A DNA stretch of 64,000 nucleotides from Rhodanobacteraceae bacterium (GTDB lineage: Bacteria > Acidobacteriota > Terriglobia > Terriglobales > Acidobacteriaceae). A model generated the notes under the pieces. That model saw only the letters and a list, made by a program, of their open reading frames with translations. It had not been told where the DNA came from and made no database searches. Position 1 is the stretch's first letter; each line of letters begins with the position of its first letter. Where the stretch lies: the NCBI GenBank assembly GCA_043783275.1, contig JAYVZP010000072.1, forward strand, positions 1,394 to 65,393, read 5' to 3'. The translations under genes were made by a program, and so were the position numbers. Below are positions 1 through 64,000 of this stretch, in pieces.

Positions 1-929
1 GCCTCCAGACTCCGTCTGCGTTCCTCGCTTTTGTCGGAGTCTGCCTCTACATGCACGACATAAAACTCCGCGTTTAAGCCATGCGAAAGTCGCGCTCCCC
101 GTGCGATCAAATCGCGCGCCCCGGGACTTGCGCTGATGCAGACGGCAACCTTTTCAGCGACAGACCAGTGCCCACCCAGATTCTTGCGCTTCACATAATC
201 GTCCAGCGTCTGGTCGACAGCGCGGGTGACCCGCTGCAATGCCATCTCTCGCAGAGCGATCAGATTTCCGCGTCGAAAGAAGTTTGCGAGTGAACGTTCC
301 ACTCGTTCCAGAGGATAAATATCGCCGCGCCGCATACGTGTGACCAGCGCCTCCGGGGTGAGATCGCTGATAACGATTTCGTCAGCCCGATTCAAAACCC
401 AATCGGGAACCGTCTCACGTACCGTGACACCGGTCAGGCTTTGCACCCTTGGCGTCAGGCTTTCGAGATGCTGGATGTTGATCGTCGAAATGACATCGAT
501 CCCCGCCTCTAGCAGCAAAAGAACGTCCTCGTAGCGCTTTACGTTGCGGCTGCCCTCAACATTGGTGTGTGCAAGTTCATCAACCAGTGCCACGCTCGGC
601 TTGCGCTCCAGAATGGCATCGACGTCCATCTCCGTAAAGATGGTGCCCTTGTAATCGATCTGGCGAGTAGGTAAGTGGTCCAGCTTGACCGCGAGTTCGG
701 CCGTCCCAACTCGTTTATGGGTCTCAACGACGCCAACCACCACGTCTTCGCCGCGACTCTTGCGTCGGATCCCTTCGCTCAACATGCTGAAGGTCTTGCC
801 GACTCCCGGCGCATAACCGAGGAAAATCTTCAGCCGCCCGCGCCGCACCTCCGGATCGTTATAAGCAAGCCACTCTTCCGGTGATTTCCGGCCTACTCGA
901 TCCGTCGGAATCTTCTGCTTACTCGCCAT
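1..929 (-). CDS. kdpD: KdpD-type osmosensor N-terminal (KdpD + Usp-like) domain protein; its C-terminal part lies beyond the left window edge
   Basis: Not in the ORF track because it runs off the edge. Reverse translation from ATG (929-927) gives MASKQKIPTDRVGRKSPEEWLAYNDPEVRRGRLKIFLGYAPGVGKTFSML..VVGVVETH..STINIQHLESL..VRETVPDWVL..GNLIALREMALQR..FYVVHVE. This is collinear with the E. coli KdpD N-terminal domain, including its P-loop. Confidence 0.85.
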   Translation of the reverse strand, partial: MASKQKIPTDRVGRKSPEEWLAYNDPEVRRGRLKIFLGYAPGVGKTFSMLSEGIRRKSRGEDVVVGVVETHKRVGTAELAVKLDHLPTRQIDYKGTIFTEMDVDAILERKPSVALVDELAHTNVEGSRNVKRYEDVLLLLEAGIDVISTINIQHLESLTPRVQSLTGVTVRETVPDWVLNRADEIVISDLTPEALVTRMRRGDIYPLERVERSLANFFRRGNLIALREMALQRVTRAVDQTLDDYVKRKNLGGHWSVAEKVAVCISASPGARDLIARGARLSHGLNAEFYVVHVEADSDKSEERRRSLE

Positions 930-946
930 AATCGTAGAATCTCAGT

Positions 947-2410
947 GTGAACTCTCAGCGCATCGTTTCGCTCGCTCGCTGGTCAATTGGCACGGTAGCT
1001 CTAGCCGGAATTGTAACCGTCTATCAGCGTTGGCTCCACGTCAACCCAACAACAGTAGCCCTTACCCTCCTGCTCTTTATCCTTGTCCTTGCGTCGAAGT
1101 GGGGACTCCGTTATGCCGTTGCGGCATCGATCGGCGCGACCGTTTGCTACAACTACTACTTCCTGCCGCCGGTCGGCACCTTTACCGTCGCTGACCCACA
1201 GAACTGGCTTGCCCTGCTTGCTTTTCTTGTCACGGCTGTCATCGCAAGCCGGCTCTCCGATCGTATTAGGGAAGAGGCTTTGCAGGCCCGCAGCCGCCAG
1301 GGCGAAGTTGAAGTCCTGTTTCAACTAAGCCGTGAATTGCTCCAGACGGACCAGGTGGCAGATCTCATCAACGCCGTTCCCGGCTCCATCGTTCGAGTTT
1401 CGGGCGCCTCTGCCGTTCTGCTCTTTCTTGCTGAAGGCCAGCGCGTCTATCGCTCAGGGATGACGAGCATCCCGTTTGTACCGGCTGAAGATTTGCTCGA
1501 GTTGATCGCTTTGCCGGCTCCGTCGCATCTTAAGGACGGCCTTCGTATCGCCATCCCGCTCCGTGCTGGAGTCAAGCCTCGCGGAGTTTTGATCCTTGAA
1601 GGAGTTCATCTTTCCGACGACACCTTCGATGCCATTGGCGGTCTCGTCTCTGTCGCAATCGACCGTGCCCAGGCTTTGGAAGAGTTGACGCGTGGCGAAG
1701 CCGCCAAGGAGAGCGACCGCCTTCGTGGGGTCATGCTGGATTCCATCACGCACGAACTGCGCACGCCTCTTACATCCATCAAGGCCGCCGTCACCACGTT
1801 GCTCTCGTCGGAGACCCTCAACAGCGACGATACGCACGAGTTACTCACCGTAATCAATGAAGAGAGCGACCGGCTCAATCATCTTGTCGGGCAGGCGGTC
1901 GAGATGGCTCGGCTCGATACCCGCGAGATCAACATGCGCATCTCGCCACAGACCGTCTCCAGCCTTCTGGACAGCATCCAGGCAGAGTGTTCCGGCTTTG
2001 TCTCCAACCGCGACCTTCGCATCCAGATTCCTGACGGATTGCCGTGTGTGCTGGCAGACCTCGTGTGGATCCGCAAGGTTCTCTGCAATCTCCTCGATAA
2101 CGCAGCGAAGTACTCGCCGGCGGAGCGGCCCATCAAGATCAGCCTGGAGCAGAAGGGGTCCGAAGTGGAAATAAGCGTCGCGGATCGCGGCATTGGTATC
2201 GACTCCATGGAACAGCCGATGATCTTCGACAAGTTTTATCGCAGCCAATCGCAGATTGAGCGCATTCCGGGCACGGGCATGGGCCTCGCCATTAGCCGTG
2301 CCATTTTGGAGGCGCACGGCGGAAAAATCTCCGTGACCAGCCAGCTTGGGCAAGGGTCCGTATTCACTTTTTCGCTTGCCGTCGCCGAGGATGAAGCTAC
2401 TCGCGGATAA
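947..2410 (+). CDS. Sensor histidine kinase of the KdpD C-terminal type (multi-TM DUF4118-like block, GAF-like linker, HisKA, HATPase_c)
   Basis: 487-aa ORF with a GTG start. Hydrophobic N-terminal helices (LLLFILVLASKWG, LALLAFLVTAVIASRL), H-box SITHELRTPLTSIKAA, N-box LLDNAAKYSP, G-boxes DRGIGI and GTGMGLAISRAI. Confidence 0.85.
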   Translation: MNSQRIVSLARWSIGTVALAGIVTVYQRWLHVNPTTVALTLLLFILVLASKWGLRYAVAASIGATVCYNYYFLPPVGTFTVADPQNWLALLAFLVTAVIASRLSDRIREEALQARSRQGEVEVLFQLSRELLQTDQVADLINAVPGSIVRVSGASAVLLFLAEGQRVYRSGMTSIPFVPAEDLLELIALPAPSHLKDGLRIAIPLRAGVKPRGVLILEGVHLSDDTFDAIGGLVSVAIDRAQALEELTRGEAAKESDRLRGVMLDSITHELRTPLTSIKAAVTTLLSSETLNSDDTHELLTVINEESDRLNHLVGQAVEMARLDTREINMRISPQTVSSLLDSIQAECSGFVSNRDLRIQIPDGLPCVLADLVWIRKVLCNLLDNAAKYSPAERPIKISLEQKGSEVEISVADRGIGIDSMEQPMIFDKFYRSQSQIERIPGTGMGLAISRAILEAHGGKISVTSQLGQGSVFTFSLAVAEDEATRG

Positions 2411-3041
2411 TCTTCACAAAGATGCCATCCGGCAGCGTCGCCCCACCCAGCAGGTGAACTGCACCATCTTTGGTGAAGCCGCGTAGCATCGTGGGCGTCT
2501 CTGTCGCGTTGCGAACCGGCGTCGAAGCCGGTCGAGACGAAGCTGCCTGTGAAGGCGCAGAGGCTGTAATCCTGGGCCGCAGCGGAAGGGAATCAACCGT
2601 TGTTGTGGCCGGCACTCGCTTCATCCCTCGATCCATTGCTTGATTCGCAAGCGCATCGGCTTCCTTGTTTTTATGCCGAAGCGCGTGCGAGATCTCAAAT
2701 TTTTCCAACTTTGCAATCCGGTTACGCGCCTCCTGCCATAGCGGTTTCAGGTCGGGTGAGTTCACCTTGTACTTGCCCTGGATCTGCTTGACCATCAGCT
2801 CGGAGTCGGAGACCAGCTTCACCCAAGGCCGATTGTTTGTAATAACCCAATCCAGCACGGCAAGCAGCCCGGAGTATTCCGCATAGTTGTTGGTTCGTAC
2901 GCCCAAAAATTCAGAAAGTTCGGCGATGGTCTGGCCCTTGTCGTCGGTAATGACGGCGCCGTAGCCGGATGGCCCGGGATTGCCACGGGAGCCGCCGTCG
3001 CAGTGGGCATGGACGTAAGGTGGATCGGGGAAGAGAGACAT
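2397..3041 (-). CDS. rnhA: Ribonuclease HI-type domain protein with a ~70-aa C-terminal extension
   Basis: 214-aa ORF with CDGGSRGNPGPSGYGAVI..NNYAEYSGLLAVL..SDSELMVKQIQGKYKV..HKNKEADALAN, the RNase H catalytic D/E/D/D context. An Ala/Ser/Pro linker is followed by a ~30-aa terminal segment. The 3' end overlaps the kinase 3' end by 14 nt (convergent). Confidence 0.85.
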   Translation of the reverse strand: MSLFPDPPYVHAHCDGGSRGNPGPSGYGAVITDDKGQTIAELSEFLGVRTNNYAEYSGLLAVLDWVITNNRPWVKLVSDSELMVKQIQGKYKVNSPDLKPLWQEARNRIAKLEKFEISHALRHKNKEADALANQAMDRGMKRVPATTTVDSLPLRPRITASAPSQAASSRPASTPVRNATETPTMLRGFTKDGAVHLLGGATLPDGIFVKIIRE

Positions 3042-3162
3042 GATCTGAGTTTATTCGGTCTGCAGACAATCTTCGGCTCACCTTTGCACGCATGGTTACC
3101 TTTTTTGCCCAACACGGTCTATCTCTTAAGGTCTGATCTCTGTCTCCGGAGTCCGAAAACTT

Positions 3163-3933
3163 ATGGCAGCAAACACGTTGGCTTTGGGTATGCAGGGAGA
3201 GTTGTCGCCGGTCATGGCCGCACTGAGCCGTCCGGGTCTGGGGTCGCTGGCAGGCGTAGACTCATCTGCAGTGGCCAAGGCAGTGACACATTCGGGAACC
3301 CGCAATGGCGGCAAGCTGACGCAGGCGCAGATGGACGCGCGCGCCCAGCAGCGGGTAGAAGACGACGAACTGATCCGGCAGGCCCAGCGCGGCGAACGCA
3401 GGTCGTTCGATGCCCTGGTGAGACGCTATGACCAAAGCGTGCTCCGCCTCGCGCTCCACATGCTTGGAAACGAGCAGGACGCGCAGGACGTGCACCAGGA
3501 TGCGTTCGTCAAGGCTTATCGCCATCTGGGTAACTTCCGTTTCGAATGCTCGTTCTACACCTGGCTCTATCGCATTGTTACCAACTTGTGTCTGGACCAG
3601 TTGCGTCGGCGCAAGTCGCGGAGGGAAGACCCCGCAACCGTGCTTGACTCCAGCGGTGACGAGATGGACCTGATGGCGAACATCACCGACACCCGCGCCA
3701 TGGCGAACCCTGGTCGTGAACTCGACCGCAAGGTGATGGGCGAACAGATTGCGGCGGCGCTGGACAAGTTGACGCCCCGCGAACGCACGGTATTCGAGCT
3801 CAAGCATTACCAGGGGCTCAAACTCAGAACGATTGGTGAGATGTTGAGCACTACGGAAGAGACCGCAAAAAATACCCTTTTCCGCGCAACACGCAAGCTT
3901 CGGATGAATCTCGCCGACTTGAAAGGTCTTTAG
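3163..3933 (+). CDS. ECF (sigma-70 family, group 4) RNA polymerase sigma factor
   Basis: Region 2 is DAQDVHQDAFVKAYRHLGNFRFECSFYTWLYRIVTNLCLDQLRRR. Region 4 is LTPRERTVFELKHYQGLKLRTIGEMLSTTEETAKNTLFRATRKLR. The true start may be the internal ATG at 3331 (MDARAQQ..), which gives a typical ~200 aa. Confidence 0.85.
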   Translation: MAANTLALGMQGELSPVMAALSRPGLGSLAGVDSSAVAKAVTHSGTRNGGKLTQAQMDARAQQRVEDDELIRQAQRGERRSFDALVRRYDQSVLRLALHMLGNEQDAQDVHQDAFVKAYRHLGNFRFECSFYTWLYRIVTNLCLDQLRRRKSRREDPATVLDSSGDEMDLMANITDTRAMANPGRELDRKVMGEQIAAALDKLTPRERTVFELKHYQGLKLRTIGEMLSTTEETAKNTLFRATRKLRMNLADLKGL

Positions 3934-4041
3934 CAGGAAGAAGCGTCAAGTCAGAGAAAGTTGTGTTCTGCAGGGCTTACCGGGCAAAGACCTGGAAGAG
4001 GCGTAAATACCAAAATTATGAGGCTGGACGAGGCGAAAGCA

Positions 4042-5001
4042 ATGAACTGTGATGGTGCAAGAGATGGAATCATCCTGGCGGCTTATGGAGAGCTTCCGGA
4101 CGAAGAAGCAGCGGGACTGGAGCAGCACCTTTCGACATGTGAGGGCTGTTTCGATGAATTCAAACACATGCGCACGCTCGATGGTGCGATGGCTGCAAAC
4201 CCGGTGCTCGAGCCCAACCCCAACCTTTTGGCCCAGAGCCGCATGCGCCTCGATGAAGCGCTCGACGCGATTCCCCGACATGGTTTTCTGTCCCGTCTTC
4301 GATTCAACACTGCGGCCTGGCTGGGGCACCTCCAAAGCGCACCCGCACTCGCCACGTTGCTTGTAGGTGTCGGCTTTCTTGGGGGTAACTTTACCTATCG
4401 CTACCAGATTGCGCACCAGCCCAAACCCGCCCCTACGGTCATCCTTTCGAACGCCACGGGTGGCGGAGTCTCCGCTGTCTCCAGCATCTTGCCGCTCCCT
4501 GGAGATATGGTCCAGGTCAGCTATGATCGCGTCGTTCCGGAGATGGCGCAGGGCTCGCTGGACGATCCACAGATTCGCCAACTCCTGATGGTTGGCATGC
4601 GCTCCGGCGGATCGAACTCCGTGCGTGTCGATTCCGTCGCGCTGCTCGCGAACGAGTGCAGAGTCGGACACGGATGCAAGCTGGAAGCCGATGGCACGGG
4701 CATCCGCGCCGCCCTTCTGACCAGCCTGCGGACCGACAAGAATCCTGGCGTGCGGCTGAAGGTGCTGGAAGGTCTGCAGCCTTACGTCAGCCAGGATGAA
4801 CACGTTCGCGATGCCGTCGCACAGGCTCTGCTGAACGACGCCAGCCCTCTGGTCCGGACCAAAGCAATCGCCATGCTGGAGCCGGTGCAATCCGACACCA
4901 GCGTGCGCCAGGTTCTGCGTACCGTGTCGACCACGGATAACAATCCCTACATTCGGACAGTCAGTACACAAGCGCTTGAAGGTTCATCCTCAATCCAGTA
5001 G
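4042..5001 (+). CDS. Anti-sigma factor (zf-HC2 N-terminus, one TM helix, HEAT-like repeat C-terminal domain)
   Basis: MNCDGARDGIILAAYGELPDEEAAGLEQHLSTCEGCFDEF is a classical zf-HC2 anti-sigma N-terminus. TM helix: APALATLLVGVGFLGGNF. The C-terminus has HEAT-like repeats (NPGVRLKVLEGL.., ASPLVRTKAIAML.., NNPYIRTVSTQAL). Position directly after the ECF sigma gene. The ORF track starts earlier, at 3961. Confidence 0.7.
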   Translation: MNCDGARDGIILAAYGELPDEEAAGLEQHLSTCEGCFDEFKHMRTLDGAMAANPVLEPNPNLLAQSRMRLDEALDAIPRHGFLSRLRFNTAAWLGHLQSAPALATLLVGVGFLGGNFTYRYQIAHQPKPAPTVILSNATGGGVSAVSSILPLPGDMVQVSYDRVVPEMAQGSLDDPQIRQLLMVGMRSGGSNSVRVDSVALLANECRVGHGCKLEADGTGIRAALLTSLRTDKNPGVRLKVLEGLQPYVSQDEHVRDAVAQALLNDASPLVRTKAIAMLEPVQSDTSVRQVLRTVSTTDNNPYIRTVSTQALEGSSSIQ

Positions 5002-5038
5002 CCGTTTCCTGCGCACAGTACATGAGGTTCCTGCGGTG

Positions 5039-5977
5039 ATGAATATGCAGTATGGGTATGGGCTGGTCTTGTTGTCGCTCTCGCTCGGACTCAGCCATAG
5101 AGCACATGCGGTGCACGTCTCCCTCGGCCCTGGCCAGCACGGTAACGTAGCGCATGCTGCCCAGGGCTACCTGGGGATCGACGTCCGCGACATTCCAGAG
5201 GAGCACCTTGCTTTACTCCACCTCCGCGAGGCTCGGGGCGCCGAAATTATCCGCGTCGACCACGACGGGCCCGCCGGCAAGATGGGCCTCCGCGAGCGGG
5301 ACGTCGTCGTCCAGATGAACGGCATCAGCATCGACGGCGAAGAACAAATGCGTCGCCTCCTCCGCGAATCCGCACCCGGTCGGACAGTCATGCTCGTGAT
5401 CAGCCGCGACGGCCAGCAGATGACCCTTACAGCCCAGATGGCGGACCGCAGCCAGGTGGAGAAGGAGGCCTGGGAGCAGCACCTCGTCTCCCCGGCTGGC
5501 CCGCAGGCGCCCTCCACTGGCTTGCCTTCCGAGGAGTCTTTTGCTTCCACCGGTACCCCCTCAGCAGCGGCTCCTACCTCGCGTTACGGTAAAAGCTTCA
5601 TTGGCACTCTCCTTATGAGCCCGTCCTACACCGGTGCGATGATGGAGGTGATGGGACCACAACTGGCCCAGTTCTTTGGCGTCGAAGGCAGAACCGGCTT
5701 GCTGGTCCGAAGCGTCGAGAACAATAGCCCGGCAGCCCGGGCAGGCATGAAGGCGGGCGATGTTGTGGTACACGCCAACACTCGCACCGTCGCCACCATG
5801 AGCGATTGGGCCAAGACCCTTCGCGAAGCCAAGGGCCGTCCGGTATCAGTTATCGTCCTCCGCGACAAGCAGGAGAAGACCCTCACTTTAACGCCTGACG
5901 GCAAAAAGCGGTCCGAGCTGGAACTTCCACTTGAGCCAGCTCCAACCATTCGTCTCGCGTCTCTGACCGAGCTGTAA
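5039..5977 (+). CDS. Secreted protein with two PDZ domains and no protease domain
   Basis: Signal-like N-terminus MNMQYGYGLVLLSLSLGLSHRAHA. PDZ 1: GYLGIDVRDI..GAEIIRVDHDGPAGKMGLRERDVVVQMNG. PDZ 2: GLLVRSVENNSPAARAGMKAGDVVVHANTRTV. Confidence 0.75.
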   Translation: MNMQYGYGLVLLSLSLGLSHRAHAVHVSLGPGQHGNVAHAAQGYLGIDVRDIPEEHLALLHLREARGAEIIRVDHDGPAGKMGLRERDVVVQMNGISIDGEEQMRRLLRESAPGRTVMLVISRDGQQMTLTAQMADRSQVEKEAWEQHLVSPAGPQAPSTGLPSEESFASTGTPSAAAPTSRYGKSFIGTLLMSPSYTGAMMEVMGPQLAQFFGVEGRTGLLVRSVENNSPAARAGMKAGDVVVHANTRTVATMSDWAKTLREAKGRPVSVIVLRDKQEKTLTLTPDGKKRSELELPLEPAPTIRLASLTEL

Positions 5978-6002
5978 CCGCCGCATTTATACTTGGGACA
6001 CC

Positions 6003-7058
6003 ATGGCTGAAGTAAAGAGTACGGCGCCTGTGCGTCGAAAGATGACCTCGGGGCGACGCATCAAGTCCATCACTCGGAAGATACGCGAGCTGGCCTCTAT
6101 CGGATCCGCCCTTGCCTCGACGGGCCACCCCTACATGGCGCACATCGTGCCGATGCGCCGTTGCAACCTTGCCTGCACTTACTGCAATGAGTTCGATGAC
6201 CACTCTGACGCCGTTCCTATTGAAGAGATGGAGCGCCGCATCGACGAGCTTGGACGGCTTGGCACGTCTGTTATCACTATCTCCGGCGGCGAGCCGCTGC
6301 TCCATCCGGACCTTGACCGCGTCATCGCGCGCATCCGCAAGACCGGCGCGATTGCCGGCATGATCACCAACGGGTATCTGCTGATGCCCGACCGCATCGA
6401 GCGCCTGAACCGCGCCGGCCTCGACCACATGCAGATTTCGATCGACAACGTCATGCCGGATGACGTTTCGAAGAAAAGCCTCAAAGTCCTCGATGCGAAG
6501 CTTAAGATGCTGGCAGAGCATGCAGACTTCCATGTCAACATCAACTCCGTCGTCGGTGGTGGCGTAGCCAATCCCGGAGATGCGCTGACGGTCAGCGAGC
6601 GGGCCCTGGGTCTGGGATTCTCCTCGACCATCGGCATCATCCACGACGGCTCGGGCCAGCTCAAGCCCCTCGGCGAAGCCGAACGCACTGTGTGGGACAA
6701 GGTTCGTAAGCTCACGCGCCGCAGCTACTCGCGCTTCAATCACTTCCAGGAAGCCATAGCCAACGGCCAGCCGAACAACTGGCGCTGCCGGGCCGGTGCC
6801 CGCTATATCTATATCTGCGAGCTTGGGCTGGTCCACTACTGCTCCCAGCAGCGCGGCTACCCGGGCGTTCCGCTCGCCGAATACAAGACCGCCGACGTCA
6901 AGCGCGAATTCCTCACCGAAAAAAGCTGCGCTCCCAACTGCACTATCAGCTGCGTCCACCAGGTAAGCTACATTGACCACTGGCGCGCACCGCAGAGGGC
7001 CCAATTCACACCACCCGGCGCCAAGCATGAGTCGCCAGAACTCGTGCAGATACGCTAA
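6003..7058 (+). CDS. Radical SAM enzyme with a Cys-rich C-terminal region
   Basis: CNLACTYCNE (CxxxCxxC), ITISGGEPLLHPD (GGE motif), MITNGYLL. C-terminal cysteines: WRCRAGARYIYIC..HYC..SCAPNCTISCVH, possibly an auxiliary Fe-S (twitch/SPASM-like) site. Confidence 0.85.
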   Translation: MAEVKSTAPVRRKMTSGRRIKSITRKIRELASIGSALASTGHPYMAHIVPMRRCNLACTYCNEFDDHSDAVPIEEMERRIDELGRLGTSVITISGGEPLLHPDLDRVIARIRKTGAIAGMITNGYLLMPDRIERLNRAGLDHMQISIDNVMPDDVSKKSLKVLDAKLKMLAEHADFHVNINSVVGGGVANPGDALTVSERALGLGFSSTIGIIHDGSGQLKPLGEAERTVWDKVRKLTRRSYSRFNHFQEAIANGQPNNWRCRAGARYIYICELGLVHYCSQQRGYPGVPLAEYKTADVKREFLTEKSCAPNCTISCVHQVSYIDHWRAPQRAQFTPPGAKHESPELVQIR

Positions 7059-7094
7059 CGATCATCCTTGCATCTAATCCGAAAGGTGATCACG

Positions 7095-7604
7095 ATGCGT
7101 GGAATTCGAGCAGCTTATTGGCTTATGGCAGCAGGATTGTCGCTTGGTGCAGCTCTTTCATCCGCTCAGACAACAACAAACCCCCAGCCGACCGCGGCAA
7201 CATCCACCAAAAAAGCGAAAACGCACCACAAGCGCGCCACGAGTCGAACCCAGGTCGTGCGAATGGAAAGCGCTCCAGCCGACTCCAGCAGCCCCGCCCC
7301 GGTCACTCAGGATGAGCAACAGCGCGCCGCAGATCAAAGTCTTCTCCAACGGCAACAAGCCCAGTCCGCAAACGCCCAAAAGGTAAACGATCAACAGGTT
7401 CAGGCGGCCCAGAAGCAGTTTGACAAGGCTCAGCGTGAGCAACGTATTCAGGACGCCCCTGGCCCGGCGCAGACAGGCGTTGTCCCTTCATCCGGTGTTC
7501 CCACAACTCAGACCAATCCCGAGCAAAGAATTCAGGATGCTCCGGGCCCTGCCGAGACATTGCCGCAGCCTCGGCCCATGGCGCCGTCTCCTCCTCAAAA
7601 CTGA
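7095..7604 (+). CDS. Secreted Gln/Pro/Ala-rich low-complexity protein with a duplicated EQRIQDAPGPA(Q/E)T motif
   Basis: Signal peptide MRGIRAAYWLMAAGLSLGAALSSAQ. The rest looks compositionally biased and disordered. Last gene before a strong terminator. The ORF track starts at 7068. Confidence 0.55.
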   Translation: MRGIRAAYWLMAAGLSLGAALSSAQTTTNPQPTAATSTKKAKTHHKRATSRTQVVRMESAPADSSSPAPVTQDEQQRAADQSLLQRQQAQSANAQKVNDQQVQAAQKQFDKAQREQRIQDAPGPAQTGVVPSSGVPTTQTNPEQRIQDAPGPAETLPQPRPMAPSPPQN

Positions 7605-7643
7605 GTTGCTCTAATGCATCGCAGGATGCCGCACGGGGACGAT

Positions 7644-7673
7644 AAAAGCCCGCCTCCTGAAGGCGGGCTTTTA
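7644..7673. terminator. Bidirectional rho-independent terminator between convergent genes
   Basis: aaaAGCCCGCCtcctgaaGGCGGGCTttta: 8-bp GC stem, 7-nt loop, A-run upstream and T-run downstream. Confidence 0.75.
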
Positions 7674-7689
7674 TCGTCTGACGGTGAAG

Positions 7690-8385
7690 TTATGCCTCTG
7701 CAGCAGGGGTTAGATCAGCGGGATTCGACGATGGATTGCTTTCCGCTGGGGCGGCCGTGGTTTGCACAGATGCTGCAACCTGCGGTGCTGGGCTTACCGC
7801 ACTCGGCGGTGCGGGCTTTTTTACAGCCGGGGGCTGCTGGATCTCAGCTTTCTTGGATGGTGCCAGAATCGCATGCAACGTCGTGCCTTCCATGCGGGGC
7901 ATAAATTCAACCAGCCCGGAGTCGCCAATGTCCAGAATCAGACGATTGATGATCTTGTAGCCAAGGTCGCGGTGAGCCATCTGGCGTCCTTTGAAGCGTA
8001 GGGAAGCCTTGACCTTGTCGCCATCGCCGAGAAAGCGCACAGCCATATTCTTTTTTGTTTGGTAGTCGTGCTCGTCCACGGTTACGGAGAACTTGACTTC
8101 CTTGATTACGATAACCTTCTGCTTCTTGCGCGCAGCGCGGTCTGACTTATCTTTTTCGTACAGGTATTTGCCGTAATCCTGAATCTTGCAGACCGGCGGC
8201 ACGGCATTCGGAGAGATCTCAACGAGGTCCAGTGTCTTCTCGCGGGCCATCTTCAGGGCTTCGAATGGGGCCATTACGCCCAGCTGCTCGCCATTCTCGT
8301 CAATGACACGGACTTCGCGAGCGCGAATACGCTCATTGGTGCGGATAAAGGATTTCGCGGAACGCTTATCAATCGGTGGAATAAT
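7690..8385 (-). CDS. infC: Translation initiation factor IF-3, probably with an AUU start, and a ~50-aa Ala/Pro-rich C-terminal tail
   Basis: IRTNERIRAREVRVIDENGEQLGVM..LDLVEISPNAVPPVCKIQDYGKYLYE..KEVKFSVTVDEHDYQTK..FKGRQMAHRDLG. GGAGG (8393-8389) lies 3-6 nt upstream of tandem ATT codons at 8385 and 8382. The ORF track uses the ATG at 8424. Confidence 0.9.
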   Translation of the reverse strand: MIPPIDKRSAKSFIRTNERIRAREVRVIDENGEQLGVMAPFEALKMAREKTLDLVEISPNAVPPVCKIQDYGKYLYEKDKSDRAARKKQKVIVIKEVKFSVTVDEHDYQTKKNMAVRFLGDGDKVKASLRFKGRQMAHRDLGYKIINRLILDIGDSGLVEFMPRMEGTTLHAILAPSKKAEIQQPPAVKKPAPPSAVSPAPQVAASVQTTAAPAESNPSSNPADLTPAAEA

Positions 8386-8661
8386 CTGCCTCCACAGCGG
8401 ACCCCGTGGGTTCGCCATGCACATTGGGGTTGTTTCGACGTAACGTCGCGTTCAACAGCCGGGGGAAGCCGTAAAGACAAGTATAGCAGGAGCCTGAAAA
8501 TAGAGTATTCCTTGAGGGCTAAGTCAGTCGCAGCGATCCTTGTGATTCGGTCCAATGGAATCCGATTTTATCCGCGCGGTTGCAGGTTTCTGCTTCTGCG
8601 TGGATGATGATAGGCGACACCATTCCTTTAAGCAGATTTCAGGGTCTCCAAGGAGAAATTA

Positions 8662-9270
8662 ATGAAGCGCCGAATTTTGCTGGTTGACGATGAAGTTGCC
8701 GTCTTGCTGACTTTGAAAGCCGTGCTGGAGATCAGCGGATTCGACGTGGAAATGGCCTCCAGCGCGCGTGAAGCCAAGAGCAAGCTCAAGCTGCGCGAAT
8801 TTGAAATGGTCATAACCGACATGCGTATGGAGTCCGAGGAATCCGGGCGCGAGGTCATCGTCGCCGCCCGTACCGCACCCTACCATCCTGCGGTCGCCCT
8901 GCTCACCGCTTTCCCGGTAGCAGACGACGACTGGCAGGATATGGGCGCCGACAAGATGCTGGTCAAACCGATGCAGACCCGCATGCTTATCCAATCCATT
9001 GAAAAGCTGCTGGACGGACACCAGGCCAAGCTGAAGAAACTTGAATTGGGCGGCATCGAAGCTGGTCTTGCAGCTGCTTTCGCAGCCGGCATGGCGGCCA
9101 GCACGGCCCAGTCTCGACCGGCAAGGAAAGCCGCGGTCAAAGCCGTAGGCGCCAAGCGAGCTACTGTCGTCAAGAAAGCTGCCACCAAGAAGTCCGCGGC
9201 CAATCCGGCACTTGCGAAGAAGGCCGAGCCCAAAAAGTCTTCATCAAGAAAGACGCTTCTGGCAAAGTAA
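8662..9270 (+). CDS. Single-domain response regulator (receiver) with a Lys/Ala-rich basic C-terminal tail
   Basis: Receiver: ILLVDDE.., phospho-acceptor context MVITDMRM, LVKP. Tail: ARKAAVKAVGAKRATVVKKAATKKSAANPALAKKAEPKKSSSRK. Good SD (AAGGAG 6 nt upstream). Confidence 0.85.
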   Translation: MKRRILLVDDEVAVLLTLKAVLEISGFDVEMASSAREAKSKLKLREFEMVITDMRMESEESGREVIVAARTAPYHPAVALLTAFPVADDDWQDMGADKMLVKPMQTRMLIQSIEKLLDGHQAKLKKLELGGIEAGLAAAFAAGMAASTAQSRPARKAAVKAVGAKRATVVKKAATKKSAANPALAKKAEPKKSSSRKTLLAK

Positions 9271-9294
9271 ACCTCGGGTCGCACGCCGTGTTGA

Positions 9295-9330
9295 CAGAGC
9301 CTCTCGCTATCTAATCCGCGAGAGGCTCTG
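9295..9330. terminator. 13-bp-stem hairpin between convergent genes (likely bidirectional terminator)
   Basis: CAGAGCCTCTCGCtatctaatccGCGAGAGGCTCTG, a perfect 13-bp stem. Confidence 0.55.
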
Positions 9331-9335
9331 GCTCG

Positions 9336-9596
9336 TTACCGAGGTGTATGCGTCTTGATGCACTGCCGCAAAGCAAGGTTGATGTCCAACGCCTTGGTCA
9401 CACCGGAGTCCAGCATGCCAAGCCAGTTGCTTGCGGGCTCTTTCAAGTCTGCCGTAGAGAGTAAGTAGCTTGTCTGGACAATAATCTCAAGCGCGTTCGA
9501 AAGGTCATGCGCAAGCTTGCGAATCTCCAAGGCAAGTTCTTCCGGAATAAACTCGGAGGGATGCATCGTAGACTTACTGGTTTGCGGATTGGCCAT
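9336..9596 (-). CDS. Small stand-alone H-box (DHp-like) protein without an ATPase domain
   Basis: MANPQTSKSTMHPSEFIPEELALEIRKLAHDLSNALEIIVQTSYLL.. The KLAHDLSNAL element resembles the AHDxNNxL phospho-acceptor box of HisKA domains. About 86 aa, predicted helical. Start uncertain (the ORF track gives 9650). Confidence 0.5.
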   Translation of the reverse strand: MANPQTSKSTMHPSEFIPEELALEIRKLAHDLSNALEIIVQTSYLLSTADLKEPASNWLGMLDSGVTKALDINLALRQCIKTHTPR

Positions 9597-9774
9597 TTGT
9601 CTCAAAGTACCTCTCTGGCTTCGCCTGCCCCGACCTGCAGATGACAGCAATCCAAGTGTAAGTCAGTCAAACCTTCAATTGACAGCCGAGCTGCATTTTG
9701 CGAAGATTGCGGTTAGGAATGCTCTCCCCGGTGATGCAAAAGGGGATCGATTCTTTGCCTGGTTGTACAGCAGT

Positions 9775-9861
9775 GCCGTAGTGGCGGAATTGGCAGACGC
9801 GCGTGGTTCAGGTCCACGTACTCGCAAGGGTGTGGGGGTTCGAGTCCCTTCTTCGGCACCA
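9775..9861 (+). tRNA. tRNA-Leu (anticodon CAG), encoded CCA
   Basis: GCCGTAGTGGCGGAATTGGCAGACGCG.. Anticodon arm CGTGG-TTCAGGT-CCACG, long variable arm, T-arm GGGGG-TTCGAGT-CCCTT, acceptor 3' CTTCGGC-A-CCA. One T:T mismatch in the acceptor stem. Confidence 0.9.
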
Positions 9862-9876
9862 GATTTCTTCAGAAAT

Positions 9877-9908
9877 GACCCCTCTGTCCATTTGCCGAGG
9901 GGTCTTTT
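9877..9908 (+). terminator. Rho-independent terminator after tRNA-Leu
   Basis: GACCCCTCtgtccatttgccGAGGGGTCtttt. Confidence 0.7.
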
Positions 9909-9966
9909 CATGCAACCAACCCAGTCGTCCGCAGTTGCTCAGACGACCAGAGGACACCCGGAAGCC

Positions 9967-10770
9967 ATGCCCACGCATCTTGAGAACATCATGTCGCATA
10001 CGTTGGTTCGCATGCTTGACCGCAAAGCGGCCACGGGGATCGGCGTGCTCGAACGTAAGGCTGCTACCCACACGCCCAGGGGTTTCACCGCGTCGCTTCG
10101 GTCCGTGGCGACCAAGGGACCGGCGGTCATCGCAGAACTGAAACGCGCTTCGCCCTCCAAGGGCATCCTTCGCGAGAACTATCAACCGGCCGAGATCGCC
10201 CAGGGCTACGCTGATGCCGGGGCCGCTGCAATCTCCGTGCTGACCGATGAAGACTTCTTCAAGGGCTCACTCGATCACCTGTCCCAGGTGTCGCAAACGG
10301 TCAACATTCCAGTTCTCCGCAAGGACTTCATCCTGGACCCGTTCCAGATCCTCGAGGCACGTGCAGCGGGTGCCGATGCCATTCTGCTGATCGTCGCCGC
10401 CCATACCGACGCTACTCTCGCGGAACTCAACGCCTTCGCCCGGCAACTCAATCTGGACGTGCTCTGCGAGGTTCACGACGGCGAAGAGCTGGACCGCGCC
10501 GTTCAACTGGGCTTTGAAGTCATCGGCGTCAACTGCCGCGACCTCAAGACGCTACTCGTCGATCCCATGCGCCACATGAACCTCGCGCTTTCGCTCCCGG
10601 CCAACGTCGTGCGGGTCGCCGAAAGCGGGATTCGCGGGCCCGAGGATATCCAACACCTGCTCCAGGCCGGATACGACGCATTCCTCGTCGGCGAGACACT
10701 CATGCGCCATGCTGACCCTGGGGCGGCTCTCGCGCAACTCACAACCATTCCTTCGGCCCCCAGGCTCTAG
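9967..10770 (+). CDS. trpC: Indole-3-glycerol-phosphate synthase
   Basis: AVIAELKRASPSKGIL..AISVLTDEDFFKGS..IPVLRKDFILDPFQI..GADAILLI..VNCRDLKT. The longer track ORF (9517-) overlaps tRNA-Leu, so an internal start is used: ATG 9967, with 9991 as an alternative. Confidence 0.9.
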   Translation: MPTHLENIMSHTLVRMLDRKAATGIGVLERKAATHTPRGFTASLRSVATKGPAVIAELKRASPSKGILRENYQPAEIAQGYADAGAAAISVLTDEDFFKGSLDHLSQVSQTVNIPVLRKDFILDPFQILEARAAGADAILLIVAAHTDATLAELNAFARQLNLDVLCEVHDGEELDRAVQLGFEVIGVNCRDLKTLLVDPMRHMNLALSLPANVVRVAESGIRGPEDIQHLLQAGYDAFLVGETLMRHADPGAALAQLTTIPSAPRL

Positions 10771-10773
10771 CCC

Positions 10774-11457
10774 ATGTGGGTAAAGATCTGCGCCAACACG
10801 AACCTTTCGGACGCTCTCGCCGCCATCGACCTCGGTGCCGACGCTTTGGGATTTGTCTTCGCTCGCAGCCCACGCCAGGTGACCGCAGCACAGGTTGGAC
10901 TTATGGCGGAGGCCCTGCCCGCTGGCGTGGAACGGGTAGGCGTGTTCGGGGAGGGCACGGCTGAGGACATTGCTGCGGTTGCGTGCGAAGCCCGCTTGAC
11001 AGCCGTGCAACTTCACGGTGGCATCTCCGCGTCGGGGTTCACCTTGTCGCGCCAGCTCGGTCACCTGATGGGCTCAGGTATCTCGATTATCCAGACCGTG
11101 CACTGGCCAGTCGGCGACGATGTTGCGCAGGATGAGGTTGCAGAGCGGGTTGCAGCACAACTAGCCGCTGTGATCGCCGCGGGTTCAGGGAATCGCGTTC
11201 TTGTCGACGCTAAAGTGGGAGCCATCTCAGGAGGCACTGGCCGCACGTTCAACTGGGAGGTGGCGAAGTTGGTTCTACACAGCCAAAAAGATCTGAAGAT
11301 CGTCGTGGCCGGTGGCCTGCGACCCGAAAACGTTGCGCAAGCCATTCATGCATTGGACCCCTGGGGAGTGGATGTCGCCAGCGGAGTGGAGCGTGAGCCA
11401 GGTTTCAAGGACCGCGTAAAACTGCAGAAGTTCATTAAGAATGCCCGGGGAGAGTAG
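10774..11457 (+). CDS. trpF: Phosphoribosylanthranilate isomerase
   Basis: MWVKICANTNLSDALAAIDLGADALGFVFARSPRQV.. Starts 3 nt after the trpC stop. Confidence 0.9.
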   Translation: MWVKICANTNLSDALAAIDLGADALGFVFARSPRQVTAAQVGLMAEALPAGVERVGVFGEGTAEDIAAVACEARLTAVQLHGGISASGFTLSRQLGHLMGSGISIIQTVHWPVGDDVAQDEVAERVAAQLAAVIAAGSGNRVLVDAKVGAISGGTGRTFNWEVAKLVLHSQKDLKIVVAGGLRPENVAQAIHALDPWGVDVASGVEREPGFKDRVKLQKFIKNARGE

Positions 11458-11502
11458 ACGCTCAACCCGGGCGAAAAGTAGTGGCTCGTGATCCAAAGCA
11501 GC

Positions 11503-11673
11503 CTAATGATGCGCTACCGAGCTATGCGAGTGGTCCTGTGGGGTCCGGTCATGGAACGGGTTTGGACGCACATGAGCAACAGAGGTGCGTACCGGATGTG
11601 CGAGGGCGATGGTCGGACTAAAAGCTAAGGCCAGGGCCGCGAGAGTCTTCAGGTTGTTGAACATGGTTTTCAT
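11503..11673 (-). CDS. Candidate 56-aa secreted His-rich peptide
   Basis: Below the ORF-track cutoff. GGAGGaattcATG, then MKTMFNNLKTLAALALAFSPTIALAHPVRTSVAHVRPNPFHDRTPQDHSHSSVAHH*. Signal-peptide-like start; the mature part has 8 His in ~30 aa. Confidence 0.35.
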   Translation of the reverse strand: MKTMFNNLKTLAALALAFSPTIALAHPVRTSVAHVRPNPFHDRTPQDHSHSSVAHH

Positions 11674-11810
11674 GAATTCCTCCGGTCTGCTCCTTCTGAC
11701 GCGCAGGGAGGCAGGTCGGATTCACGAATAATTCTGCGCATTACACGGCCTCCACATTCCGCAATACAACTTGCAGAGGATGGAGGCTGGCTGATAGGCG
11801 TGCTTCGAGT

Positions 11811-12131
11811 TTAGCGAGGGTACTCGTTGCGCTCGCGGGTTCGGACGCCACGCTTCACGCGCACATGATTGGCCACAGCGCCGCCGCCAGCACCCAGAGC
11901 GCCGCCGATCAGGGCACCTTTACCGCCGCCAAGAAGGCCGCCTACAAGTGCGCCTCCGGCCGCTGAGCCGACTACTACCTTTGCACCCGAGTGGTGTTGG
12001 TGATCATGCGCGCGTTGAGAAGCGACGGCCCGGCGGTGACGCTCGGCCGAGGAGTACTGGGCGGTGCCGGTGAGAGGAACAGCAAGGAGAGAGGCGAGCA
12101 TAAGACCAGATAACAGTTTTTGAACGTTCAT
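11811..12131 (-). CDS. Secreted glycine-zipper protein
   Basis: MNVQKLLSGLMLASLLAVPLTGTAQ signal, a His-rich stretch (AHDHQHHSG), then GSAAGGALVGGLLGGGKGALIGGALGAGGGA. Confidence 0.6.
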   Translation of the reverse strand: MNVQKLLSGLMLASLLAVPLTGTAQYSSAERHRRAVASQRAHDHQHHSGAKVVVGSAAGGALVGGLLGGGKGALIGGALGAGGGAVANHVRVKRGVRTRERNEYPR

Positions 12132-12235
12132 TGGTTGGCCCCGTGGTGTCTGCAATACATACCGCTGAGCAGTAAGATGCACTTTTTTGCATATTTGCGG
12201 AACGTAACTCTACAAATCTCCGAAAACCTCGGTTG

Positions 12236-12475
12236 CTACTCCTCCCGCGGCGGTTTGGACCCTTTTTTCGGACGAGAAGTGTTCTCCTCTAGACACTTCT
12301 CTGACACCGAAACAGGGTTCGACATTTCTTTCGCCGCAGCCCTTGTAAACGCACGATATAACCGCGGAACATCGACACGGCCCTGACGCAACTCAGCCTT
12401 GATCGCCGCATGCATGGCGGAGAGTAGCGGGTCGCGGAGCTCGTTCAGGAGCCGGTCGATGTAGAGATACGGCAT
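12236..12475 (-). CDS. Hypothetical 79-aa protein, translationally coupled to the upstream amidohydrolase
   Basis: The ATG lies 3 nt after the amidohydrolase stop (TAAcccATG). High GC3 in the first half. No recognisable family. Confidence 0.45.
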   Translation of the reverse strand: MPYLYIDRLLNELRDPLLSAMHAAIKAELRQGRVDVPRLYRAFTRAAAKEMSNPVSVSEKCLEENTSRPKKGSKPPREE

Positions 12476-12478
12476 GGG

Positions 12479-13810
12479 TTACCTGGAACCTTTGATGAGA
12501 ACTCCACCCTTGACCACCGTATCAATGTGCTCGAGCACTTCAATATGATCCAGTGGATTGGTGGGAACAGCAACGAGGTCAGCAAAGTGACCGGCAGTAA
12601 GCTCTCCCACATCAGCCGTGCGGCCAATCAGGTCTGCAGCAGAGATCGTCGCGGACTGGATCGCCTCTGCAGGCGTCATGCCGTACATCACCATGTAGTG
12701 GAACTGTTTCGCATTGTCGCCATGCGGGTAGACGCCTTCATCGGTGCCAAACGCCATCTTGACGCCAGCTGCATGCGCCTTGCGGAAGTTATCGCGCTGC
12801 TTCTGGCCGACGCCCTTCTCCTTGAGCAGCATCTCCTTCGGCATGCCCAGCTTCGGGCCTTCCTGCAAGATGTAGTCGTCGTCGTAGATGTCCATCACAA
12901 AATAAGTTCCATGCTGCTTGGCCAGCGCGATGCCCTCATCGTCCACCAGTGAGGCATGCTCGATCGAGTCCACACCCGCCATAATCGACCACTTGATCGA
13001 CTGCGCCCCATGGGCATGCGCGGCAATCTTGCGGCCTGCGAGATGTGCCGTTTCGGCCGCAACCTTCAGCTCCTCCAGCGTGTACTGAGGCGCCCCAGGC
13101 TGGTCGCCCTTGGAGAGCACGCCTCCGGACGCAGAAATCTTGATCACGTCCACCGTGTACTTCACCTGCTCCCGAATCGTCTTGCGTAGCTCATCCGCGC
13201 CATCGGCGATTGAATAGTCGCGCTTGTCCGGGAACATCTCAACCCGTGTCTGCGGCGAGTAGTTATTCAAATCTCCATGCCCTCCCGTGATTGAAAGGAT
13301 CGGCCCGGAAGCTACTATGCGCGGACCGGGTATGTAGCCCGCATTGATGTTGTTGCGCAGATCTACTGCCAGAAAGGGAGCGGAGCCCACATCTCGAACC
13401 GTCGTAAAACCAGCCTCCAGCGTCTTCTTTGCATTGACGACACCCGCAATTGCAGAGTCGAAGGGCGTGTACCGAAACGCATCGATCTCTTCGTAGCGAT
13501 CGGCCCGCGCGCCAAGGTGGGTATGGCAGTCGATCAGGCCTGGAAGAACGTATTCCTTGGACAGGTCCAGCACCTGAGCTCCTGCCGGCGTGCTAAAGGA
13601 CGCAGGCTCAACGGACACAATGCGGCTATCTGAAACAACCAGTGTCACATTGTCGCGGAAATGTCCGGACGCAGCATCGAACAGATGTCCGGCGCGAATG
13701 TAGCTGGTCACGGGTTTGGCCTCTGTAGAGGACTGGGCAAGGGCGGGAACGGCAAAGAGCAGGACAGTGGAAGCAAGACCGTGAATGCGCAAAAGTGTAT
13801 GACCTCTCAT
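12479..13810 (-). CDS. Secreted metal-dependent amidohydrolase (imidazolonepropionase / Xaa-Pro dipeptidase-like family)
   Basis: Signal peptide. LPGLIDCHTHLG (HxH metal motif), KIAAHAHG, SIEHAS, MAFGTDEG (metal-ligand Asp context). Confidence 0.85.
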   Translation of the reverse strand: MRGHTLLRIHGLASTVLLFAVPALAQSSTEAKPVTSYIRAGHLFDAASGHFRDNVTLVVSDSRIVSVEPASFSTPAGAQVLDLSKEYVLPGLIDCHTHLGARADRYEEIDAFRYTPFDSAIAGVVNAKKTLEAGFTTVRDVGSAPFLAVDLRNNINAGYIPGPRIVASGPILSITGGHGDLNNYSPQTRVEMFPDKRDYSIADGADELRKTIREQVKYTVDVIKISASGGVLSKGDQPGAPQYTLEELKVAAETAHLAGRKIAAHAHGAQSIKWSIMAGVDSIEHASLVDDEGIALAKQHGTYFVMDIYDDDYILQEGPKLGMPKEMLLKEKGVGQKQRDNFRKAHAAGVKMAFGTDEGVYPHGDNAKQFHYMVMYGMTPAEAIQSATISAADLIGRTADVGELTAGHFADLVAVPTNPLDHIEVLEHIDTVVKGGVLIKGSR

Positions 13811-13926
13811 ATAACTGTCTTTTTCATCTTAGTGGGTACGAGCATAAACCCATTCAGCAAACCCACAAACCACCGTGAAGTGAATCCTCCTATTGCAGCG
13901 ACGCATCGTACGTGCAGGAGAAATTC

Positions 13927-14961
13927 ATGGAATACAGGCAGCTTGGACGATCGGGATTAAAAGTGCCGGAGCTGTGCTTTGGCACCGGAACGCTGGGCAC
14001 CAGTGGCGAGTTCTTTGAAGCGTGGGCCAGCACCTCGGAGGTGGAGACAGACCGCCTTATCGGAATCTGCATGGATGCTGGATTGAACTTCTTCGACTCA
14101 GCAGACATCTACTCCAACGGTGGCAGCGAAGTTGCACTCGGCAAGGCCCTCGCCAAGCACAAGCGCGAAGACGTACTCATCTCCACCAAGGCCACGTTCC
14201 GCCTCGGCGAAGGTCCTAATGATGTCGGATCCAGCCGCTATCATCTCGTGCAGTCGCTGGAGCGCAGCCTCAAGCGCCTGAACACAGACTACGTCGACGT
14301 CTACCATCTGCATGCGTTCGACGCGACAACGCCCGTCGAAGAGACGCTTAACACGCTGGACAAGATGATTCGCGAGGGTAAGGTTCGTTATATCGCATGC
14401 TCCAACTTTTCCGGCTGGCACTTGATGAAATCTCTCAGCGTGAGTGAACGCTACGGATGGGCGCGTTACGTCGGCCACCAGGTCTATTACTCGCTCGTCG
14501 GCCGCGATTACGAGTGGGAGTTGATGCCGCTCGCGCTCGATCAGGGTGTAGGTGCACTCGTCTGGTCGCCGCTTGGATGGGGACGCCTGACCGGTAAGAT
14601 TCGCCGTGGCGCCGGCATCCCGAAGGACAGCCGTCTGAACACGCAGGTTGTCGTGGACGCAGGCCCACAGGTCACCGAAGAGTACCTCTACGACGTCGTC
14701 GACGCTCTCGATGAAGTCGCTAAAGAGACTGGCAAGACGGTTCCCCAGATCGCTCTGAACTGGCTTCTCGGACGCCCTACCGTGTCGACGCTCATCATCG
14801 GCGCCCGCAACGAAGATCAACTCCGTGCCAATCTCGGCGCCACCGGATGGAAGCTTACGCCGGATCAGATAGCAAAGCTCGACAAGGCAAGCGCACAGCC
14901 TAGACCCTATCCCTACTGGCATCAAGCACAATTTGGCGAACGCAACCCCAGCCCTGTCTAG
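13927..14961 (+). CDS. Aldo/keto reductase
   Basis: MEYRQLGRSGLKVPELCFGTGTLG..FFDSADIYSNGGSEVALG..VDVYHLHAFD..GKVRYIACSNF.. Confidence 0.9.
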   Translation: MEYRQLGRSGLKVPELCFGTGTLGTSGEFFEAWASTSEVETDRLIGICMDAGLNFFDSADIYSNGGSEVALGKALAKHKREDVLISTKATFRLGEGPNDVGSSRYHLVQSLERSLKRLNTDYVDVYHLHAFDATTPVEETLNTLDKMIREGKVRYIACSNFSGWHLMKSLSVSERYGWARYVGHQVYYSLVGRDYEWELMPLALDQGVGALVWSPLGWGRLTGKIRRGAGIPKDSRLNTQVVVDAGPQVTEEYLYDVVDALDEVAKETGKTVPQIALNWLLGRPTVSTLIIGARNEDQLRANLGATGWKLTPDQIAKLDKASAQPRPYPYWHQAQFGERNPSPV

Positions 14962-15088
14962 CCTGATCCGGACGGGGCGGGCCAACTCCATTCGGCCCGC
15001 TCCGCTCGGATATGCGTTCGCGAACATCCCGCCCACCGCGACCCATGAACGGGGTAGACCGCCCCAGCCCCGCTAATTTATCCCTTAC

Positions 15089-15132
15089 GAGACGAGAATG
15101 CCCAGCTAAAGCTAGCTGGGCATTCTCGTCTC
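15089..15132. repeat. Perfect 20-bp-stem / 4-nt-loop inverted repeat between convergent genes
   Basis: GAGACGAGAATGCCCAGCTAaagcTAGCTGGGCATTCTCGTCTC. No flanking U-tract. Confidence 0.8.
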
Positions 15133-15157
15133 CGACACGCTTGCCATCCAGCCAGCT

Positions 15158-16849
15158 TTAGTGCATCGCCGGCCCGTCCGACGCCGGCTTGATCTTCCCG
15201 ATCAGCAACACCAGCGGAATCATCAGCGTGCAGAACACGGCAAGCACGGCTACGATATCCAGATACGCAAGCATGGCAGCCTGTCGATGGAGCATGCCGT
15301 AGATGTAGGCCTGTGCGTTATGGACCCCGCCAATGCCCGGACCTCCACCAAAACCAAGTCCGCCGCTGTTGCCGCCGGCACCGCCCATTGCTCCGCGTAG
15401 CTGGTTGACCGCACTGTCAAATCCTCGGCTCCCCGGGGTCATATTTCGCACCATGTAAGCCTGATGCTTTTGCGATCCGCGGCTCAGCATCGTGGCCACA
15501 AACGCCGTGCCCACAGACCCGCCGATATTGCGTGCCAGGTTAGTCAGCCCTGCAACGTCGTTGTTCTCACTACGTGCGACCCCGGTGTAACTGATCGTAT
15601 TGATAGGTATGAAGAGGAAGGCCAGCCCGGATGCCTGATAGATGCGGACCCACATGATGTATCTGAAGCTCGAATCCAACGACAGCGTGTGCATCAGCGC
15701 CAGTGAGGTAGCCAGGATGAAGAAGCCGAAACAGATCAGCCATCGTGGGTCTACCCGGCCAATGAGAAAGCCCACCACAGGCATCATCATCATGATGCAG
15801 ATGCCGCCGGGGGAGATGACAAGCCCCGCCAGCCCTGCCGTATACCCCAGCAAAGTCTGCACAAATTGTGGAATGAGCACCGTCGTCGCATAGAGCGAGA
15901 AGCCCAGTACGAACATCAGCACAAAGGGGATCGTGAAAGTCCTCCGTTTGAAGAGCGTCAGGTTCAGAATCGGGCGGTTGCCGACCCTCAGCTGGTAAAG
16001 CTCCCAGAAGATCAGCGTCACCAGCGAAGCAATACACATGCAGGTGAAGAATGTGATGACGTGAGACGAGAACCAATCATCTTCCTGGCCCTTGTCCAGC
16101 AGGAATTCCAACGATCCGAAACCTACGGCAAGCAGACCGAACCCAAACAAATCCAGCCTCAGGCCACCCTTCTTTGAAGCTCGAACCTCGCGTGTCACAT
16201 GCGGTGGATCCTCCACCAGCTTGTTTGTCAGGAACAGCGAAAGCAGCGCAATCGGCACATTGATAAAGAAAATCCAGCGCCAGTTGTAATTATCCGTAAT
16301 CCAGCCGCCTAGCGAAGGGCCAATCGCCGGCGCGCACACGACCGCAAGCCCGTAGAGCGCGAAAGCCTGCCCACGCTGCTTCGGCGTGAAGGTGTCCGCC
16401 AGAATCGCCTGTTCAGAAGGCGCAAGTCCACCGCCGCCTGCCCCCTGCAGCACGCGGCAGAAGATCAGGATTGGCAGAGAAGGGGCCAGTCCGCACAGCA
16501 TCGACGACACCCCAAACAACACGACGCAGATCATGTAAAACTTTTTGCGCCCAATAAATGTCGTGAGGTAAGCAGAGGCGGGCAGAATGACTGCATTCGA
16601 AACGAGATAGCTCGTCAGAACCCACGTAGCTTCGTCCTGGGATGCACCCAACGAACCCGCAATATGGGGCAGAGCCACGTTCGCAATCGAGCTGTCCAGA
16701 ACTTCCATGAACGTCGCTAACGTTACCGTCAGCGCGATGGCCCAGATGTTGGCCCTGGGCCGCCAGGCGGCGTCGGCTGCTAACTGCTCAGGACTGTCAA
16801 GCTCATGGTCAGTATCTTGATTTTGGAGGGTCGCGCCAGCGGCTGCCAT
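15158..16849 (-). CDS. MFS transporter, DHA2 (EmrB/QacA, 14-TMS) drug:H+ antiporter family
   Basis: 563 aa. MEVLDSSIANVALPHIAGSLGAS..WVLTSYLVSNA..GRKKFYM..LQGAGGGGL. About 14 hydrophobic segments. Confidence 0.9.
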   Translation of the reverse strand: MAAAGATLQNQDTDHELDSPEQLAADAAWRPRANIWAIALTVTLATFMEVLDSSIANVALPHIAGSLGASQDEATWVLTSYLVSNAVILPASAYLTTFIGRKKFYMICVVLFGVSSMLCGLAPSLPILIFCRVLQGAGGGGLAPSEQAILADTFTPKQRGQAFALYGLAVVCAPAIGPSLGGWITDNYNWRWIFFINVPIALLSLFLTNKLVEDPPHVTREVRASKKGGLRLDLFGFGLLAVGFGSLEFLLDKGQEDDWFSSHVITFFTCMCIASLVTLIFWELYQLRVGNRPILNLTLFKRRTFTIPFVLMFVLGFSLYATTVLIPQFVQTLLGYTAGLAGLVISPGGICIMMMMPVVGFLIGRVDPRWLICFGFFILATSLALMHTLSLDSSFRYIMWVRIYQASGLAFLFIPINTISYTGVARSENNDVAGLTNLARNIGGSVGTAFVATMLSRGSQKHQAYMVRNMTPGSRGFDSAVNQLRGAMGGAGGNSGGLGFGGGPGIGGVHNAQAYIYGMLHRQAAMLAYLDIVAVLAVFCTLMIPLVLLIGKIKPASDGPAMH

Positions 16850-16982
16850 GCTTGCTTTCTTCGATGCCTATTTTTCGATTAGACTACTAAAATTTTCCAA
16901 TTGATTCACTTTAAGTCCCCAAAAGCCACGACTTTCCGATTGACGGCTTTATGAACTAGCATCGTGATTGCAGGAGAATGCT

Positions 16983-17759
16983 ATGCACGCAGATCTGGAA
17001 AAATTGATGTCGTTGCAACGCCTGGACGCTGAGGCCAAACGGCTCCGCGACGAGATGGTCGCCCTCCCCAAACTGGTGGCCCAACTCGACGTTAAACACA
17101 AAGCCACCGCGGGCCAGCGTGCCGTCGTCCTGGACCTGATAGCGAAGGAAGAGGTCCTGCGCCGCCGTCAGGAGAGTGATGTCAAGGACAGGGAAGCCAA
17201 GATTGCACGCGTTCGCAAGCAGATGGATCTCGCCACGACTACCGTACAGGTCACTGCGTTTGAGCATGAAATTGCCTTTGCGCAGGGTGAAATCAGTAAG
17301 CTCGAAGATGCCGAACTTGAAAGCCTGGAGCGTACTGAAGGCCTGGAAGCCCAGAAACGCCTGGCCGACGAGGCCGTTGAAGCAGCCGCGACCAAGCACG
17401 AGTCGGAGCGCATCCGCTCGGTAACCGTTCTGGCAGCCGACAAACTTCTCCTCGCGCAGGTCGACGCCAGGCGACTGGAGCAACGCAAAACGATCGGTGA
17501 AGACGCTCTCTCGATCTACGACCGCATCTCCCGCGCCAAGGGAACCGGCATCGCCGAAGCAGTCGGGCAAAAGTGCTCGGCCTGTCAGATGATGGTGCGC
17601 CCGCAGCGCTGGAACGATCTCCGCGACCGTGACAACAATGAAATGATGACCTGCGAAAGCTGCGGCCGCCTACTTTATTACGAACCCGCGCGAGACTCGC
17701 CACAACGTAAGGTCGTCGAGTTTGAAAGCATTGCCGCCCAGATCGTGAGGGGCGGATGA
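16983..17759 (+). CDS. Coiled-coil + C4 zinc-ribbon protein (COG1579 / DUF164-like)
   Basis: Long heptad-like N-terminal region, then KCSACQMMVRPQ..MTCESCGRLLYY (CxxC...CxxC). Confidence 0.7.
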   Translation: MHADLEKLMSLQRLDAEAKRLRDEMVALPKLVAQLDVKHKATAGQRAVVLDLIAKEEVLRRRQESDVKDREAKIARVRKQMDLATTTVQVTAFEHEIAFAQGEISKLEDAELESLERTEGLEAQKRLADEAVEAAATKHESERIRSVTVLAADKLLLAQVDARRLEQRKTIGEDALSIYDRISRAKGTGIAEAVGQKCSACQMMVRPQRWNDLRDRDNNEMMTCESCGRLLYYEPARDSPQRKVVEFESIAAQIVRGG

Positions 17760-18295
17760 TCTCATCACGCAAGCGCATCTGCGTCGATATGGATGAGGTT
17801 ATGGCAGACGCAGTAGCGGAACAACTGCTGCGCTACAACCGCGACTTTTCCGAGTCCGTCACGGTCGCCGACCTGAAGGGCAAGTGGCTGTGGGACGTCG
17901 TCCATCACGAGCGTCACGCCGCGCTTGAGTCCTATTTGCGTTCCGAAGACTTCTTTGCCGTGCTCGAAGTCATGCCGGACTCGCAGCGTGTCATGCGCGC
18001 CCTGCAGGACAGGTACGAGGTCTTCATCGCCACCGCCGCCATGGAAGTTCCCACATCTTTTTTCGCAAAGTACGAGTGGCTCGGAACTCACTTTCCGTTT
18101 ATCCCCGCCTCGCACATCGTCTTCTGCGGAGACAAATCAATCCTGAAGGCCGACTACCTCGTCGATGACAATCCCCGCCAACTTGCACGTTTCCACGGGG
18201 AAGGGATCCTTTACACATCACCGCACAATGTCAACGTAACCGGCTATCGGCGCGTGAAGAATTGGCTTGAAGTAGAAGAGCTGCTCCTGAAGTAG
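17756..18295 (+). CDS. 5'(3')-deoxyribonucleotidase (NT5C, HAD superfamily)
   Basis: ICVDMDEVMAD (DxDxV/T HAD motif I), FIATAAM, DYLVDDNP. The ATGA start overlaps the previous stop. Confidence 0.7.
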   Translation: MISSRKRICVDMDEVMADAVAEQLLRYNRDFSESVTVADLKGKWLWDVVHHERHAALESYLRSEDFFAVLEVMPDSQRVMRALQDRYEVFIATAAMEVPTSFFAKYEWLGTHFPFIPASHIVFCGDKSILKADYLVDDNPRQLARFHGEGILYTSPHNVNVTGYRRVKNWLEVEELLLK

Positions 18296-18343
18296 AAGAG
18301 CTGCTCCTGAAGTAGAAACTCTTCTCCTGAAGTAGAAATCCTG
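18269..18343. repeat. 20-bp tandem repeat, ~3.75 copies, spanning the NT5C stop codon
   Basis: GAAGTAGAAGAGCTGCTCCT x2 exact, then GAAGTAGAAACTCTTCTCCT, then GAAGTAGAAATCCTG. Confidence 0.9.
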
Positions 18344-18351
18344 CGCGACCG

Positions 18352-19608
18352 TTAGTCCTTGCCCGCAAAAGCAAGCAGGCTGCCACCGCGCCGCTTCGCG
18401 CTATACATGGCTTCATCGGCAGCCCGGCGCAGGCCGTCGATGTCGTCCGCATCATCCGGCGATAATGCGATCCCAATCGAGATGCGCACGTCTACCGGAT
18501 TGCCGTCAATCGAGATCGGCACGCTGGCCGCGGACATCATCGCCCCCGCAATAAAGCGCAAATGGTGCTCATCGTTCACACCGGCCAGCAGGGCAGTGAA
18601 CTCATCACCACCCGTGCGTGCCAGGATATCCCGCGGGCTCATATGCCAGGAGAGACGCATCGCCAGCGCCCGCAGCAACTGGTCGCCCGCATTGTGGCCG
18701 AGCGTGTCGTTGATGGTCTTGAAGTTGTCTACGTCGATGACCAGGCAAGCGACGGTCGTCCTGTTGATCCGCGCATCTTCCATGGTGGCAATCAGGCGCT
18801 CCTCAAACAGCCTGCGATTCGGGAGATCCGTCAGCGGATCATGCATTGCCATGCGTTCCGCGCGGTGCAGATGCTCTTCCAGCAGCGTAAACATTATGCT
18901 GGCCGCCAGCAGGTATTGGGGCAGAGCAAGCAGAACATATTGTGGGTGGAATCCTGGGTATTTATGAGTCAGAAAGGCCAGCGTCGGGTAGGTGAGGCCC
19001 CACGCTGTAAATCCAATGACGGAAGCGATGACACCTATATTCCATCGCTTCGTCGAATGGATGAGCAGATAAGCACAACAAAGAAAGATTATGGTCAGCG
19101 TGCCGCTGACCATAATGCCAGGACTACGCCAGCAGAAAGGCAAGAGCAAAGCCGCACACGCCGCATAGGCAAGACTGACCACCACGAGGGCGCGACTCCG
19201 GCGCCGGCGGAAGATCAGCAAGTCCAGGCTAGGCACAAAGTACAGCGCGCCAACAGCAAAGTGCACCAAAGGCCAGGGACTTCCGATGACGAAGAGCATG
19301 GACTGCAGCAGGATTGGCAGGCCAATCTCCAGCATGACCACGCGGTTCACCGCGCGCACGGGCGTAGCGGAGCAAACCAGCAGAAAGCACAAACCGCAAA
19401 GGTCAACAGCCCACAGCGCAATTAACGAAGTTAGGGTGTGGCGAATACCAGTGGGTGCCCGGAAGGCGAGCGCAATGTAATGAACCAGCAGAAACGTCCA
19501 TCCCGCAAAGCAGATATTGGTGTGCACCGCCGCTCGCCGCACCAGGGGACGAAAGGCGAGGACAAGCACTGCAAGCGCGAAAATATCGGGAAGAAGTGCG
19601 AGATCCAC
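18352..19608 (-). CDS. Membrane-anchored diguanylate cyclase (multi-TM N-terminal domain + GGDEF)
   Basis: HDPLTDLPNRRLF..VIDVDNFKTINDTLGHNAGDQLL..ARTGGDEFTALL. About 8 hydrophobic helices in the N-terminal 240 aa. Confidence 0.9.
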   Translation of the reverse strand: MDLALLPDIFALAVLVLAFRPLVRRAAVHTNICFAGWTFLLVHYIALAFRAPTGIRHTLTSLIALWAVDLCGLCFLLVCSATPVRAVNRVVMLEIGLPILLQSMLFVIGSPWPLVHFAVGALYFVPSLDLLIFRRRRSRALVVVSLAYAACAALLLPFCWRSPGIMVSGTLTIIFLCCAYLLIHSTKRWNIGVIASVIGFTAWGLTYPTLAFLTHKYPGFHPQYVLLALPQYLLAASIMFTLLEEHLHRAERMAMHDPLTDLPNRRLFEERLIATMEDARINRTTVACLVIDVDNFKTINDTLGHNAGDQLLRALAMRLSWHMSPRDILARTGGDEFTALLAGVNDEHHLRFIAGAMMSAASVPISIDGNPVDVRISIGIALSPDDADDIDGLRRAADEAMYSAKRRGGSLLAFAGKD

Positions 19609-19819
19609 TGCGAATCCTCTTTTGGTTCCGGGACGCTACGCCAACTGTATCTACAAATTAGCACTTAGGGCATGGGACTTTGGTCGTACTCCATGCGGGG
19701 ACCGTGTCCAAATGATGTCATGGCATAAAACCGTCCGCGACGATCCCTTCATTTACGCACAGATGCTGGAGGACACAGGCCTTCATCGATGAGTCAAATA
19801 CGCTGGTACCCTTGCGCAT

Positions 19820-20182
19820 ATGCCTTTGATACTCGCCGCCGTCCGCACCGGCCATGACCCCGTCGGCAAGCTGCCTGAAGCCGCCTTCCACCATTGGCTG
19901 GAAGGCCAGCTCACCTGCCCCAAATGCGATGCGACCTACAATCTTGTATGCGACTACAACGCCTCGGTCGGCCGATTCTTCGAAGAAGAGTCTCGCCGCC
20001 TGATCATGCTGCTGCGCAAGGCCATCTTCCTCGGCCACGGCAACGGACATCGCGTTACCCACTTTGAAACCTCCGGCGTCGCCGTGAAGAGCTTTCCCGA
20101 CGCCCAGGTTGACCCAAAAGTAGAGAAGATACTGGAGCCTAAACCGTTCCCCCAGCTCCCACGCAACCCCACCATCCATTAG
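19820..20182 (+). CDS. Hypothetical 120-aa protein
   Basis: High GC3 codon usage on the + strand. The competing 223-aa minus-strand ORF overlaps the ddl start and reads poorly. No family recognised. Confidence 0.5.
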   Translation: MPLILAAVRTGHDPVGKLPEAAFHHWLEGQLTCPKCDATYNLVCDYNASVGRFFEEESRRLIMLLRKAIFLGHGNGHRVTHFETSGVAVKSFPDAQVDPKVEKILEPKPFPQLPRNPTIH

Positions 20183-20249
20183 CGTGGCGTGCCTTCGTTG
20201 ATTCCCCCGGCTGTCACCCTCAGCGGAAACCCGTAGGCTGGAGATAGTT

Positions 20250-21362
20250 ATGGCCAAAAAGAAACTACGCATCGGCATCCTGTTCGGAGGCCGCTCCGGC
20301 GAGCACGAAGTCTCGCTGCTCTCCGCTAACTCCATTCTGAAAGCGATCGACCGCAGGAAGTACGAGGTCGTCCCTATCGGCATCTCCAAGGCGGGCCAGT
20401 GGCTCGGCGGCGAATACGCCCAGGCGCTCCTGGCGGGCGAAACTACGGCAGCTCCCCTGCAGCTTGCCGCCTGCTCGGAGTTTATTCACCAGTCGTCCGC
20501 CTTCACGGGCTCGCTGGATGTTATCTTTCCGGTTCTGCATGGGACGTTTGGTGAGGATGGCACCATCCAGGGGCTGCTGGAGCTTGCCGACCTCGCTTAT
20601 GTCGGGTCGGGCGTGCTTGGTTCTTCTGCGGGCATGGATAAAGATGCGATGAAGAAGCTGTTTGCCGCAGCGGGATTGCCGCAGACGCCACACGTCACAC
20701 TTCTGCGCTCGGAGTGGCGAGCTGACCCGAAGCGCTGCCAGCGGACAATAGAGAAGGCTTTGCAGTATCCCTTGTTCGTCAAGCCGGCAAATCTGGGCTC
20801 CTCTGTTGGGATTTCAAAGGTTCATGAACGCTCAGAACTGGCCACTGCGATGGATCTTGCCGCGTCGTTTGATCGCAAACTGGTCATTGAGCAGGGGGTT
20901 GGGGGGCCGGGTGCAAAGCCGCGGGAGTTGGAGGTTGCGGTGCTCGGTAATGATGCTCCGGAGGCTTCGGTTGTTGGCGAAATTGTGCCTGCGAAGGAGT
21001 TTTACGACTACGAGGCGAAGTACCAGCTCAGCGGTCCGGATGAGAGTTTGTCGATCATTCCGGCGAAGCTGACGGCGGCGGAGCAAAAACAGATCCGCAC
21101 GATGGCGCTGGCTGCTTTCCGGGCATGTGATTGTGCTGGTCTGGCGCGGGTCGACTTCTTGATGGAGCCCGCCGGCAAGGGGTCCAGGCGACGCATCTAT
21201 CTCAACGAGATTAATACGATGCCCGGATTTACGAGCATTTCGATGTATCCGAAGCTTTGGGGGGCTTCGGGGTTGAAGTACAAGGATTTGATTGACCGCT
21301 TGATTGGGCTGGCGCTGGAGCGTTATGCGGAGAAGCTGGATACGGCGTTCAGCAAGGACTAG
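20250..21362 (+). CDS. ddl: D-alanine--D-alanine ligase
   Basis: LRIGILFGGRSGEHEVSLLSA..VIFPVLHGTFGEDGTIQGLLE..PLFVKPANLGSSVGISKV..YLNEINTMPGFTSISMYPK. Confidence 0.95.
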   Translation: MAKKKLRIGILFGGRSGEHEVSLLSANSILKAIDRRKYEVVPIGISKAGQWLGGEYAQALLAGETTAAPLQLAACSEFIHQSSAFTGSLDVIFPVLHGTFGEDGTIQGLLELADLAYVGSGVLGSSAGMDKDAMKKLFAAAGLPQTPHVTLLRSEWRADPKRCQRTIEKALQYPLFVKPANLGSSVGISKVHERSELATAMDLAASFDRKLVIEQGVGGPGAKPRELEVAVLGNDAPEASVVGEIVPAKEFYDYEAKYQLSGPDESLSIIPAKLTAAEQKQIRTMALAAFRACDCAGLARVDFLMEPAGKGSRRRIYLNEINTMPGFTSISMYPKLWGASGLKYKDLIDRLIGLALERYAEKLDTAFSKD

Positions 21363-21467
21363 GGGGTGGGGTGGGGTACCCTCTATCCCCTAGCTAAGTG
21401 CAATGGAGTCGTGAAATTTGCGCAGCAGCGCAATGAATGGGCCACCGGAACTGGCTCGGCGTAAGAC

Positions 21468-22970
21468 TTACGGGTAGATGCGGTTCAGGGTTCTTGCGAA
21501 GGGGATGGTTTCGCGGACGTGGTCCAGGCCGCAGATCCAGGCGACTACGCGCTCGATGCCCATGCCGAAGCCGGCGTGAGGGACGGAGCCGTATTTGCGG
21601 AGGTCGAGATACCACTGGAAGGCGGCGAGCGGGAGGCCGTGTTCTTCGATGCGGGATTTGAGGAGGTCGTAGTCGTCGACGCGCTGGGAGCCGCCGATGA
21701 TTTCGCCGTAGCCTTCCGGCGCGAGGACGTCGACGCAAAGGGCCTTGGTGGGATCCTCAGGGTCGGGCTGCATGTAGAAGGCTTTGATGGCCGAAGGATA
21801 ACGGTGGACCATGACGGGCTTGTCGAACTGGGAGGAGATATAAGTCTCGTCGGGTGAGCCGAAGTCGTCACCGTAGACGTGGCGGTTCTCCACGAGGCCT
21901 TTCTGGAAGGCGTCCTCGAGCATGGCATGGGCTTCATCGTAGGAGAGACGGGGGAAGGTATTGCGGGGCGACGAGGCCGTGGCTGCGCCGGATGGAGACA
22001 AAGACTGCGGCGCGTGGCAGAGGCCGGCTCCGACGTCAGCTGCGACGGCGGACTCGTCGGCGTCGCTGACGGTTTGAGAGGGGATTGTGCCGGGTGCGGG
22101 GGCGATGACGGCTTCGAGCTTCGAGACATCGCGGCCGATGACCTTGAGGTCGCCGCGGTGCTTCTTGAGGACCTCGGCGACGATGAAGCTCAGGTAGTTT
22201 TCGGCAAGCTGGAGCAGGTCTTCAAGCCCGGCGAAGGCCATTTCGGGTTCGACCATCCAGAACTCGGTGAGGTGGCGGCGGGTCTTGGATTTCTCTGCGC
22301 GGAAGGTGGGGCCGAAGGAGTAGACCTTGCCGAGGGCGAGGGCGGTTGCTTCAATATAGAGCTGGCCGGACTGGGTGAGGTAGGCCTTGTCGTTATCGAA
22401 GTAGTCCATCTCGAAGAGCTCGGAGGTGCCTTCACAAGCGTTGGGCGTGAGGATGGGTGGGTCGGTGCGGATGAAGCCGTTATTGTCGAAATACTCGGCT
22501 GCTGCGCGCATGATGGTGGCGCGGACGCGGAGGATGGCGGACTGGCGGGGTGTGCGAATCCAGAGGTGGCGATGCTCCATGAGGAAGTCGACGCCGTGCT
22601 CTTTGAGGGATATGGGGAAGGGACTTTCGTCGGGGACGCGCTGCAGGACTTCGAGGGCTTCCACGTCCAGCTCGAAGCCGGAGGGCGCACGGACGTCGGC
22701 GCGGACCTTGCCCGTCACGCGGACGGAGGACTCCAGCGTGAGGTTTTTCAGAGTTTCAAAGAGTTCTTCCGATACGGCGGCCTTGGGGACGATGCCCTGG
22801 ATGGTGCCGGTTCCATCGCGAAAGATGGGGAAGAGCAGTTTGCCGGAGGCGCGCAGGTTATACAGCCAGCCCTGGAGCGTAACGCTTTGTCCTTCATGGG
22901 CGGCGAGTGTGGCGATGGTGGCGACGGGAGATGTCGAAATGAGAGGAGTGGCACTGAAGGTCGGGGTCAT
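21468..22970 (-). CDS. asnS: Asparagine--tRNA ligase, with a ~45-aa low-complexity insertion
   Basis: [24 protein letters not shown] (class IIb AsnRS motif 2 context), [10 protein letters not shown] (motif 3). Start taken at [10 protein letters not shown] (22970); the track ORF starts at 23027. Confidence 0.9.
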
Positions 22971-23059
22971 GAGCTTCTTTAGTTTACGCCGTAAGAGCAA
23001 CGAGCACGAAAATGGCCCGGCTCCCACTGAGGGCAGTCGGGCCGGAAGGCTGGGTCATG

Positions 23060-23716
23060 TTACTTGGCGGATGCAGCCGGAGTTGCGGCGGCGGTTGGCT
23101 GAGCGGGGAGTGCCGGAGCGGGCTCGATCGCGGCATAGACGCCGATGAAGCCAGTGGCTCCAAAGGTCGGGTTGGGCGCCAGGGCGGTGGCAAGGTCAGG
23201 GGTCTGGAAGAAGTTGTCGAGCGCGCTGACGAACATGGGGTTGAACGAAAAGTAGATGTTGTTGGTGTGAATGGGACCGTAGGCAAGAGGTCCAAATGCG
23301 TTGCCGGAGATTACGAGGAAGATAATCTGGCGATATTGGAAGACGCCATTCTGCCAGATGGCTGCAGAGATGAAGGGGGTCTTGCCAACATTTACGAAGC
23401 TCAACTCCTTGAGCTGCATGAGGTTGTTACCGGACTGGAAGTCAACCGAGCCGTCGAACTGAGAGACACCATTGCCGTTGTCTAGGTCCAGAGTCCCACC
23501 GATGAGGGGGAAACCGATGTAGCCGGAGCCGGAGCCATCGTTGTTGTAGCCGCTCAGGTTCAGCGAGATGCCATGAGCGTCAAGAGCCTGGGCGATCGAC
23601 CCGCTCATCCCAAAGTACATGCCGCCTTCGGTTGCAACGGCTGTCGCCCCCTGGGCGGAAGCTGTTGCTGCGATGAGAGCGAAGAGGCAGAGAGATAGGA
23701 TATTTTTCAGGCGCAT
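23060..23716 (-). CDS. Secreted hypothetical protein (~218 aa)
   Basis: MRLKNILSLCLFALIAATASAQG signal. Gly/Asn-rich beta-like body and a Pro/Ala tail. No family recognised. Confidence 0.55.
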   Translation of the reverse strand: MRLKNILSLCLFALIAATASAQGATAVATEGGMYFGMSGSIAQALDAHGISLNLSGYNNDGSGSGYIGFPLIGGTLDLDNGNGVSQFDGSVDFQSGNNLMQLKELSFVNVGKTPFISAAIWQNGVFQYRQIIFLVISGNAFGPLAYGPIHTNNIYFSFNPMFVSALDNFFQTPDLATALAPNPTFGATGFIGVYAAIEPAPALPAQPTAAATPAASAK

Positions 23717-23902
23717 GGCCAGAATCTTATAACACTCCAACGGCCTGCGGGATACCTGTTCGTGCTGAATCTTTTGGTCAGCGACTGGACGCATTTTTGA
23801 GGGCCCATTTTCCAGGAGTGCCATTCGTCAAGGCATGGGTCGATAGGTCGAATGTAGTAAACCTGCCGCTATCAGGGGCGCATGTCTTTACCGGGATGGT
23901 CC

Positions 23903-24844
23903 TCAGTTCCGCCCCTCTTCGGAGTCAGACCGTGGCTCAGGAGGATTCAGCGACGCGACCTCCTGCAACCGAATCGATTCCGAGATAACTTCGCGTGCCA
24001 TGCGGGTGACGGCCTCGGGCGTGGCCGCCTCGACGTCTGCGATCTCCAGCATGAGCGGAGTTTCAGAGGGGAAGGAACGGGCTAGCGCGTAGGTGGCTTG
24101 CCAGTCGATTGTGCCGCGCGCGGCGGAAGGTGGACGCTCCGTGCCGCTGGCGGGCCAAAGATGCTGATCGATCAACGCGCCCTGGCGTCCGGCGTTATCG
24201 CTTAGGTGGATTTCAGCGATGCGGGGGCGTAGAGACTCAAGCGCAGGCGCAATGCCGGCTTCGTCCAGATGCGCGTGGGCGACGTCGAAGCAGATGCCGC
24301 AGGAATCGAAGTGTCCGATACGCAGAATTGCGAGCAGGTGGGCGGGAGTGGCGATCTCGTTGGGAAGGTTTTCCAGCAGGAGGCGAACGCCGAGGGGTGC
24401 AGCAAAGGCTTTGAGATGCTCGATGGCAGTGAGGGCGTACTCGAAGGTGTAGTCGGACCAGTGCGCCTCTTCCATGGCGGGCGGCAGGCCGAGATGAAGG
24501 ACGCAGGTGGAGAAGGGAATATGCTCGGCGGATTCGAGCGCGCGCTTGATCTCTTCCATGGCCTCGATGCGGACAGCCTTGTTGGCGGAGACGAGATTGA
24601 TGTCAGGCGAGGAGTGCCGGGAGAAGTAATTGCCGCTGGAGACAGGCGTGTGGAGTGTGGGGAGGACGTCGTTGGAGCGGAACCATGCGGCCAGGTCGCG
24701 GACCTGGGGACGATCGGTGTAGTTGAAGTGGTGACGGCCAGCGAAGAGCTCGATGACGCGAACGCCGGAGTTGGCGAGAGCGCTCAGGAGACTGGGGGTG
24801 AGACGCTGAGGGAAGAAAATTTTAGTGGAGAGGCCAAAGTTCAT
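23903..24844 (-). CDS. Sugar-phosphate isomerase/epimerase (xylose-isomerase-like TIM barrel)
   Basis: 313 aa. ..VRVIELFA.., VLHLG.., LLLENL.., ICFDVAHAHL.., EIHLSDN..: the usual pattern of conserved E/D/H metal ligands in AP-endonuclease-2/TIM family proteins. Confidence 0.75.
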   Translation of the reverse strand: MNFGLSTKIFFPQRLTPSLLSALANSGVRVIELFAGRHHFNYTDRPQVRDLAAWFRSNDVLPTLHTPVSSGNYFSRHSSPDINLVSANKAVRIEAMEEIKRALESAEHIPFSTCVLHLGLPPAMEEAHWSDYTFEYALTAIEHLKAFAAPLGVRLLLENLPNEIATPAHLLAILRIGHFDSCGICFDVAHAHLDEAGIAPALESLRPRIAEIHLSDNAGRQGALIDQHLWPASGTERPPSAARGTIDWQATYALARSFPSETPLMLEIADVEAATPEAVTRMAREVISESIRLQEVASLNPPEPRSDSEEGRN

Positions 24845-24936
24845 CTTGATTCAGGCTACAGGAATGGGAGCGTGATGCGAGATGGACCGCAACCGTAGAT
24901 TCCTTCGCTTCGCTACGAAATGACAACGAGAAAGTG

Positions 24937-26721
24937 TTAATAGGAGGAGGCTTTGCCGTAGGCTCGGCGGGAATCGTGCCCGCCCTGGAGTTTGCCGGTT
25001 ATGGGATCGACGGCGATGAGTTCGCTATCGCCCCACACGCCGGGATTCTTCTCGTCTGCCGCATTGGCTTGCGAGACCTTGTACCCCATCGTCCGCATGG
25101 CTTCAACCGTGTCTCGGGGGAAGGCTTTTTCGAAGTCGAGCACGTCGGGTAGGTACTGGTGGTGGAAGCGCGGGGCGTCGGCGGCTTGCTGGATGGTGAG
25201 ACCGTTGACGAGGGTGCTGAGGAGATCGTTGATAACGGTGGTGATGATGGTTGAGCCGCCAGGGGTGCCCAGGACAAGTAAAAGCTTTGCGGGCCTGCCG
25301 GGCAGGGCGTGGGTGGTGACGATGGTTGGGGTCATGGACGAAAGCGGGCGGTGGCCGGGTGCGATGGCATTGGCAGGCCCCTGAATGAGGCCGAACATGT
25401 TTGGAGTTCCGGGCTTGGACGAGAAGTCGTCCATCTCGTTATTAAGGAGGAAGCCGAGGCCTTCCGCGGTGGCGCCGCAGCCGAAGAGGCCGTTGAGGGT
25501 ATAGGTGGTGGAGACGGCGTTGCCGTCGGAGTCGACGATGCTGTAGTGGGTGGTCTGGGTGGACTCTTTGAATGGGGTGATGGCGGGCGGCGCGGGCAGA
25601 AAGCCGGCAGGGCGTTTGAGCTGAGTGGAGGGCGAGGGAGCGTCTTTCAGGATGCTGGCGCGCCATGCGTCGGCATACTTTGTGGAAGCCATCTGGACTA
25701 GCGGCATGGTGTTGTAGTCGGGGTCGCCCAGGTAGTCGGCGCGGTCCATGTAGGCGCGGCGGAAGGCTTCCGCGATGAGGTGAATCTGGGCGGGGGAGCG
25801 ATCGGCGCCGAGGGCCGGGAGGTCGTACCCAGCCAGGATGTTGAGGGTTTCGAGCAGCACAATGCCGCCGGAAGATGGCGGCGGCGAGGTGATGACGTCG
25901 TAGGTCTGGCCGTGAGTCTTGAAGGTGCCTGTGAGGGGCTTGCGGTCGACGACCTTGTAGGCGGCAAGGTCTGCTTGCGTGAGCAGACCGCCGTGGGTCC
26001 GGACGGATTCGGCGAGTTGCGCGGCCATCTTGCCCGTGTAGAACTCGTTCGGACTGGCGGCTATGCGCTTGAGCGTGGCGGCAAGGTCGGGCTGGGTGAA
26101 GGTGTCGCCGGCGGAGTAGAAATTACCATCGCGCTGGAAGATGCGTTTGGACTCCGGGAATTTGGTCAGGTTGCTGGCGTGGAGGGCGCGGGCCTCTTCC
26201 GCAGAGAGGACATAGCCCTTGGCGGCGAGGGCGATTGCAGGGGCCATGTCCTGCGCCAGGGTCAGCTTGCCGAAGTGTTGTTGAGCGTAGGCCAGGCCAG
26301 CAACCGATCCGGGGACGCCGATGGCTTTGTAGCCGAGGGTGGAGAGGCCGGGGACGACGTTCTTCTCGGCGTCGAGGTACATGTCGGCGGTGGCGGCGCC
26401 GGGAGCGCGCTCGCGATAGTCGAGGAAGTGGTTTACGCCGGTGTGGTTGCGGATGAGCATGAAGCCTCCGCCGCCGAGGTTGCCCGCCTGGGGGAGCACG
26501 ACGGCGAGGGCGAAACCTACGGCCACGGCTGCATCGATGGCGTTGCCGCCCTGCTGGAGGATCGCAAGCCCGGCGTCCGATGCGTCATGGTGAATCGAGA
26601 CGACCATGGCATGACGCTCATGCGTTTTCGCGGAAGCTGGATGCTGCGCGGCGAAAGAGAGAGTAGGTGCGAGCAGAGCGCCTGCAACGAGGGCAACGAT
26701 AGGCTTGACGGTGGCGAGCAT
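24937..26721 (-). CDS. ggt: Gamma-glutamyltranspeptidase
   Basis: Signal peptide. GNAIDAAVAV..GNLGGGGFMLI.., autoprocessing site STQTTHYSIVDSDGNAVS, GLIQGPANAIAPGHRPLSSM. Confidence 0.95.
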   Translation of the reverse strand: MLATVKPIVALVAGALLAPTLSFAAQHPASAKTHERHAMVVSIHHDASDAGLAILQQGGNAIDAAVAVGFALAVVLPQAGNLGGGGFMLIRNHTGVNHFLDYRERAPGAATADMYLDAEKNVVPGLSTLGYKAIGVPGSVAGLAYAQQHFGKLTLAQDMAPAIALAAKGYVLSAEEARALHASNLTKFPESKRIFQRDGNFYSAGDTFTQPDLAATLKRIAASPNEFYTGKMAAQLAESVRTHGGLLTQADLAAYKVVDRKPLTGTFKTHGQTYDVITSPPPSSGGIVLLETLNILAGYDLPALGADRSPAQIHLIAEAFRRAYMDRADYLGDPDYNTMPLVQMASTKYADAWRASILKDAPSPSTQLKRPAGFLPAPPAITPFKESTQTTHYSIVDSDGNAVSTTYTLNGLFGCGATAEGLGFLLNNEMDDFSSKPGTPNMFGLIQGPANAIAPGHRPLSSMTPTIVTTHALPGRPAKLLLVLGTPGGSTIITTVINDLLSTLVNGLTIQQAADAPRFHHQYLPDVLDFEKAFPRDTVEAMRTMGYKVSQANAADEKNPGVWGDSELIAVDPITGKLQGGHDSRRAYGKASSY

Positions 26722-26936
26722 TGAAATCTCCGTGACGATTTCCTGAAGGATAACTGACGCTTGGCGATGTCACGCAATCGTCCTAGATGTGTTGCCAGAT
26801 GTATTGTCCACTCCTGAATTTCGACAAACGTATATGAGCGATCCAGCCAACCGGAAATTTGCAGTTTGTGTGTACGGCAAGCTCAACGCGATCGACGATA
26901 CAAGAGTCATGTTTTCGCGCGCGAAGATCTAAAACT

Positions 26937-26976
26937 AAAAAAGGCACCTCCATCGCGAGATGGAGGTGCCTTTTTT
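26937..26976. terminator. Strong bidirectional rho-independent terminator downstream of rplI
   Basis: aaaaaaGGCACCTCCATCgcgaGATGGAGGTGCCtttttt. Confidence 0.85.
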
Positions 26977-26991
26977 AGTGTCTGAAACGGG

Positions 26992-27468
26992 TTAGGCTGC
27001 GGGGGTTGCTACGACTACGTCGGGGGCATCGCTCTTGATCGTTACCTTGACATGAGCGGTGACCTCGCGGTGCAGTTTGATGGGGACGTGGAACTCGCCG
27101 AGCTGCTTGAGGGGCTCTTCGAGCGCAATCTTGCGACGGTCGATGGTGTAGCCCTGCAGCTCAAGCTGGTGCGCGATGTCGCCCGAGGTGACGGAGCCGA
27201 AGAGATGGTCGTTCTCGCCGACTTTGCGCTCAAAGGTAATTTCCACCTGGGAAAGCGTGCGTGCGAGCTCGTCCGACTGAGCTTTTTCCTTGGCGGACTT
27301 GCGGATGGCGGAACCCTTCATCTGCTCAATCACGGCCTTGTTGGCAGTGGTGGCTTCGATGGCAAGCTTGCCAGGCAGGAGGTAGTTGCGTCCGTAGCCG
27401 TCTGCGACCTTAACCACGTCTCCGCGGTGGCCGAGCTTCTGGACATCTTCTTTCAGAATGACTTCCAT
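26992..27468 (-). CDS. rplI: 50S ribosomal protein L9
   Basis: MEVILKEDVQKLGHRGDVVKVADGYGRNYLLPGKLAIEAT.. Confidence 0.95.
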   Translation of the reverse strand: MEVILKEDVQKLGHRGDVVKVADGYGRNYLLPGKLAIEATTANKAVIEQMKGSAIRKSAKEKAQSDELARTLSQVEITFERKVGENDHLFGSVTSGDIAHQLELQGYTIDRRKIALEEPLKQLGEFHVPIKLHREVTAHVKVTIKSDAPDVVVATPAA

Positions 27469-27521
27469 GTTGCGTCTCCAATGTTCTTGCGCGGGTTTAT
27501 GAACCGTCCGCGAGGGCTAGG

Positions 27522-27911
27522 TTAGAAGCGGGCGGCGAAGGCGAGCAGGGCGATGTTGCGCGACTGCTTGATGGCAAGCGACAGGCGGCGCTGGTGCGTG
27601 GTGCAAACACCGGTCAGGCGACGCGGAACGATCTTGCCACGCTCTGCAACGAAGCCTTGAAGCAGGCGAACATCGCGGTAGCTGATGGCATCAATCTTTT
27701 CCGTGCAGAACTTGCAAACCTTCTTGCGGCGGAAGAACTTGCGTCCGCCGGGGCCGCCAGGGCCGCCGCCGGTGCGAGGTGCGCCGCCAGGACCACCGGG
27801 GCCGCCGGCAGGGCGCGGTGGACGCGGAGTGTAGGTGGAAGGAGTGGATGGGCCCGAGGACGCGGGGGCGGCCGTCTGCTCGGATGCTGCGTTGGTGGTT
27901 TCGTCAGCCAT
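27522..27911 (-). CDS. rpsR: 30S ribosomal protein S18 with a ~55-aa Pro/Gly-rich N-terminal extension
   Basis: Core: [61 protein letters not shown]. Extension: ..[28 protein letters not shown]. Confidence 0.9.
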
Positions 27912-28042
27912 TGTGATTCCTCTCAAGTGTTCTGGTCCTGCCCTGCGCTCCAGACTCGCTGTGGAGTCCGTGGATGATTTAGAAGCGCGGGAAAGACGGG
28001 GTAGTACGTTATGCGGCTCCGGTCGGTTGGAGTCGCAAAAGA

Positions 28043-28558
28043 TTAGGCCGTGGTCTCAACTGAAGGCGTCTCAACCGAAGGCGTCTCGACCGAAGCTGCT
28101 TCAGTCGCGGGCGGCTCGGCGGTTTCGGGGGTGACGACGGGTGCCTCGGCAGGAGTGTCCACGGGTGCGGCAGCTGGGTGAGCCGGAGCGGAAGGCTGCT
28201 GGACGGGAATCGCGCTGCGCTTGACGTGAGTGTCGCGGTGCGCCTTGATCTTGGCGAGACGCTTCTCTTCTTCGTCCATGCGGACCGTGATGAACTTGAT
28301 GACCTGCTCGGAGACGCGGAGGCGACGCTCGATTTCAGCCATCAGAGAGCCGGGTGCGGTAACGGTGAGGAGAACATAGAAGCCATCGTTGAACTTGCGG
28401 ACGGTGTATGCGAGCCGGCGACGGCCCATCTTCTCGGTCGAACGGATCTCTCCACCGCCGTCGGTAACGTTCTTCTGAAAGCCTTCGACCAGCTTGTCGA
28501 GGTCTGCTTCTTCAACGTCGGGACGGATGATGAACATGATTTCGTAAGTGCGATTCAT
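28043..28558 (-). CDS. rpsF: 30S ribosomal protein S6 with a ~70-aa Ala/Pro/Glu/Thr-rich C-terminal tail
   Basis: [47 protein letters not shown]. The tail ends [16 protein letters not shown]. Confidence 0.9.
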
Positions 28559-28644
28559 TGGCTCTACTTCTTTCTGCGAAGTTCTGCTTCGCACCGTGCT
28601 GCCGTAGGACGTGGCAACAACGGTTTGGAAATCTGTTGCATTTG

Positions 28645-29289
28645 CTACTTCACCGGTTCGGCGTCGGAAGGTTCTCCGTTGACCTTGCGGTTGAACTCAT
28701 TCATGGCTTTTTTTACGCCATCTTTGAAAATCATCTCGACTGCGCGCATGGCGTCGTCAAGGACCAAATCCAGCTCCTGTAACTGCATTTTGCGAAACGG
28801 AGACAGCAGAAAATCCCTGCCGCCTGCCTTGATCTCTCGCCCGGTCTCGGTAGGCGGTTTGCCGACTCCGATACGAACGCGAATCCATTCCTCCGTGCCC
28901 AGCGCACTCAGGATCGACTTGATCCCATTATGCCCTCCAGCCGAGCCTCGCTCGCGAATGCGAATCTGACCCAATGGAATGGCAAGTTCGTCGTAGAAGA
29001 CGATCAAATCATTGGCTGGCGTACCCAGCTCTAGTTCCTGCAGAAGTGCTGCTACTGAAAGCCCGCTGAGGTTCACAAAGGTCTCCGGTTTGGCCAGAAG
29101 TACATCCTGGCCGGCCAAAGTGGTGCGTGCCGTGAGCGCCTTGCCTCGACGATTCGTGACCGAGACTCCGCAGACTTGAGCAATCCGATCGATTGCGAGA
29201 AAGCCTGCGTTGTGCGGCGTGAACTGATATTCGATTCCGGGATTTCCTAGACCGACAATCAGCTTCACAGCGCTTCCTTCAAAGAGCAT
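28645..29289 (-). CDS. pth: Peptidyl-tRNA hydrolase
   Basis: KLIVGLGNPGIEYQFTPHNAGFLAIDRIA..GGHNGIKSI. Start ambiguous (ATG 29289 or GTG 29268). Confidence 0.9.
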   Translation of the reverse strand: MLFEGSAVKLIVGLGNPGIEYQFTPHNAGFLAIDRIAQVCGVSVTNRRGKALTARTTLAGQDVLLAKPETFVNLSGLSVAALLQELELGTPANDLIVFYDELAIPLGQIRIRERGSAGGHNGIKSILSALGTEEWIRVRIGVGKPPTETGREIKAGGRDFLLSPFRKMQLQELDLVLDDAMRAVEMIFKDGVKKAMNEFNRKVNGEPSDAEPVK

Positions 29290-29336
29290 TTCCGGGTGCC
29301 CCTGTCATCGTAAAAGGGGCACCCGACTTGTCCAGG

Positions 29337-30029
29337 TTACTTCTTTTTAGGTGCGGCCTTGGCGTCGGCAGCAGGGGCAGCAGCAACTTCGCCCTTGCCC
29401 TTCTTGGCAACTTCGGGCTCGGCAACTACGGGCGCGATCACGTCGGCCGCAGCCTCTTCCTTAATAATGGTGACGTGGGCTACGAGCGCTGTGTCATCGC
29501 CCAGAAACTTGATCGAACCGGAGTGCGGCAGGTCCGAGATGTGGATGGCGCCGTAAAGCTCGAGCTCGCTGACGTCGATGTCAAGGTGATCCGGAATGTC
29601 GGAAGGGAGGCATTCGATTTCGACTTCGCGCAGAACCTGATCGAGGATTCCGCCGGAGTTCTTTACGCCTACCGGAATGCCCGAGAGCAGCACGGGAACC
29701 GAGACGCGCATGGCTTTGTTCATCGCGATGCGTTTGAAGTCGATGTGCAGGAGCTTGCCTTTGATCGGCTCGTGCTGCCAGTCAACGATCATGGCCTTGA
29801 CCAGGGCAGAGCCTTCAACGCTCAAATCGAAGATCGTGTTGTGACCGGCTTCCGAGTGCAGAATCTTGGTGACGACCCTGGGGTCTACGGTGACGGCAAC
29901 AGCGTCCTGTCCGGCGCCATAGACGACGGCGGGAATCTTGCCTGCAACGCGAACGCGGCGTGCGTGGTTTTTGTTGAACTTGCCGGTGCGGGGGGTTGCG
30001 ATGACTGCGTCAAACTTCTGGGATGCCAT
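29337..30029 (-). CDS. rplY: 50S ribosomal protein L25 / general stress protein Ctc
   Basis: TPRTGKFNKNHARRVRVAGKIPAVVYG..HNTIFDL..VDWQHEPIKGKLLHIDFKRI. Lys/Ala-rich C-terminal tail. Start taken at MASQKF (30029). Confidence 0.9.
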   Translation of the reverse strand: MASQKFDAVIATPRTGKFNKNHARRVRVAGKIPAVVYGAGQDAVAVTVDPRVVTKILHSEAGHNTIFDLSVEGSALVKAMIVDWQHEPIKGKLLHIDFKRIAMNKAMRVSVPVLLSGIPVGVKNSGGILDQVLREVEIECLPSDIPDHLDIDVSELELYGAIHISDLPHSGSIKFLGDDTALVAHVTIIKEEAAADVIAPVVAEPEVAKKGKGEVAAAPAADAKAAPKKK

Positions 30030-30210
30030 GTAATTTCCTTTCGGGCACGAAAGACAGTTGCTAGCGAGTAGTGGTTCAGGCCACTCCTGGTCACTGCTAC
30101 TGTTTCGCTCCGTTTGCGGCTGGGCCACTGGTTAGTGTTGCGTGATGCTGCGATCGGCTAAAACGATTATGTGTGGACTAACCACAAACCGCTTCTGACT
30201 AACCACTGCC

Positions 30211-31317
30211 TTAGCTGAACAGCGTCGAAACGCTGGTCTCCATGTGGATACTTTCAATTGCGCGGCCAAGCAGCCCGGCGATGGAAAGCACCTTGATCTT
30301 GTCTACCTTCAGCGCTTCCTCACGAAGCGGAATCGTGTTGGAAACGATGAGTTCCTTCAGCGGCGACTTCGCGATGTTCTCAACCGCGGGGCCTGAAAGC
30401 ACAGCATGAGACGCGCAGGCATAAACCTCCCTGGCTCCCTGGGCAAGCAACGCATCAACAGTCTTGACGAGCGTGCCAGCTGTGTCGACGATGTCATCCA
30501 AAATGAGGCAGGTTCTGCCTTCCACATCACCGATGACATTCATCACTTCACTGATGTTCATGTCGGTGCGCCGTTTATCGACGATGGCCAACGGAACGTC
30601 AAGCTTTTTGGCGAAGAATCTCGCCCGTTCTACTCCCCCTGCATCCGGACTGACGACGGTCAAATTGGGCAGGTTGAGTTCTCGGAAGTAACCCACCAGC
30701 ACAGGGCTGGCAAACAGATGGTCGACCGGGATATTGAAGAAGCCTTGAATCTGTGCGGCGTGGAGATCGACGAGGAGGGCGCGATTGGCGCCGGCGGTCG
30801 TCAAAAGATCCGCGACGAGCTTGCTGCTGATAGCGACGCGCGGCCGGTCCTTGCGGTCCTGCCGGGCGTAACCGTAGTACGGCATTACGACCGTGATGCG
30901 CGCAGCGGAAGCCCGCTTGAGCGCATCGATCATGATAAGAAGTTCCATCAGGTGCTGGTCGACCGGGCGGCATGTCGGCTGGATCACGAATACATCCGCG
31001 CCGCGAACGTTTTCCAGCAATTGAAAGTGAATCTCTCCGTCGGCGAATCGTTGTATCCGGGTTTCACCCAGAGGTACGCCAACGAAGCGGCAAACCTCTT
31101 CTGCGAGCGGTTTGTTTGCTTCGCCGCAAAAGATTTTGAAGCGCTTCGCCTCGCTCAACCGGCCTGAACGTTTGCGTTCCGGGCCGGCCTTTGCGGAGGC
31201 TCCTTGCGGAGATGTTGCAGATTGCGCGACGTCCATCGCTGCGGTTGTGCCCGCAAGCATTTGTTCGTCACGTGCTAAATCAGGGGGAAGAACCACAGCT
31301 GTGTCTTGTTTGCTCAC
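30211..31317 (-). CDS. prs: Ribose-phosphate pyrophosphokinase with an N-terminal extension
   Basis: FKIFCGEANKPLAEEVC..DVFVIQPTC..MPYYGYARQDRK..VSPDAGGVERAR..LILDDIVDTAGT. GTG start with GAGGAG 8 nt upstream. About 55 extra N-terminal residues; later starts are possible. Confidence 0.9.
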   Translation of the reverse strand: MSKQDTAVVLPPDLARDEQMLAGTTAAMDVAQSATSPQGASAKAGPERKRSGRLSEAKRFKIFCGEANKPLAEEVCRFVGVPLGETRIQRFADGEIHFQLLENVRGADVFVIQPTCRPVDQHLMELLIMIDALKRASAARITVVMPYYGYARQDRKDRPRVAISSKLVADLLTTAGANRALLVDLHAAQIQGFFNIPVDHLFASPVLVGYFRELNLPNLTVVSPDAGGVERARFFAKKLDVPLAIVDKRRTDMNISEVMNVIGDVEGRTCLILDDIVDTAGTLVKTVDALLAQGAREVYACASHAVLSGPAVENIAKSPLKELIVSNTIPLREEALKVDKIKVLSIAGLLGRAIESIHMETSVSTLFS

Positions 31318-31635
31318 GTCTGAAACTCCTCAGGTTGGTTGACCTTGGGCGGTTCCTGCTGGTTTATGTCTATCTCCGGCTGGTTGGCCGGTACTTCTTG
31401 CGAGGTAAAAGACGTTGGTTCTTTCCAAATTCCTTGCTAAAGGACTGCATGTACTAGCGCGTTGTTTCCGCGAGAAGTGCAAATGCTTTCTACTGCCGCG
31501 ATCTGGCCGGAGGTTGCACCGACATCAGAAAGCATCAATAACCCTGTTTCACTGCAGTTCACCGATGCTGCCCGGTGAACCCTGGACTTGAGCGATAAAG
31601 CTCATCGATCGACCGTCTGAGTTCCTAGCCTTATT

Positions 31636-31709
31636 TGGCTGGGCGACTAGGATTCGAACCTAGACTAGATGCTCCAAAGGCACCTGACCTACCGTTAGTC
31701 GATCGCCCA
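31636..31709 (-). tRNA. tRNA-Gln (anticodon UUG), encoded CCA
   Basis: The minus strand reads TGGGCGA-TC-GACTAACGGTAGGTC-A-GGTGC-CTTTGGA-GCATC-TAGT-CTAGGTTCGAATCCTAG-TCGCCCA-G-CCA, with the U1:A72 pair typical of bacterial tRNA-Gln. Confidence 0.9.
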
Positions 31710-31767
31710 GTAATTGCCCGGATTGTCATCACTTCTGCAAGTAAAAGAAGTTCAGGTCCGGGAAAAA

Positions 31768-32913
31768 TCACTCTGCGAACATCCTGCTCCAGTACAGAGG
31801 TCGGGGCAAGGTCGAAGTGACAAGTGCCTGAACGCCATGTTGCTGAAGCCTTTGTTGAGCGGCATACGCGTCAGTCTTGGTCCGGTAAAAGCCGAACAAG
31901 GCGGAGCCTGAGCCAGAGAGCGCGGCATAAATTGCCGGATTCTGAACTTCCGAGGATCCCATCAGATGTCGCTTGATTTCACGCAGGAGGGGATACTGAA
32001 GAAAGACGACCGTTTCAAAGTCGTTTTCAATCCCGGTGCGGACAAGCGCGAGAAGGGAGTTCTCGGCCAGATCAATCTCGAAACCGCTCGTGGCTTGACT
32101 TCTGAGATCAGAAGCAAATGCCGTGTGATGTTGCTCACGAGAGAGCCCATGCAAGTTCTCAGGGCTGTCCTGCTTGTCGCTAACTATCAGCGACGCAAGA
32201 CTCGGATCAGGAAAGATACCGGAGGCGCCGGACTTTTCGTTTGACTTCTCACAGGAGAAGACGGACGCATAAGTACGACTCAACTTTGCAAGTGTATCCC
32301 GGATGGGAGCATTGTGCAAATCAGGGTTGAAACGTTTATCCCAGTCGCGGAATGCCTGCGGTGTGGAAACCCCACGTCCGGGCAGCGCGATCACGCACGG
32401 AATCTCCGTCGAACCACCAAGGCTTACGTCCGCAACTGCCGTTACCACCTGCCCGCGGTCCGAACCCAGCACGGATCCGCCTATCAGAAACAGAGGCACA
32501 TCCGACCCCACCTCAGCCGCCATGGCCAGCCGGATGTCTCTCGGAATCTTGAGATCAAGCTCTTTTTCCAAGCCAATCAGCGCCGCCGCCGCGTTGGCCG
32601 AGCCAGCCCCCATACCCCCCTGAATCGGAAGGTTCTTCTGGATATGAATCGTCACAACGGCACGTTGACCAAACTGCCCCAGAGCCTTGTTCACCATCTT
32701 CCAGACTGTATTACGAGCGTCAAGAGGCACGCGCGGATCGCTGCACGTCAGGGTAATGCGTGTCTCCGCAGCCGACACGGCCGATACGGTCAGCAGGTCG
32801 TGGAGCGCAAGCGTCTGGTAAAGCGTCGACAAAGCGTGAAAGCCGTCCGGACGCGGCGGCCCGATGGCCAAGCCGAGATTGATCTTTGAGTAGGAACGGA
32901 CGACGGTCGGCAT
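31768..32913 (-). CDS. ispE: 4-diphosphocytidyl-2-C-methyl-D-erythritol kinase with a ~75-aa internal insertion
   Basis: SYSKINLGLAIGPPRPDGFHAL..IQKNLPIQGGMGAGSANAAAAL..(insertion)..NDFETVVF..SGSGSALFG. 381 aa, versus ~285 aa typical. Confidence 0.85.
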   Translation of the reverse strand: MPTVVRSYSKINLGLAIGPPRPDGFHALSTLYQTLALHDLLTVSAVSAAETRITLTCSDPRVPLDARNTVWKMVNKALGQFGQRAVVTIHIQKNLPIQGGMGAGSANAAAALIGLEKELDLKIPRDIRLAMAAEVGSDVPLFLIGGSVLGSDRGQVVTAVADVSLGGSTEIPCVIALPGRGVSTPQAFRDWDKRFNPDLHNAPIRDTLAKLSRTYASVFSCEKSNEKSGASGIFPDPSLASLIVSDKQDSPENLHGLSREQHHTAFASDLRSQATSGFEIDLAENSLLALVRTGIENDFETVVFLQYPLLREIKRHLMGSSEVQNPAIYAALSGSGSALFGFYRTKTDAYAAQQRLQQHGVQALVTSTLPRPLYWSRMFAE

Positions 32914-32954
32914 CTGGCTATTCTATGGGCGATGCTCAGTGAACCTGGCAACGG

Positions 32955-34250
32955 TTACTCGTACTTGAGCGTCTCGACCGGGTCCAGGCGCGCGGCTCGT
33001 GTGGCTGGCAGCATCCCGAAGAACACACCCACCATTACCGACGTGAACAGCGCAATCACCGCCGACCACGGGGACACCGGCAGTTTATAAGGCGTCAGGA
33101 AAGAGATCGAAAGCGGCAGTGCAAGGCCAATGATCGTGCCGATGAGCCCGCCGGAGAGCGAAAGAAAGACAGCCTCCGTCAGAAACTGCAGCCGAATCTC
33201 ACGGCTGGTAGCCCCCAGCGCCTTGCGGATACCGATCTCGCGCGTCCGCGCCTGCACGTTGGCCAGCATCGAGTTCATGATGCCAACACCTGAGACCAGC
33301 AGGGTAAAGAACGCTGCGAAGACGAGAACTACCGTCAGCGCATTCGCAATCTTGGCCATTACACTCAGCACCTCGGTCAGCGTCTGCGCGTTATAAACGC
33401 TCGAAGCCCGGTGACGAGACTGAATGATCTTCAAGATTTTTATAGATGTCGGCTCGACCTGCGTGGAATCCGCAACAGTGAAAAAGATCTGCTTCAGGAC
33501 GTCGGTGCCCTGAAAATACCTCGCCACGGAATACGGAATCAGCATGGTCTGGTTGGAAATCTCCGACTGCCCAAACGTCTCCGTGCCTTCCTTGAAGACG
33601 CCGATGATGACGAAAGGAATTCCTGAAACAGTGATGCTGTGCCCAACCGCAGCATCGGGTGAGCCAAAGAGCGCCGTCGCAAACGGCAGCACAATCACTG
33701 CTGCCTTGGTGTGTGAAGTGGCATCCTGATCGTCAAAGAAGCGCCCCGCCAGAATCTTGAGGTTACGCACCTGTTTATACTGCGGAGACACGCCCAGCAG
33801 CATCGTGTCCTTGGTAATGCCCGAACCCATGGAGACGCGGTCGTGAAACTCCAGCATCGGCGACGACGCAATGATGCCCGGAACCTGCTCGATGACCGCG
33901 GCCATATCCTCGCGGGTCATCGAGTCGGGTGAACTGGTGTTATCCGGCCCCGCCACGGTGCCGCCGACGTACTGCATCTCGATCATGTTGGGGCCAATGC
34001 CCGAGATCTGGTCCAACGCGTATTTTTTGCCGGTCAGCCCTACCGTTACCACCAGGATGATCGAAAACGATCCGACGATCATGCCGAGCATTGTGAGCAG
34101 AAATCGCACCTTGGAGGCGCGAAAGCTGTCGATAGCGAGGTTGATCGTCTCGCGCAACGCAATGGACGAGGTTGCGCTGGCCAGCGTCGCGTCGAAGCTG
34201 CTATACCCCTTTTCGCGAGTCACTACCGGATTGGAGGAGAGAGTACCCAT
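32955..34250 (-). CDS. ABC transporter permease, MacB/FtsX type (no ATPase partner in the window)
   Basis: N-terminal TM helix, a ~230-aa periplasmic domain, then a C-terminal FtsX 3-TM block ..REIGIRKALGATSREIRLQFLTEAVFLSLSGGLIG.. Confidence 0.85.
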   Translation of the reverse strand: MGTLSSNPVVTREKGYSSFDATLASATSSIALRETINLAIDSFRASKVRFLLTMLGMIVGSFSIILVVTVGLTGKKYALDQISGIGPNMIEMQYVGGTVAGPDNTSSPDSMTREDMAAVIEQVPGIIASSPMLEFHDRVSMGSGITKDTMLLGVSPQYKQVRNLKILAGRFFDDQDATSHTKAAVIVLPFATALFGSPDAAVGHSITVSGIPFVIIGVFKEGTETFGQSEISNQTMLIPYSVARYFQGTDVLKQIFFTVADSTQVEPTSIKILKIIQSRHRASSVYNAQTLTEVLSVMAKIANALTVVLVFAAFFTLLVSGVGIMNSMLANVQARTREIGIRKALGATSREIRLQFLTEAVFLSLSGGLIGTIIGLALPLSISFLTPYKLPVSPWSAVIALFTSVMVGVFFGMLPATRAARLDPVETLKYE

Positions 34251-34422
34251 CAGTTTGTCGTCTTCGATACTTTAGACTGCAGCAAGTATCGCAGCGGTTC
34301 AGCCTTTTCATCTCAGTATCGACGACCTTTACGGCGACCGGTCCTCAAAGATCAACAATCCCAGGACCTGAACTCGTGAAGTAACTTTGCACGACACAGC
34401 CAGCCGTACTAGACTTTCATCA

Positions 34423-34512
34423 GGAAGAGTGGCCGAGTGGTTGATGGCTCCAGTCTTGAAAACTGGCGTACCTGAAAAGGTATCGGGGGTTCGAATCCCT
34501 CCTCTTCCGCCA
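34423..34512 (+). tRNA. tRNA-Ser (anticodon UGA), encoded CCA
   Basis: GGAAGAG-TG-GCCGAGTGGTTGATGGC.. Anticodon arm CCAGT-CTTGAAA-ACTGG, long variable arm, T-arm GGGGG-TTCGAAT-CCCTC, acceptor CTCTTCC-G-CCA. Confidence 0.9.
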
Positions 34513-34858
34513 TTCCCCTTATCCCCTCAGTTTCCAACGCCGTTACCGCATCAATCCCCAACAACGATAGGGTGTTCCACGCTAGAGACCGCTAAGGAGC
34601 GTTATCGAGCGTTAGCCCGGTATTCGTCAAAATGGCCGGATAGGAGTAACGGAATGGCTAAAGCGCAAAATAAAAGGTAACGGGGGTTCGGTTTCCACAG
34701 GAAGCCGCCAAGCTAACGGTGGGTGTTACGCTCCGCACATGTTCATTTTCGATCCGCCAAATCCGAGCCCCGAGTTCGTAGCACAGGTGACAAGCTGCTA
34801 GGAAACCTTTGAGAGGATCGTCGCCTTACACCCTGAAGACCCGGAAGGCAACCATCAA

Positions 34859-35374
34859 TTGCGTGTAGCCGCCGCTGCCAGTTCACAGGCATTTGAACAC
34901 TTCCGGGCTATTTTGATTCTTTGTAAGAGTCGCGTGGCAGACGGGAGTGCTATGGCGCTTTTCCGCCCACTCGTGGAGGCTGTTGTGCGAAGTGATTGGA
35001 TTCTACGCTGCGCAACAGAGCAGGAGTTCACGGGCATCTGCAACCGAACTTGCAGCTTCCCTAAATTTAAGGTGATGGCAGACGCCCTTGACAAAGAACA
35101 TGCCCGGTTTGACTATGCCAAAAAACCCTACTTCTCCAGTTTTACGGGTGACGCATTCTTCGTGATGAGCGGTTACGCTCACACCGGCGTCGAGCAATTA
35201 GTGCATCGGATCGACCCGGACGGCACAATTGGGCCAGCCTACAAGGAAAGTCATATGATTCGCCTTCTAAAGAAATCCAAGGAATTGACATTGCGGCACT
35301 TTGCTCTTTTGGCACATGCACGGGGCTTCGAGGACGTCACGAAAGAACTCCTAAACCTTCCAGTTGATTTCTGA
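34859..35374 (+). CDS. Hypothetical helical protein, possibly a DUF5677/AbiV-like (HEPN-like) remnant
   Basis: 171-aa ORF with a TTG start and no ATG. More AT-rich than its surroundings by eye. Motifs AMALFRPLVEAVVRSDWILRC and LRHFALLAH (an Rx6H spacing). The family call is from memory of the motif style only. Confidence 0.35.
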   Translation: MRVAAAASSQAFEHFRAILILCKSRVADGSAMALFRPLVEAVVRSDWILRCATEQEFTGICNRTCSFPKFKVMADALDKEHARFDYAKKPYFSSFTGDAFFVMSGYAHTGVEQLVHRIDPDGTIGPAYKESHMIRLLKKSKELTLRHFALLAHARGFEDVTKELLNLPVDF

Positions 35375-35808
35375 GTTTTGCCCCGAGGTAGCCAACCTTC
35401 CCTTTTCCAGTCCTCACCTGACCAATCTATCCAAAATCAACCGAGCCAACGCCACGCTCTCCGAAACCACATTCAGGAGCCGGGGTGAAGACCGACTGAT
35501 GTTCTCATCCCGCGCCAGCCGCACCGCTGCGATGATTGAGGCTGAAATCATCAAGGTGGAGGCGAAGCGGTCCTTGATGTGTTGCTCTTCTCCCTCCCCT
35601 TAGCTCTCTTCATGACCCCCATGCCTTCGAGTGTAGGCGAATAGAAAACGAAGATGTCCACAGGGGTCCGCGGGTTGCAGCCTAATCGTGTCACCCGTAA
35701 ACTACCCCAGTTAGTTCATCAGAGGAAGCGACGCTACTGCCACGATTTCCAGATTACGAGGCTAACAACCTGCGCCGCCTACTAATCGCTGGTGATATCA
35801 GCGGAGCG

Positions 35809-36480
35809 TTGAGTCTCTATCAAACGTGGTGCCCGCCCACGGGAGGTAAAGTGTTTCAAGATATCGACCGTGCACACATTGACGGACTCTTTGCTGCTCG
35901 TCCTGCGGTACTTGCCAGTATGCCGTCGTCAGATTTCCGTCAAATACAAGTTGTCGTAGTAATGAGGCAGTTGCTTGGTCATGGGGGCCGACCGGAAAAG
36001 CTACTTCCGAGTTCATACCAGTGGCCAAGTCCGATGTCTTTTAAAGCTGCCTTGAACGCGATGCAGAGCAACTACAACTGGAATCGGGATCGGAGCCAGC
36101 TTCGAAGCTGGGGATGGAAGCCACTTTGGCAGTACCTGAAAACATGTGATCCCGAAACCTGTTCCGCTTGCGATGAGGCAAGGCGTTACCTCTACAATGA
36201 CGATGATTTTCCGGGTTCTCCGATCCCTGGGTGCACGAACTCGATGGATGGTTGCCGGTGTCTAGCTATGGGGATGGACCCAAAGGATGGCCAGGCACTG
36301 ATCGATTCAGGAAATTACGCATGTTCTTTTCAGCGCACTGATGGGGCCAGGGCGTCACTGCAGGTGGCCGCGGTCGCCTGTCGCCTTACCGTATCGTTCG
36401 CCGGTCATCGGTCCCCGTTGCTTTGTACGGATAGTTTGGAAGATGCTTTCTGCAACTCACTGTGCGCTGACGCGAGATAG
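35809..36480 (+). CDS. Cys-rich hypothetical ORF, possibly a remnant of a phage Mu-F/SPP1-gp7-like head-morphogenesis C-terminal region
   Basis: TTG start. DPETCSACDEARRYLYNDDDFPGSPIPGCTNSMDGCRCLA resembles the TCxxC...(P)xxCRC motif of that family. The 3' end overlaps the convergent lyase gene by 76 nt, so the true extent is doubtful. Confidence 0.3.
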   Translation: MSLYQTWCPPTGGKVFQDIDRAHIDGLFAARPAVLASMPSSDFRQIQVVVVMRQLLGHGGRPEKLLPSSYQWPSPMSFKAALNAMQSNYNWNRDRSQLRSWGWKPLWQYLKTCDPETCSACDEARRYLYNDDDFPGSPIPGCTNSMDGCRCLAMGMDPKDGQALIDSGNYACSFQRTDGARASLQVAAVACRLTVSFAGHRSPLLCTDSLEDAFCNSLCADAR

Positions 36481-37946
36481 TTAATCTCTGCCATGTGCCA
36501 GGCGCGGTCGGCTCCGAGCTGTTGTGCCGCACGCTCCAGCTCAGGATCAAGCGCTGACGGGGCTGGCCCACCGCGGACTGAGCGGATGGCGATGAAGTTT
36601 TCCGGATCCAGTGCCCTCTGAATCTCTTTGATCGAGATGCAAACTCCAGCAGCCTCTGAGCGTGCGTGCAGGTCCCGCGCAAGCGCAACCGTGTCGTCGC
36701 TGCTGGCAGCCTTCACGGCCGCGGCAACGATCGTGTGTGCGTGGTGAAAGGAGATACCGCAGGTGCGTACGAGTGTATCGGCCACTTCCGTCACCGTCAG
36801 GAAACTGGCGTTGGCGCGCGTCTTCATGTGATCCGTATTGAAGCTGGCTTCTGACAACGCACCCGCCAGTAGCGCAAGCGCGCGATGTCCATCGGTGAAT
36901 GCAAGCGCGACAAGCGGCTGCAGGGAGTCCTCGCCATCATTCATGTCTGCGAACGGTGTATTGTGCAGCGAGCCAAGTATGGACTGCGCCTCCGTCAGCG
37001 CCCGGGAAGCGAGGATTCGCGAGTGCTCCAGCGGCACGGGGTTGCGCTTCTGCGGCATGATGCTGCTGGTCTGCACGTAGCCATCGGAGAGGCGCAGGAA
37101 ATTAAACTCTGCCGTGGACCATAGCAGCATGTCCTGCGTAAAACGTCCGAGGCTTAGCATGGCTGTCGCGAGCACGCTGCATGCCTCCGCCACGTAATCG
37201 ACGGCGGCAATGGCGCCGTAAGAATTGGTAACGAGGCCGCGAAAGCCGAGCAGCTTTTCCGTCTGGCTGCGGTCGATGGGGAAGCCTGTGGTGGTAATGG
37301 CGCAGGCACCCAACGGACTTCGATTGACGCGTGCATAGCAGCCGATCACGCGCTCCGCATCGCGCTCCAGCACTTCGATCATCGCCATCATGTAATGGCC
37401 CAGCGTCGTCGGCTGCGCAGGCTGATTGTGTGTATACGCGGGCATGATGGCAGCGCGGTACGTCTTCGCAATTTCTAATAGTGTGTTGCGCAACGCGAGC
37501 GAGGCCGCTAAAGTTTCGAGCAGGCGTTGCCGCAGCACCATCCGGTACATAGTCAGGTCAATGTCATTGCGCGAGCGTGCGGTGTGCAGGCGGCCCGCGT
37601 GTTCGTCGCCGGCGATCTCGGCAAGCTGCCGCTCCACCAGGAAGAAGAGATCTTCGACGGTGCCGTCATAAGCCACCGTGCTCAGTGCTTTCAGGTCGAG
37701 TGCATTTAACGCATGCAGGCAAGCTGCAGCGGTCTCGTGCGAGACGATACCCTGGGTGCGCAGCATAACCAGGTGCGCGTAGTCGATCTGGAGCAGAGCA
37801 GGCAAAAAAAGCCGTTGTGCATCCGCGAAGATGTGCGCGAGCACATGCTCCCGGTAAATGGGCGCGGGAAACTTCGATGCGGTAATGTTTGCTTCCATAG
37901 CTTGCGTTTTCTCGTATAACGACAGAAAAAAAGACGGTAAGCCCAA
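36405..37946 (-). CDS. Argininosuccinate-lyase-family (fumarate-lyase superfamily) protein, atypical paralogue
   Basis: TSSIMPQKRNPVPLEHSR (the GSSxMPxKxN signature region), HTARSRNDIDLT, AYTHNQPAQPTT. Lacks the canonical ArgH N-terminus. The start may be 37898 (MEAN..). Confidence 0.8.
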   Translation of the reverse strand: MGLPSFFLSLYEKTQAMEANITASKFPAPIYREHVLAHIFADAQRLFLPALLQIDYAHLVMLRTQGIVSHETAAACLHALNALDLKALSTVAYDGTVEDLFFLVERQLAEIAGDEHAGRLHTARSRNDIDLTMYRMVLRQRLLETLAASLALRNTLLEIAKTYRAAIMPAYTHNQPAQPTTLGHYMMAMIEVLERDAERVIGCYARVNRSPLGACAITTTGFPIDRSQTEKLLGFRGLVTNSYGAIAAVDYVAEACSVLATAMLSLGRFTQDMLLWSTAEFNFLRLSDGYVQTSSIMPQKRNPVPLEHSRILASRALTEAQSILGSLHNTPFADMNDGEDSLQPLVALAFTDGHRALALLAGALSEASFNTDHMKTRANASFLTVTEVADTLVRTCGISFHHAHTIVAAAVKAASSDDTVALARDLHARSEAAGVCISIKEIQRALDPENFIAIRSVRGGPAPSALDPELERAAQQLGADRAWHMAEINYLASAHSELQKASSKLSVQSNGDR

Positions 37947-37973
37947 GCCGCACCGTCTCTTTTGTGGACGGAT

Positions 37974-40889
37974 TTAGAACTCGATGCGCGCGCCAAACTG
38001 CAGAATGCGCGCTTCGAGTACGGAGCTGGTAGGCACCAGGGAGGGCTGCGTCGTGATACTGCCGGCAGCGTTGGTGGTGGCAGTGGTGTTGATGGAGGTG
38101 AAGTTGGAACGGTTGACGAAGTTGTTGGCTTCGACGAAGATTTGCGACTTCACACGTTCGAACAGGGTGGCGAAGGTACGGGTGTAGCGTGCATCCGCCT
38201 GGAAGATATTCGGGGTGCGAAGGGTGTTGCGGCCGACGAACAGGGGGCGCTGCTGGCCGACGGCCAGAGTGTCTCCATTCAGATTCCTGCCGGTCACAAG
38301 ATTTTGCTGATCGCCGCTGCTGGCGTTGACCAGCACGGCCAGGTTGTTGTTCGCCACAAGCCCATTGAGATAGCGATTGGCGAAGTGTGTCTTCGGCTGA
38401 TACACCGTGCGCAGGGTGAAAGAATTTGGACGGTTGATATAGCTATTGCTGCGGTCGCGCTTACGGTTGGTGGCATCGGAGATGAAGTTTGAGTTCTCGA
38501 AGCTTGTGGCCTCCGGCGCGTCAGAGATGGCGTGGGACCAGGTGTAGGACGCATTGAATTCCAAGCCACCCGTCATGCGGTGCGTGTAGTTTGTCACCAG
38601 CGCGTTGTAGCTGCTGTTGGCCCCGATATCGACAAAGCGGATGTTGTTGAAGGAAGGGTTATAGCGGGTCAAGCTGTTTACGGTGGAAGAGAACGCAGAA
38701 CGACCATCGGCCAGCGGCGCCAGCGCGACGCCTGTTGCTGATACGCCGGGGATAACGTTGCTATTGCGCAGGAACTGGAGGTTGCGGCCGCTCGTCATGA
38801 TGTACCCGATGGTCAATGCGTCGCTCTTGCTAAAAGCCTGTTCCACCTGAGCGTTGACATTCCACGTGTACTCGTTTTTAAAGCGCGAGGTGAGGGCATA
38901 GGGTGTCGGTGTGGGCAGGGAGGCGACCGGCACGTTGTTGAAGGTGTTTGGGAAGGATGGTGCTCCGACGGCGGTCGGACCGAGGGTCGCTATCAGGTTG
39001 CCCGTGTTGGTAAGGCCATTGCTGTACAGGGGGTTGTAGAAGCTGTTTGTCGGCGTAGCTTCATAGAAAATGCCACCGCTGAGGCGGACGACAGTGGAAG
39101 AGTTTGGCGTAAAGGCGAGGCCCAAGCGGGGTGAGAAATTTCCCATCGGCGTGCGGAACTTCTGCGTCTCTGGGAGCGGTGCGTTGACGAGTCCGTCCGG
39201 GGAGCGGTACTGGTCGTAGCGGACACCGTAGTTTGCAACAAGGCGCTTGGTGATCTGCCACGTGTCCTGGGCGAAAAGATCGAAGAAGACGGTCTGGTAA
39301 CCGGCGCCGGGACGGCCGATAGATGCAGTCACATTGCTGTACGACTTGGTGTTCGTTCCATTGTTCGCAGCCGTGTAGTCCGCCAGGGTAGCAAACGTGA
39401 ACTGGGTGTAGATATCGGCGAGTTGAGTGTCGTTATTTTTCTGGAAGCCGACGCCGACCTTGAAGGTGTGCCCTCCCCTGACGAGCGTTACGTTGTCAGA
39501 GAAGGAAGGGATCTTTTCCTGAAACTTGTCCCCTGAGCCGTTCGTTCCGCCGAAGTTTGCTACGCCGGAGATGGTTACCATGGGGCCGGCGCCCGTTGCG
39601 ACGCCTGCAAAGTGCTGCTGGTTACGGTATGGCCAGGAGCCGCGGAATTCATTCAGCAATGTCGGCTTGAAGGTAGTAATCAACTGCGCGCCGATGATGT
39701 GGGCGCGGTCGCGGAAGTCAGCCTCTGCCGACTGCAGGAAGAGACCGCCGGCATTGGTGTTGAACGGGTAATCGTTGCGGAAGTAGTTGTAGCGCACAAA
39801 GAACGTGTTCTTTGAATTGATGTTGACGTCCAGGCGGGCATCGGCCCATTGGGCACGCTGCACCTGGGGAGCGGTGTTGAAGTCAGCCACCGGCACGCCA
39901 AGGGCGACCAGCGCCGCCTGGTTAGCCGCGGTGACCGTGACGGCTTGCGGGTTGCCGCGCTTCAGATGCTCATAAGCCCCGAAGAAAAACACACGATCCT
40001 TCACAATAGGCCCTCCAATACGGCCGGTCAGGTCGTCGACGTGAAGGTCTGGCTTGGGCTTGTAACCTGTGACGCCCGGGGTGCAATTCTGCAAAATAGG
40101 GCAGGAGCTGGCTGCCTTGGGTCTCCAGATATATTGCACTGCGCCATGCAGACTGTTGGTGCCGGCCGGGGTGATTACGTTGTAGATGATGCCAGCGGTA
40201 TTGCCGAACTCGGCGCTGAAGGCATTGGAGATGGTCTGGACCGTATCGGTGTAGCTGTCGGAGATGGCGAACAGGCGCAGGCCGTAGCGATCGCTCTCCG
40301 TATCGACCATGCCATCAAGCTGATAGTTCACACGATCCACCAGGCCGTTGGTGTTGACTGTCCGAGGGATGCCGTTTTCCGCATTCGGATGGCCTGAGAC
40401 GCCTGGTTGAAACAACATAAAATTATATGGATTGCGCGAGGTGAGAGGCAGATTCTGTGTTTCCGCAGAGGTGATGGTGCTGCTCAGGTCGGCGCGCGCG
40501 CTCTCGATGATTGGAGCCTGGCTATTGACCGTGATCTCGGTTGCAACCGAGCCGGCCTTCAGGACCTCATCGATCGTGCTGTCGGTTCCCGCTCCAATGC
40601 GGATGCCGTTCTGCATCAGCGGGGCGAAGGATGAGGAAGTGGCCGTGACCGAGTAGGTGCCGATGGGCAGGTTTGGAGCGATGTAACGGCCGTCGTTATC
40701 GGTGGTTATTTGTCTGACATATCCGTTGTCCGTGTTCTTCACAAGAACTACCGTGTTCGGTACGGGTGCGCCGGTAACGTCCGTGACCTGTCCGCGGATG
40801 GTGCCGTTGATGGACTGAGACTGTCCAAGGGCGGAGACGGCGGACAACGCCAGCGCGGTAGTCGCGAGGGAGCGAGATAGCTTCAACAT
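37974..40889 (-). CDS. TonB-dependent-receptor-like outer-membrane protein with an N-terminal CarboxypepD_reg domain
   Basis: Signal MLKLSRSLATTALALSAVSALGQ. GTIRGQVTDVTGAPVPNTVVLVKNTDNGYVRQITTDNDGRYIAPNLPIGTYSV. Plug-like ..LPLTSRNPYNFMLFQPGVSG. Long beta-rich body ending ..QFGARIEF (terminal Phe). Confidence 0.85.
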   Translation of the reverse strand: MLKLSRSLATTALALSAVSALGQSQSINGTIRGQVTDVTGAPVPNTVVLVKNTDNGYVRQITTDNDGRYIAPNLPIGTYSVTATSSSFAPLMQNGIRIGAGTDSTIDEVLKAGSVATEITVNSQAPIIESARADLSSTITSAETQNLPLTSRNPYNFMLFQPGVSGHPNAENGIPRTVNTNGLVDRVNYQLDGMVDTESDRYGLRLFAISDSYTDTVQTISNAFSAEFGNTAGIIYNVITPAGTNSLHGAVQYIWRPKAASSCPILQNCTPGVTGYKPKPDLHVDDLTGRIGGPIVKDRVFFFGAYEHLKRGNPQAVTVTAANQAALVALGVPVADFNTAPQVQRAQWADARLDVNINSKNTFFVRYNYFRNDYPFNTNAGGLFLQSAEADFRDRAHIIGAQLITTFKPTLLNEFRGSWPYRNQQHFAGVATGAGPMVTISGVANFGGTNGSGDKFQEKIPSFSDNVTLVRGGHTFKVGVGFQKNNDTQLADIYTQFTFATLADYTAANNGTNTKSYSNVTASIGRPGAGYQTVFFDLFAQDTWQITKRLVANYGVRYDQYRSPDGLVNAPLPETQKFRTPMGNFSPRLGLAFTPNSSTVVRLSGGIFYEATPTNSFYNPLYSNGLTNTGNLIATLGPTAVGAPSFPNTFNNVPVASLPTPTPYALTSRFKNEYTWNVNAQVEQAFSKSDALTIGYIMTSGRNLQFLRNSNVIPGVSATGVALAPLADGRSAFSSTVNSLTRYNPSFNNIRFVDIGANSSYNALVTNYTHRMTGGLEFNASYTWSHAISDAPEATSFENSNFISDATNRKRDRSNSYINRPNSFTLRTVYQPKTHFANRYLNGLVANNNLAVLVNASSGDQQNLVTGRNLNGDTLAVGQQRPLFVGRNTLRTPNIFQADARYTRTFATLFERVKSQIFVEANNFVNRSNFTSINTTATTNAAGSITTQPSLVPTSSVLEARILQFGARIEF

Positions 40890-40949
40890 AAGACCTCCAG
40901 AAAGTCGTACAGAGTGACGAACCATGCAAGGTGCTGCGTACGTGAAGAT

Positions 40950-42218
40950 CTAACAGAGCAATTTCTGCTCTGCCGCCGCAAGAGATACGGACACGGCGCC
41001 GAAGAGTTGTGCACTGCTGCCAAGGGAAGAAGAGCGTAGCAACGGCAGGGCGAAATCGTTGTCCTGCAGATATAAGCTCGTAGCCGAGCAAAGCGCAGGA
41101 TGAGATCCGACCCCACCACCCAGAACGACAAGTTCCGGGTTGTACATCAGCGCGATCATGCTCAGTGCGTCAGCCAGGATGCGCGCTGTGCTCTGCAGAA
41201 TTTTGTCGGCACGCTTGTCGCCACGCTCGGCCAGATCGAAGATCTGTGGTGCACGAAGCTCGAGAAGATCGTCAGAGGCGGGGGCCCCATCCTGGCGCAG
41301 CAGCGTCTTCCAGCGAGTCTCAATACCCAGACCGCCTATGATGCGTTCCAACTGGCCGGTTTCCCGCATCAGGACGCGTTTCCGTGGCTCCCCGGTGACG
41401 GGCAGGTAGCCAACTTCTCCGGCAGACCAGGTTGCCCCGTGGTGAAGGGCTCCACGGAGAAAAATGCCCGCGCCCACGCCTGTTCCCATTGCCAGAAAAA
41501 CAAAGTTGTCGACGCCGCCAGCTACACCTTCCGCGTGTTCGCCGACCGCGGCCAGGTTGGTGTCATTCTCAACCTCCGCGGAGATGGAAAGTTCTCGCTC
41601 CAGCAGCATGCGCAGGGGAACGTCGTTCCAGCCGGCCAGGTTCGGGGCTGCCAGCACGACACCGCGCTTGACGTCCGTGATGCCCGGTGCGCCCGCGGTC
41701 AGGTGAAGCACGCGGCCAGGGAGACCAGACTGCGCGACCATGTGATCCAGTCCCAGGTGCACCAGGCCCACGACTCCGCGTGGAGTCTTCTGCTGCTCTT
41801 CCATGTGGGTGTTCCACTCGGCCACAGGCTTGCCGTTCAGGTCTGCCAGCATCATGCGTATGCGTGTGCCGCCAATATCGACGCCTGCCACATAGCCGTA
41901 CTGGGCATTAAAACGCAGCATCGACGGAGGACGTCCGCCGGAAGATGTTCCTTCTCCCAACTGTTCCACCAATCCATTCGCAATCAGGTTCGCCACTACC
42001 ATGGACACCGTGGGTGCCGTCAGACCCGACATCCGCACAAGGTCAGCCTTGGAGCAGGGGCTGTTCATGCGCAGTAGACGTAACAGCAGCCGGTTATTGG
42101 AGATCCGCAGTTGTGCAGGGCGCGCAGCCTGAGTCGGCACGACAACACTCGCCGTGCCGCGGGGAAGGACAGGACCCTTCGCAGTTCGACGGCGGGTTGG
42201 GGTCACGCATCTGGTCAT
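40950..42218 (-). CDS. ROK-family transcriptional regulator (wHTH + ROK sugar-kinase-like domain)
   Basis: HTH: NRLLLRLLRMNSPCSKADLVRMSGLTAPTVSMVVANLIANGLVEQ. ROK: GVDIGGTRIRMMLADLNGK..FLAMGTGVGAGIFL. I could not see the usual CxCGxxGC zinc motif. Confidence 0.85.
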   Translation of the reverse strand: MTRCVTPTRRRTAKGPVLPRGTASVVVPTQAARPAQLRISNNRLLLRLLRMNSPCSKADLVRMSGLTAPTVSMVVANLIANGLVEQLGEGTSSGGRPPSMLRFNAQYGYVAGVDIGGTRIRMMLADLNGKPVAEWNTHMEEQQKTPRGVVGLVHLGLDHMVAQSGLPGRVLHLTAGAPGITDVKRGVVLAAPNLAGWNDVPLRMLLERELSISAEVENDTNLAAVGEHAEGVAGGVDNFVFLAMGTGVGAGIFLRGALHHGATWSAGEVGYLPVTGEPRKRVLMRETGQLERIIGGLGIETRWKTLLRQDGAPASDDLLELRAPQIFDLAERGDKRADKILQSTARILADALSMIALMYNPELVVLGGGVGSHPALCSATSLYLQDNDFALPLLRSSSLGSSAQLFGAVSVSLAAAEQKLLC

Positions 42219-42261
42219 AGGCGATGAATGGTCATAACTGAAAGCTAGCAGGATTGTAAGG

Positions 42262-42307
42262 TTTACTTACAAAGTTCGTTTAAACTTAAAGAAAGTAATT
42301 TACAAAG
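42262..42307. promoter_or_regulatory. AT-rich promoter/operator-like region upstream of the ROK operon, with a direct repeat TTACAAAG x2
   Basis: TTACAAAG at 42267-42274 and 42300-42307, 33 nt apart, flanking GTTTAAAC. The segment is strikingly AT-rich in a GC-rich genome. Confidence 0.3.
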
Positions 42308-42709
42308 GGGGCAGTAAATTTCGCCAGCGTAAACCGGCGGCACCTCACCTGCGACGGTCACCACGGAGTGAATTTTGCAAGGACGACAAATCGCAGTACT
42401 TCTAAAGCGCCTTTACGGCGGAAGATCAGTCGTGATTCTGTATGCCGTATTTGCCGCAGAAGTAATTGTTTTGGCTGCGGTTGTCCACGGGCAGACACCG
42501 CTTCCGGAACCCATGAAGATTCGCGTGGACGCTTCCTATGCCGAGCGGCTGCCGTTTGAGCGAGGGGCCGCTCGATCGGGTGAGAGCGAAATTCGCACCG
42601 GCCTCGTAGCGCGACTGTAGGCTCCAAAGCCTGGGGTGTTGCGCAGCACTTACTGAGTCACGCCGAAACATATCCAGACCGAGCTTGAATTTCCTCTATC
42701 ATTCGCAAA

Positions 42710-43289
42710 ATGGAAGGCGAAAAAACGATATTTATCAGTTGGTCCGGAGAAAAAAGTCTTGCCTTTGCGAAAGCTTTGAAAGACTGAATTCCCGATTGTA
42801 TTCAAGCGGCGAAGCCATGGGTATCTTCGGACGGTATCCCAAAAGGTGCGCCATGGGGTAGGGGCCTCTCCCAGGCACTTCGAACGACATATTTCGGTAT
42901 CTTTAGTCTGACTCCTACCAATCTGACAAATCCCTGGCACCTGTTCGAGGCGGGAGCTATTTCAAAGAAGCTGGACAGCCGGACTTGCACTATCTCCTTA
43001 GGAGACCTTCGCGACTATCTTCGGTTGGGGTGTAGGACCGAGCCGACTACCTGCCCGTGCATCAATCGTGGAATGGTCTCCCTCAGACCTGCCTGTCGCG
43101 GCAGATGACAACATGTCAACGCTCTTGCCTCTGTTCACGTCCATCGCAGAAAGGCAGACGGCCCGCTCTCGAATCGCGATATCAGGCCAATACGCGTTTC
43201 GAGCCCTGACCCGCCTCGATTTGATGCCCGGCGATTTTGCACCAACCGAGAAGTGCTTTTGGCAACAAGTGCTATTTCGAGATAATTGA
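42710..43289 (+). pseudogene. TIR-like domain gene disrupted by an in-frame TGA (42785-42787), with probable 3' frame decay
   Basis: MEGEKTIFISWSGEKSLAFAKALKD*IPDCIQAAKPWVSSDGIPKGAPWGRGLSQALRTTYFGIFSLTPTNLTNPWHLFEAGAISKKLDSRTC.. This matches the bacterial TIR style FISWSGExS..A.AL..WLP..IQ...PW.S..DI.KG..W......L....FGI.CLTP.N...PW..FEAGALSK. The stop sits where the family has Trp. After ~43000 a second frame is open to 43289. Confidence 0.7.
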
Positions 43290-43311
43290 TGTTGAGTCGG
43301 GATTTCCGATA

Positions 43312-45312
43312 ATGGATCGCAAGGATCTAATGCCAATCAAGGCTTATTACAGTGAAGCGGTATCTAGCTTCCTCAAGGATGACGACGAACGTATCCTCGG
43401 TGTTCTGACGCGGGAGCATCATCATGCCCTGGAAGAGCCGCAGCGTTGGGCATGGCTCCAACAGGTATCTATTCTCAAGACGGCCTTGGCTGAGCGACCA
43501 AACGGAAGAATATTTTTAGAGTTCTACATTCCTCGGATGGGTAAGCGAGCGGACGCCGTCCTGTTATTGGAAGGTATCGTCTTCCTCCTTGAGTTCAAGA
43601 TTGGTGCTGCCGAACATTCAGCTAGTGCTTTTGACCAAGTTGAGGATTATGCCCTCGACCTGAAGAACTTCCATGAGGGCAGCCATTCCGTTGCGATTGT
43701 CCCGATATTGATCTCGACCCAGGCGAAGTCAAATCCGCTTTCTGAGCTGATTTTTGCGGATGATTTGGTTGCTAAGCCAATTGGGACAGACGCTGCGGGG
43801 CTCGCAAATCTGATCGACAGAATCCGCACCGAGCAGACCTTTCCAACTATCGACGTTGAAAGTTGGATAGCTAAGGGATATAAGCCGACCCCTACGATCA
43901 TCCAGGCGGCTGAGATTCTGTATCAGACACACAGCGTCGTGGACATCTCGCGATCAGACGCCGACGCCGTGAACCTTGAAGAAACGAGTGCCAGCGTCAG
44001 TAAGGCAATCGATCAAGCTCGCGCAAATCACAGTAAGGCAATCTGCTTCGTGACGGGAGTCCCTGGTTCAGGGAAGACGCTAGCTGGCTTAAATATTGCG
44101 ACGCGCCGCTCTGATGAACATACGGACGAACATGCTGTCTTCTTATCTGGTAACGGTCCGTTGGTTGATGTACTCCGTGAAGCACTCGCCCGCGATAAAG
44201 TTCGACGGGAGGGAGTCAAGAAGACGGTGGCTGAGCGTGAGGTGCGTAGCTTCATCCAAAATATCCATCACTTTCGAGATCAGTACGTCGGCAATAAGGA
44301 CGTCCCAATCGAGAAGGTTGTAGTTTTCGATGAAGCTCAAAGGGCATGGACCCGCGAGCAGGCTTCATCCTTCATGCGGCGGAAACGCGGGCATCTTGAC
44401 TTCGATATGTCAGAGCCGGAGTTTCTTATCGGTGTGATGGATCGCCATCCGGATTGGTGCACGATTGTCTGCTTGGTCGGTGGTGGCCAAGAGATTAACA
44501 CGGGGGAGGCTGGCATCTCCGAATGGATCAGCGCTCTCAAATCTAAGTTTCCCAGCTGGGAAGTCCATGTGTCGCCACGCATCGCACTTCCTGAATACAG
44601 TTCGCAAAGCAAAGTGGAGGGGTTCTTGGCATCGCCAAGAGTTCACTTAAATGAACACCTTCATCTTGCCGTTTCGATGCGCTCATTTAGGGCAGAAGCG
44701 CTCTCCAGCTTTGTCGGTCATATTATCGATAACGAGCCGAAGGCAGCGCAAATTGCTTACAAGGCTATACAAGTGAATTATCCGATCTATTTGACTCGCG
44801 ATCTTCATACTGCAAGAGGCTGGCTGCGTAATCGAGCTCGAGGAACTGAGCGATTCGGTTTGGTCGCATCTTCGGGAGCTCAGCGACTTCGCCCAGAAGG
44901 AATCTACATCAAGGCAGCCATTGAACCAGTGAACTGGTTTCTGAACGATAAAGCAGATGTCCGATCTTCTTATTACCTAGAGGATGTTGCCAGTGAGTTC
45001 GCGGTTCAAGGTCTAGAGCTGGACTGGTCCGGCGTATGTTGGGACGGAGATTTTCATCATTTTGGCGGGAATTGGATTTCTCAAGCCTTCAAGGGAACGA
45101 AGTGGCAGTCCGTGAAGGACGTGTCAAGGCGCCTTTATCTCAAGAATGCATATCGCGTAATTCTGACGCGAGCTCGGCAGGGGATGATCCTCTTCGTTCC
45201 AAGTGGAGACTCATCGGACCCCACACGTCCTCTGTCTTTTTACGATGGCACCTTCGAATATCTCCGCGCGTGCGGAATTCCAGTCCTGGGAGATATAACG
45301 AATCCTGATTAG
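43312..45312 (+). CDS. PD-(D/E)xK-like nuclease + DUF2075 P-loop NTPase (Schlafen-helicase-like / Nhi-like)
   Basis: N-terminal nuclease-like core GKRADAVLLLEGIVFLLEFKIG (D..ExK). Walker A FVTGVPGSGKTLAG, Walker B VVVFDEAQRAW, late motif VILTRARQGMILFVP. More AT-rich than its surroundings by eye. The ORF track starts at 43237. Confidence 0.8.
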   Translation: MDRKDLMPIKAYYSEAVSSFLKDDDERILGVLTREHHHALEEPQRWAWLQQVSILKTALAERPNGRIFLEFYIPRMGKRADAVLLLEGIVFLLEFKIGAAEHSASAFDQVEDYALDLKNFHEGSHSVAIVPILISTQAKSNPLSELIFADDLVAKPIGTDAAGLANLIDRIRTEQTFPTIDVESWIAKGYKPTPTIIQAAEILYQTHSVVDISRSDADAVNLEETSASVSKAIDQARANHSKAICFVTGVPGSGKTLAGLNIATRRSDEHTDEHAVFLSGNGPLVDVLREALARDKVRREGVKKTVAEREVRSFIQNIHHFRDQYVGNKDVPIEKVVVFDEAQRAWTREQASSFMRRKRGHLDFDMSEPEFLIGVMDRHPDWCTIVCLVGGGQEINTGEAGISEWISALKSKFPSWEVHVSPRIALPEYSSQSKVEGFLASPRVHLNEHLHLAVSMRSFRAEALSSFVGHIIDNEPKAAQIAYKAIQVNYPIYLTRDLHTARGWLRNRARGTERFGLVASSGAQRLRPEGIYIKAAIEPVNWFLNDKADVRSSYYLEDVASEFAVQGLELDWSGVCWDGDFHHFGGNWISQAFKGTKWQSVKDVSRRLYLKNAYRVILTRARQGMILFVPSGDSSDPTRPLSFYDGTFEYLRACGIPVLGDITNPD

Positions 45313-45625
45313 TCGCAATCGGAGAGCCATACATTACCAAGAGTGCAAATTTTGCTTCAGTTGTTGGGAACGGATCAACGCACTCGCTGAGCTTGGGCGA
45401 GAGGCCGGGATCATTTCCGAAAGACACGCGTCTCATTAGAAATCATCCGTCAGGCCCGACCTCAAGGGAATCCCAACTGGATCGGGTTATCACTATGCAA
45501 TTCGCAAGGTACCCGGTCCTGCTCATTTCAAGGCTTCGATAATGTGTGAAGCAACTGTGCGGTGCCGGTCATGCAAACCATAAATCCCAAAGAGCGCATG
45601 GTTTCCGACTACGTCGGGACAGGTG

Positions 45626-47695
45626 TCACCGTGCGCCTTCACCACAGGGCACCTTGCCGGGACCAGCTACGGAGTAGGAACAGCGTGTGAACCCAACCGT
45701 ACGTGCGAGCTGCGAACTCGAGTACATGCGTCCATTCGCAACCACGCTCACCACTCGGCGAAGGTTTGAGATGTTATCCAGCGGATTGCCGTCGATCAGG
45801 ACCAGGTCGGCGCGCTTGCCGGGTTCGATGCTGCCGGACTCCGCTTCAAGATGCATGGCACGCGCGCTGACGATGGTCGCCGCCTGAATCGCTTCCATCG
45901 GGGTGAATCCAGCCTGCACGTATAGCTCCAGCTCGCGATCCAGACCATAGCCGATGAGCCCGGTATCTGAGCCCGGCACAATCGTGATGCCGTCGTGATG
46001 AAGCGCGGCAACGACCTTCCGGCTGGTCTCCATATGCGTCCTGAACTTCTTCTCGTCGGTTGCAGAGTCGCTCGCGGCGCCACCCATCGCTCGGAACCTC
46101 GACGCCAGCGTAAAGGGGGCGGCGTTCACCCCCGGCTCAAAGCTCGCGACGTCGATCGAGTAGGGATGCCCGGCCATCTCGCCCCAGCCTTCGGTGGGAT
46201 CGACCACAATATTGTGCTCCTTGAGCAGCGCAAGAAATGCCCTGGACTGCGGCGCTTTAAGGTCCAGCTTGTCATTCACCATCAGGGCGCGGGTAACGTA
46301 TTGAAGGTGGTTGATTTGGTCCATGCCTTCGGCGATGCCCTCCGCAGTGGTGAGAGCCGCAGGCACATGCCCAGTCACTGTAAGGCCGCGCCTGTGCGCC
46401 TCGGCTGCGACCGCACGCAGCACCGTCGGCGAGAGCTGCGTATACACCTTGATCTGCTGAAAGTGCTGATCGGCATAGTCGTCAACCGCGGCGACTCCCT
46501 GCTCGGGCGTCTCTGCATGGACCGCCCCAAACCCCAGAACCGGATCGCTGTCGATCAGGCCGGCGAGAAGCAACTTCGGACCCAGAGCGTGGTGCTCATC
46601 GATTGCACGCCGGATCGTGGTGAGGAAGAGCAGCTCCCCGCCGCAGTCGCGCGCCGTCGTGACACCAGCGGCGAGCAGAGCCGGGCCAAACTCTACGCCG
46701 GAGTAGTGCGAGTGCATCTCCCATAAGCCGGGCAGCAGCGACTTGCCCTCGGCGTGAACGATCTTCAATCCTGCCGGAATCGCCAGCGCCGCGCCACCGA
46801 CTGCAGCGATACGGTTATTGCGGATGATGACCGTCGCATTCTCAAGCGGCGCGGCCCCGGTGCCATCGATCAACCGCGCCCCCACGATGGCGAAGGTGTT
46901 CTGAGCCTCGACTTGAACTTCCCGTTGCAGGTCGGCCAGATCCAGCATCTCCTGACGCACGCCGGACCGCACCAGCGAGCCGGTAGCATCCGAGTACTCA
47001 TCGAGGATCACCTCCTGCGGCAACCCTCCTGCGAAGGTCATAAGTGCTGCAACGCGGCCGGAGTCGTTCATCCACAGAATCTCGCGGCCGAACATCAGGT
47101 TCCTGACCGTGTAGCGTGCCAGCCGCACCATCTTGCCCTTGACCAGGAACGCCTCGTGGCCAACCAGCTTGATCTCCAGCGGCAGCGCCTGTGGGCTTGC
47201 GCGCAGAATCGGCAGACGCGCCGGCTGATGATGCGCGATCCAGTAGCGCATCATCGCCATCTGCACCGCTGCAGGCATGGAGGCGAAGCCGACAAAGGCG
47301 ACTGCGGGCTTGGTGGTAGTGCGTGTGCCGGACGCCTCGTGAATCGTAGCGCTGATTCCTTTGATTTCAGTAAACGAAGCGACATCCCCGGAATGTTGTT
47401 CGAGTCTGATGGGAGCCGACTGCGGTCCAAGCTCAAGGGTCGCTACCGAAGTCCTCTTCATGCCACGGTCGTTGGTGGCGATGGTCGTGGTCAGGATCAG
47501 GCGGTGGTCGGGCTGCTCGCGGATGTCGTAGGACTCCGTTCCGATGGTATGCAGCAGCAGATGAACCAGGTAGGTGCCATGCTCAACCAGGATGCCGGAA
47601 GGGGCGAGATGCTGAGCCGATTGCGCTGGCGCCGTGACCGGGAGCAGAGCGAAAACCAGCGGAAAGAACATTGCAATGCGAAGAATGATCTGCAT
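45626..47695 (-). CDS. Secreted two-part amidohydrolase-family protein (~300-aa N-terminal domain of unknown function + amidohydrolase barrel)
   Basis: Signal MQIILRIAMFFPLVFALLPVTAPAQS. LLPGLWEMHSHY (HxH), TVTGHVP, INHLQY, IVPGSDTG (Asp ligand context). The track ORF starts at 47791. Confidence 0.8.
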   Translation of the reverse strand: MQIILRIAMFFPLVFALLPVTAPAQSAQHLAPSGILVEHGTYLVHLLLHTIGTESYDIREQPDHRLILTTTIATNDRGMKRTSVATLELGPQSAPIRLEQHSGDVASFTEIKGISATIHEASGTRTTTKPAVAFVGFASMPAAVQMAMMRYWIAHHQPARLPILRASPQALPLEIKLVGHEAFLVKGKMVRLARYTVRNLMFGREILWMNDSGRVAALMTFAGGLPQEVILDEYSDATGSLVRSGVRQEMLDLADLQREVQVEAQNTFAIVGARLIDGTGAAPLENATVIIRNNRIAAVGGAALAIPAGLKIVHAEGKSLLPGLWEMHSHYSGVEFGPALLAAGVTTARDCGGELLFLTTIRRAIDEHHALGPKLLLAGLIDSDPVLGFGAVHAETPEQGVAAVDDYADQHFQQIKVYTQLSPTVLRAVAAEAHRRGLTVTGHVPAALTTAEGIAEGMDQINHLQYVTRALMVNDKLDLKAPQSRAFLALLKEHNIVVDPTEGWGEMAGHPYSIDVASFEPGVNAAPFTLASRFRAMGGAASDSATDEKKFRTHMETSRKVVAALHHDGITIVPGSDTGLIGYGLDRELELYVQAGFTPMEAIQAATIVSARAMHLEAESGSIEPGKRADLVLIDGNPLDNISNLRRVVSVVANGRMYSSSQLARTVGFTRCSYSVAGPGKVPCGEGAR

Positions 47696-47735
47696 CTCAA
47701 CAATGTACAAGCTCCCGTAGCGTAAGCTGGCGATC

Positions 47736-49025
47736 ATGCGAATGCAAAAGAGTATGTGGGTGATAGCGGCGCTGCTAACGTGTGGAAGCACGTCACGCGC
47801 GCAGGACCCGATCGTCTATCCGTCATCCAGCGGAGCCCAGACCGAAACCGATGAGTACACCCGCTACGAGCTGCTCGCCCCCGAATCCGCCAGCTTCAAA
47901 ATCTTCTACGAAGTAACCGCGACCACCGCCGGGGCAAAGTATTTTTACAACCCTATCCGCAAGGGCAGCGTTGCGACGGACGAGTCCGTGTTCGATGCCA
48001 TGACCGGCAAGCCCATAGCCTTCGAGGTCGTTCACGGCACCGACGCCCGCAAAGACCCGCTGATGCCCAAGGCCGACCCCGACACCGACTACATCAAGGT
48101 AAAGCTCGCCCGTCCTGTACCCGAGCACGGACAAGGCCGCGTCCTCATCGTCAAGACCTACAAGGATGCGAAGAGCTACTACACCGAGGGCAACGCTATC
48201 GTCTTCAACCGCCCCCTCGGCATCCGCCGCAACAAGATCGTCCTGCCCTCGGGCTATGAGCTGACCGGCTGCACCGTGTCCTCGCAGATCCTCACCGAAC
48301 CCGACGGACGCATCGCCGTCAGCTTTATGCATTCCGGTTCCGGCGAGGCTCCACTGGTACTGCACGCGGTAAAGGACGCACAGCCTGGAGCCACACCCCA
48401 CGCCCCAAGCAACGCCAGGAGCTGGGAGTCGCCGTACCCGGGTCTGCCCGAGCGAGCCCGTCTCTCCGAGCGCGCTCACGAGGACCGCGACATCGTCTAC
48501 TTCCTGCAGCAGCCCGAGACCCACGCCTTCTCCCTCTTCCATGACTACACCGAGACCCGCGCCGGCATCAGTGCCTACGCCAACGTCGTGCGCGAGGGCA
48601 GCAAAGCCTCCAACCCCTCGGCCTATGTACTCGACACCGGCGAGCAGCTCCCCACCAGGGCCATGACCGGCGCTACCATGCAGGCCGCCAGGTTCAACGC
48701 CGGTGAGGAGGTCGATGCCAAGGCCGACGTCGTCGTCATTCCCTTCGGTGCCGTCAAGCCCGGGGAGTCGTTACGCCTCCGCATCTCCGAGACCTACACC
48801 GCCCCCGTAAGCTACCGTCTCGACGGCGATGAACTCGTCTTCGAGCGTAGCCTGGGCCGTCCGCGCAACGCGGTCGTCCTGCCCAGCGGCTGGTATGCCA
48901 CTGCCAGCGCCGTGCCCGCCACCGTGTCGCAACTTCCAGATGGCCGCGTCCGCCTCGACTACTGGGCTGACGCCCCCGAGGCCGCAGACGTGCTCCTGAA
49001 AGCGCGCAGACGTATTGTCCGTTAG
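47736..49025 (+). CDS. Secreted hypothetical protein built from two homologous ~190-aa domains
   Basis: Signal MRMQKSMWVIAALLTCGSTSRAQ. Repeat 1 has ..FKIFYEVTATTAGAKYFYNPIRKGS..VFNRPLGIRRNKIVLPSGYEL..EPDGRIAVSF. Repeat 2 has ..FSLFHDYTETRAGISAYANVVREGS..VFERSLGRPRNAVVLPSGWYA..LPDGRVRLDY. Confidence 0.65.
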   Translation: MRMQKSMWVIAALLTCGSTSRAQDPIVYPSSSGAQTETDEYTRYELLAPESASFKIFYEVTATTAGAKYFYNPIRKGSVATDESVFDAMTGKPIAFEVVHGTDARKDPLMPKADPDTDYIKVKLARPVPEHGQGRVLIVKTYKDAKSYYTEGNAIVFNRPLGIRRNKIVLPSGYELTGCTVSSQILTEPDGRIAVSFMHSGSGEAPLVLHAVKDAQPGATPHAPSNARSWESPYPGLPERARLSERAHEDRDIVYFLQQPETHAFSLFHDYTETRAGISAYANVVREGSKASNPSAYVLDTGEQLPTRAMTGATMQAARFNAGEEVDAKADVVVIPFGAVKPGESLRLRISETYTAPVSYRLDGDELVFERSLGRPRNAVVLPSGWYATASAVPATVSQLPDGRVRLDYWADAPEAADVLLKARRRIVR

Positions 49026-49175
49026 CCCAGCCCACGCGGAACCAGGCCGCACCCGGTATCGTATGGTCTTTCCACGGAGAGTGCTTAGCGCTCTGTTCCC
49101 GTATTGCGCGCAAAGCTCGGGATACTCGAGATGCCGTCGAAATATATCGTCAGCACGACCGGGGACGTGCAAGAT

Positions 49176-49210
49176 AAGACCTACTTTCTTTTGGAGGGTA
49201 GGTCTTTTTC
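49176..49210 (+). terminator. Rho-independent terminator
   Basis: AAGACCTACtttcttttggaggGTAGGTCTTtttc. It lies inside the 200-aa track ORF 49104-49706, which argues against that ORF. Confidence 0.6.
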
Positions 49211-49247
49211 GTGGTCCTGCCGACAAGAGGTCGCCACCGGTACATCC

Positions 49248-49651
49248 ATGCCAAAGAGTGAAGTCGCTCCCGTGTGTGACATGCTGCTGCAGACGTATCT
49301 CGTAACGAAGGGCCGCAAATATCTTGACCCGGCGACGCCCTTCCTTGAGACGCTATTCGCCTACAACGGCCAGCAGCCGGACTATCATTTAAACGACCTC
49401 GACATATTCGTCCTTGGGATGACTTCTGGTTTGGCAAGGCCAAGCTCTACGCCGACACCTTCCCCCGGTATTGGAGCACTATCGACGAACTCGCCCGGAC
49501 CGATCCCACTCACACCGCCCAGCTTCGACACGCGCCTGCCATATCAAGGCAGGGCGTTTCTACGACGCCTCGGGCAAACGATCAGGATTGGGTGCTGGTG
49601 CATTACCTGCTCCGCGCGAAGACCAAAGGGCCAAATGGCTCGATCAAATAA
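49248..49651 (+). pseudogene. Frameshifted gene remnant, possibly a six-hairpin glycosidase-like fragment
   Basis: Frame 1: ..CDMLLQTYLVTKGRKYLDPATPFLETLFAYNGQQPDYHLNDLDIF. Reading continues in another frame: RPWDDFWFGKAKLYADTFPRYWSTIDELARTDPTHTAQL..DQDWVLVHYLLRAKTKGPNGSIK*. The family guess is weak. Confidence 0.3.
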
Positions 49652-49740
49652 TTTCACAGCGTCGTATGTCTGTTGCTTCCGGTGTGGAATTTACTTGCGA
49701 GGCTAGAATAGGCAGCGATGTCTAACGGAGCCTTGACCTG

Positions 49741-52700
49741 ATGCGAAAGCTTGCCGTTCTCCTGACCTCCTGTGCTGTAGCCGCGACCTCCTATGCCGCT
49801 CCGGTTCGCCTCCGCACCAACGCGCTTGAAAGCCCGATCGGTATCGACACGCCGCACCCCACCTTCTCCTGGCGTAGCGATGCCAAGCGCGCTGACTGGA
49901 TGCAGTCCGCCTACGAGATCCTGGTCGCGACAGATCCCGCAACCCTCAAGACCGGCAAGCCAGACGTCTGGGACTCCGGCCGCACCCTCTCCTCCGAGTC
50001 CGTCAATATTGCCTACGCGGGTCCCTCACTCAAGCCGCAGCAGCGCTACCTCTGGGCTGTCCGGGCATGGGACGAGCAGGGCAAGGAGACCACCTCCGCT
50101 CCCACCTGGTTCGAGACCGGCCTCGCGAACTGGCAAGCCCAGTGGATCGCCCGCAAAGACCCCACCTCCGAGGCCGAACTCTTGGCCATCCGCTGGCTCT
50201 GGCTTCCCGGTGCCGACGCCATGCACGTCTTCAATGGTTCCGTCGCACACTTTCGATACACCTTGCACCTTGACGCTGCGCCCTCCGCCGCCAGCCTGCA
50301 CCTCGACGTCTGCGGCAAGTTCGTCGCGCACGTCAACGGCAAGGAAACCGGCCACCATGATCAATGGAGCGCCTTCGATCGCGAAGAGATCGCCTCTCTC
50401 CTTCATTCCGGAGACAACGAGATCGAGATCGATGCGGAGCCCAGTTCTGACAGTGACCCTAAAACCGGTTCTCCCGCCGCGCTGGCCGCATCCATTCACA
50501 TCACCGATGTCTCTGGAGTCGAGCGCCGCATCGTGAGCGATAAGTCATGGCAGGCACGCTCCACCGGCACCGCCGCATGGCAGCCCGCTGCCGAGGTGGG
50601 TCCCATCTCTATGCGCTTCAGCACCGACGTAGACCGCCACGGCCGCATCCCAGGACCCGACCGCATCTCCACCGATGCTTCACTTCTTCGCAAGGATTTC
50701 TCGGTCCGCTCCGCTGTACGCTCTGCACGTCTCAGCATCACCGCGCTCGGAGCGTACCAGGCGTTTCTGAACGGCAAATCGGTCTCTCCCGCTGGCCTTC
50801 TTGCCCCCGGTTGGACCGACTTCCACAAACGCGTGCTGTACCAAACCTACGATGTCACTTCGCTGCTCAACAGCCGCTCCAACACGATCGGCGTCGAGCT
50901 TGGCGGCGGCTGGTACAGCTCGCCCTTGACCTGGATCGGCGTGCGCGACACCCCAGGGCAGAATCTCCTGCGCGCCCAGCTTGATCTGACGCTCGCGGAC
51001 GGGACCCACCAGATCATCGCGACCGATCCGAGCTGGCTCACTGCCGCTGCCCCCGTTACCTTCTCCGAGATCTATGGCGGCGAATCCTACGACGCACGCC
51101 TTGCCCAACGCGACTGGAATATGCCCGGCTTCTCTGCATCCAGGTGGACCGCAGCGATCGCGAGCATGCCGCCCCACGCGAATCTTGCCCTTACCGCGCA
51201 GCCCGATCTTCCAATCCACACCACCATCACCCTACCCGCGAAGACCATCACCACCGTCGGTTCGAGCGCAATCTTCGACATGCAGCAGAACATGGTCGGT
51301 ACCATTCGCATCCACGTGCGCGGCTCGCGTGGCTCGGTCGTAAAGCTGCGATTCGCCGAGCGCCTCAACCCCGACGGCAGCATCTACACCACGAATCTTC
51401 GCAACGCGGATGCCACCGACACCTACGCGCTCTCCGGATCCGGCGACGAAACCTGGCAGCCCGCTTTCACCTTCCATGGCTTCCGCTACGTCGAATTCAC
51501 CACCCTTGGAGCACCCCTCGCCGCGCCGCCCACGCTCGCGACCGTCGAGGGCATCGTTTACAACTCCCTCCCTGCAATGCCATCCGTCCGCCTCTCCAGC
51601 TCCAGCAACATACTTAATAAAATGAATGAGCTGGGAGCCTGGGGCCAGCGCGGCAACTTCGTCTCCATTCCCACCGACTGCCCGCAGCGCGACGAGCGTC
51701 TCGGCTGGATGGGCGATGCCGGTGTTTTCTGGCGAACGGGTTCCTTCAACTTCGACATCGACGCCTTCACCCACAAGTTCATGCTCGACGTCACCGACGC
51801 CCAGACCGCCGCCGGTGCCTTTACCGACGTCTCCCCCAACGTCCTCGGCCCGAAGGTGGGCGCACCCGGCTGGGGCGATGCGGGTGTCTTCATCCCCTAC
51901 GCCACCTGGCTGCAGTATGGCGATGTCGCCATCGTCGAGCAATCCTGGTCCGCCATGGAACGGTGGATGGCCTTCATCCTCAAAACCAACCCCGACTATC
52001 TCCGCCGCAACTCGCTGGGCAACAATTACGCCGATTGGCTCGCACCCGACCAACACACCCCCAAGGATCTGATTGCCACCGCCTACTGGGCACTCATCGC
52101 CCGCGAAATGGCGGAGATGGCCACGGCTCTTCACCGTCCCGGCGACGCTGCGAAGTATCAATCTCAGTACGATCACATCTCCACTGCGTATCGCGCCGCC
52201 TACGTCAAGCAGGATGGAAGCGTGGCGGGCGGAACTCAGACCAGTTACCTCGCCACCATCGCTAGCGGCATTGCGCCTGAGTCCCAGCGCGCGGCCATGG
52301 TCAAGAAGGCTGTCGAGGACATGGAAGCCCACGGCACTCATCTCACAACGGGCTTCCTGGGCACGCCGTTCCTGCTGTCCGTTCTCGATGAAAACGACCG
52401 CTCTGACATCGCCTTCAAACTTCTCCTCTCGGAGACGTACCCATCTTGGGGCTACATGGTGAAGAAGGGTGCAACCACCTGGTGGGAGCGCTGGAACGGA
52501 GACACAGGCGACCCCGGCATGAATTCCTATAACCACTATGCCTTCGGTTCGGTGATGGCCTGGGTCTATCGCCGCGCGGCCGGTATCGACACTGATTCCA
52601 CCGGCCCCGGTTTCCACCACTTGACCATCCACCCGCACTTCGACGAGGCCTTGCCCAAACTCCACGTCGAGTACGACTCGGCCTACGGCACTGTCATTTC

Positions 52701-52830
52701 GGATTGGAAGCAGGTCGATAAAAAGTTCACCATCTCGATCCCGGCCAACACCTCGGCAACGGTCATCCTGCCCGGGGGGAAGACCGAAACCGTCGGTAGC
52801 GGCACCCACACCTACACCATCGAGAGATAG
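49741..52830 (+). CDS. Alpha-L-rhamnosidase (GH78)
   Basis: 1029 aa with a signal peptide. ..FSWRSDAKRADWMQSAYEILVA.. (N-terminal rhamnosidase domain), catalytic-domain hallmark IPTDCPQRDERLGWMGDA, ..GATTWWERWNGD.. Confidence 0.9.
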   Translation: MRKLAVLLTSCAVAATSYAAPVRLRTNALESPIGIDTPHPTFSWRSDAKRADWMQSAYEILVATDPATLKTGKPDVWDSGRTLSSESVNIAYAGPSLKPQQRYLWAVRAWDEQGKETTSAPTWFETGLANWQAQWIARKDPTSEAELLAIRWLWLPGADAMHVFNGSVAHFRYTLHLDAAPSAASLHLDVCGKFVAHVNGKETGHHDQWSAFDREEIASLLHSGDNEIEIDAEPSSDSDPKTGSPAALAASIHITDVSGVERRIVSDKSWQARSTGTAAWQPAAEVGPISMRFSTDVDRHGRIPGPDRISTDASLLRKDFSVRSAVRSARLSITALGAYQAFLNGKSVSPAGLLAPGWTDFHKRVLYQTYDVTSLLNSRSNTIGVELGGGWYSSPLTWIGVRDTPGQNLLRAQLDLTLADGTHQIIATDPSWLTAAAPVTFSEIYGGESYDARLAQRDWNMPGFSASRWTAAIASMPPHANLALTAQPDLPIHTTITLPAKTITTVGSSAIFDMQQNMVGTIRIHVRGSRGSVVKLRFAERLNPDGSIYTTNLRNADATDTYALSGSGDETWQPAFTFHGFRYVEFTTLGAPLAAPPTLATVEGIVYNSLPAMPSVRLSSSSNILNKMNELGAWGQRGNFVSIPTDCPQRDERLGWMGDAGVFWRTGSFNFDIDAFTHKFMLDVTDAQTAAGAFTDVSPNVLGPKVGAPGWGDAGVFIPYATWLQYGDVAIVEQSWSAMERWMAFILKTNPDYLRRNSLGNNYADWLAPDQHTPKDLIATAYWALIAREMAEMATALHRPGDAAKYQSQYDHISTAYRAAYVKQDGSVAGGTQTSYLATIASGIAPESQRAAMVKKAVEDMEAHGTHLTTGFLGTPFLLSVLDENDRSDIAFKLLLSETYPSWGYMVKKGATTWWERWNGDTGDPGMNSYNHYAFGSVMAWVYRRAAGIDTDSTGPGFHHLTIHPHFDEALPKLHVEYDSAYGTVISDWKQVDKKFTISIPANTSATVILPGGKTETVGSGTHTYTIER

Positions 52831-53150
52831 CAGGGAGAGCGAGAATAGGGCAATTGCAGGAGCCCGATCTCGACTGGGCGAAGATCATTTGTTGCAAAGT
52901 CGCCAATTCACTCATTCAGGGACACGGTACTTCCTCAACTGGAATCGAGCCTGACTTTCCCGTCGATCTTCGCAATCGTTTTCCTTGCTGGGTTTCTTGC
53001 GCCAAAGGTCTACGCCAAGATCAAGACTCATCACGGACCGCACCCACTGGACAACCTGCCAGTGGGTACGGCTCTTGTCCAGGATGCCGTACGCCATCAA
53101 TGGGTCGATGCCACCCCCTCAGGAGAGGGTCTCATTAGGAGTTAACGCTT

Positions 53151-53510
53151 ATGACTCAGGGGAAACGGGCGCAGGCTTCTTCGGCGCAGCGGACCTACAT
53201 CTGGCGGCGTTCGAAGGCAGGAGAGTCATTACATGAGATTGGGCGCTCATCGCTGACTGATCGAGAAGAGATCTCCTGAGGCATTAACTCAGGTTCGTTG
53301 ATTCGTGAGATTGCCACAAGCCGAGCCGAGCTGCCTTGACGGTTGAGTTGGAAGATCGCACGGCATGGTGGCCGTCCATGAGCCGTTACGGGAGATCGTT
53401 GTAAGGAGACTGACTTTGGACTGGTCGCCTGAACAGGTCTCCGCATGGTTTAGGCCCCCGTGTCCATGGATCCAGTTTGACCACAGGGAGCTATTTTATA
53501 CGGGAGGCAA
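53151..53510 (+). mobile_element. IS30-family transposase N-terminal remnant (multiple stops and frameshifts, DDE domain missing)
   Basis: MTQGKRAQASSAQRTYIWRRSKAGESLHEIGRSSLTDREEIS*GINSGSLIREIATSRAELP*.. then, in another frame, ..LREIVVRRLTLDWSPEQVSAWF. These match the HTH LTxxEREEISRG / IAREL and WSPEQI(S/A) elements typical of IS30 transposases. Confidence 0.55.
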
Positions 53511-53535
53511 CACCTTCCTACGGTTGCGTCTGGAC

Positions 53536-54705
53536 CTAGTTCGTGTAGATGCGCACATAATCCACAAGCATTTCGGCAGGAAACAATGTGGACGAAGTTG
53601 GCGCGCCGGGATAACTGCCGCCTATCGCCAGGTTCAGAAGAATGAAGTTGGACTGGCCACCGTCAAAAGGCCAAATGGCGCCGGGGTATCCGGTTAGGCT
53701 GGCGGCACTGAAGGTGGCGTAGACGTTGGAAGGCGAGTCGACATAGTAAGCGACGGAGTTGGGGGTCCAGATCATGCCGTAGGTGTGCCAGGTTGCGGCT
53801 GTCTGTCCAGTGGGAAAATGGTACGGCGTCCCGATGGCCAAGCCAGTGAAGCCGGGGCCGTGGATGGAGCCCTGATTGAAATCAGGGACGGTGGCAGCGT
53901 TAACGCGCTCCATGACGTCCATCTCGCCACAAGCGGGCCAACTGACGGTAGCGATATTGTTTCCCATTAGCCAGCCGGCGGGCCAGAGGCCCTGGGCTTC
54001 AGGCAGCGAGGCGCGGAACTCAAGACGGCCGTACTGAAAGCTGAAGAGGCCTTGGGTCTTCATGCGGGCTGAGGTGTAGACGCCGGGAGTGGGCTGGCGG
54101 CCGACGACGTGGAGATAGTTGTCGGTGCCGACATACGCATTCGGGCTGGCCGCGCTGCAAGGCGACGAGGTTGAGCCGAAGGAACAGTAGTCTTCAAGCT
54201 CGGAGTTGCCCCAGCCGTTAGCACCTGTTTCGTAGCCCCAGATGGCGGGATTCGGAGCCGCATTAGCGCCGGTGGTATTGGTAAACTCATCGCTCCAGAC
54301 AAGGGTACCGGCGGCAACGTTGACCGCGAGGGCCTTGGTCGTTACCCCGCTGTTGGTCATGCCGGATGAGATGCCGATGGCCTTGATGCTGGAGCTGGAG
54401 GTTACGAGGAAGGGGGCAAGGTACTGGGTGGAGGTGCTGGTGGGTGCGCTGCCGTCGGTCGTGTAGACGATGTTCGCGCCGGAGGTGGAGTCGGCGATAG
54501 AGACGATGACCGCGTTATTTTGTGCGGGCGTAGAGGTAATGGTGGGATTGGCGACCTGGCCGGTTCCGCCGCCGGCGCCGGTGAGAATGGGCGCCGAAGT
54601 AGTAGCGACTGCTCCGCCGCAACCCAATAGGGAGAGAGCCGCAAGGAAGACGAAGGACGCGTGGCGAGCAGACTTGAAGAGAAAGGAGGTGCTGGCGGTC
54701 GTCAT
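53536..54705 (-). CDS. Lipoprotein glycoside hydrolase family 16 (beta-glucanase/laminarinase-like) with an N-terminal chitobiase-type Ig-like domain
   Basis: Lipobox LSLLGC. IVYTTDGSAPTSTSTQY. GH16 catalytic motif GEMDVMERVN (ExDxxE). WHTYGMIW. Confidence 0.85.
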   Translation of the reverse strand: MTTASTSFLFKSARHASFVFLAALSLLGCGGAVATTSAPILTGAGGGTGQVANPTITSTPAQNNAVIVSIADSTSGANIVYTTDGSAPTSTSTQYLAPFLVTSSSSIKAIGISSGMTNSGVTTKALAVNVAAGTLVWSDEFTNTTGANAAPNPAIWGYETGANGWGNSELEDYCSFGSTSSPCSAASPNAYVGTDNYLHVVGRQPTPGVYTSARMKTQGLFSFQYGRLEFRASLPEAQGLWPAGWLMGNNIATVSWPACGEMDVMERVNAATVPDFNQGSIHGPGFTGLAIGTPYHFPTGQTAATWHTYGMIWTPNSVAYYVDSPSNVYATFSAASLTGYPGAIWPFDGGQSNFILLNLAIGGSYPGAPTSSTLFPAEMLVDYVRIYTN

Positions 54706-55087
54706 GTGGGTTAGCCCCTGATTGAAATCTTAGAACTTAAATCGTAGCTATATTTGTACGGCCTGACTGCGGGTGTGACTACATCTGTTTTGTTACGGCC
54801 TTCCATTCGGGCAGCCCCGGATGGTTGAAGACGTTCATCACCCGATTCCAGCTGGGCGTTACCCTCCCTCATCCCATCCTCTGGGGGGCGCACAGGACCA
54901 TCCAGGTTTACTCGGTATGAGCATCTGTCCATGTGATCCTTTTGTGGCAATCTCAATTTTTTGGAAGAGACACACGCCATGACAAGGCGATATGTTTTGC
55001 CATGCAGTCAAAGCTGCAAACAGAGCGGTTCTAGCCGGTGATCGAGATTAGTTGTTGATTGCAAAAGCACGGGTAGGAGCGAGCATA

Positions 55088-55108
55088 CGAATCCCTCCTC
55101 GTTCGCCA
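55088..55108 (+). repeat. Imperfect direct copy of the tRNA-Ser 3' end (candidate distal att site of an island)
   Basis: CGAATCCCTCCTCgTTCGCCA versus tRNA-Ser 34492-34512 CGAATCCCTCCTCtTCCGCCA. 13 nt are identical, then 6 of 8. Same orientation. Confidence 0.55.
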
Positions 55109-55145
55109 CAAATCTTTCCAGCGCGCCTTGCGTTAGGGGTCCGAA

Positions 55146-56276
55146 TCAGCCACGCACGCTCTGCACAATCCCTTTGGCCCGCAGGCCCGCCTCGGCCTTA
55201 CCGAAGTAATCCTCCACCGCCCCTTGTGTCCTGATCCATGCAATGTAGCGCGCGATGCCCTCTTCAATGGTTGTCCGCGGCTCATAGCCAACGGTGCGGA
55301 TGCGGCTGATGTCTGAGATCAGGGAGCGAATCTCACCCGGCCTGAACTCACCCCGTGCCAGCGGCTCTATCTCGATTCCAAGCTGTTGCGCAATGATGCC
55401 CGCAAGATCGCGCACGCTGGTAGCGCGTCCACTTCCAACGTTGACCGGAAGTCCATCCAGCTTGTCCGTCGTCGCCACTAACAGATTTGCGCGCGCAATG
55501 TCTTCGACGAAGCACAAATCCCGTGTCTGGCCGCCATCTTCGTACATCACCGGAGGCAGATTATTTAGCAGGCGCGTACAGAAAATAGCAATCACGCCCG
55601 TATACGGATTGAACAGCGACTGCCGCGGCCCGTACGTGCACGAGTAACGCAGCGCCACGCTGGGTATGCCCGTTTGCTTGCCCCAGAGCAGCACCAGCCG
55701 CTCCTGGTCCACCTTGGTCAGCGCATAGACTGTCTCGCCGCCGCCCGGTGCCAACTCCGGCGTAGGAATTGAAAGGGTCGGCTTTCCGCACATCGGGCAG
55801 CGCACGGCAAAATCCCCGGCCTGCATTTGTTCGGAAGCACGGAGCGGTGGAAAAACATTTCCATGCTCCGGACAAGAGGCCGCACCCTCGCTGTACACCG
55901 CCTGCGAACTGGCGACAACCACCTTTTTGATGGGGAGTTGGTGGTCACGAATGATCTCCAGCATCTGCGCCGTTCCAAAGCTGTTGACCAGGACATACTT
56001 GGCCATCTCTGGCATGTAGCCGCCGTACGCGGCCTCGTGGAACACAACGTCGATATCGGTCAACGCGGACCGCATCGTCTCGTAGTCCTGGACGTTGCCT
56101 TGCCGGAACTCCGCAGCTGCATTAACCCAGACAGGCTTTCCGTGCTTGTGCGTCTGGGGCTCCAGGTTGTCGAGGATCCGAACGGTCCAGCCTTCCTCAA
56201 TCAGAAGGTCGACGATATGGGACCCGATAAGACCTGCGCCACCTGTAACGAGAGCTCTCTTGCTGTGTTCCGCCAT
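55146..56276 (-). CDS. NAD-dependent epimerase/dehydratase (extended SDR) with an inserted CPxH...CPxC zinc-ribbon-like segment
   Basis: ALVTGGAGLIGSHIVDLL, VVASSQAVY, YALTK (YxxxK). The insertion CPEHGNVFPPLRASEQMQAGDFAVRCPMCG lies between the catalytic Ser and Tyr regions. Confidence 0.85.
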   Translation of the reverse strand: MAEHSKRALVTGGAGLIGSHIVDLLIEEGWTVRILDNLEPQTHKHGKPVWVNAAAEFRQGNVQDYETMRSALTDIDVVFHEAAYGGYMPEMAKYVLVNSFGTAQMLEIIRDHQLPIKKVVVASSQAVYSEGAASCPEHGNVFPPLRASEQMQAGDFAVRCPMCGKPTLSIPTPELAPGGGETVYALTKVDQERLVLLWGKQTGIPSVALRYSCTYGPRQSLFNPYTGVIAIFCTRLLNNLPPVMYEDGGQTRDLCFVEDIARANLLVATTDKLDGLPVNVGSGRATSVRDLAGIIAQQLGIEIEPLARGEFRPGEIRSLISDISRIRTVGYEPRTTIEEGIARYIAWIRTQGAVEDYFGKAEAGLRAKGIVQSVRG

Positions 56277-56309
56277 ATTCCGTAACCGTATCTCAAATCA
56301 TCGAACCCT

Positions 56310-57455
56310 TCAACGCGAAGACAGCGTCAGAACCGCTGCGACAGACTTTCTCAGGCTGTCCGCAGCGCTCGCGATGTCTTCTTCCGATGTGCTTTCGGAC
56401 AGGGATAAGCGCACCGCGGTCTGCGCGACGGCCGGCGCAATCCCCATCGCAAGCAGGACCGGCGAGGGGTCGCTGCTGCCCGCCGCACATGCTGAACCGC
56501 TCGAACAAAGCACTCCGCGCTCCTGCATCTGTAGCAGCACCGCTTCGCCACTCGTGCCGGGAAAACAAAAAGATGCATGACCCGGCAGACGCTGCGTCGG
56601 ATGCCCCGTAAGCACCGCCTGTGGAATCGAACCCAGCACCGCGCGAATCAACTCATCGCGAAGTCGCGTCAATCTGGTGGCACGTTGCTCGAGCGACCGC
56701 ACTGTGAGTTCCATCGCTAGGGCCATCCCCACCACGCTCGCGACGTTCTCTGTCCCGGACCGGCGGCCGCGCTCCTGGCCCCCTCCATGAAGAAGCGGTT
56801 CCACTGGCACCGGGCTCCGCACAAACAGCAGGCCAACCCCCTTTGGCGCACCGACCTTATGGCCGGAGATGCTCAAGGCCTTTACCGGCAATCGCTGCAC
56901 GTTGAGGTCGAACGTACTCGCAGCCTGCACGGCGTCGGTATGGAAGGGTACGCGATGCGCCGTGGCAATCCGCGCAAGTTCAGCCACCGGTTGAACGGTT
57001 CCCACTTCGTTATTTGCAAACATGATTGAAGCCAGTGTCGTGTCAGCTCGAAGCGCTCGCTCGAATGCCTCTGGGTCGACCAGGCCTTGGCCATCGACAG
57101 CCAGCTTGGTGATTTCAAAGCCATGATGCCGTCGCATGTAATCGCACGATTCCAGCACCGCTTCATGCTCAATCGCGCTCGTCACAATATGCCGACCACG
57201 CGGCGACGCAAGGGAAATTCCTTTGATCGCAAGGTTGTCCGCCTCCGTCCCGCCTGACGTAAATGTGATCTCACTCGCTCGGCAGCCAAGCACCCCTGCG
57301 ATCCGTTTGCGTGCATCCGCAAGCGCCTTTGCGGCCTGCTCGCCCAAGGCATGATGACTGGACGGATTACCGAACTCCGCCGTCAGAAATGGCCGCATCG
57401 CCTCCAGGACCTCTCGTCGAATGGGCATGGTCGCGGCGGAGTCCAGGAAGATCAT
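56310..57455 (-). CDS. Cysteine desulfurase (class V aminotransferase, NifS/IscS family)
   Basis: IFLDSAATMP..FTSGGTEADNLAIKG..ALSISGHKVGAPKGVGLL (PLP-Lys)..SSGSACAAGS (active-site Cys). Confidence 0.9.
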   Translation of the reverse strand: MIFLDSAATMPIRREVLEAMRPFLTAEFGNPSSHHALGEQAAKALADARKRIAGVLGCRASEITFTSGGTEADNLAIKGISLASPRGRHIVTSAIEHEAVLESCDYMRRHHGFEITKLAVDGQGLVDPEAFERALRADTTLASIMFANNEVGTVQPVAELARIATAHRVPFHTDAVQAASTFDLNVQRLPVKALSISGHKVGAPKGVGLLFVRSPVPVEPLLHGGGQERGRRSGTENVASVVGMALAMELTVRSLEQRATRLTRLRDELIRAVLGSIPQAVLTGHPTQRLPGHASFCFPGTSGEAVLLQMQERGVLCSSGSACAAGSSDPSPVLLAMGIAPAVAQTAVRLSLSESTSEEDIASAADSLRKSVAAVLTLSSR

Positions 57456-58324
57456 GACGTGGCGTCTACGTGATAATCCAGTCCAAGGTCAAGCGAGCGC
57501 ACACTATGCGTCAGTGCGCCCACGGAGATGATGTCAACGCCGGTCCGTGCAATCTCCGCCACAGTCTCCAGCCGCACGGAGCCACTGGCTTCCACCAGCG
57601 CACGTCCTGCCACCTGGGCCACCCCGGCTCGTAGTTGTTCCACGGTAAAGTTATCCAGCATGATCGTGTCCACGGCCGCCGCAAGCACGGGCTCAATCTG
57701 ATCTGCGCGGTCAACCTCGACTTCAAAATGAGCCGTATGAGGCAGCGTGGCTCGTGCCGCGCGCAGAGCCTCGGTCAGATCCCGCGAACCATTCTGCGTC
57801 AGTACCGCCAGGTGATTGTCCTTCGCCATGACTGCATCCGACAAAGAAAAGCGATGGTTGAACCCGCCTCCGCAGCGCACGGCATAGCGTTCAAACACAC
57901 GCAGTCCGGGCGTCGTCTTGCGCGTGTCCACAATGCGCGCCCGGGTCCCGGCGGTTGCGCTCACGAATGCAGCCGTCATGGTTGCGATGCCGGACAGGCG
58001 CTGAACAAAATTCAGACCCACGCGCTCCGCCTGCAGGATCGCCCGGGCCGGCCCTTCGACCGTCGCCAACACGTCACCCTTGCTGAAGCCTTCGCCGTCG
58101 GCCTTGTGCATCGTAGTCTTCGTCGTCTTATCGGTCAGCGTCATCGCGGCGACGAATAACGGCCCTCCACTTAAAACACCGGTTTCGCGTGCCACAAGAT
58201 CAGCGCGCATCCGGGCTGCGGAGGGGATAAACGTCTGCGAAGTCAGATCGCCCCACGGCGCATCTTCCAGCAAAGCCATCCGCACAATCCGTTCGATGCT
58301 CTCCGTACTCAGATCGCCTTGCAT
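57452..58324 (-). CDS. nadC: Nicotinate-nucleotide (quinolinate) pyrophosphorylase
   Basis: ..LEDAPWGDLTS..RIVDTRKTTPGLR..AVRCGGGFNHR..IMLDNF..SGSV..ISVGALTHS. Confidence 0.95.
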   Translation of the reverse strand: MQGDLSTESIERIVRMALLEDAPWGDLTSQTFIPSAARMRADLVARETGVLSGGPLFVAAMTLTDKTTKTTMHKADGEGFSKGDVLATVEGPARAILQAERVGLNFVQRLSGIATMTAAFVSATAGTRARIVDTRKTTPGLRVFERYAVRCGGGFNHRFSLSDAVMAKDNHLAVLTQNGSRDLTEALRAARATLPHTAHFEVEVDRADQIEPVLAAAVDTIMLDNFTVEQLRAGVAQVAGRALVEASGSVRLETVAEIARTGVDIISVGALTHSVRSLDLGLDYHVDATS

Positions 58325-59859
58325 GCGCTCGCCCCTGTCCGGCCAATGATCTGTTGATGCTGGAAGCTGACCGAAGTTTCCGGAAAGTCTTTGCGGAAGT
58401 GGGCCCCGCGCGACTCACGCCGTTCCAGCGCAGACGTCACCAACACTCCTGCAATAGTAAGCAGATTCCGCGTCTCGAGAGCATGCACGCTGGTCCCGGA
58501 AGACTGCGCCGTACTCAGCCACGCCATCGCCTCACGCAGACCCCGCTCATTTCTATAGATGCCCGCGTGAGTCCACATAAGTTGCTGCAGATCCTTCCGC
58601 TTAATCTCTTCCCCATCCGCTTCATTGAGCGACCACGACAAATTCAGATTCGCCACCCAGTTCAGCACCGGCCAGTTTTGCAGCTTGACGCAGTTCTCGT
58701 CATCCAGCAGCAAATGCGCCGTCCGCCACGAAAACACAATGCTCTCCAGCAGAGAGTTCGAGGCCAGCCGATTAGCGCCGTGAACGCCCGTGCACGCCAC
58801 TTCTCCCACCGCAAACAACCCTGGTATTGAAGTGCGTCCCCAGAGGTCTGTCTTTACCCCACCCATCCAATAATGGGCGGCAGGCGTTACCGGCACAGGC
58901 TGCTTCGACCAGTCGAGCCCCGCCTTGCGACATGCTGCATCGATCGTCGGAAAACGGCTGGTCAGAAACGCAGCACCCATGGAAGTCGCATCCAGCAGCA
59001 CCGGCTGTCCACCCTGTGCCGCCATCTGTTCAGCAATACCGCGAGCGACCACGTCACGCGGAGCCAACTCGGCAGAAGGATGGACTCGTTGCATAAAGCG
59101 CTTGCCCTCTTTGTCCAGCAGCACCGCACCGTCTCCGCGCACTGCCTCCGACAAAAGGAAGTTGCCAGGGATCGCAAGCGCCGTCGGATGAAACTGATAG
59201 AACTCGACGTCTGCAAGCAGGGCACCCGCACGCAAAGCCATCGCCACGCCGTCACCGGTGGCGACCGTGGGGTTTGTCGTATAGGTAAACAACTGTCCCG
59301 CGCCGCCGCTTGCCAGCACAATCGCGTGTGCTGGCAGAAGCTCACGCGTCCCCGCCGTATTCAATATTTCAAGCGCCGCGACGCGTTTATCCTCAAGCAC
59401 AATCTCACACGCAAACGTATTCTCAAACACCTGAACGCCAGCGCCGCGCACCGCGTTCACCAGCGCATTTTCAATCGCAAATCCTGTCGCATCGCCACCC
59501 GCATGCAGGACCCGAGCGTGCGAGTGAGCAGCCTCCAGTCCCCGCTGCAATTTCCCATTGCGCTGGTCAAACGCCACGCCCAGCGCAATCAAATCATGAA
59601 TGCGCGCAGGCCCTTCAGCGCACAATACTTCCACCGCAGCAAGCTGGCTCAGCCCGGCACCGGCCTGCATCGTATCCGCAACGTGCTCCGCAACACTGTC
59701 ATCGCTGGACATCGCCGCAGCGATACCCCCCTGCGCATACCGCGTATTGCTCTCGGAAAGCCTGGCCTTTGTAACCAGCGTCACCGCGTATTTCCGGCTC
59801 AACTCCAGCGCAGCAATCAGGCCCGCAATTCCACTCCCCACCACGATTATCTGCTTCAT
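58309..59859 (-). CDS. nadB: L-aspartate oxidase
   Basis: VVGSGIAGLIAA (FAD)..YAQGGIAA..HPTAL..GLFAVGEVACTGVHGANRLASNSLLE..RESRGAHFRKDFP. Confidence 0.95.
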   Translation of the reverse strand: MKQIIVVGSGIAGLIAALELSRKYAVTLVTKARLSESNTRYAQGGIAAAMSSDDSVAEHVADTMQAGAGLSQLAAVEVLCAEGPARIHDLIALGVAFDQRNGKLQRGLEAAHSHARVLHAGGDATGFAIENALVNAVRGAGVQVFENTFACEIVLEDKRVAALEILNTAGTRELLPAHAIVLASGGAGQLFTYTTNPTVATGDGVAMALRAGALLADVEFYQFHPTALAIPGNFLLSEAVRGDGAVLLDKEGKRFMQRVHPSAELAPRDVVARGIAEQMAAQGGQPVLLDATSMGAAFLTSRFPTIDAACRKAGLDWSKQPVPVTPAAHYWMGGVKTDLWGRTSIPGLFAVGEVACTGVHGANRLASNSLLESIVFSWRTAHLLLDDENCVKLQNWPVLNWVANLNLSWSLNEADGEEIKRKDLQQLMWTHAGIYRNERGLREAMAWLSTAQSSGTSVHALETRNLLTIAGVLVTSALERRESRGAHFRKDFPETSVSFQHQQIIGRTGASACKAI

Positions 59860-61190
59860 GCGCCGGCCACCGCTGCAACTGCAGGCTTCGCCATCAACAT
59901 GCGCTCCAGCGCAAGCCGTGCCGGCTCCTGCACCACGTCCGGAATATTGATGCTGTTCAGCACTTCACCGCTCACCAGCGCTTCCAGAACCCACGCCAGG
60001 TAGCCCGGATGAATCCGGTACATGGTCGAACACGGGCATACCACCGGGTCGAGGCAAAAAATTGTCTTGTCCGGATGGTCGTTCGCGAGCCTCCGCACCA
60101 GGTTTATCTCCGTGCCCAGCGCAATAATCGCCCCTGTAGGGGCAGCCTCAATCGCCTTGCGAATATAGTCGGTCGAGCCCGCTTCATCGGCCGCATCCAC
60201 AACTGCCATCGGGCACTCCGGATGCACAATGATCCGCACGCCCGGATACATCGCTCGCGCCGTCTCAATCTGACCCACGGTAAAGCGCACATGGACCGAG
60301 CAGAAACCATGCCACAAGATCACCTGCGAGTCACGCAAACCCTGTTCATCCACGCCGCCCATCTGCTTGCGCGGATTCCACAACGGCATTCGCTCCAGCG
60401 GAATCCCCATCGCCTTCGCCGTATTTCTGCCCAGATGCTGGTCCGGAAAAAACAGCACTCGCTGGCCGCGCTCGAACGCCCACTTCAACACCACATTCGC
60501 GTTCGATGAAGTGCAGACGATACCTCCATGCGCGCCACAAAACCCCTTCAAAGCTGCGGAAGAATTCATGTACGTCACCGGAATCACAGGCATACGACCG
60601 TCGGCATCCGGCTCGGTCCCGAACAACTCTTCAAGCTGTTCCCAGCACTCGGTCACGGAATCCAGGTCCGCCATATCCGCCATCGAGCAGCCCGCTGCCA
60701 GGTTGGGCAAAATCACTTGCTGGTTCTTGCCGGAGAGCATCCGCGCCGTCTCCGCCATAAAGTGCACGCCACAAAAAACGATCGTCTCCGCATCCGGTTT
60801 CGATCGCGTCACCTGCGCAAGCTGGAAGGAATCGCCGACAAAGTCCGCATACTTCACCACTTCATCGCGCTGATAAAAATGCCCGAGGATAAGAAGCCGA
60901 TCTCCAAGCTCTCTCTTGGCCGCGATGATGCGTTGATCAAGTTCTTCCGGGCTCGCATCGCGATATACCTGCGGCAGCACCCCTTGTCGCGGAACGTCTG
61001 CGGGCACAAGGTCGCCCATGGAGGCACCCGGGCCATAGCTCGGCTCTTCCATGTCGAACGCCCACGGGGCGTCAGCCAATGCGGAGTTGCAAACCTTGAG
61101 TGGCGCACCGGTGAAGGCAGTCTCAGACAATCCTGACTGTTCGCCGATGCGAATCAACTGGATCAAACCATCTACGGAAGTCACAATCAA
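59856..61190 (-). CDS. nadA: Quinolinate synthase (long N-terminal form)
   Basis: ..LLILGHFYQRDEVVKYADFVGDSFQLA..VFCGVHFMAETA..CSMADMA..HPECP.. The GTG at 61184 has GGAG 7 nt upstream and is the likelier start. Confidence 0.9.
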   Translation of the reverse strand: MIVTSVDGLIQLIRIGEQSGLSETAFTGAPLKVCNSALADAPWAFDMEEPSYGPGASMGDLVPADVPRQGVLPQVYRDASPEELDQRIIAAKRELGDRLLILGHFYQRDEVVKYADFVGDSFQLAQVTRSKPDAETIVFCGVHFMAETARMLSGKNQQVILPNLAAGCSMADMADLDSVTECWEQLEELFGTEPDADGRMPVIPVTYMNSSAALKGFCGAHGGIVCTSSNANVVLKWAFERGQRVLFFPDQHLGRNTAKAMGIPLERMPLWNPRKQMGGVDEQGLRDSQVILWHGFCSVHVRFTVGQIETARAMYPGVRIIVHPECPMAVVDAADEAGSTDYIRKAIEAAPTGAIIALGTEINLVRRLANDHPDKTIFCLDPVVCPCSTMYRIHPGYLAWVLEALVSGEVLNSINIPDVVQEPARLALERMLMAKPAVAAVAGA

Positions 61191-61372
61191 TCTCCTGTAC
61201 CAGTGCGCACGCTACGCCGTTGCGCCCAACCTCAAGGATATTCCTATGTGGCGCGACCTGGTAAGTCCGGGTGCAAAGCCACATTGCGGGTTATCAGCAG
61301 ACTTCAAGCTTTCAGCCGTCCTGGCATGCAGGCCAACAGTGTTACGTTAGGCGTATACTCACGATGACCTGA

Positions 61373-62323
61373 ATGCATCCGCAGATCGGAGCGTTACTGG
61401 AGAATGCAATGAGCATGAGAACCACGAGCAACACCCCACAGGCGCACACAACGCGGAAGACCGCTCAGACCCTCTGGAAAAAGAAGCGCGATGGCCAGCC
61501 CATCACCGCACTCACAGCCTACGATTACCCCACGGCCCGCCTCGTCGATGAGCAGGGAATGGATATCATCCTCGTGGGCGACTCCCTCGGCATGGCCGTT
61601 CTGGGCTATGAAAATACTCTCCCCGTTACTCTGGACGAGATGCTCCACCACGCCCGCGCCGTCAGCCGAGCCGCCCGCACCGCCTTTCTTGTCGGCGACA
61701 TGCCCTTCGGCACGTACCAGGTGTCCATTGAAGATTCTCTCCGCAACGCCATCCGCTTCATCAAGGAAGCCGGAATGGCTGCCGTCAAAATCGAAGGCGG
61801 CGTCAGCCAGACAAAGCTTGTCGAGCGCCTGACCGCCGCAGAAATACCCGTTGTCGGACACATCGGCCTGACCCCGCAATCTCTGCATCGCATGGGTGGA
61901 TACCGCGTCCAGGGCATCACCAACGCGGAGATGGATCGCCTCAGCTCCGATGCGATCGCCCTTCAGAAAGCCGGCTGCGTTCTTCTGGTGCTGGAAGGAA
62001 TCCCGCGTGAACTTGGTGCCCGCATCACGCGGGAGCTCGACATCCCCATAATCGGCATCGGTGCCGGACCAGACTGCGACGGGCAGATCCTCGTATTCCA
62101 CGATCTCTTCAATCTCTCCTTCTCCACCCCGGCTAAATTCGTTCGCCGTTTCGGAGACGCAGCCAGTCTCTTCCGCCAGGGTATCGCGGAGTACAGCGCA
62201 TCGGTCGCTGACAGAAGCTTCCCCAACGACGCTGAAAGCTACCATCTACCCGGCTACAAATCGGCCCCCGCTGAGTCGGAAGCGCCCGCGCGCCTGACCT
62301 CCGCGGATCTGGTCAAGGCCTGA
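61373..62323 (+). CDS. panB: 3-methyl-2-oxobutanoate hydroxymethyltransferase
   Basis: ITALTAYDYPTARLVDEQGMDIILVGDSLGMAVLGYENTLPVTLDEMLHH..VKIEGG..VVGHIGLTPQS. The start may be 61409 (MSMRTT). Confidence 0.9.
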   Translation: MHPQIGALLENAMSMRTTSNTPQAHTTRKTAQTLWKKKRDGQPITALTAYDYPTARLVDEQGMDIILVGDSLGMAVLGYENTLPVTLDEMLHHARAVSRAARTAFLVGDMPFGTYQVSIEDSLRNAIRFIKEAGMAAVKIEGGVSQTKLVERLTAAEIPVVGHIGLTPQSLHRMGGYRVQGITNAEMDRLSSDAIALQKAGCVLLVLEGIPRELGARITRELDIPIIGIGAGPDCDGQILVFHDLFNLSFSTPAKFVRRFGDAASLFRQGIAEYSASVADRSFPNDAESYHLPGYKSAPAESEAPARLTSADLVKA

Positions 62324-62327
62324 CACC

Positions 62328-63194
62328 ATGCTGATCGTCAAGAGCGTTGCAGAAGTGCGAGCGGCTGTCCTCAAGCTTCGCCGCCAACAGGGTCCGGACG
62401 CTACCCTCGCCCTCGTGCCTACCATGGGCGCCATCCACGAAGGACATCTCTCCCTCATGCGGGCCGCCAAACGCACCTGCAATTTAGTCGCGGCCTCCAT
62501 CTTTGTAAACCCGCTTCAGTTCAGCGCAGGCGAGGATTTCGACAAATACCCGTGCCTCTTCGAAGCCGACAGCGCCCTGCTCGCAGCCGAAGGCATCGAC
62601 CTGCTCTTCGTTCCCACGGAGCAGGAGATGTACCCACCCTCCGCGTCCACCATCGTAGAAGTGCAGGGAATCAGCGACCGTCTAGACGGAGTTTCGCGTC
62701 CCGGTCACTTTCGCGGAGTCGCAACGGTTGTCACCAAGCTGCTCAACATCGTCGCGCCGGATGTAGCCTACTTCGGACAAAAGGATGCCGCTCAAATTGC
62801 CGTCCTGCGCGCCCTGGTCCGCGATCTCAACATTCCGGTCCAACTCATAACCAGCCCAACAGTCCGCGAGCCCGACGGCCTCGCCCTGAGCTCCCGCAAC
62901 CGCTACCTCTCCGTAGTTGAGCGCCAGCAGGCTCTCATCCTGCATCGCGCTATCCAGGCTGCACAGTCCCTTGTCGCCCGCGGAGAGATGCGGCGCGATA
63001 CACTCCAGGCCGCGATGCTGGAAGTGTTCAGTACGGAACCAATGATCCGGGTCGACTACGCCGATGTGGTCGATCCGGACACCCTCGAACCGTTACAGCA
63101 GATCTCCGTAACTGCTCTCATCGCTGTCGCCGCTTGGGCTGGCACCACCAGGCTGATCGACAACTGCATCGTAAACGCGAGGCCCAATGGCTGA
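62328..63194 (+). CDS. panC: Pantoate--beta-alanine ligase
   Basis: LVPTMGAIHEGHLSLM..ASIFVNPLQF..RPGHFRGVATVVTKL..FGQKDAAQ.. Confidence 0.95.
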   Translation: MLIVKSVAEVRAAVLKLRRQQGPDATLALVPTMGAIHEGHLSLMRAAKRTCNLVAASIFVNPLQFSAGEDFDKYPCLFEADSALLAAEGIDLLFVPTEQEMYPPSASTIVEVQGISDRLDGVSRPGHFRGVATVVTKLLNIVAPDVAYFGQKDAAQIAVLRALVRDLNIPVQLITSPTVREPDGLALSSRNRYLSVVERQQALILHRAIQAAQSLVARGEMRRDTLQAAMLEVFSTEPMIRVDYADVVDPDTLEPLQQISVTALIAVAAWAGTTRLIDNCIVNARPNG

Positions 63195-64000
63195 GAAAGT
63201 AACCGTCGGCGTATGCGGTGGGGTCGCAGCCTACAAGGCCGCGGAGCTTGTCCGCGCCCTCCAGGACAAGGGGCTCGATGTCCACGTCGTCATGACCCGC
63301 GCTGCCGAAGAGTTCGTCCGCCCGCTCACCTTCGCCTCCCTTACCGGCCACGAGGTCATCACCAGCCTGTGGTCCGAAGGACAGACTGACGCACGGATTA
63401 GCGCACCCAACGAAGGCGGCAGCGCTATCGAGCACATCGCCGAGGCCCAGTCCACCAATCTGCTCCTCGTCGCCCCCGCAACTGCCCACACCCTCGCAAA
63501 GTTTGCGCACGGCCTTGCCGACGATTTTCTCTCCACCCTCTACCTCGCCACTACGGCCCCCGTCATCGTCGCTCCGGCGATGAACGTCAACATGTGGAAT
63601 CACCCCGCCACCCAGGCCAACATCGCTACCCTCCGCGCGCACCGGGTCCAGATCGTCGAGCCGGAAGATGGCTATCTCGCCTGCGGCATGACCGGCGGCG
63701 GCCGACTCGCCAACGTCCAGACCATCGCTGCAGCAGTCCTTCAGACGCTGCGCACGACTCACGACCTCGAGGGCGAAACCATTTTGATCACCGCCGGCGG
63801 CACCCGCGAGCCACTCGACCCCGTCCGTTTCCTCGGCAATCGTTCCAGCGGAAAAATGGCCTACGCTCTCGCCGAATCCGCCCTGCGACGCGGTGCCCAC
63901 GTCATTCTGATCAGTGCACCAACAGCGCTCCCCATACCGGCAGGCTGCACCTACATCCCGGTCACGCAGTCCACAGAGATGCACGCCGCCGTTCTCCGCT
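63187..64000 (+). CDS. coaBC: Bifunctional phosphopantothenoylcysteine decarboxylase / phosphopantothenate--cysteine ligase (3' end beyond the window)
   Basis: Not in the ORF track (runs off the edge). MAEKVTVGVCGGVAAYKAAELVRALQDKGLDVHVVMTRAAEEFV..APAMNVNMWNHPATQAN..ILITAGGTREPLDPVRFLGNRSSGKM. The ATG overlaps the panC stop by 8 nt. Confidence 0.9.
   Translation, partial: MAEKVTVGVCGGVAAYKAAELVRALQDKGLDVHVVMTRAAEEFVRPLTFASLTGHEVITSLWSEGQTDARISAPNEGGSAIEHIAEAQSTNLLLVAPATAHTLAKFAHGLADDFLSTLYLATTAPVIVAPAMNVNMWNHPATQANIATLRAHRVQIVEPEDGYLACGMTGGGRLANVQTIAAAVLQTLRTTHDLEGETILITAGGTREPLDPVRFLGNRSSGKMAYALAESALRRGAHVILISAPTALPIPAGCTYIPVTQSTEMHAAVLR

What the first reader, a model, noticed from the sequence alone, without database searches (positions are those of the whole stretch)
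34423..55108. ~20.6 kb accessory island bounded by tRNA-Ser(UGA) and a degenerate direct repeat of its 3' end
The last 21 nt of tRNA-Ser (CGAATCCCTCCTCTTCCGCCA, 34492-34512) recur in the same orientation at 55088-55108 (CGAATCCCTCCTCGTTCGCCA). There are 13 consecutive identities plus 6 of the next 8. A 13-mer match is unlikely by chance in 64 kb, and the T-loop-to-CCA segment is the classic target duplicated by tRNA-integrating elements.

Genes outside the pair are core: ispE, prs and ribosomal genes on the left; nad, pan and coaBC on the right. Genes inside are accessory:
- decayed phage or abortive-infection-like ORFs;
- a ROK / TonB-receptor / lyase operon;
- the TIR + DUF2075 pair;
- amidohydrolase;
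- GH78 and GH16 glycosidases;
- a glycosidase remnant;
- an IS30 remnant.

No integrase is left, so this would be an old, fixed island.
Basis: partly seen in the sequence, partly recalled or inferred. Interest (0 to 1): 0.65.

Follow-up and report, generated by a model that had tools for sequence, protein, structure and literature searches.

The report
Old decayed tRNA-Ser genomic island
In this soil or glacier Acidobacteriaceae genome, about 20.6 kb of sugar-utilisation and candidate phage-defence genes was inserted long ago into the end of a serine tRNA gene and has since lost its integrase, which makes it an ordinary genomic island.

Summary
tRNA-Ser(UGA) lies at 34423-34512. Its last 21 nt recur on the same strand at 55088-55108 with 19/21 identity, where about 1e-4 matches are expected by chance.

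Four results make the repeat a true displaced tRNA fragment (attR):
- A sister strain (about 95-96% nt identity) keeps it with different substitutions, so the ancestral copy matched about 20/21.
- Homology between the two strains restarts at the repeat's left edge.
- The 39 nt after the repeat match the native flank 3' of tRNA-Ser in distant relatives (0/1000 shuffles reach the score).
- In 2.66 Mb of related loci, the motif occurs outside tRNA genes at only two sites, both in the sister strain.

Relatives carry tyrosine integrases at this tRNA, so it is a serial integration hotspot.

The 20.6 kb is a mosaic, not one unit:
- The core blocks are as diverged as the flanks, look like the flanks in composition, and include genes conserved across the family.
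- Some segments vary between strains: a broken DUF6988/PDC-S52 gene, a PDC-S41 islet, an IS30 remnant, and the right arm.

The window contains no integrase and no TIR domain. This is a known kind of feature, of modest interest.

The parts
34423..34512 (+). tRNA-Ser(UGA), the regenerated integration target (attL side)
   Evidence: ARAGORN and Rfam RF00005 at 57.7 bits. It is linked to lolE in about 40 relatives.
34492..34512 (+). attL copy of the 21-nt identity block, running from the T-loop to CCA
34513..34685 (.). Left-arm remnant of a family of tRNA-Ser-integrating elements. It is shared with elements in sister strains but diverged.
   Evidence: 80.8% identity to strain R, against 92.4% for the lolE-tRNA intergenic region. 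78% identity to L172. R diverges from the window at 34685. L001 and L190-192 diverge at 34513/34514.
34739..35374 (+). DUF6988 / PADLOC PDC-S52-like gene, broken by an in-frame stop at 34799-34801. The 34686-35990 cassette is absent from sister strain R.
   Evidence: Pfam DUF6988 at 2.2e-15. PDC-S52 at 4.8e-14. 58.5% aa identity to the full-length 213-aa L172 homologue. Stop codon seen. Absence from R. GC 0.531.
35809..36480 (+). orf223, with no family match. It spans the 35991 homology breakpoint and is probably not a real gene.
   Evidence: 35991-36404 is only 82% identical to R.
36405..37898 (-). Lyase_1 / argininosuccinate-lyase-family enzyme (497 aa)
   Evidence: Pfam 5.2e-45. Start codon. 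96.0% nt identity to R.
37974..40925 (-). CarboxypepD_reg + outer-membrane beta-barrel protein (TonB-dependent-receptor-like)
   Evidence: Pfam 1.5e-92. 96.5% identity to R.
40950..42218 (-). ROK-family regulator/kinase with an N-terminal winged helix
   Evidence: Pfam 1.4e-41. 95.7% identity to R.
42452..43288 (.). Window-specific 837 nt with no family match in the ORFs tested. R has 68 nt here instead. This is the upstream part of the defence islet.
   Evidence: No family hits.
43312..45312 (+). PADLOC PDC-S41 candidate defence gene (Schlafen group 3 / DUF2075 helicase, 666 aa). The 42436-45547 islet is absent in strain L166.
   Evidence: PDC-S41 at 5.5e-288 and SLFN-g3_helicase at 2.5e-80. 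L166 lacks it. 98.1% identity to R against about 95.8% for neighbouring genes. GC 0.520. No TIR.
45626..47737 (-). Amidohydrolase (703 aa)
   Evidence: Pfam and gene call. 62.6% aa identity to the L204 homologue, which lies three small genes from the orf427 homologue there.
47742..49025 (+). orf427, a conserved hypothetical protein widespread in Acidobacteriaceae
   Evidence: No Pfam or PADLOC match. More than 8000 homologues at 73-85% identity. In a housekeeping context in L204 and L207.
49741..52830 (+). GH78 alpha-L-rhamnosidase (1029 aa)
   Evidence: Five Pfam rhamnosidase domains, best 2.2e-110.
52968..53513 (.). 546-bp indel that is absent from sister strain R and holds most of the frameshifted N-terminal remnant of an IS30-family transposase (53142-53466)
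   Evidence: Joint 52967->53514 in runs X9, X11 and X5. tblastn of the L028 transposase covers residues 1-164 at E 1e-21.
53536..54705 (-). Secreted GH16 glucanase with a CHB_HEX_C / Fn3-associated domain
   Evidence: Pfam. 93.5% identity to R.
54804..55087 (.). Right arm of the island, variable between strains. R has 444 unrelated nt here.
   Evidence: Joint 54803->55091 and alignment A1.
55088..55108 (+). Displaced 3' fragment of tRNA-Ser (attR core), 19/21 identical to 34492-34512
   Evidence: Conserved in R as CGA-TCCCTCCTCTTTCGCCA. Its left edge is the window/R homology breakpoint.
55109..55147 (+). Native downstream flank of tRNA-Ser: a spacer plus the start of a second T-arm-like fragment (GGGGTCCGAATC). 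It abuts the epimerase stop codon.
   Evidence: Homologous to the DNA just 3' of tRNA-Ser in L072 (score 19; 0/1000 shuffles reach it) and L035. Absent downstream of the epimerase in 80 other relatives.

Best explanation
The interval 34513-55087 is DNA placed between tRNA-Ser(UGA) and its own displaced 3' end. A tyrosine-integrase-type recombination did this, with its crossover in the T-loop/T-stem region.

The proposed mechanism follows. The steps are inferred from the sequence comparisons; no recombination was observed directly.
1. An element carrying a copy of the tRNA's 3' part recombined with the gene.
2. The element's copy regenerated an intact tRNA at 34423-34512.
3. The original 3' end and its native downstream flank were pushed about 20.6 kb away, to 55088-55147, right beside the epimerase stop codon.

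This happened before the window strain and a sister strain (about 95-96% identical) split. The integrase has since been lost, so the island is now immobile.

The same tRNA then kept acting as a landing site:
- The sister strain carries a younger element with a split integrase gene, whose distal end is marked by an exact 16-nt copy of the tRNA end.
- Another relative has two integrase genes directly after the tRNA.
- The window keeps only a decayed left end of such an element (34513-35990, with a broken DUF6988/PDC-S52 gene).

Smaller insertions came later inside the old island: the PDC-S41 defence islet and an IS30 copy.

The bulk cargo is carbohydrate-utilisation genes that look native to Acidobacteriaceae. 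It comprises the ROK regulator, the outer-membrane receptor, the lyase, the amidohydrolase, GH78 and GH16.
For: 1. The repeat is significant: 19/21, same strand, 0 matches in shuffles, about 5e-5 expected.
2. Sister strain R has the repeat at the same place with independent changes: one deleted A, and it shares the C->T with the window but lacks the window's T->G. The ancestral copy was therefore about 20/21.
3. Window/R homology breaks exactly at the repeat's left edge. The window has 287 nt and R has 444 unrelated nt to its left. This is what a recombination site would produce.
4. The 39 nt to the right of the repeat align with the native flank of tRNA-Ser in L072 and L035. The DNA now following the intact tRNA does not (0/1000 shuffles).
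5. The fragment starts in the T-loop, without the 5' T-stem or a spacer. That fits a site-specific crossover rather than an arbitrary insertion.
6. The 16-mer tRNA end, with up to 1 mismatch, occurs outside tRNA genes at only two sites in 2.66 Mb of related loci. Both are in R: next to its integrase and next to its epimerase.
7. Integrases sit at this tRNA in relatives: a 418-aa and a 576-aa Phage_integrase directly 3' of the tRNA in L184-186, and a split homologue beside the 16-nt repeat in R.
8. The DNA to the right of R's younger repeat matches the DNA directly after the intact tRNA in L190/L191.
9. At least five different sequences follow the tRNA in close strains (LolE 98.4-99.5% aa identity): window, R (L173-177), L172, L190-195 and L001.
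10. This signature, a regenerated tDNA plus a displaced fragment, is the published definition of such islands (PMC4383910).
Against: - The window has no integrase or integrase fragment.
- No relative was found with an empty site, meaning tRNA-Ser directly abutting the epimerase or nad operon.
- The bulk of the region is compositionally indistinguishable from the flanks. It is present in every conspecific assembly seen.
- orf427 and the amidohydrolase are family-wide genes that lie in a housekeeping context in relatives. The cargo is therefore not demonstrably foreign.
- Contiguity between tRNA-Ser and R's integrase element could not be shown, because assemblies break about 1.1 kb after the tRNA.
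- In R the integrase lies on the opposite side of the att core compared with L184, and this is unexplained.
Confidence: 0.75

Rival explanations
1. The displaced fragment is real, but it marks only small integrated elements that have since been deleted. The bulk (lyase to GH16) is native chromosome that reached its place between the tRNA and the fragment by an ordinary rearrangement, such as translocation, recombination between att or IS copies, or relocation of the tRNA-lolE segment. On this view it was never island cargo.
For: - The cargo has flank-like composition and flank-like divergence.
- orf427 and the amidohydrolase are conserved across the family and lie in core context elsewhere.
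- Gene order in this family is very fluid. The epimerase has different neighbours in 80 relatives. In L045 the nad operon lies between tRNA-Ser and lolE.
- No empty site was found.
Against: - By the logic of 3'-end integration, everything between a regenerated tDNA and its displaced fragment in direct orientation is inserted DNA.
- The fragment begins in the T-loop and is followed by the native flank. The tRNA-lolE linkage on the other side is ancestral. A rearrangement would need both of its breakpoints to fall exactly at these att cores.
- Old islands are expected to take on the host's composition over time.
Confidence: 0.2
2. An ancestor already had a tandem array of tRNA-Ser 3' fragments beside the tRNA, as L072 has today. 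The 20.6 kb then entered between the tRNA and the first array unit by some mechanism unrelated to the att sequence. The repeat would then be a bystander.
For: L072 has 3.6 tandem copies of a 52-nt unit made of a spacer and a tRNA 3' fragment, and L035 has two copies. The window's 55109-55147 looks like a spacer plus the start of a further unit.
Against: - The window and R fragments start inside the T-loop and are not preceded by a spacer or a full T-arm.
- Two close strains differ exactly up to that point.
- R shows a second, independent use of the same core next to an integrase.
- Such arrays are themselves most simply read as scars of repeated integration and deletion.
Confidence: 0.04
3. 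The 21-mer similarity is due to chance or is a common genomic motif.
For: T-loop sequences are shared by many tRNAs, and two weaker partial matches exist in the window.
Against: The expected count is about 5e-5 to 3e-4, with 0 matches in shuffles. The repeat is conserved in the sister strain, its flank is homologous to the native tRNA flank, and it is not scattered through 2.66 Mb of related DNA.
Confidence: 0.01

Closest known systems
tDNA-integrated genomic islands as defined by Islander/TIGER (Hudson, Lau & Williams 2015, PMC4383910), T-stem-region crossover class, including tandem arrays
   Same: An intact tRNA gene lies at one end and a displaced 3' fragment lies at the other, in direct orientation and followed by the native flank. 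The identity block runs from the T-loop to CCA. The length of about 20 kb is typical. Serial (tandem) use of the same tDNA is seen in sister strains.
   Different: The window has no integrase gene, so Islander's filter would reject it. The fragment is degenerate (19/21). The cargo has taken on host-like composition and is fixed in the species. In the window itself, the younger layers are reduced to a remnant of about 1.5 kb.
Large metabolic islands in tRNA genes, such as the Mesorhizobium symbiosis island in a phe-tRNA gene (Sullivan & Ronson, cited in PMC4383910; otherwise from my own knowledge)
   Same: Integration at the 3' end of a tRNA gene, and cargo that is metabolic rather than viral.
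   Different: Those islands keep an integrase and transfer genes and are demonstrably mobile. This one has neither and is much smaller.
Defence islands / integration hotspots that collect anti-phage genes (general concept, from my own knowledge; PADLOC candidate families PDC-S41 and PDC-S52)
   Same: The segments that vary between strains carry PADLOC candidate defence genes: PDC-S41 at E 5.5e-288 and PDC-S52 at 4.8e-14. At the same place, sister elements carry Mrr_cat, AAA_21 and HNH-like genes.
   Different: Neither candidate family has a tested function that I could find; no paper in the library mentions PDC-S41. The PDC-S52-like gene here is broken by a stop codon. Most of the island is not defence-related.
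IS30-family insertion sequences
   Same: 53142-53466 encodes the HTH / N-terminal 164 residues of an IS30-type transposase (E 1e-21 to the L028 copy). Its presence varies between strains.
   Different: It is truncated and frameshifted, has no DDE domain, and no terminal inverted repeats were identified. It is a remnant and not an active IS.

Membership tests
tDNA-integrated genomic island (Islander definition) | Intact tRNA/tmRNA gene at one boundary | tested here: met
   tRNA-Ser(tga) at 34423-34512.
tDNA-integrated genomic island (Islander definition) | Displaced fragment of the same tDNA at the other boundary, in direct orientation | tested here: met
   55088-55108 on the + strand, 19/21. 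Conserved in the sister strain, with an ancestral copy of about 20/21. Not a scattered motif.
tDNA-integrated genomic island (Islander definition) | The fragment is followed by the target's native flank | tested here: met
   55109-55147 is homologous to the post-tRNA-Ser flank of L072 and L035; 0/1000 shuffles reach the score.
tDNA-integrated genomic island (Islander definition) | Tyrosine integrase gene inside the island | tested here: not met
   No Phage_integrase hit among the island ORFs. tblastn with three related integrases found nothing in the window. Integrases are present at this tRNA in relatives.
tDNA-integrated genomic island (Islander definition) | Empty site in a relative, with the tDNA directly followed by the right flank | tested here: inconclusive
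   None of the roughly 40 relatives with lolE-tRNA-Ser has the epimerase or nad genes within 10 kb on the tRNA's 3' side, and L045 carries the nad operon between lolE and the tRNA. None of 80 epimerase loci has tRNA-Ser. L072 and L035 keep the short native flank but not the epimerase.
tDNA-integrated genomic island (Islander definition) | Anomalous composition or patchy distribution of the cargo | tested here: not met
   The bulk blocks have a tetranucleotide distance of about 13, against 9-17 for flank segments. They are present in all conspecific assemblies. This feature is met only for the PDC-S52 cassette, the PDC-S41 islet and the IS30 remnant.
PADLOC PDC-S41 (candidate single-gene defence system) | Full-length match to the family HMM | tested here: met
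   E 5.5e-288, residues 35-684 on profile positions 3-653 of 657.
PADLOC PDC-S41 (candidate single-gene defence system) | Protects against phage | not testable with these tools
Variable presence between strains and low GC are only consistent with this.
   No Pfam or PADLOC hit in the N-terminal 266 residues or in the upstream ORFs tested (42375-43336).
IS30 family | IS30-type transposase (HTH + DDE) | tested here: inconclusive
   Only residues 1-164 of 389 are present, and they are frameshifted. Pfam HTH_38 reaches only E 0.2. The DDE part is absent, so this is a remnant.

The most novel reading that the evidence does not exclude
Integrative elements at this tRNA-Ser hotspot may move ordinary chromosomal gene blocks between Acidobacteriaceae, not only selfish or defence genes. 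That would explain why an att-bounded island is filled with family-native carbohydrate-utilisation genes such as the amidohydrolase-orf427 pair. The tandem arrays of tRNA 3' fragments seen in relatives (L072) could act as multiple landing pads that favour such serial capture.
Probability: 0.12. Interest if true: 0.55.

Novelty: new member of a known kind. Interest (0 to 1): 0.3.

Why it matters
Acidobacteriaceae are abundant in soils and on glaciers, but their mobile elements are little described. This locus gives a precisely mapped attB (the T-loop-to-CCA end of tRNA-Ser(UGA) next to lolE). Strains of one species show several successive layers of integration there, and relatives supply matching integrases. 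It could serve as a natural landing site for genetic tools in this group. It also shows how glycan-utilisation genes and candidate defence genes (PDC-S41, PDC-S52) come to vary between strains. The finding adds no new principle.

Tried and rejected
- Synteny in species-level genomes (genome contigs). lolE-tRNA-Ser is conserved, but what follows the tRNA differs in almost every genome. The first ORFs there were ordinary genes, not integrases. No empty site turned up.
- Epimerase loci from metagenomes. None is next to the nad operon or tRNA-Ser. Their usual neighbours are absent from the window. The right flank is therefore not conserved core synteny.
- Integrase fragments. Pfam on all large and many small ORFs and tblastn with three related integrases, a serine recombinase and other element genes found only the DUF6988 homologue.
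- TIR search. Nothing found.
- A glycosidase remnant. ORFs in 49026-49740 and 52831-53140 gave no family hit, so it is not confirmed.
- Composition as evidence of transfer. It is informative only for the two low-GC islets.
- Extending the sister strain's element to the tRNA. The left and right contigs do not overlap.
- Rfam scan of 30-60 kb. Only the two tRNAs were found.
- Literature. Nothing specific on Acidobacteriaceae tRNA-Ser islands or on PDC-S41.
- Rejected idea: that the T-arm-like GGGGTCCGAATC at 55136-55147 is a chance match or part of the epimerase 3' UTR. It is absent from 80 other epimerase loci. It corresponds to the next repeat unit of the native tRNA flank.

Full report
**1. 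The observation**

tRNA-Ser(tga) lies at 34423-34512 on the + strand (ARAGORN; Rfam). Its last 21 nt, CGAATCCCTCCTCTTCCGCCA, recur on the same strand at 55088-55108 as CGAATCCCTCCTCGTTCGCCA, a 19/21 match. No other match with up to 3 mismatches exists in the window, and none appeared in 100 shuffles. From the window's base composition I calculate 4.8e-5 expected same-strand matches, or 2.9e-4 allowing both strands and all three tRNAs.

**2. Organism and genes**

The flanking proteins place the window in the Acidobacteriaceae, close to Granulicella and Edaphobacter.

- Left flank: prs, tRNA-Gln, ispE and a lolE/FtsX-type permease.
- Right flank: an NAD-dependent epimerase, a class-V aminotransferase, nadC, nadB and nadA, then panB, panC and coaBC.

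Between the repeats lie the following:

| Window coordinates | Feature |
|---|---|
| 34739-35374 | DUF6988/PDC-S52-like gene with an in-frame stop |
| 35809-36480 | orf223, no family match |
| 36405-42218 | Lyase_1 enzyme, CarboxypepD_reg outer-membrane barrel, ROK regulator |
| 43312-45312 | Schlafen-group-3/DUF2075 helicase; matches PADLOC PDC-S41 over its full length (E 5.5e-288) |
| 45626-49025 | Amidohydrolase and orf427, a conserved hypothetical protein |
| 49741-52830 | GH78 rhamnosidase |
| 53142-53466 | IS30 transposase remnant (E 1e-21 to a full copy in L028) |
| 53536-54705 | GH16 glucanase |

No integrase was found by Pfam or by tblastn with related integrases. No TIR domain was found.

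**3. Distant relatives**

In about 40 genomes the tRNA-Ser gene sits about 250 nt from lolE, so that linkage is ancestral. What follows the tRNA differs in nearly every genome. The epimerase in 80 relatives (83-89% aa identity) is never beside the nad operon or tRNA-Ser. Gene order in this family is therefore too fluid to supply an empty site.

**4. Close relatives**

Contigs from glacier metagenomes and loci fetched through cluster members reveal a sister strain, here called R, about 95-96% identical in nucleotides. R has the same flanks and almost the whole interval.

Identity between the window and R:

| Segment | nt identity |
|---|---|
| Flanks | 94.2-97.0% |
| Lyase, receptor, ROK, amidohydrolase, orf427, GH78 | 95.7-96.5% |
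| GH16 | 93.5% |
| PDC-S41 | 98.1% |

The core of the interval was therefore already present in the common ancestor, which means it is old and fixed.

The differences between the window and R are local:
- (a) After the tRNA, the two share 173 nt at only 81% identity and then diverge. R lacks 34686-35990.
- (b) 42452-43288 is replaced by 68 nt in R. Another strain, L166, lacks the whole PDC-S41 islet (42436-45547).
- (c) 52968-53513, which holds most of the IS30 remnant, is absent from R.
- (d) 54804-55090 is replaced by 444 unrelated nt in R, and homology restarts at the left edge of the repeat.

**5. The repeat is a true att site.** Five independent lines support this.

- (i) R keeps the repeat at the same place as CGA-TCCCTCCTCTTTCGCCA. 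Its changes differ partly from the window's, so the ancestral copy matched the tRNA at about 20/21.
- (ii) The breakpoint between the strains coincides with the repeat's left edge.
- (iii) The 39 nt after the repeat (55109-55147) align with the DNA directly 3' of tRNA-Ser in the distant relatives L072 and L035. The local score is 19, while 1000 shuffles reached at most 16. The DNA that now follows the intact tRNA does not align. This stretch includes a T-arm-like GGGGTCCGAATC that puzzled me at first. In L072 the native flank is a 3.6-copy tandem array of 52-nt units, each a spacer plus a tRNA 3' fragment. The window keeps one spacer and the start of the next unit. So 55088-55147 is the original 3' end of the tRNA with its original flank, now 20.6 kb from the gene.
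- (iv) The fragment begins in the T-loop, with no 5' T-stem before it, as expected for a crossover there.
- (v) In 2.66 Mb of related loci, the terminal 16-mer (up to 1 mismatch) occurs outside tRNA genes at only two sites, both in R.

**6. The tRNA is an active hotspot**

- In a relative with 95% LolE identity (L184-186), a 418-aa and a 576-aa Phage_integrase with HTH_17 genes follow the tRNA directly.
- In R, beyond the lyase, there is a 154-aa ORF plus a 272-aa Phage_integrase ORF. Together they look like a split homologue of the 418-aa enzyme (inferred by eye from shared sequence motifs; not aligned). Next to it lies an exact 16-nt copy of the tRNA end.
- The 95-150 nt to the right of that copy match the DNA directly after the intact tRNA in strains L190/L191. 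They also lie next to the lyase in L210. This is the pattern of successive integrations, each pushing the earlier layers outward.
- Other strains carry still other content after the tRNA. L172 has Mrr_cat, a full-length DUF6988, AAA_21, a serine recombinase and phage-like ParB/methyltransferase/DUF5681 genes. L173/174 have IS3- and resolvase-type genes. L190-195 have IS21 IstB.
- The window's 34513-35990 is best read as the decayed left end of an L172-like element.

**7. Caveats**

- The bulk cargo is not demonstrably foreign. Its composition matches the flanks; only the two defence cassettes are low in GC, at 0.52-0.53.
- orf427 has more than 8000 homologues at 73-85% identity.
- In relatives, orf427 lies among rplT/rpmI, gyrB and ETF genes. 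In L204 the amidohydrolase is nearby.
- No empty site was found.
- R's element could not be joined to the tRNA, because assemblies break about 1.1 kb after it.
- R's integrase lies on the other side of the att core compared with L184.

These points keep alive a rival in which native DNA was moved between the att sites by rearrangement. I give that rival 0.2.

**8. Comparison with what is known**

The anatomy matches the published definition of tDNA islands: a regenerated target plus a displaced fragment mark the ends, and tandem arrays occur (PMC4383910). One defining feature, an integrase gene inside the island, was tested and is not met in the window. I therefore call it a decayed remnant of such an island, not an active member. 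The mechanism is not in doubt, because intact or split integrases sit at the same att core in relatives.

**9. Verdict**

The details need correction:
- The region is a mosaic, not a single unit.
- The cargo is largely native to the family.
- There is no TIR domain.

This is a new member of a known kind, of modest interest (0.3).

Noticed in passing
L072:9652-9835 (also L035:9760-9848): Directly 3' of tRNA-Ser, a Granulicella-like genome carries a tandem array of 3.6 copies of a 52-nt unit made of a spacer and a tRNA-Ser 3' fragment. L035 has two copies. These may be scars of repeated integration and deletion, or multiple landing pads.
   Followed up: partly
window 42436-45547; L166:20380-20657: The PDC-S41 islet is absent in one conspecific assembly (L166), where ROK lies close to the amidohydrolase. 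The gene is 98.1% identical between the window and strain R, while its neighbours are about 95.8%. This suggests recent exchange between strains.
   Followed up: partly
L178:16578-17903 (same in L179-L183 and L196-L203): The sister strain's integrase is split into a 154-aa ORF and a 272-aa ORF in every assembly examined, so it may be inactive. It lies on the opposite side of the att core compared with the homologous 418-aa integrase of L184.
   Followed up: partly
L045:4286-11242: In one relative (72% LolE identity) the aminotransferase-nadC-nadB-nadA operon lies between tRNA-Ser and lolE. The three features are therefore linked in two distant lineages, but in a different order.
   Followed up: no
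window 55146-56276 versus L082, L094, L104 and others: In many relatives a conserved cluster precedes the epimerase: cytochrome-b561-like, YedY-like, methyltransferase, DUF2064-like, a membrane protein and GT2. The window lacks this cluster, and the epimerase-nad adjacency seems specific to this species.
   Followed up: partly
window 49026-49740: This intergenic stretch is only 82% identical to strain R and has several indels, including a 21-nt insertion in R. The 191-aa ORF called here is not conserved; R has a 58-aa call. It is probably decaying or non-coding DNA.
   Followed up: no
window 34799-34801: There is an in-frame stop codon in the DUF6988/PDC-S52-like gene, relative to the full-length 213-aa homologue in L172.
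   Followed up: yes
L001 (JAYVDT010000104.1), also L002, L003, L017, L035: Several MAG contigs labelled Rhodanobacteraceae, Gammaproteobacteria, Acetobacteraceae or Lichenicola carry this Acidobacteriaceae lolE/tRNA-Ser locus at 70-99% identity. These are probably binning errors.
   Followed up: no
L184:5261-9614: Two different tyrosine integrases (418 and 576 aa), each with an HTH_17 excisionase-like gene, lie in tandem right after tRNA-Ser. No second att copy occurs within 9.7 kb.
   Followed up: partly

What the first reader, a model, noticed from the sequence alone, without database searches (positions are those of the whole stretch)
42710..45312. TIR-like gene + PD-(D/E)xK nuclease/DUF2075 ATPase: a candidate two-gene defence cassette, apparently undescribed as a pair and partly decayed
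Two co-oriented genes sit in a visibly AT-richer patch inside an accessory island.

Gene 1 (42710-43289) reads as a bacterial TIR domain: TIFISWSGEKSLAFAKALKD-[W]-IPDCIQAAKPWVSSDGIPKGAPW..FGIFSLTPTNLTNPWHLFEAGAISK.

Gene 2 (43312-45312) starts about 20 nt after the last open TIR frame. It combines a restriction-endonuclease-like core (RADAVLLLEGIVFLLEFK) with a DUF2075 P-loop NTPase (GVPGSGKT, VVFDEAQRAW, ILTRARQG). That is the module found in Schlafen C-terminal helicases. As far as I recall, it is also the module of the staphylococcal single-gene Nhi nuclease-helicase immunity protein.

TIR domains are NAD+-consuming or signal-producing modules in Thoeris, CBASS, Pycsar and other systems. 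I know of no described system pairing a TIR with a DUF2075 nuclease-ATPase. The tight spacing suggests one operon. The TIR partner carries a nonsense codon, so this copy may be inactive or running as a solo Nhi-like gene.
Basis: partly seen in the sequence, partly recalled or inferred. Interest (0 to 1): 0.75.

Follow-up and report, generated by a model that had tools for sequence, protein, structure and literature searches.

The report
Nhi-like defence gene beside dead TIR
An intact single-gene nuclease-helicase phage-defence gene of the already validated "Nhi-like" family lies next to the broken stump of an unrelated TIR defence gene; they are chance neighbours, not a new two-gene system.

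Summary

**Gene 2** (most likely 43330-45312, 660 aa) is intact. It has an N-terminal PD-(D/E)xK nuclease domain and a Schlafen-group-3/DUF2075 SF1 helicase domain.
- It matches PADLOC PDC-S41 over its full length (E=5e-288).
- It is a full-length homologue of the experimentally verified single-gene "Nhi-like" defence protein of Bacillus cereus (Millman et al. 2022): 28-30% identity, E=4e-47 and 1e-67.
- That paper's family table already lists Acidobacteria.

**Gene 1** is only the first ~95 codons of a ~290-aa TIR_2 protein.
- It has a TGA in place of a conserved Trp.
- No homology remains after about 43000, which is 330 nt before gene 2.

**The pair does not recur.**
- 0 of 83 loci encoding gene-2 relatives hold such a TIR within 6 kb.
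- 0 of 160 loci encoding TIR relatives hold a gene-2 relative.
- Neither family has a recurrent neighbour.
- Two independently assembled, about 95-96% identical, syntenic loci have deleted the TIR stump altogether and still keep gene 2 intact (dN/dS about 0.3).

**Verdict:** this is a small low-GC islet between housekeeping genes. It holds one live member of a known single-gene defence family and one dead neighbour. Interest is low.

The parts
42710..42997 (+). Remnant of a TIR_2-family gene: the first ~95 codons of a protein that is normally ~290 aa. It covers the N-terminal two-thirds of the TIR domain and includes the conserved FEAGA glutamate.
   Evidence: PADLOC TIR-TM E=1e-31. phrog_13899 E=2.9e-30. 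Family HMM positions 3-93 of 273, E=1.4e-40. Pfam TIR_2 22.6 bits, below the cut-off. Intact relatives have a median length of 289 aa.
42785..42787 (+). In-frame TGA that replaces the family's nearly invariant Trp (W22 of the alignment).
   Evidence: Direct reading. W22 is >=90% conserved in 40 relatives. The same TGA is present in the three aligned related metagenome contigs L084-L086.
42998..43329 (+). DNA with no detectable TIR-family homology in any frame. The old TIR frame stays open to 43105. The stretch contains a promoter-like site, TTGGCA-16-GATAAT, at 43259-43286 just upstream of gene 2.
   Evidence: tblastn of 149 relatives and a full-length family HMM find nothing significant. The promoter scan found 4 sites against 2.3+/-1.6 expected, so this is weak evidence.
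43330..45312 (+). Intact Nhi-like / PDC-S41 gene, 660 aa. Alternative upstream starts are ATG 43312 and TTG 43237.
   Evidence: PADLOC PDC-S41 E=4.8e-288, profile 3-653 of 657. BLASTP to the verified B. cereus Nhi-like protein E=4e-47, and to its full-length orthologue E=1e-67. The consensus start is MPIKAYY, and ATG 43312 is not conserved. dN/dS is 0.28-0.30 against sister alleles.
43330..44034 (+). N-terminal region with a PD-(D/E)xK nuclease core. E64, D75, E88-x-K90 (numbered from 43330) are invariant in 35 homologues.
   Evidence: Invariant columns. AF2 domain model pLDDT 80.4, pTM 0.72, with alpha-beta-beta-beta-alpha-beta topology. Foldseek PDB hits are VC1899, Cdn1, McrC, Can2, NucS, Hjc and the DdmD nuclease, with E from 8e-4 to about 0.1.
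44035..45201 (+). SF1 helicase / P-loop domain (Schlafen group 3 helicase, formerly DUF2075). Walker A is G243-T250 and Walker B is D334-E335.
   Evidence: Pfam PF09848 E=2.2e-80. The full-length AF2 model has mean pLDDT 64. Its best Foldseek PDB hits are human SLFN11 and SLFN14, then RecD, Pif1 and Upf1.
42520..43288 (.). Segment absent from sister alleles. It contains the whole TIR remnant. In those alleles the adjacent 42449-42519 is inverted.
   Evidence: Two independent assemblies show an identical junction: L001 (Logan) and L251 (ENA).

Best explanation
The locus is a small, horizontally acquired, low-GC islet between a ROK regulator gene and an amidohydrolase gene. It carries two unrelated single-gene defence modules.

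**Live module: gene 2, 43330-45312.** It belongs to the 'Nhi-like' nuclease-helicase family, which PADLOC models as PDC-S41. By inference from the verified family member and from Nhi, one polypeptide acts as both sensor and effector:
- The SF1 helicase/ATPase domain engages phage DNA.
- The N-terminal PD-(D/E)xK domain cleaves that DNA, which blocks phage DNA accumulation.
- For the verified B. cereus protein, phages escape by losing a DNA methylase. This suggests that phage-type DNA modification, or replication intermediates, mark the target.

**Dead module: the TIR remnant, 42710-42997.** It is the pseudogenised 5' third of a ~290-aa stand-alone TIR_2 protein. That protein belongs to a large, often prophage-borne family. 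The remnant has no functional link to gene 2.

**Shown:** the domain identities, the homology to the verified protein, the decay of the TIR gene, the lack of co-occurrence, and the dispensability of the TIR stump.

**Inferred:** the anti-phage activity of this copy and its molecular mechanism.
For: **Gene 2 belongs to the family**
- PDC-S41 matches over the full length, E=4.8e-288.
- Identity is 30% with E=4e-47 to the first 399 aa of the verified Nhi-like protein (B. cereus FSL H8-0482, SG141, marked verified). The alignment spans the E..D..ExK motif, Walker A, LSGNGPLVDVL and FDEAQRAW.
- Identity is 28% over aa 38-632 with E=1e-67 to that protein's 89%-identical full-length orthologue. This orthologue itself hits PDC-S41 at E=1e-113.
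- Millman's family table lists Granulicella mallensis, Terriglobus roseus and other Acidobacteria. A G. mallensis DUF2075 protein is 77% identical to gene 2.
- The nuclease fold and invariant catalytic residues are present. The helicase fold is present.

**Gene 2 stands alone**
- Neighbours of 75+75 relatives differ in size, strand and family. There is no recurrent partner and no TIR.
- Relatives sit on a conjugative-element fragment, beside M78/DUF4411 genes, and on Bacillus and Persicobacter plasmids.

**The TIR gene is dead and unrelated**
- It has a TGA at codon 26 and homology only to positions 3-93 of 273.
- Among loci encoding TIR relatives, 0 of 160 hold a gene-2 relative.
- Intact relatives have a median length of 289 aa, and their only recurrent neighbour is an integrase-like ORF (14 of 263 neighbours).
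- Sister alleles lack 42520-43288 and keep an intact gene 2, with dN/dS about 0.3.

**Acquired DNA:** GC is 0.51-0.53 against about 0.59 elsewhere, and the flanking genes are housekeeping.

**Mechanistic precedent:** the Nhi abstract and discussion and the methylase escape mutants for Nhi-like.
Against: - No experiment exists on this protein or on any Acidobacterial member.
- Identity to the verified protein is only 28-30%.
- PADLOC lists PDC-S41 as an untested candidate.
- No other recognisable defence gene lies within 10 kb.
- Hundreds of Terriglobia homologues are >=74% identical. This could also fit a conserved cellular role.
- Substitutions in the TIR stump (6 synonymous, 6 non-synonymous; pN/pS 0.31) are too few to demonstrate neutral decay.
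- The full-length structure model has only moderate confidence (pLDDT 64).
- The Foldseek E-values for the nuclease domain are marginal.
Confidence: 0.85

Rival explanations
1. Ancestral two-gene system. An intact TIR protein and the nuclease-helicase once worked together, for example with a TIR NADase or signal generator coupled to the Nhi-like effector. This copy is a decayed relic that now runs on gene 2 alone.
For: The two genes are co-oriented and adjacent in one low-GC patch. The TIR stump persists with the same lesion in several related contigs. Its pN/pS of 0.31 does not prove neutrality.
Against: - 0 of 83 and 0 of 160 loci in the reciprocal neighbourhood tests.
- Both families are otherwise solitary, with variable neighbours.
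- TIR homology ends about 330 nt before gene 2.
- Sister alleles deleted the stump without harm to gene 2.
- The verified Nhi-like protein works as a single gene.
Confidence: 0.03
2. Gene 2 is a cellular DNA repair or recombination nuclease-helicase of Terriglobia, not an immune gene. The PADLOC and Nhi-like similarity would then reflect only a shared fold.
For: The immediate neighbours are housekeeping genes. Many Acidobacterial homologues are >=74% identical. dN/dS is 0.3. PDC-S41 is untested.
Against: - Homology to a phage-verified protein runs the full length, not just across a domain.
- Genomic position is not conserved, and neighbours differ in nearly every locus.
- Amidohydrolase orthologues at 70-84% identity have different neighbours and no gene-2 relative next to them.
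- Relatives occur on plasmids and next to type IV secretion genes.
- GC is low relative to the host.
- Distribution is patchy across phyla.
Confidence: 0.09
3. The TIR fragment is still expressed, through UGA read-through by tRNA-Trp, as a truncated TIR protein with residual NADase or regulatory activity.
For: The stop is a single G-to-A change of a Trp codon. The frame stays open to 43105. The conserved FEAGA glutamate is retained. The same allele occurs in five contigs.
Against: The product would lack the last third of the TIR domain and the whole C-terminal half (model positions 94-273). Sister strains deleted it. There is no evidence of recoding signals.
Confidence: 0.02

Closest known systems
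Nhi-like single-gene defence system (Millman et al. [quoted passage not shown]
   Same: It has the same architecture: an N-terminal PD-(D/E)xK nuclease plus a DUF2075/SF1 helicase in one polypeptide. Sequence homology runs the full length, E=4e-47 and 1e-67. The nuclease motif, Walker A and B, LSGNGPLVDVL and the NAYRVILTR(A/G)R motif are shared. It is a stand-alone gene. The published family table lists Acidobacteria.
   Different: Identity is only 28-30%. Gene 2 is about 50 aa longer. It comes from a different phylum. This copy is untested.
PADLOC PDC-S41 (a single-gene 'phage defence candidate' from guilt-by-embedding, Payne et al. 2024 preprint)
   Same: The HMM matches over the full length, E=4.8e-288, profile 3-653 of 657. 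Relatives at 51-59% identity match it equally well.
   Different: None at the sequence level. PADLOC treats it as untested, whereas the model also captures a close orthologue of the verified Nhi-like protein.
Nhi (SERP2475) of Staphylococcus epidermidis (Bari et al. 2022)
   Same: It has the same domain logic, a PD-(D/E)xK nuclease plus an SF1 helicase that overlaps DUF2075. It is a single-protein sensor and effector that limits phage DNA accumulation.
   Different: There is no family-level sequence match. The PADLOC Nhi model hits only the P-loop stretch, E=5e-4. Millman et al. likewise report no sequence identity between Nhi and Nhi-like.
Human Schlafen group 3 proteins (SLFN11, SLFN14): C-terminal helicase domain
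   Same: These are the best structural matches to the helicase half, and they share the Pfam family PF09848.
   Different: The nuclease is different. Schlafens carry an N-terminal tRNA-cleaving Slfn RNase fold, whereas gene 2 carries a restriction-endonuclease-like PD-(D/E)xK domain.
Stand-alone bacterial TIR_2 proteins (PADLOC model 'TIR-TM', PHROG 13899); compare Thoeris ThsB and Pycsar PycTIR
   Same: The remnant's first ~90 residues align to this family at E=1e-31 to 1e-40, including the conserved SWSG and FEAGA motifs.
   Different: The window copy is a truncated pseudogene. The family is only weakly related to ThsB (2 of 40 relatives at about 1e-4) and to PycTIR (1 of 40). No ThsA-type or cyclase partner was seen: the immediate neighbours were clustered by sequence, not scanned for those families. 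I could not determine which PADLOC system uses the 'TIR-TM' model.

Membership tests
Nhi-like (Millman 2022) / PADLOC PDC-S41 | Full-length sequence homology to the experimentally verified protein or the family model | tested here: met
   PDC-S41 E=4.8e-288 over 3-653 of 657. BLASTP to the verified protein (first 399 aa available) gives 30% identity, E=4e-47. BLASTP to its 89%-identical full-length orthologue gives 28% identity over aa 38-632, E=1e-67.
Nhi-like (Millman 2022) / PADLOC PDC-S41 | N-terminal PD-(D/E)xK nuclease domain with catalytic residues | tested here: met
   E64, D75, E88-x-K90 are invariant in 35 homologues. The domain model has pLDDT 80. Foldseek hits are all restriction-endonuclease-fold nucleases, with marginal E-values of 8e-4 to 0.1.
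Nhi-like (Millman 2022) / PADLOC PDC-S41 | C-terminal DUF2075 / SF1 helicase with Walker A and B | tested here: met
   PF09848 E=2.2e-80. GVPGSGKT and VVFDEAQ are present. SLFN11, RecD, Pif1 and Upf1 are the structural matches.
Nhi-like (Millman 2022) / PADLOC PDC-S41 | Acts as a single gene, with no obligatory partner | tested here: met
   There is no recurrent neighbour among 75 upstream and 75 downstream genes of relatives. The sister allele lacks the upstream TIR stump.
Nhi-like (Millman 2022) / PADLOC PDC-S41 | Protects against phage | not testable with these tools
   Only the B. cereus member is marked verified. No data exist for this copy.
Nhi (S. epidermidis SERP2475 family) | Sequence membership in the Nhi family model | tested here: not met
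   The PADLOC Nhi model gives E=5e-4 and covers only aa 236-351, around the P-loop. The resemblance is in architecture only.
TIR_2 stand-alone TIR family (PADLOC 'TIR-TM') | Significant match to the TIR domain model | tested here: met
   PADLOC E=1e-31. Family HMM E=1.4e-40. Pfam TIR_2 is below its cut-off at 22.6 versus 28 bits because of truncation. 40 of 40 intact relatives pass.
TIR_2 stand-alone TIR family (PADLOC 'TIR-TM') | Complete, uninterrupted coding sequence (~250-300 aa) | tested here: not met
   There is a TGA at codon 26. Only model positions 3-93 of 273 are present. No C-terminal homology appears in any frame.
Thoeris | A ThsB-type TIR gene next to a ThsA effector (SIR2 or Macro/TM) | tested here: not met
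   Gene 2 has no ThsA hit in PADLOC. Relatives of the TIR match the ThsB models only weakly, 2 of 40 at about 1e-4.
Proposed new TIR + DUF2075 two-gene system | Recurrent co-location of the two families in unrelated genomes | tested here: not met
   0 of 83 gene-2 loci hold the TIR within 6 kb, even at relaxed thresholds. 0 of 160 TIR loci (1.06 Mb) hold a gene-2 relative.

The most novel reading that the evidence does not exclude
In the lineage that donated this islet, an intact TIR protein and the Nhi-like nuclease-helicase formed a lineage-restricted cooperative pair. For example, the TIR might have acted as an NAD+-depleting back-up triggered when the nuclease-helicase is inhibited. The window would then preserve its relic. 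The pair would be too rare to appear among the 243 related loci sampled.
Probability: 0.03. Interest if true: 0.5.

Novelty: new member of a known kind. Interest (0 to 1): 0.12.

Why it matters
It matters little for discovery. Any PADLOC or DefenseFinder run would flag gene 2, and the proposed new system does not exist as a recurrent unit.

Three modest points are useful:
1. The locus adds an Acidobacterial (Terriglobia) member, under purifying selection, to the Nhi-like family. That family's mechanism and target recognition are still poorly understood.
2. PADLOC's 'untested candidate' PDC-S41 appears to be the same family as the experimentally verified Nhi-like system. This is a database redundancy worth fixing.
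3. The locus is a clean natural example of defence-gene turnover. One module is kept and the neighbouring one is caught at two stages of decay, nonsense plus truncation and then outright deletion, in co-occurring strains.

Tried and rejected
- **Word-indexed protein search with the TIR stump.** It found only 2 hits: the same pseudogene ORF, and a 128-aa fragment. It was replaced by an exhaustive profile search, which found 7,638 clusters at E<=1e-10.
- **PDB sequence search with gene 2.** No hit.
- **NCBIfam.** Nothing meaningful for either gene.
- **Literature.** 'PDC-S41' and 'TIR-TM' have no usable mentions. I could not establish which PADLOC system the 'TIR-TM' model belongs to. The bacterial Schlafen paper concerns the RNase domain, not this helicase family.
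- **Search for an 'empty site' or a defence hotspot between the ROK and amidohydrolase genes.** Amidohydrolase orthologues at 70-84% identity are not syntenic, so nothing could be concluded.
- **Flanking repeats or att-like sites around the islet.** Only short, chance-level repeats were found.
- **Rfam.** Only three tRNAs in the window.
- **dN/dS on the TIR stump.** There are too few substitutions to decide.
- **A faint match of frame +0 at 43119-43166 to the family's C-terminal helix.** It has i-E=6 and was rejected as noise.
Full report
**1. What is in the sequence**

The region holds two co-oriented features on the + strand, in a patch of GC 0.51-0.53 within a window that otherwise runs 0.58-0.64.

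The first feature is a reading frame that starts at ATG 42710. It reads MEGEKTIFISWSGEKSLAFAKALKD, then TGA (42785-42787), then IPDCIQAAKPW...FEAGAISKKLDSRTCTISLGDL..., and stays open to 43105.

The second is a long intact ORF that ends at 45312.

The flanking genes are ordinary: argininosuccinate lyase, a CarboxypepD_reg/outer-membrane barrel protein, a ROK regulator, an amidohydrolase, a rhamnosidase and a GH16 enzyme. This is therefore a ~3 kb islet between housekeeping genes, not part of a large accessory island.

**2. Gene 2**

Domain evidence:
- Pfam gives PF09848 (Schlafen group 3 helicase, formerly DUF2075) at E=2e-80.
- PADLOC gives PDC-S41 at E=4.8e-288 across the whole model. The Nhi model matches only the P-loop, E=5e-4.
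- In an alignment of 35 homologues, the N-terminal residues E, D and E-x-K of the RADAVLLLEGIVFLLEFK stretch are invariant.
- An AlphaFold model of the first 240 residues (pLDDT 80, pTM 0.72) has the alpha-beta-beta-beta-alpha-beta core.
- The Foldseek PDB hits for that model are, almost without exception, restriction-endonuclease-fold nucleases: VC1899, Cdn1, McrC, Can2, NucS, Hjc and the DdmD nuclease. Their E-values are marginal, from 8e-4 to about 0.1.
- The full-length model (pLDDT 64) is closest to the human SLFN11 and SLFN14 helicase domains, then to RecD, Pif1 and Upf1.

The family consensus begins MPIKAYY. The ATG at 43312 is ATC in L001, L084 and L085. The true start is therefore most likely ATG 43330, giving 660 aa.

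**3. Gene 2 belongs to a known, verified family**

Millman et al. 2022 describe a stand-alone protein with an N-terminal nuclease and DUF2075. They named it Nhi-like because it shares architecture, but no sequence identity, with staphylococcal Nhi.

Their supplement gives the verified protein: SG141, Bacillus cereus FSL H8-0482, 611 aa, 'Nuclease-helicase', marked verified.

Comparison with gene 2:
- Gene 2 aligns to the available first 399 residues at 30% identity, E=4e-47. The alignment runs through the nuclease motif, Walker A, LSGNGPLVDVL and FDEAQRAW.
- An 89%-identical full-length orthologue lies on a B. cereus plasmid. It aligns to gene 2 over residues 38-632 at 28% identity, E=1e-67.
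- That orthologue itself matches PDC-S41 at E=1e-113, but matches PADLOC's Nhi model only at 2e-6.

The published family table lists Granulicella mallensis MP5ACTX8, Terriglobus roseus and other Acidobacteria. A G. mallensis DUF2075 protein is 77% identical to gene 2. That these two are the same gene is my inference.

PDC systems are, by their authors' account, untested candidates derived from genes embedded in BREX, DISARM or type I RM systems.

**4. Gene 1**

With the stop read as Trp, the stump gives these scores:
- PADLOC 'TIR-TM': E=1e-31, profile 3-87 of 293.
- phrog_13899: E=2.9e-30.
- Pfam TIR_2: 22.6 bits, below the 28-bit cut-off.

An exhaustive profile search shows a very large family: 7,638 clusters at E<=1e-10. 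The proteins are typically 250-300 aa, with the TIR domain at the N-terminus and a variable C-terminal half. All 40 relatives tested pass Pfam TIR_2 and match TIR-TM.

Against an HMM of those relatives, the window matches positions 3-93 of 273 (window 42728-42997, E=1.4e-40). Nothing else matches in any frame. The stop sits on a >=90% conserved Trp.

The gene is therefore a pseudogene twice over, by nonsense mutation and by loss of its 3' two-thirds. About 330 nt of unrelated DNA separates the end of TIR homology from gene 2. That stretch includes a promoter-like site at 43259-43286, which is weak evidence.

**5. Is the pair a system?**

Forward test. I examined 83 loci encoding relatives of gene 2 (51-98% identity), from Acidobacteriota, Alphaproteobacteria, Bacteroidota, Planctomycetota, Chloroflexota and others, each with up to 6 kb of flank.
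- None contains this TIR family, by tblastn or by HMM, even at E<=20.
- Immediate neighbours vary in length from 70 to 1,265 aa and lie on either strand.
- The most frequent Pfam families among 75 upstream and 75 downstream neighbours are HTH domains (4 of 75) and AAA_22 (3 of 75). No TIR appears in the lists.

Reciprocal test. I examined 160 loci encoding TIR relatives, 80 from metagenomes and 80 from IMG/VR, 1.06 Mb in total. None contains a gene-2 relative. Their only recurrent neighbour is an integrase-like ORF, 14 of 263 neighbours.

**6. Population evidence**

Contigs L084-L088 were retrieved because they encode the same 82-aa stump ORF. The three that I aligned (L084-L086) carry the stump with the same TGA and the same truncation at about 98% identity.

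Two longer, independently assembled syntenic contigs are 95-96% identical to the window over 14 kb: L001 from Logan and L251 from ENA. They share an identical junction in which 42449-42519 is inverted and 42520-43288, the whole stump, is missing. Gene 2 remains intact in both.

Gene 2 differs from these alleles at 34-35 of 1,983 sites, with dN/dS 0.28-0.30. The stump shows 6 synonymous and 6 non-synonymous changes, too few to interpret.

**7. Mechanism (inferred)**

Three lines of precedent inform the mechanism:
- Nhi is a nuclease-helicase that acts as both sensor and effector and prevents phage DNA accumulation. [quoted passage not shown]
- Phages escape Nhi-like by losing a DNA methylase.
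- Nhi-like has been classed among the PD-(D/E)xK nuclease/SF1 helicase defence systems.

By analogy, gene 2 most likely uses ATP-driven SF1 translocation to engage phage DNA and its PD-(D/E)xK site to cut it. No step has been shown for this protein.

**8. Verdict**

Gene 2 is a new member of a known, validated single-gene family. Gene 1 is debris from an unrelated defence gene.

Noticed in passing
window 34423-36480: tRNA-Ser(tga) at 34423-34512 is followed by a lower-GC patch (0.53-0.54). The patch holds a DUF6988 ORF (34859-35374) and a 223-aa ORF (35809-36480) with no Pfam hit. This may be a small tRNA-linked islet.
   Followed up: no
window 42449-43288; L001:2734-2804; L251:11448-11518: There is an allelic rearrangement. 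In two independent assemblies of sister strains, the 71 bp at 42449-42519 is inverted and the next 769 bp is deleted, with an identical junction in both. Contigs that keep the segment come from ENA sample accessions (ERZ27237506-ERZ27237520) numbered close to L251's (ERZ27237523), so both alleles may co-occur.
   Followed up: partly
L250:5881-7716 (B. cereus plasmid NZ_CP137769.1, WP_001106176.1): A close orthologue (89% identity) of the experimentally verified Nhi-like protein matches PADLOC's 'untested' PDC-S41 model at E=1e-113 over its full length. It matches PADLOC's 'Nhi' model only at 2e-6. PDC-S41 therefore appears redundant with a validated system.
   Followed up: partly
P0123-P0271; loci L090-L249: The TIR family of the stump is very large: 7,638 clusters at 50% identity, and 151 hits in IMG/VR. 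PADLOC names the model 'TIR-TM', yet 147 of 149 of the best relatives have no hydrophobic TM-length segment. Their C-terminal halves vary; single examples carry wHTH/TrmB, Sigma70_r4, LytTR or TPR. The genes often sit next to integrase-like genes.
   Followed up: partly
L003:1-8000 and L002:8074-9790: Relatives of gene 2 sit in mobile or defence-like contexts. One lies next to VirB4/VirB3/TrbC conjugation genes, an HTH/M78 peptidase pair and a Fic protein. Another lies upstream of an M78 peptidase and a DUF4411 gene.
   Followed up: no
L004 (JAYVDT010000086.1): A 1,968-bp contig is 98% identical at protein level to gene 2 but is binned in a 'Rhodanobacteraceae' MAG. Every other close relative is from Terriglobia, so the contig is probably mis-binned.
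   Followed up: no
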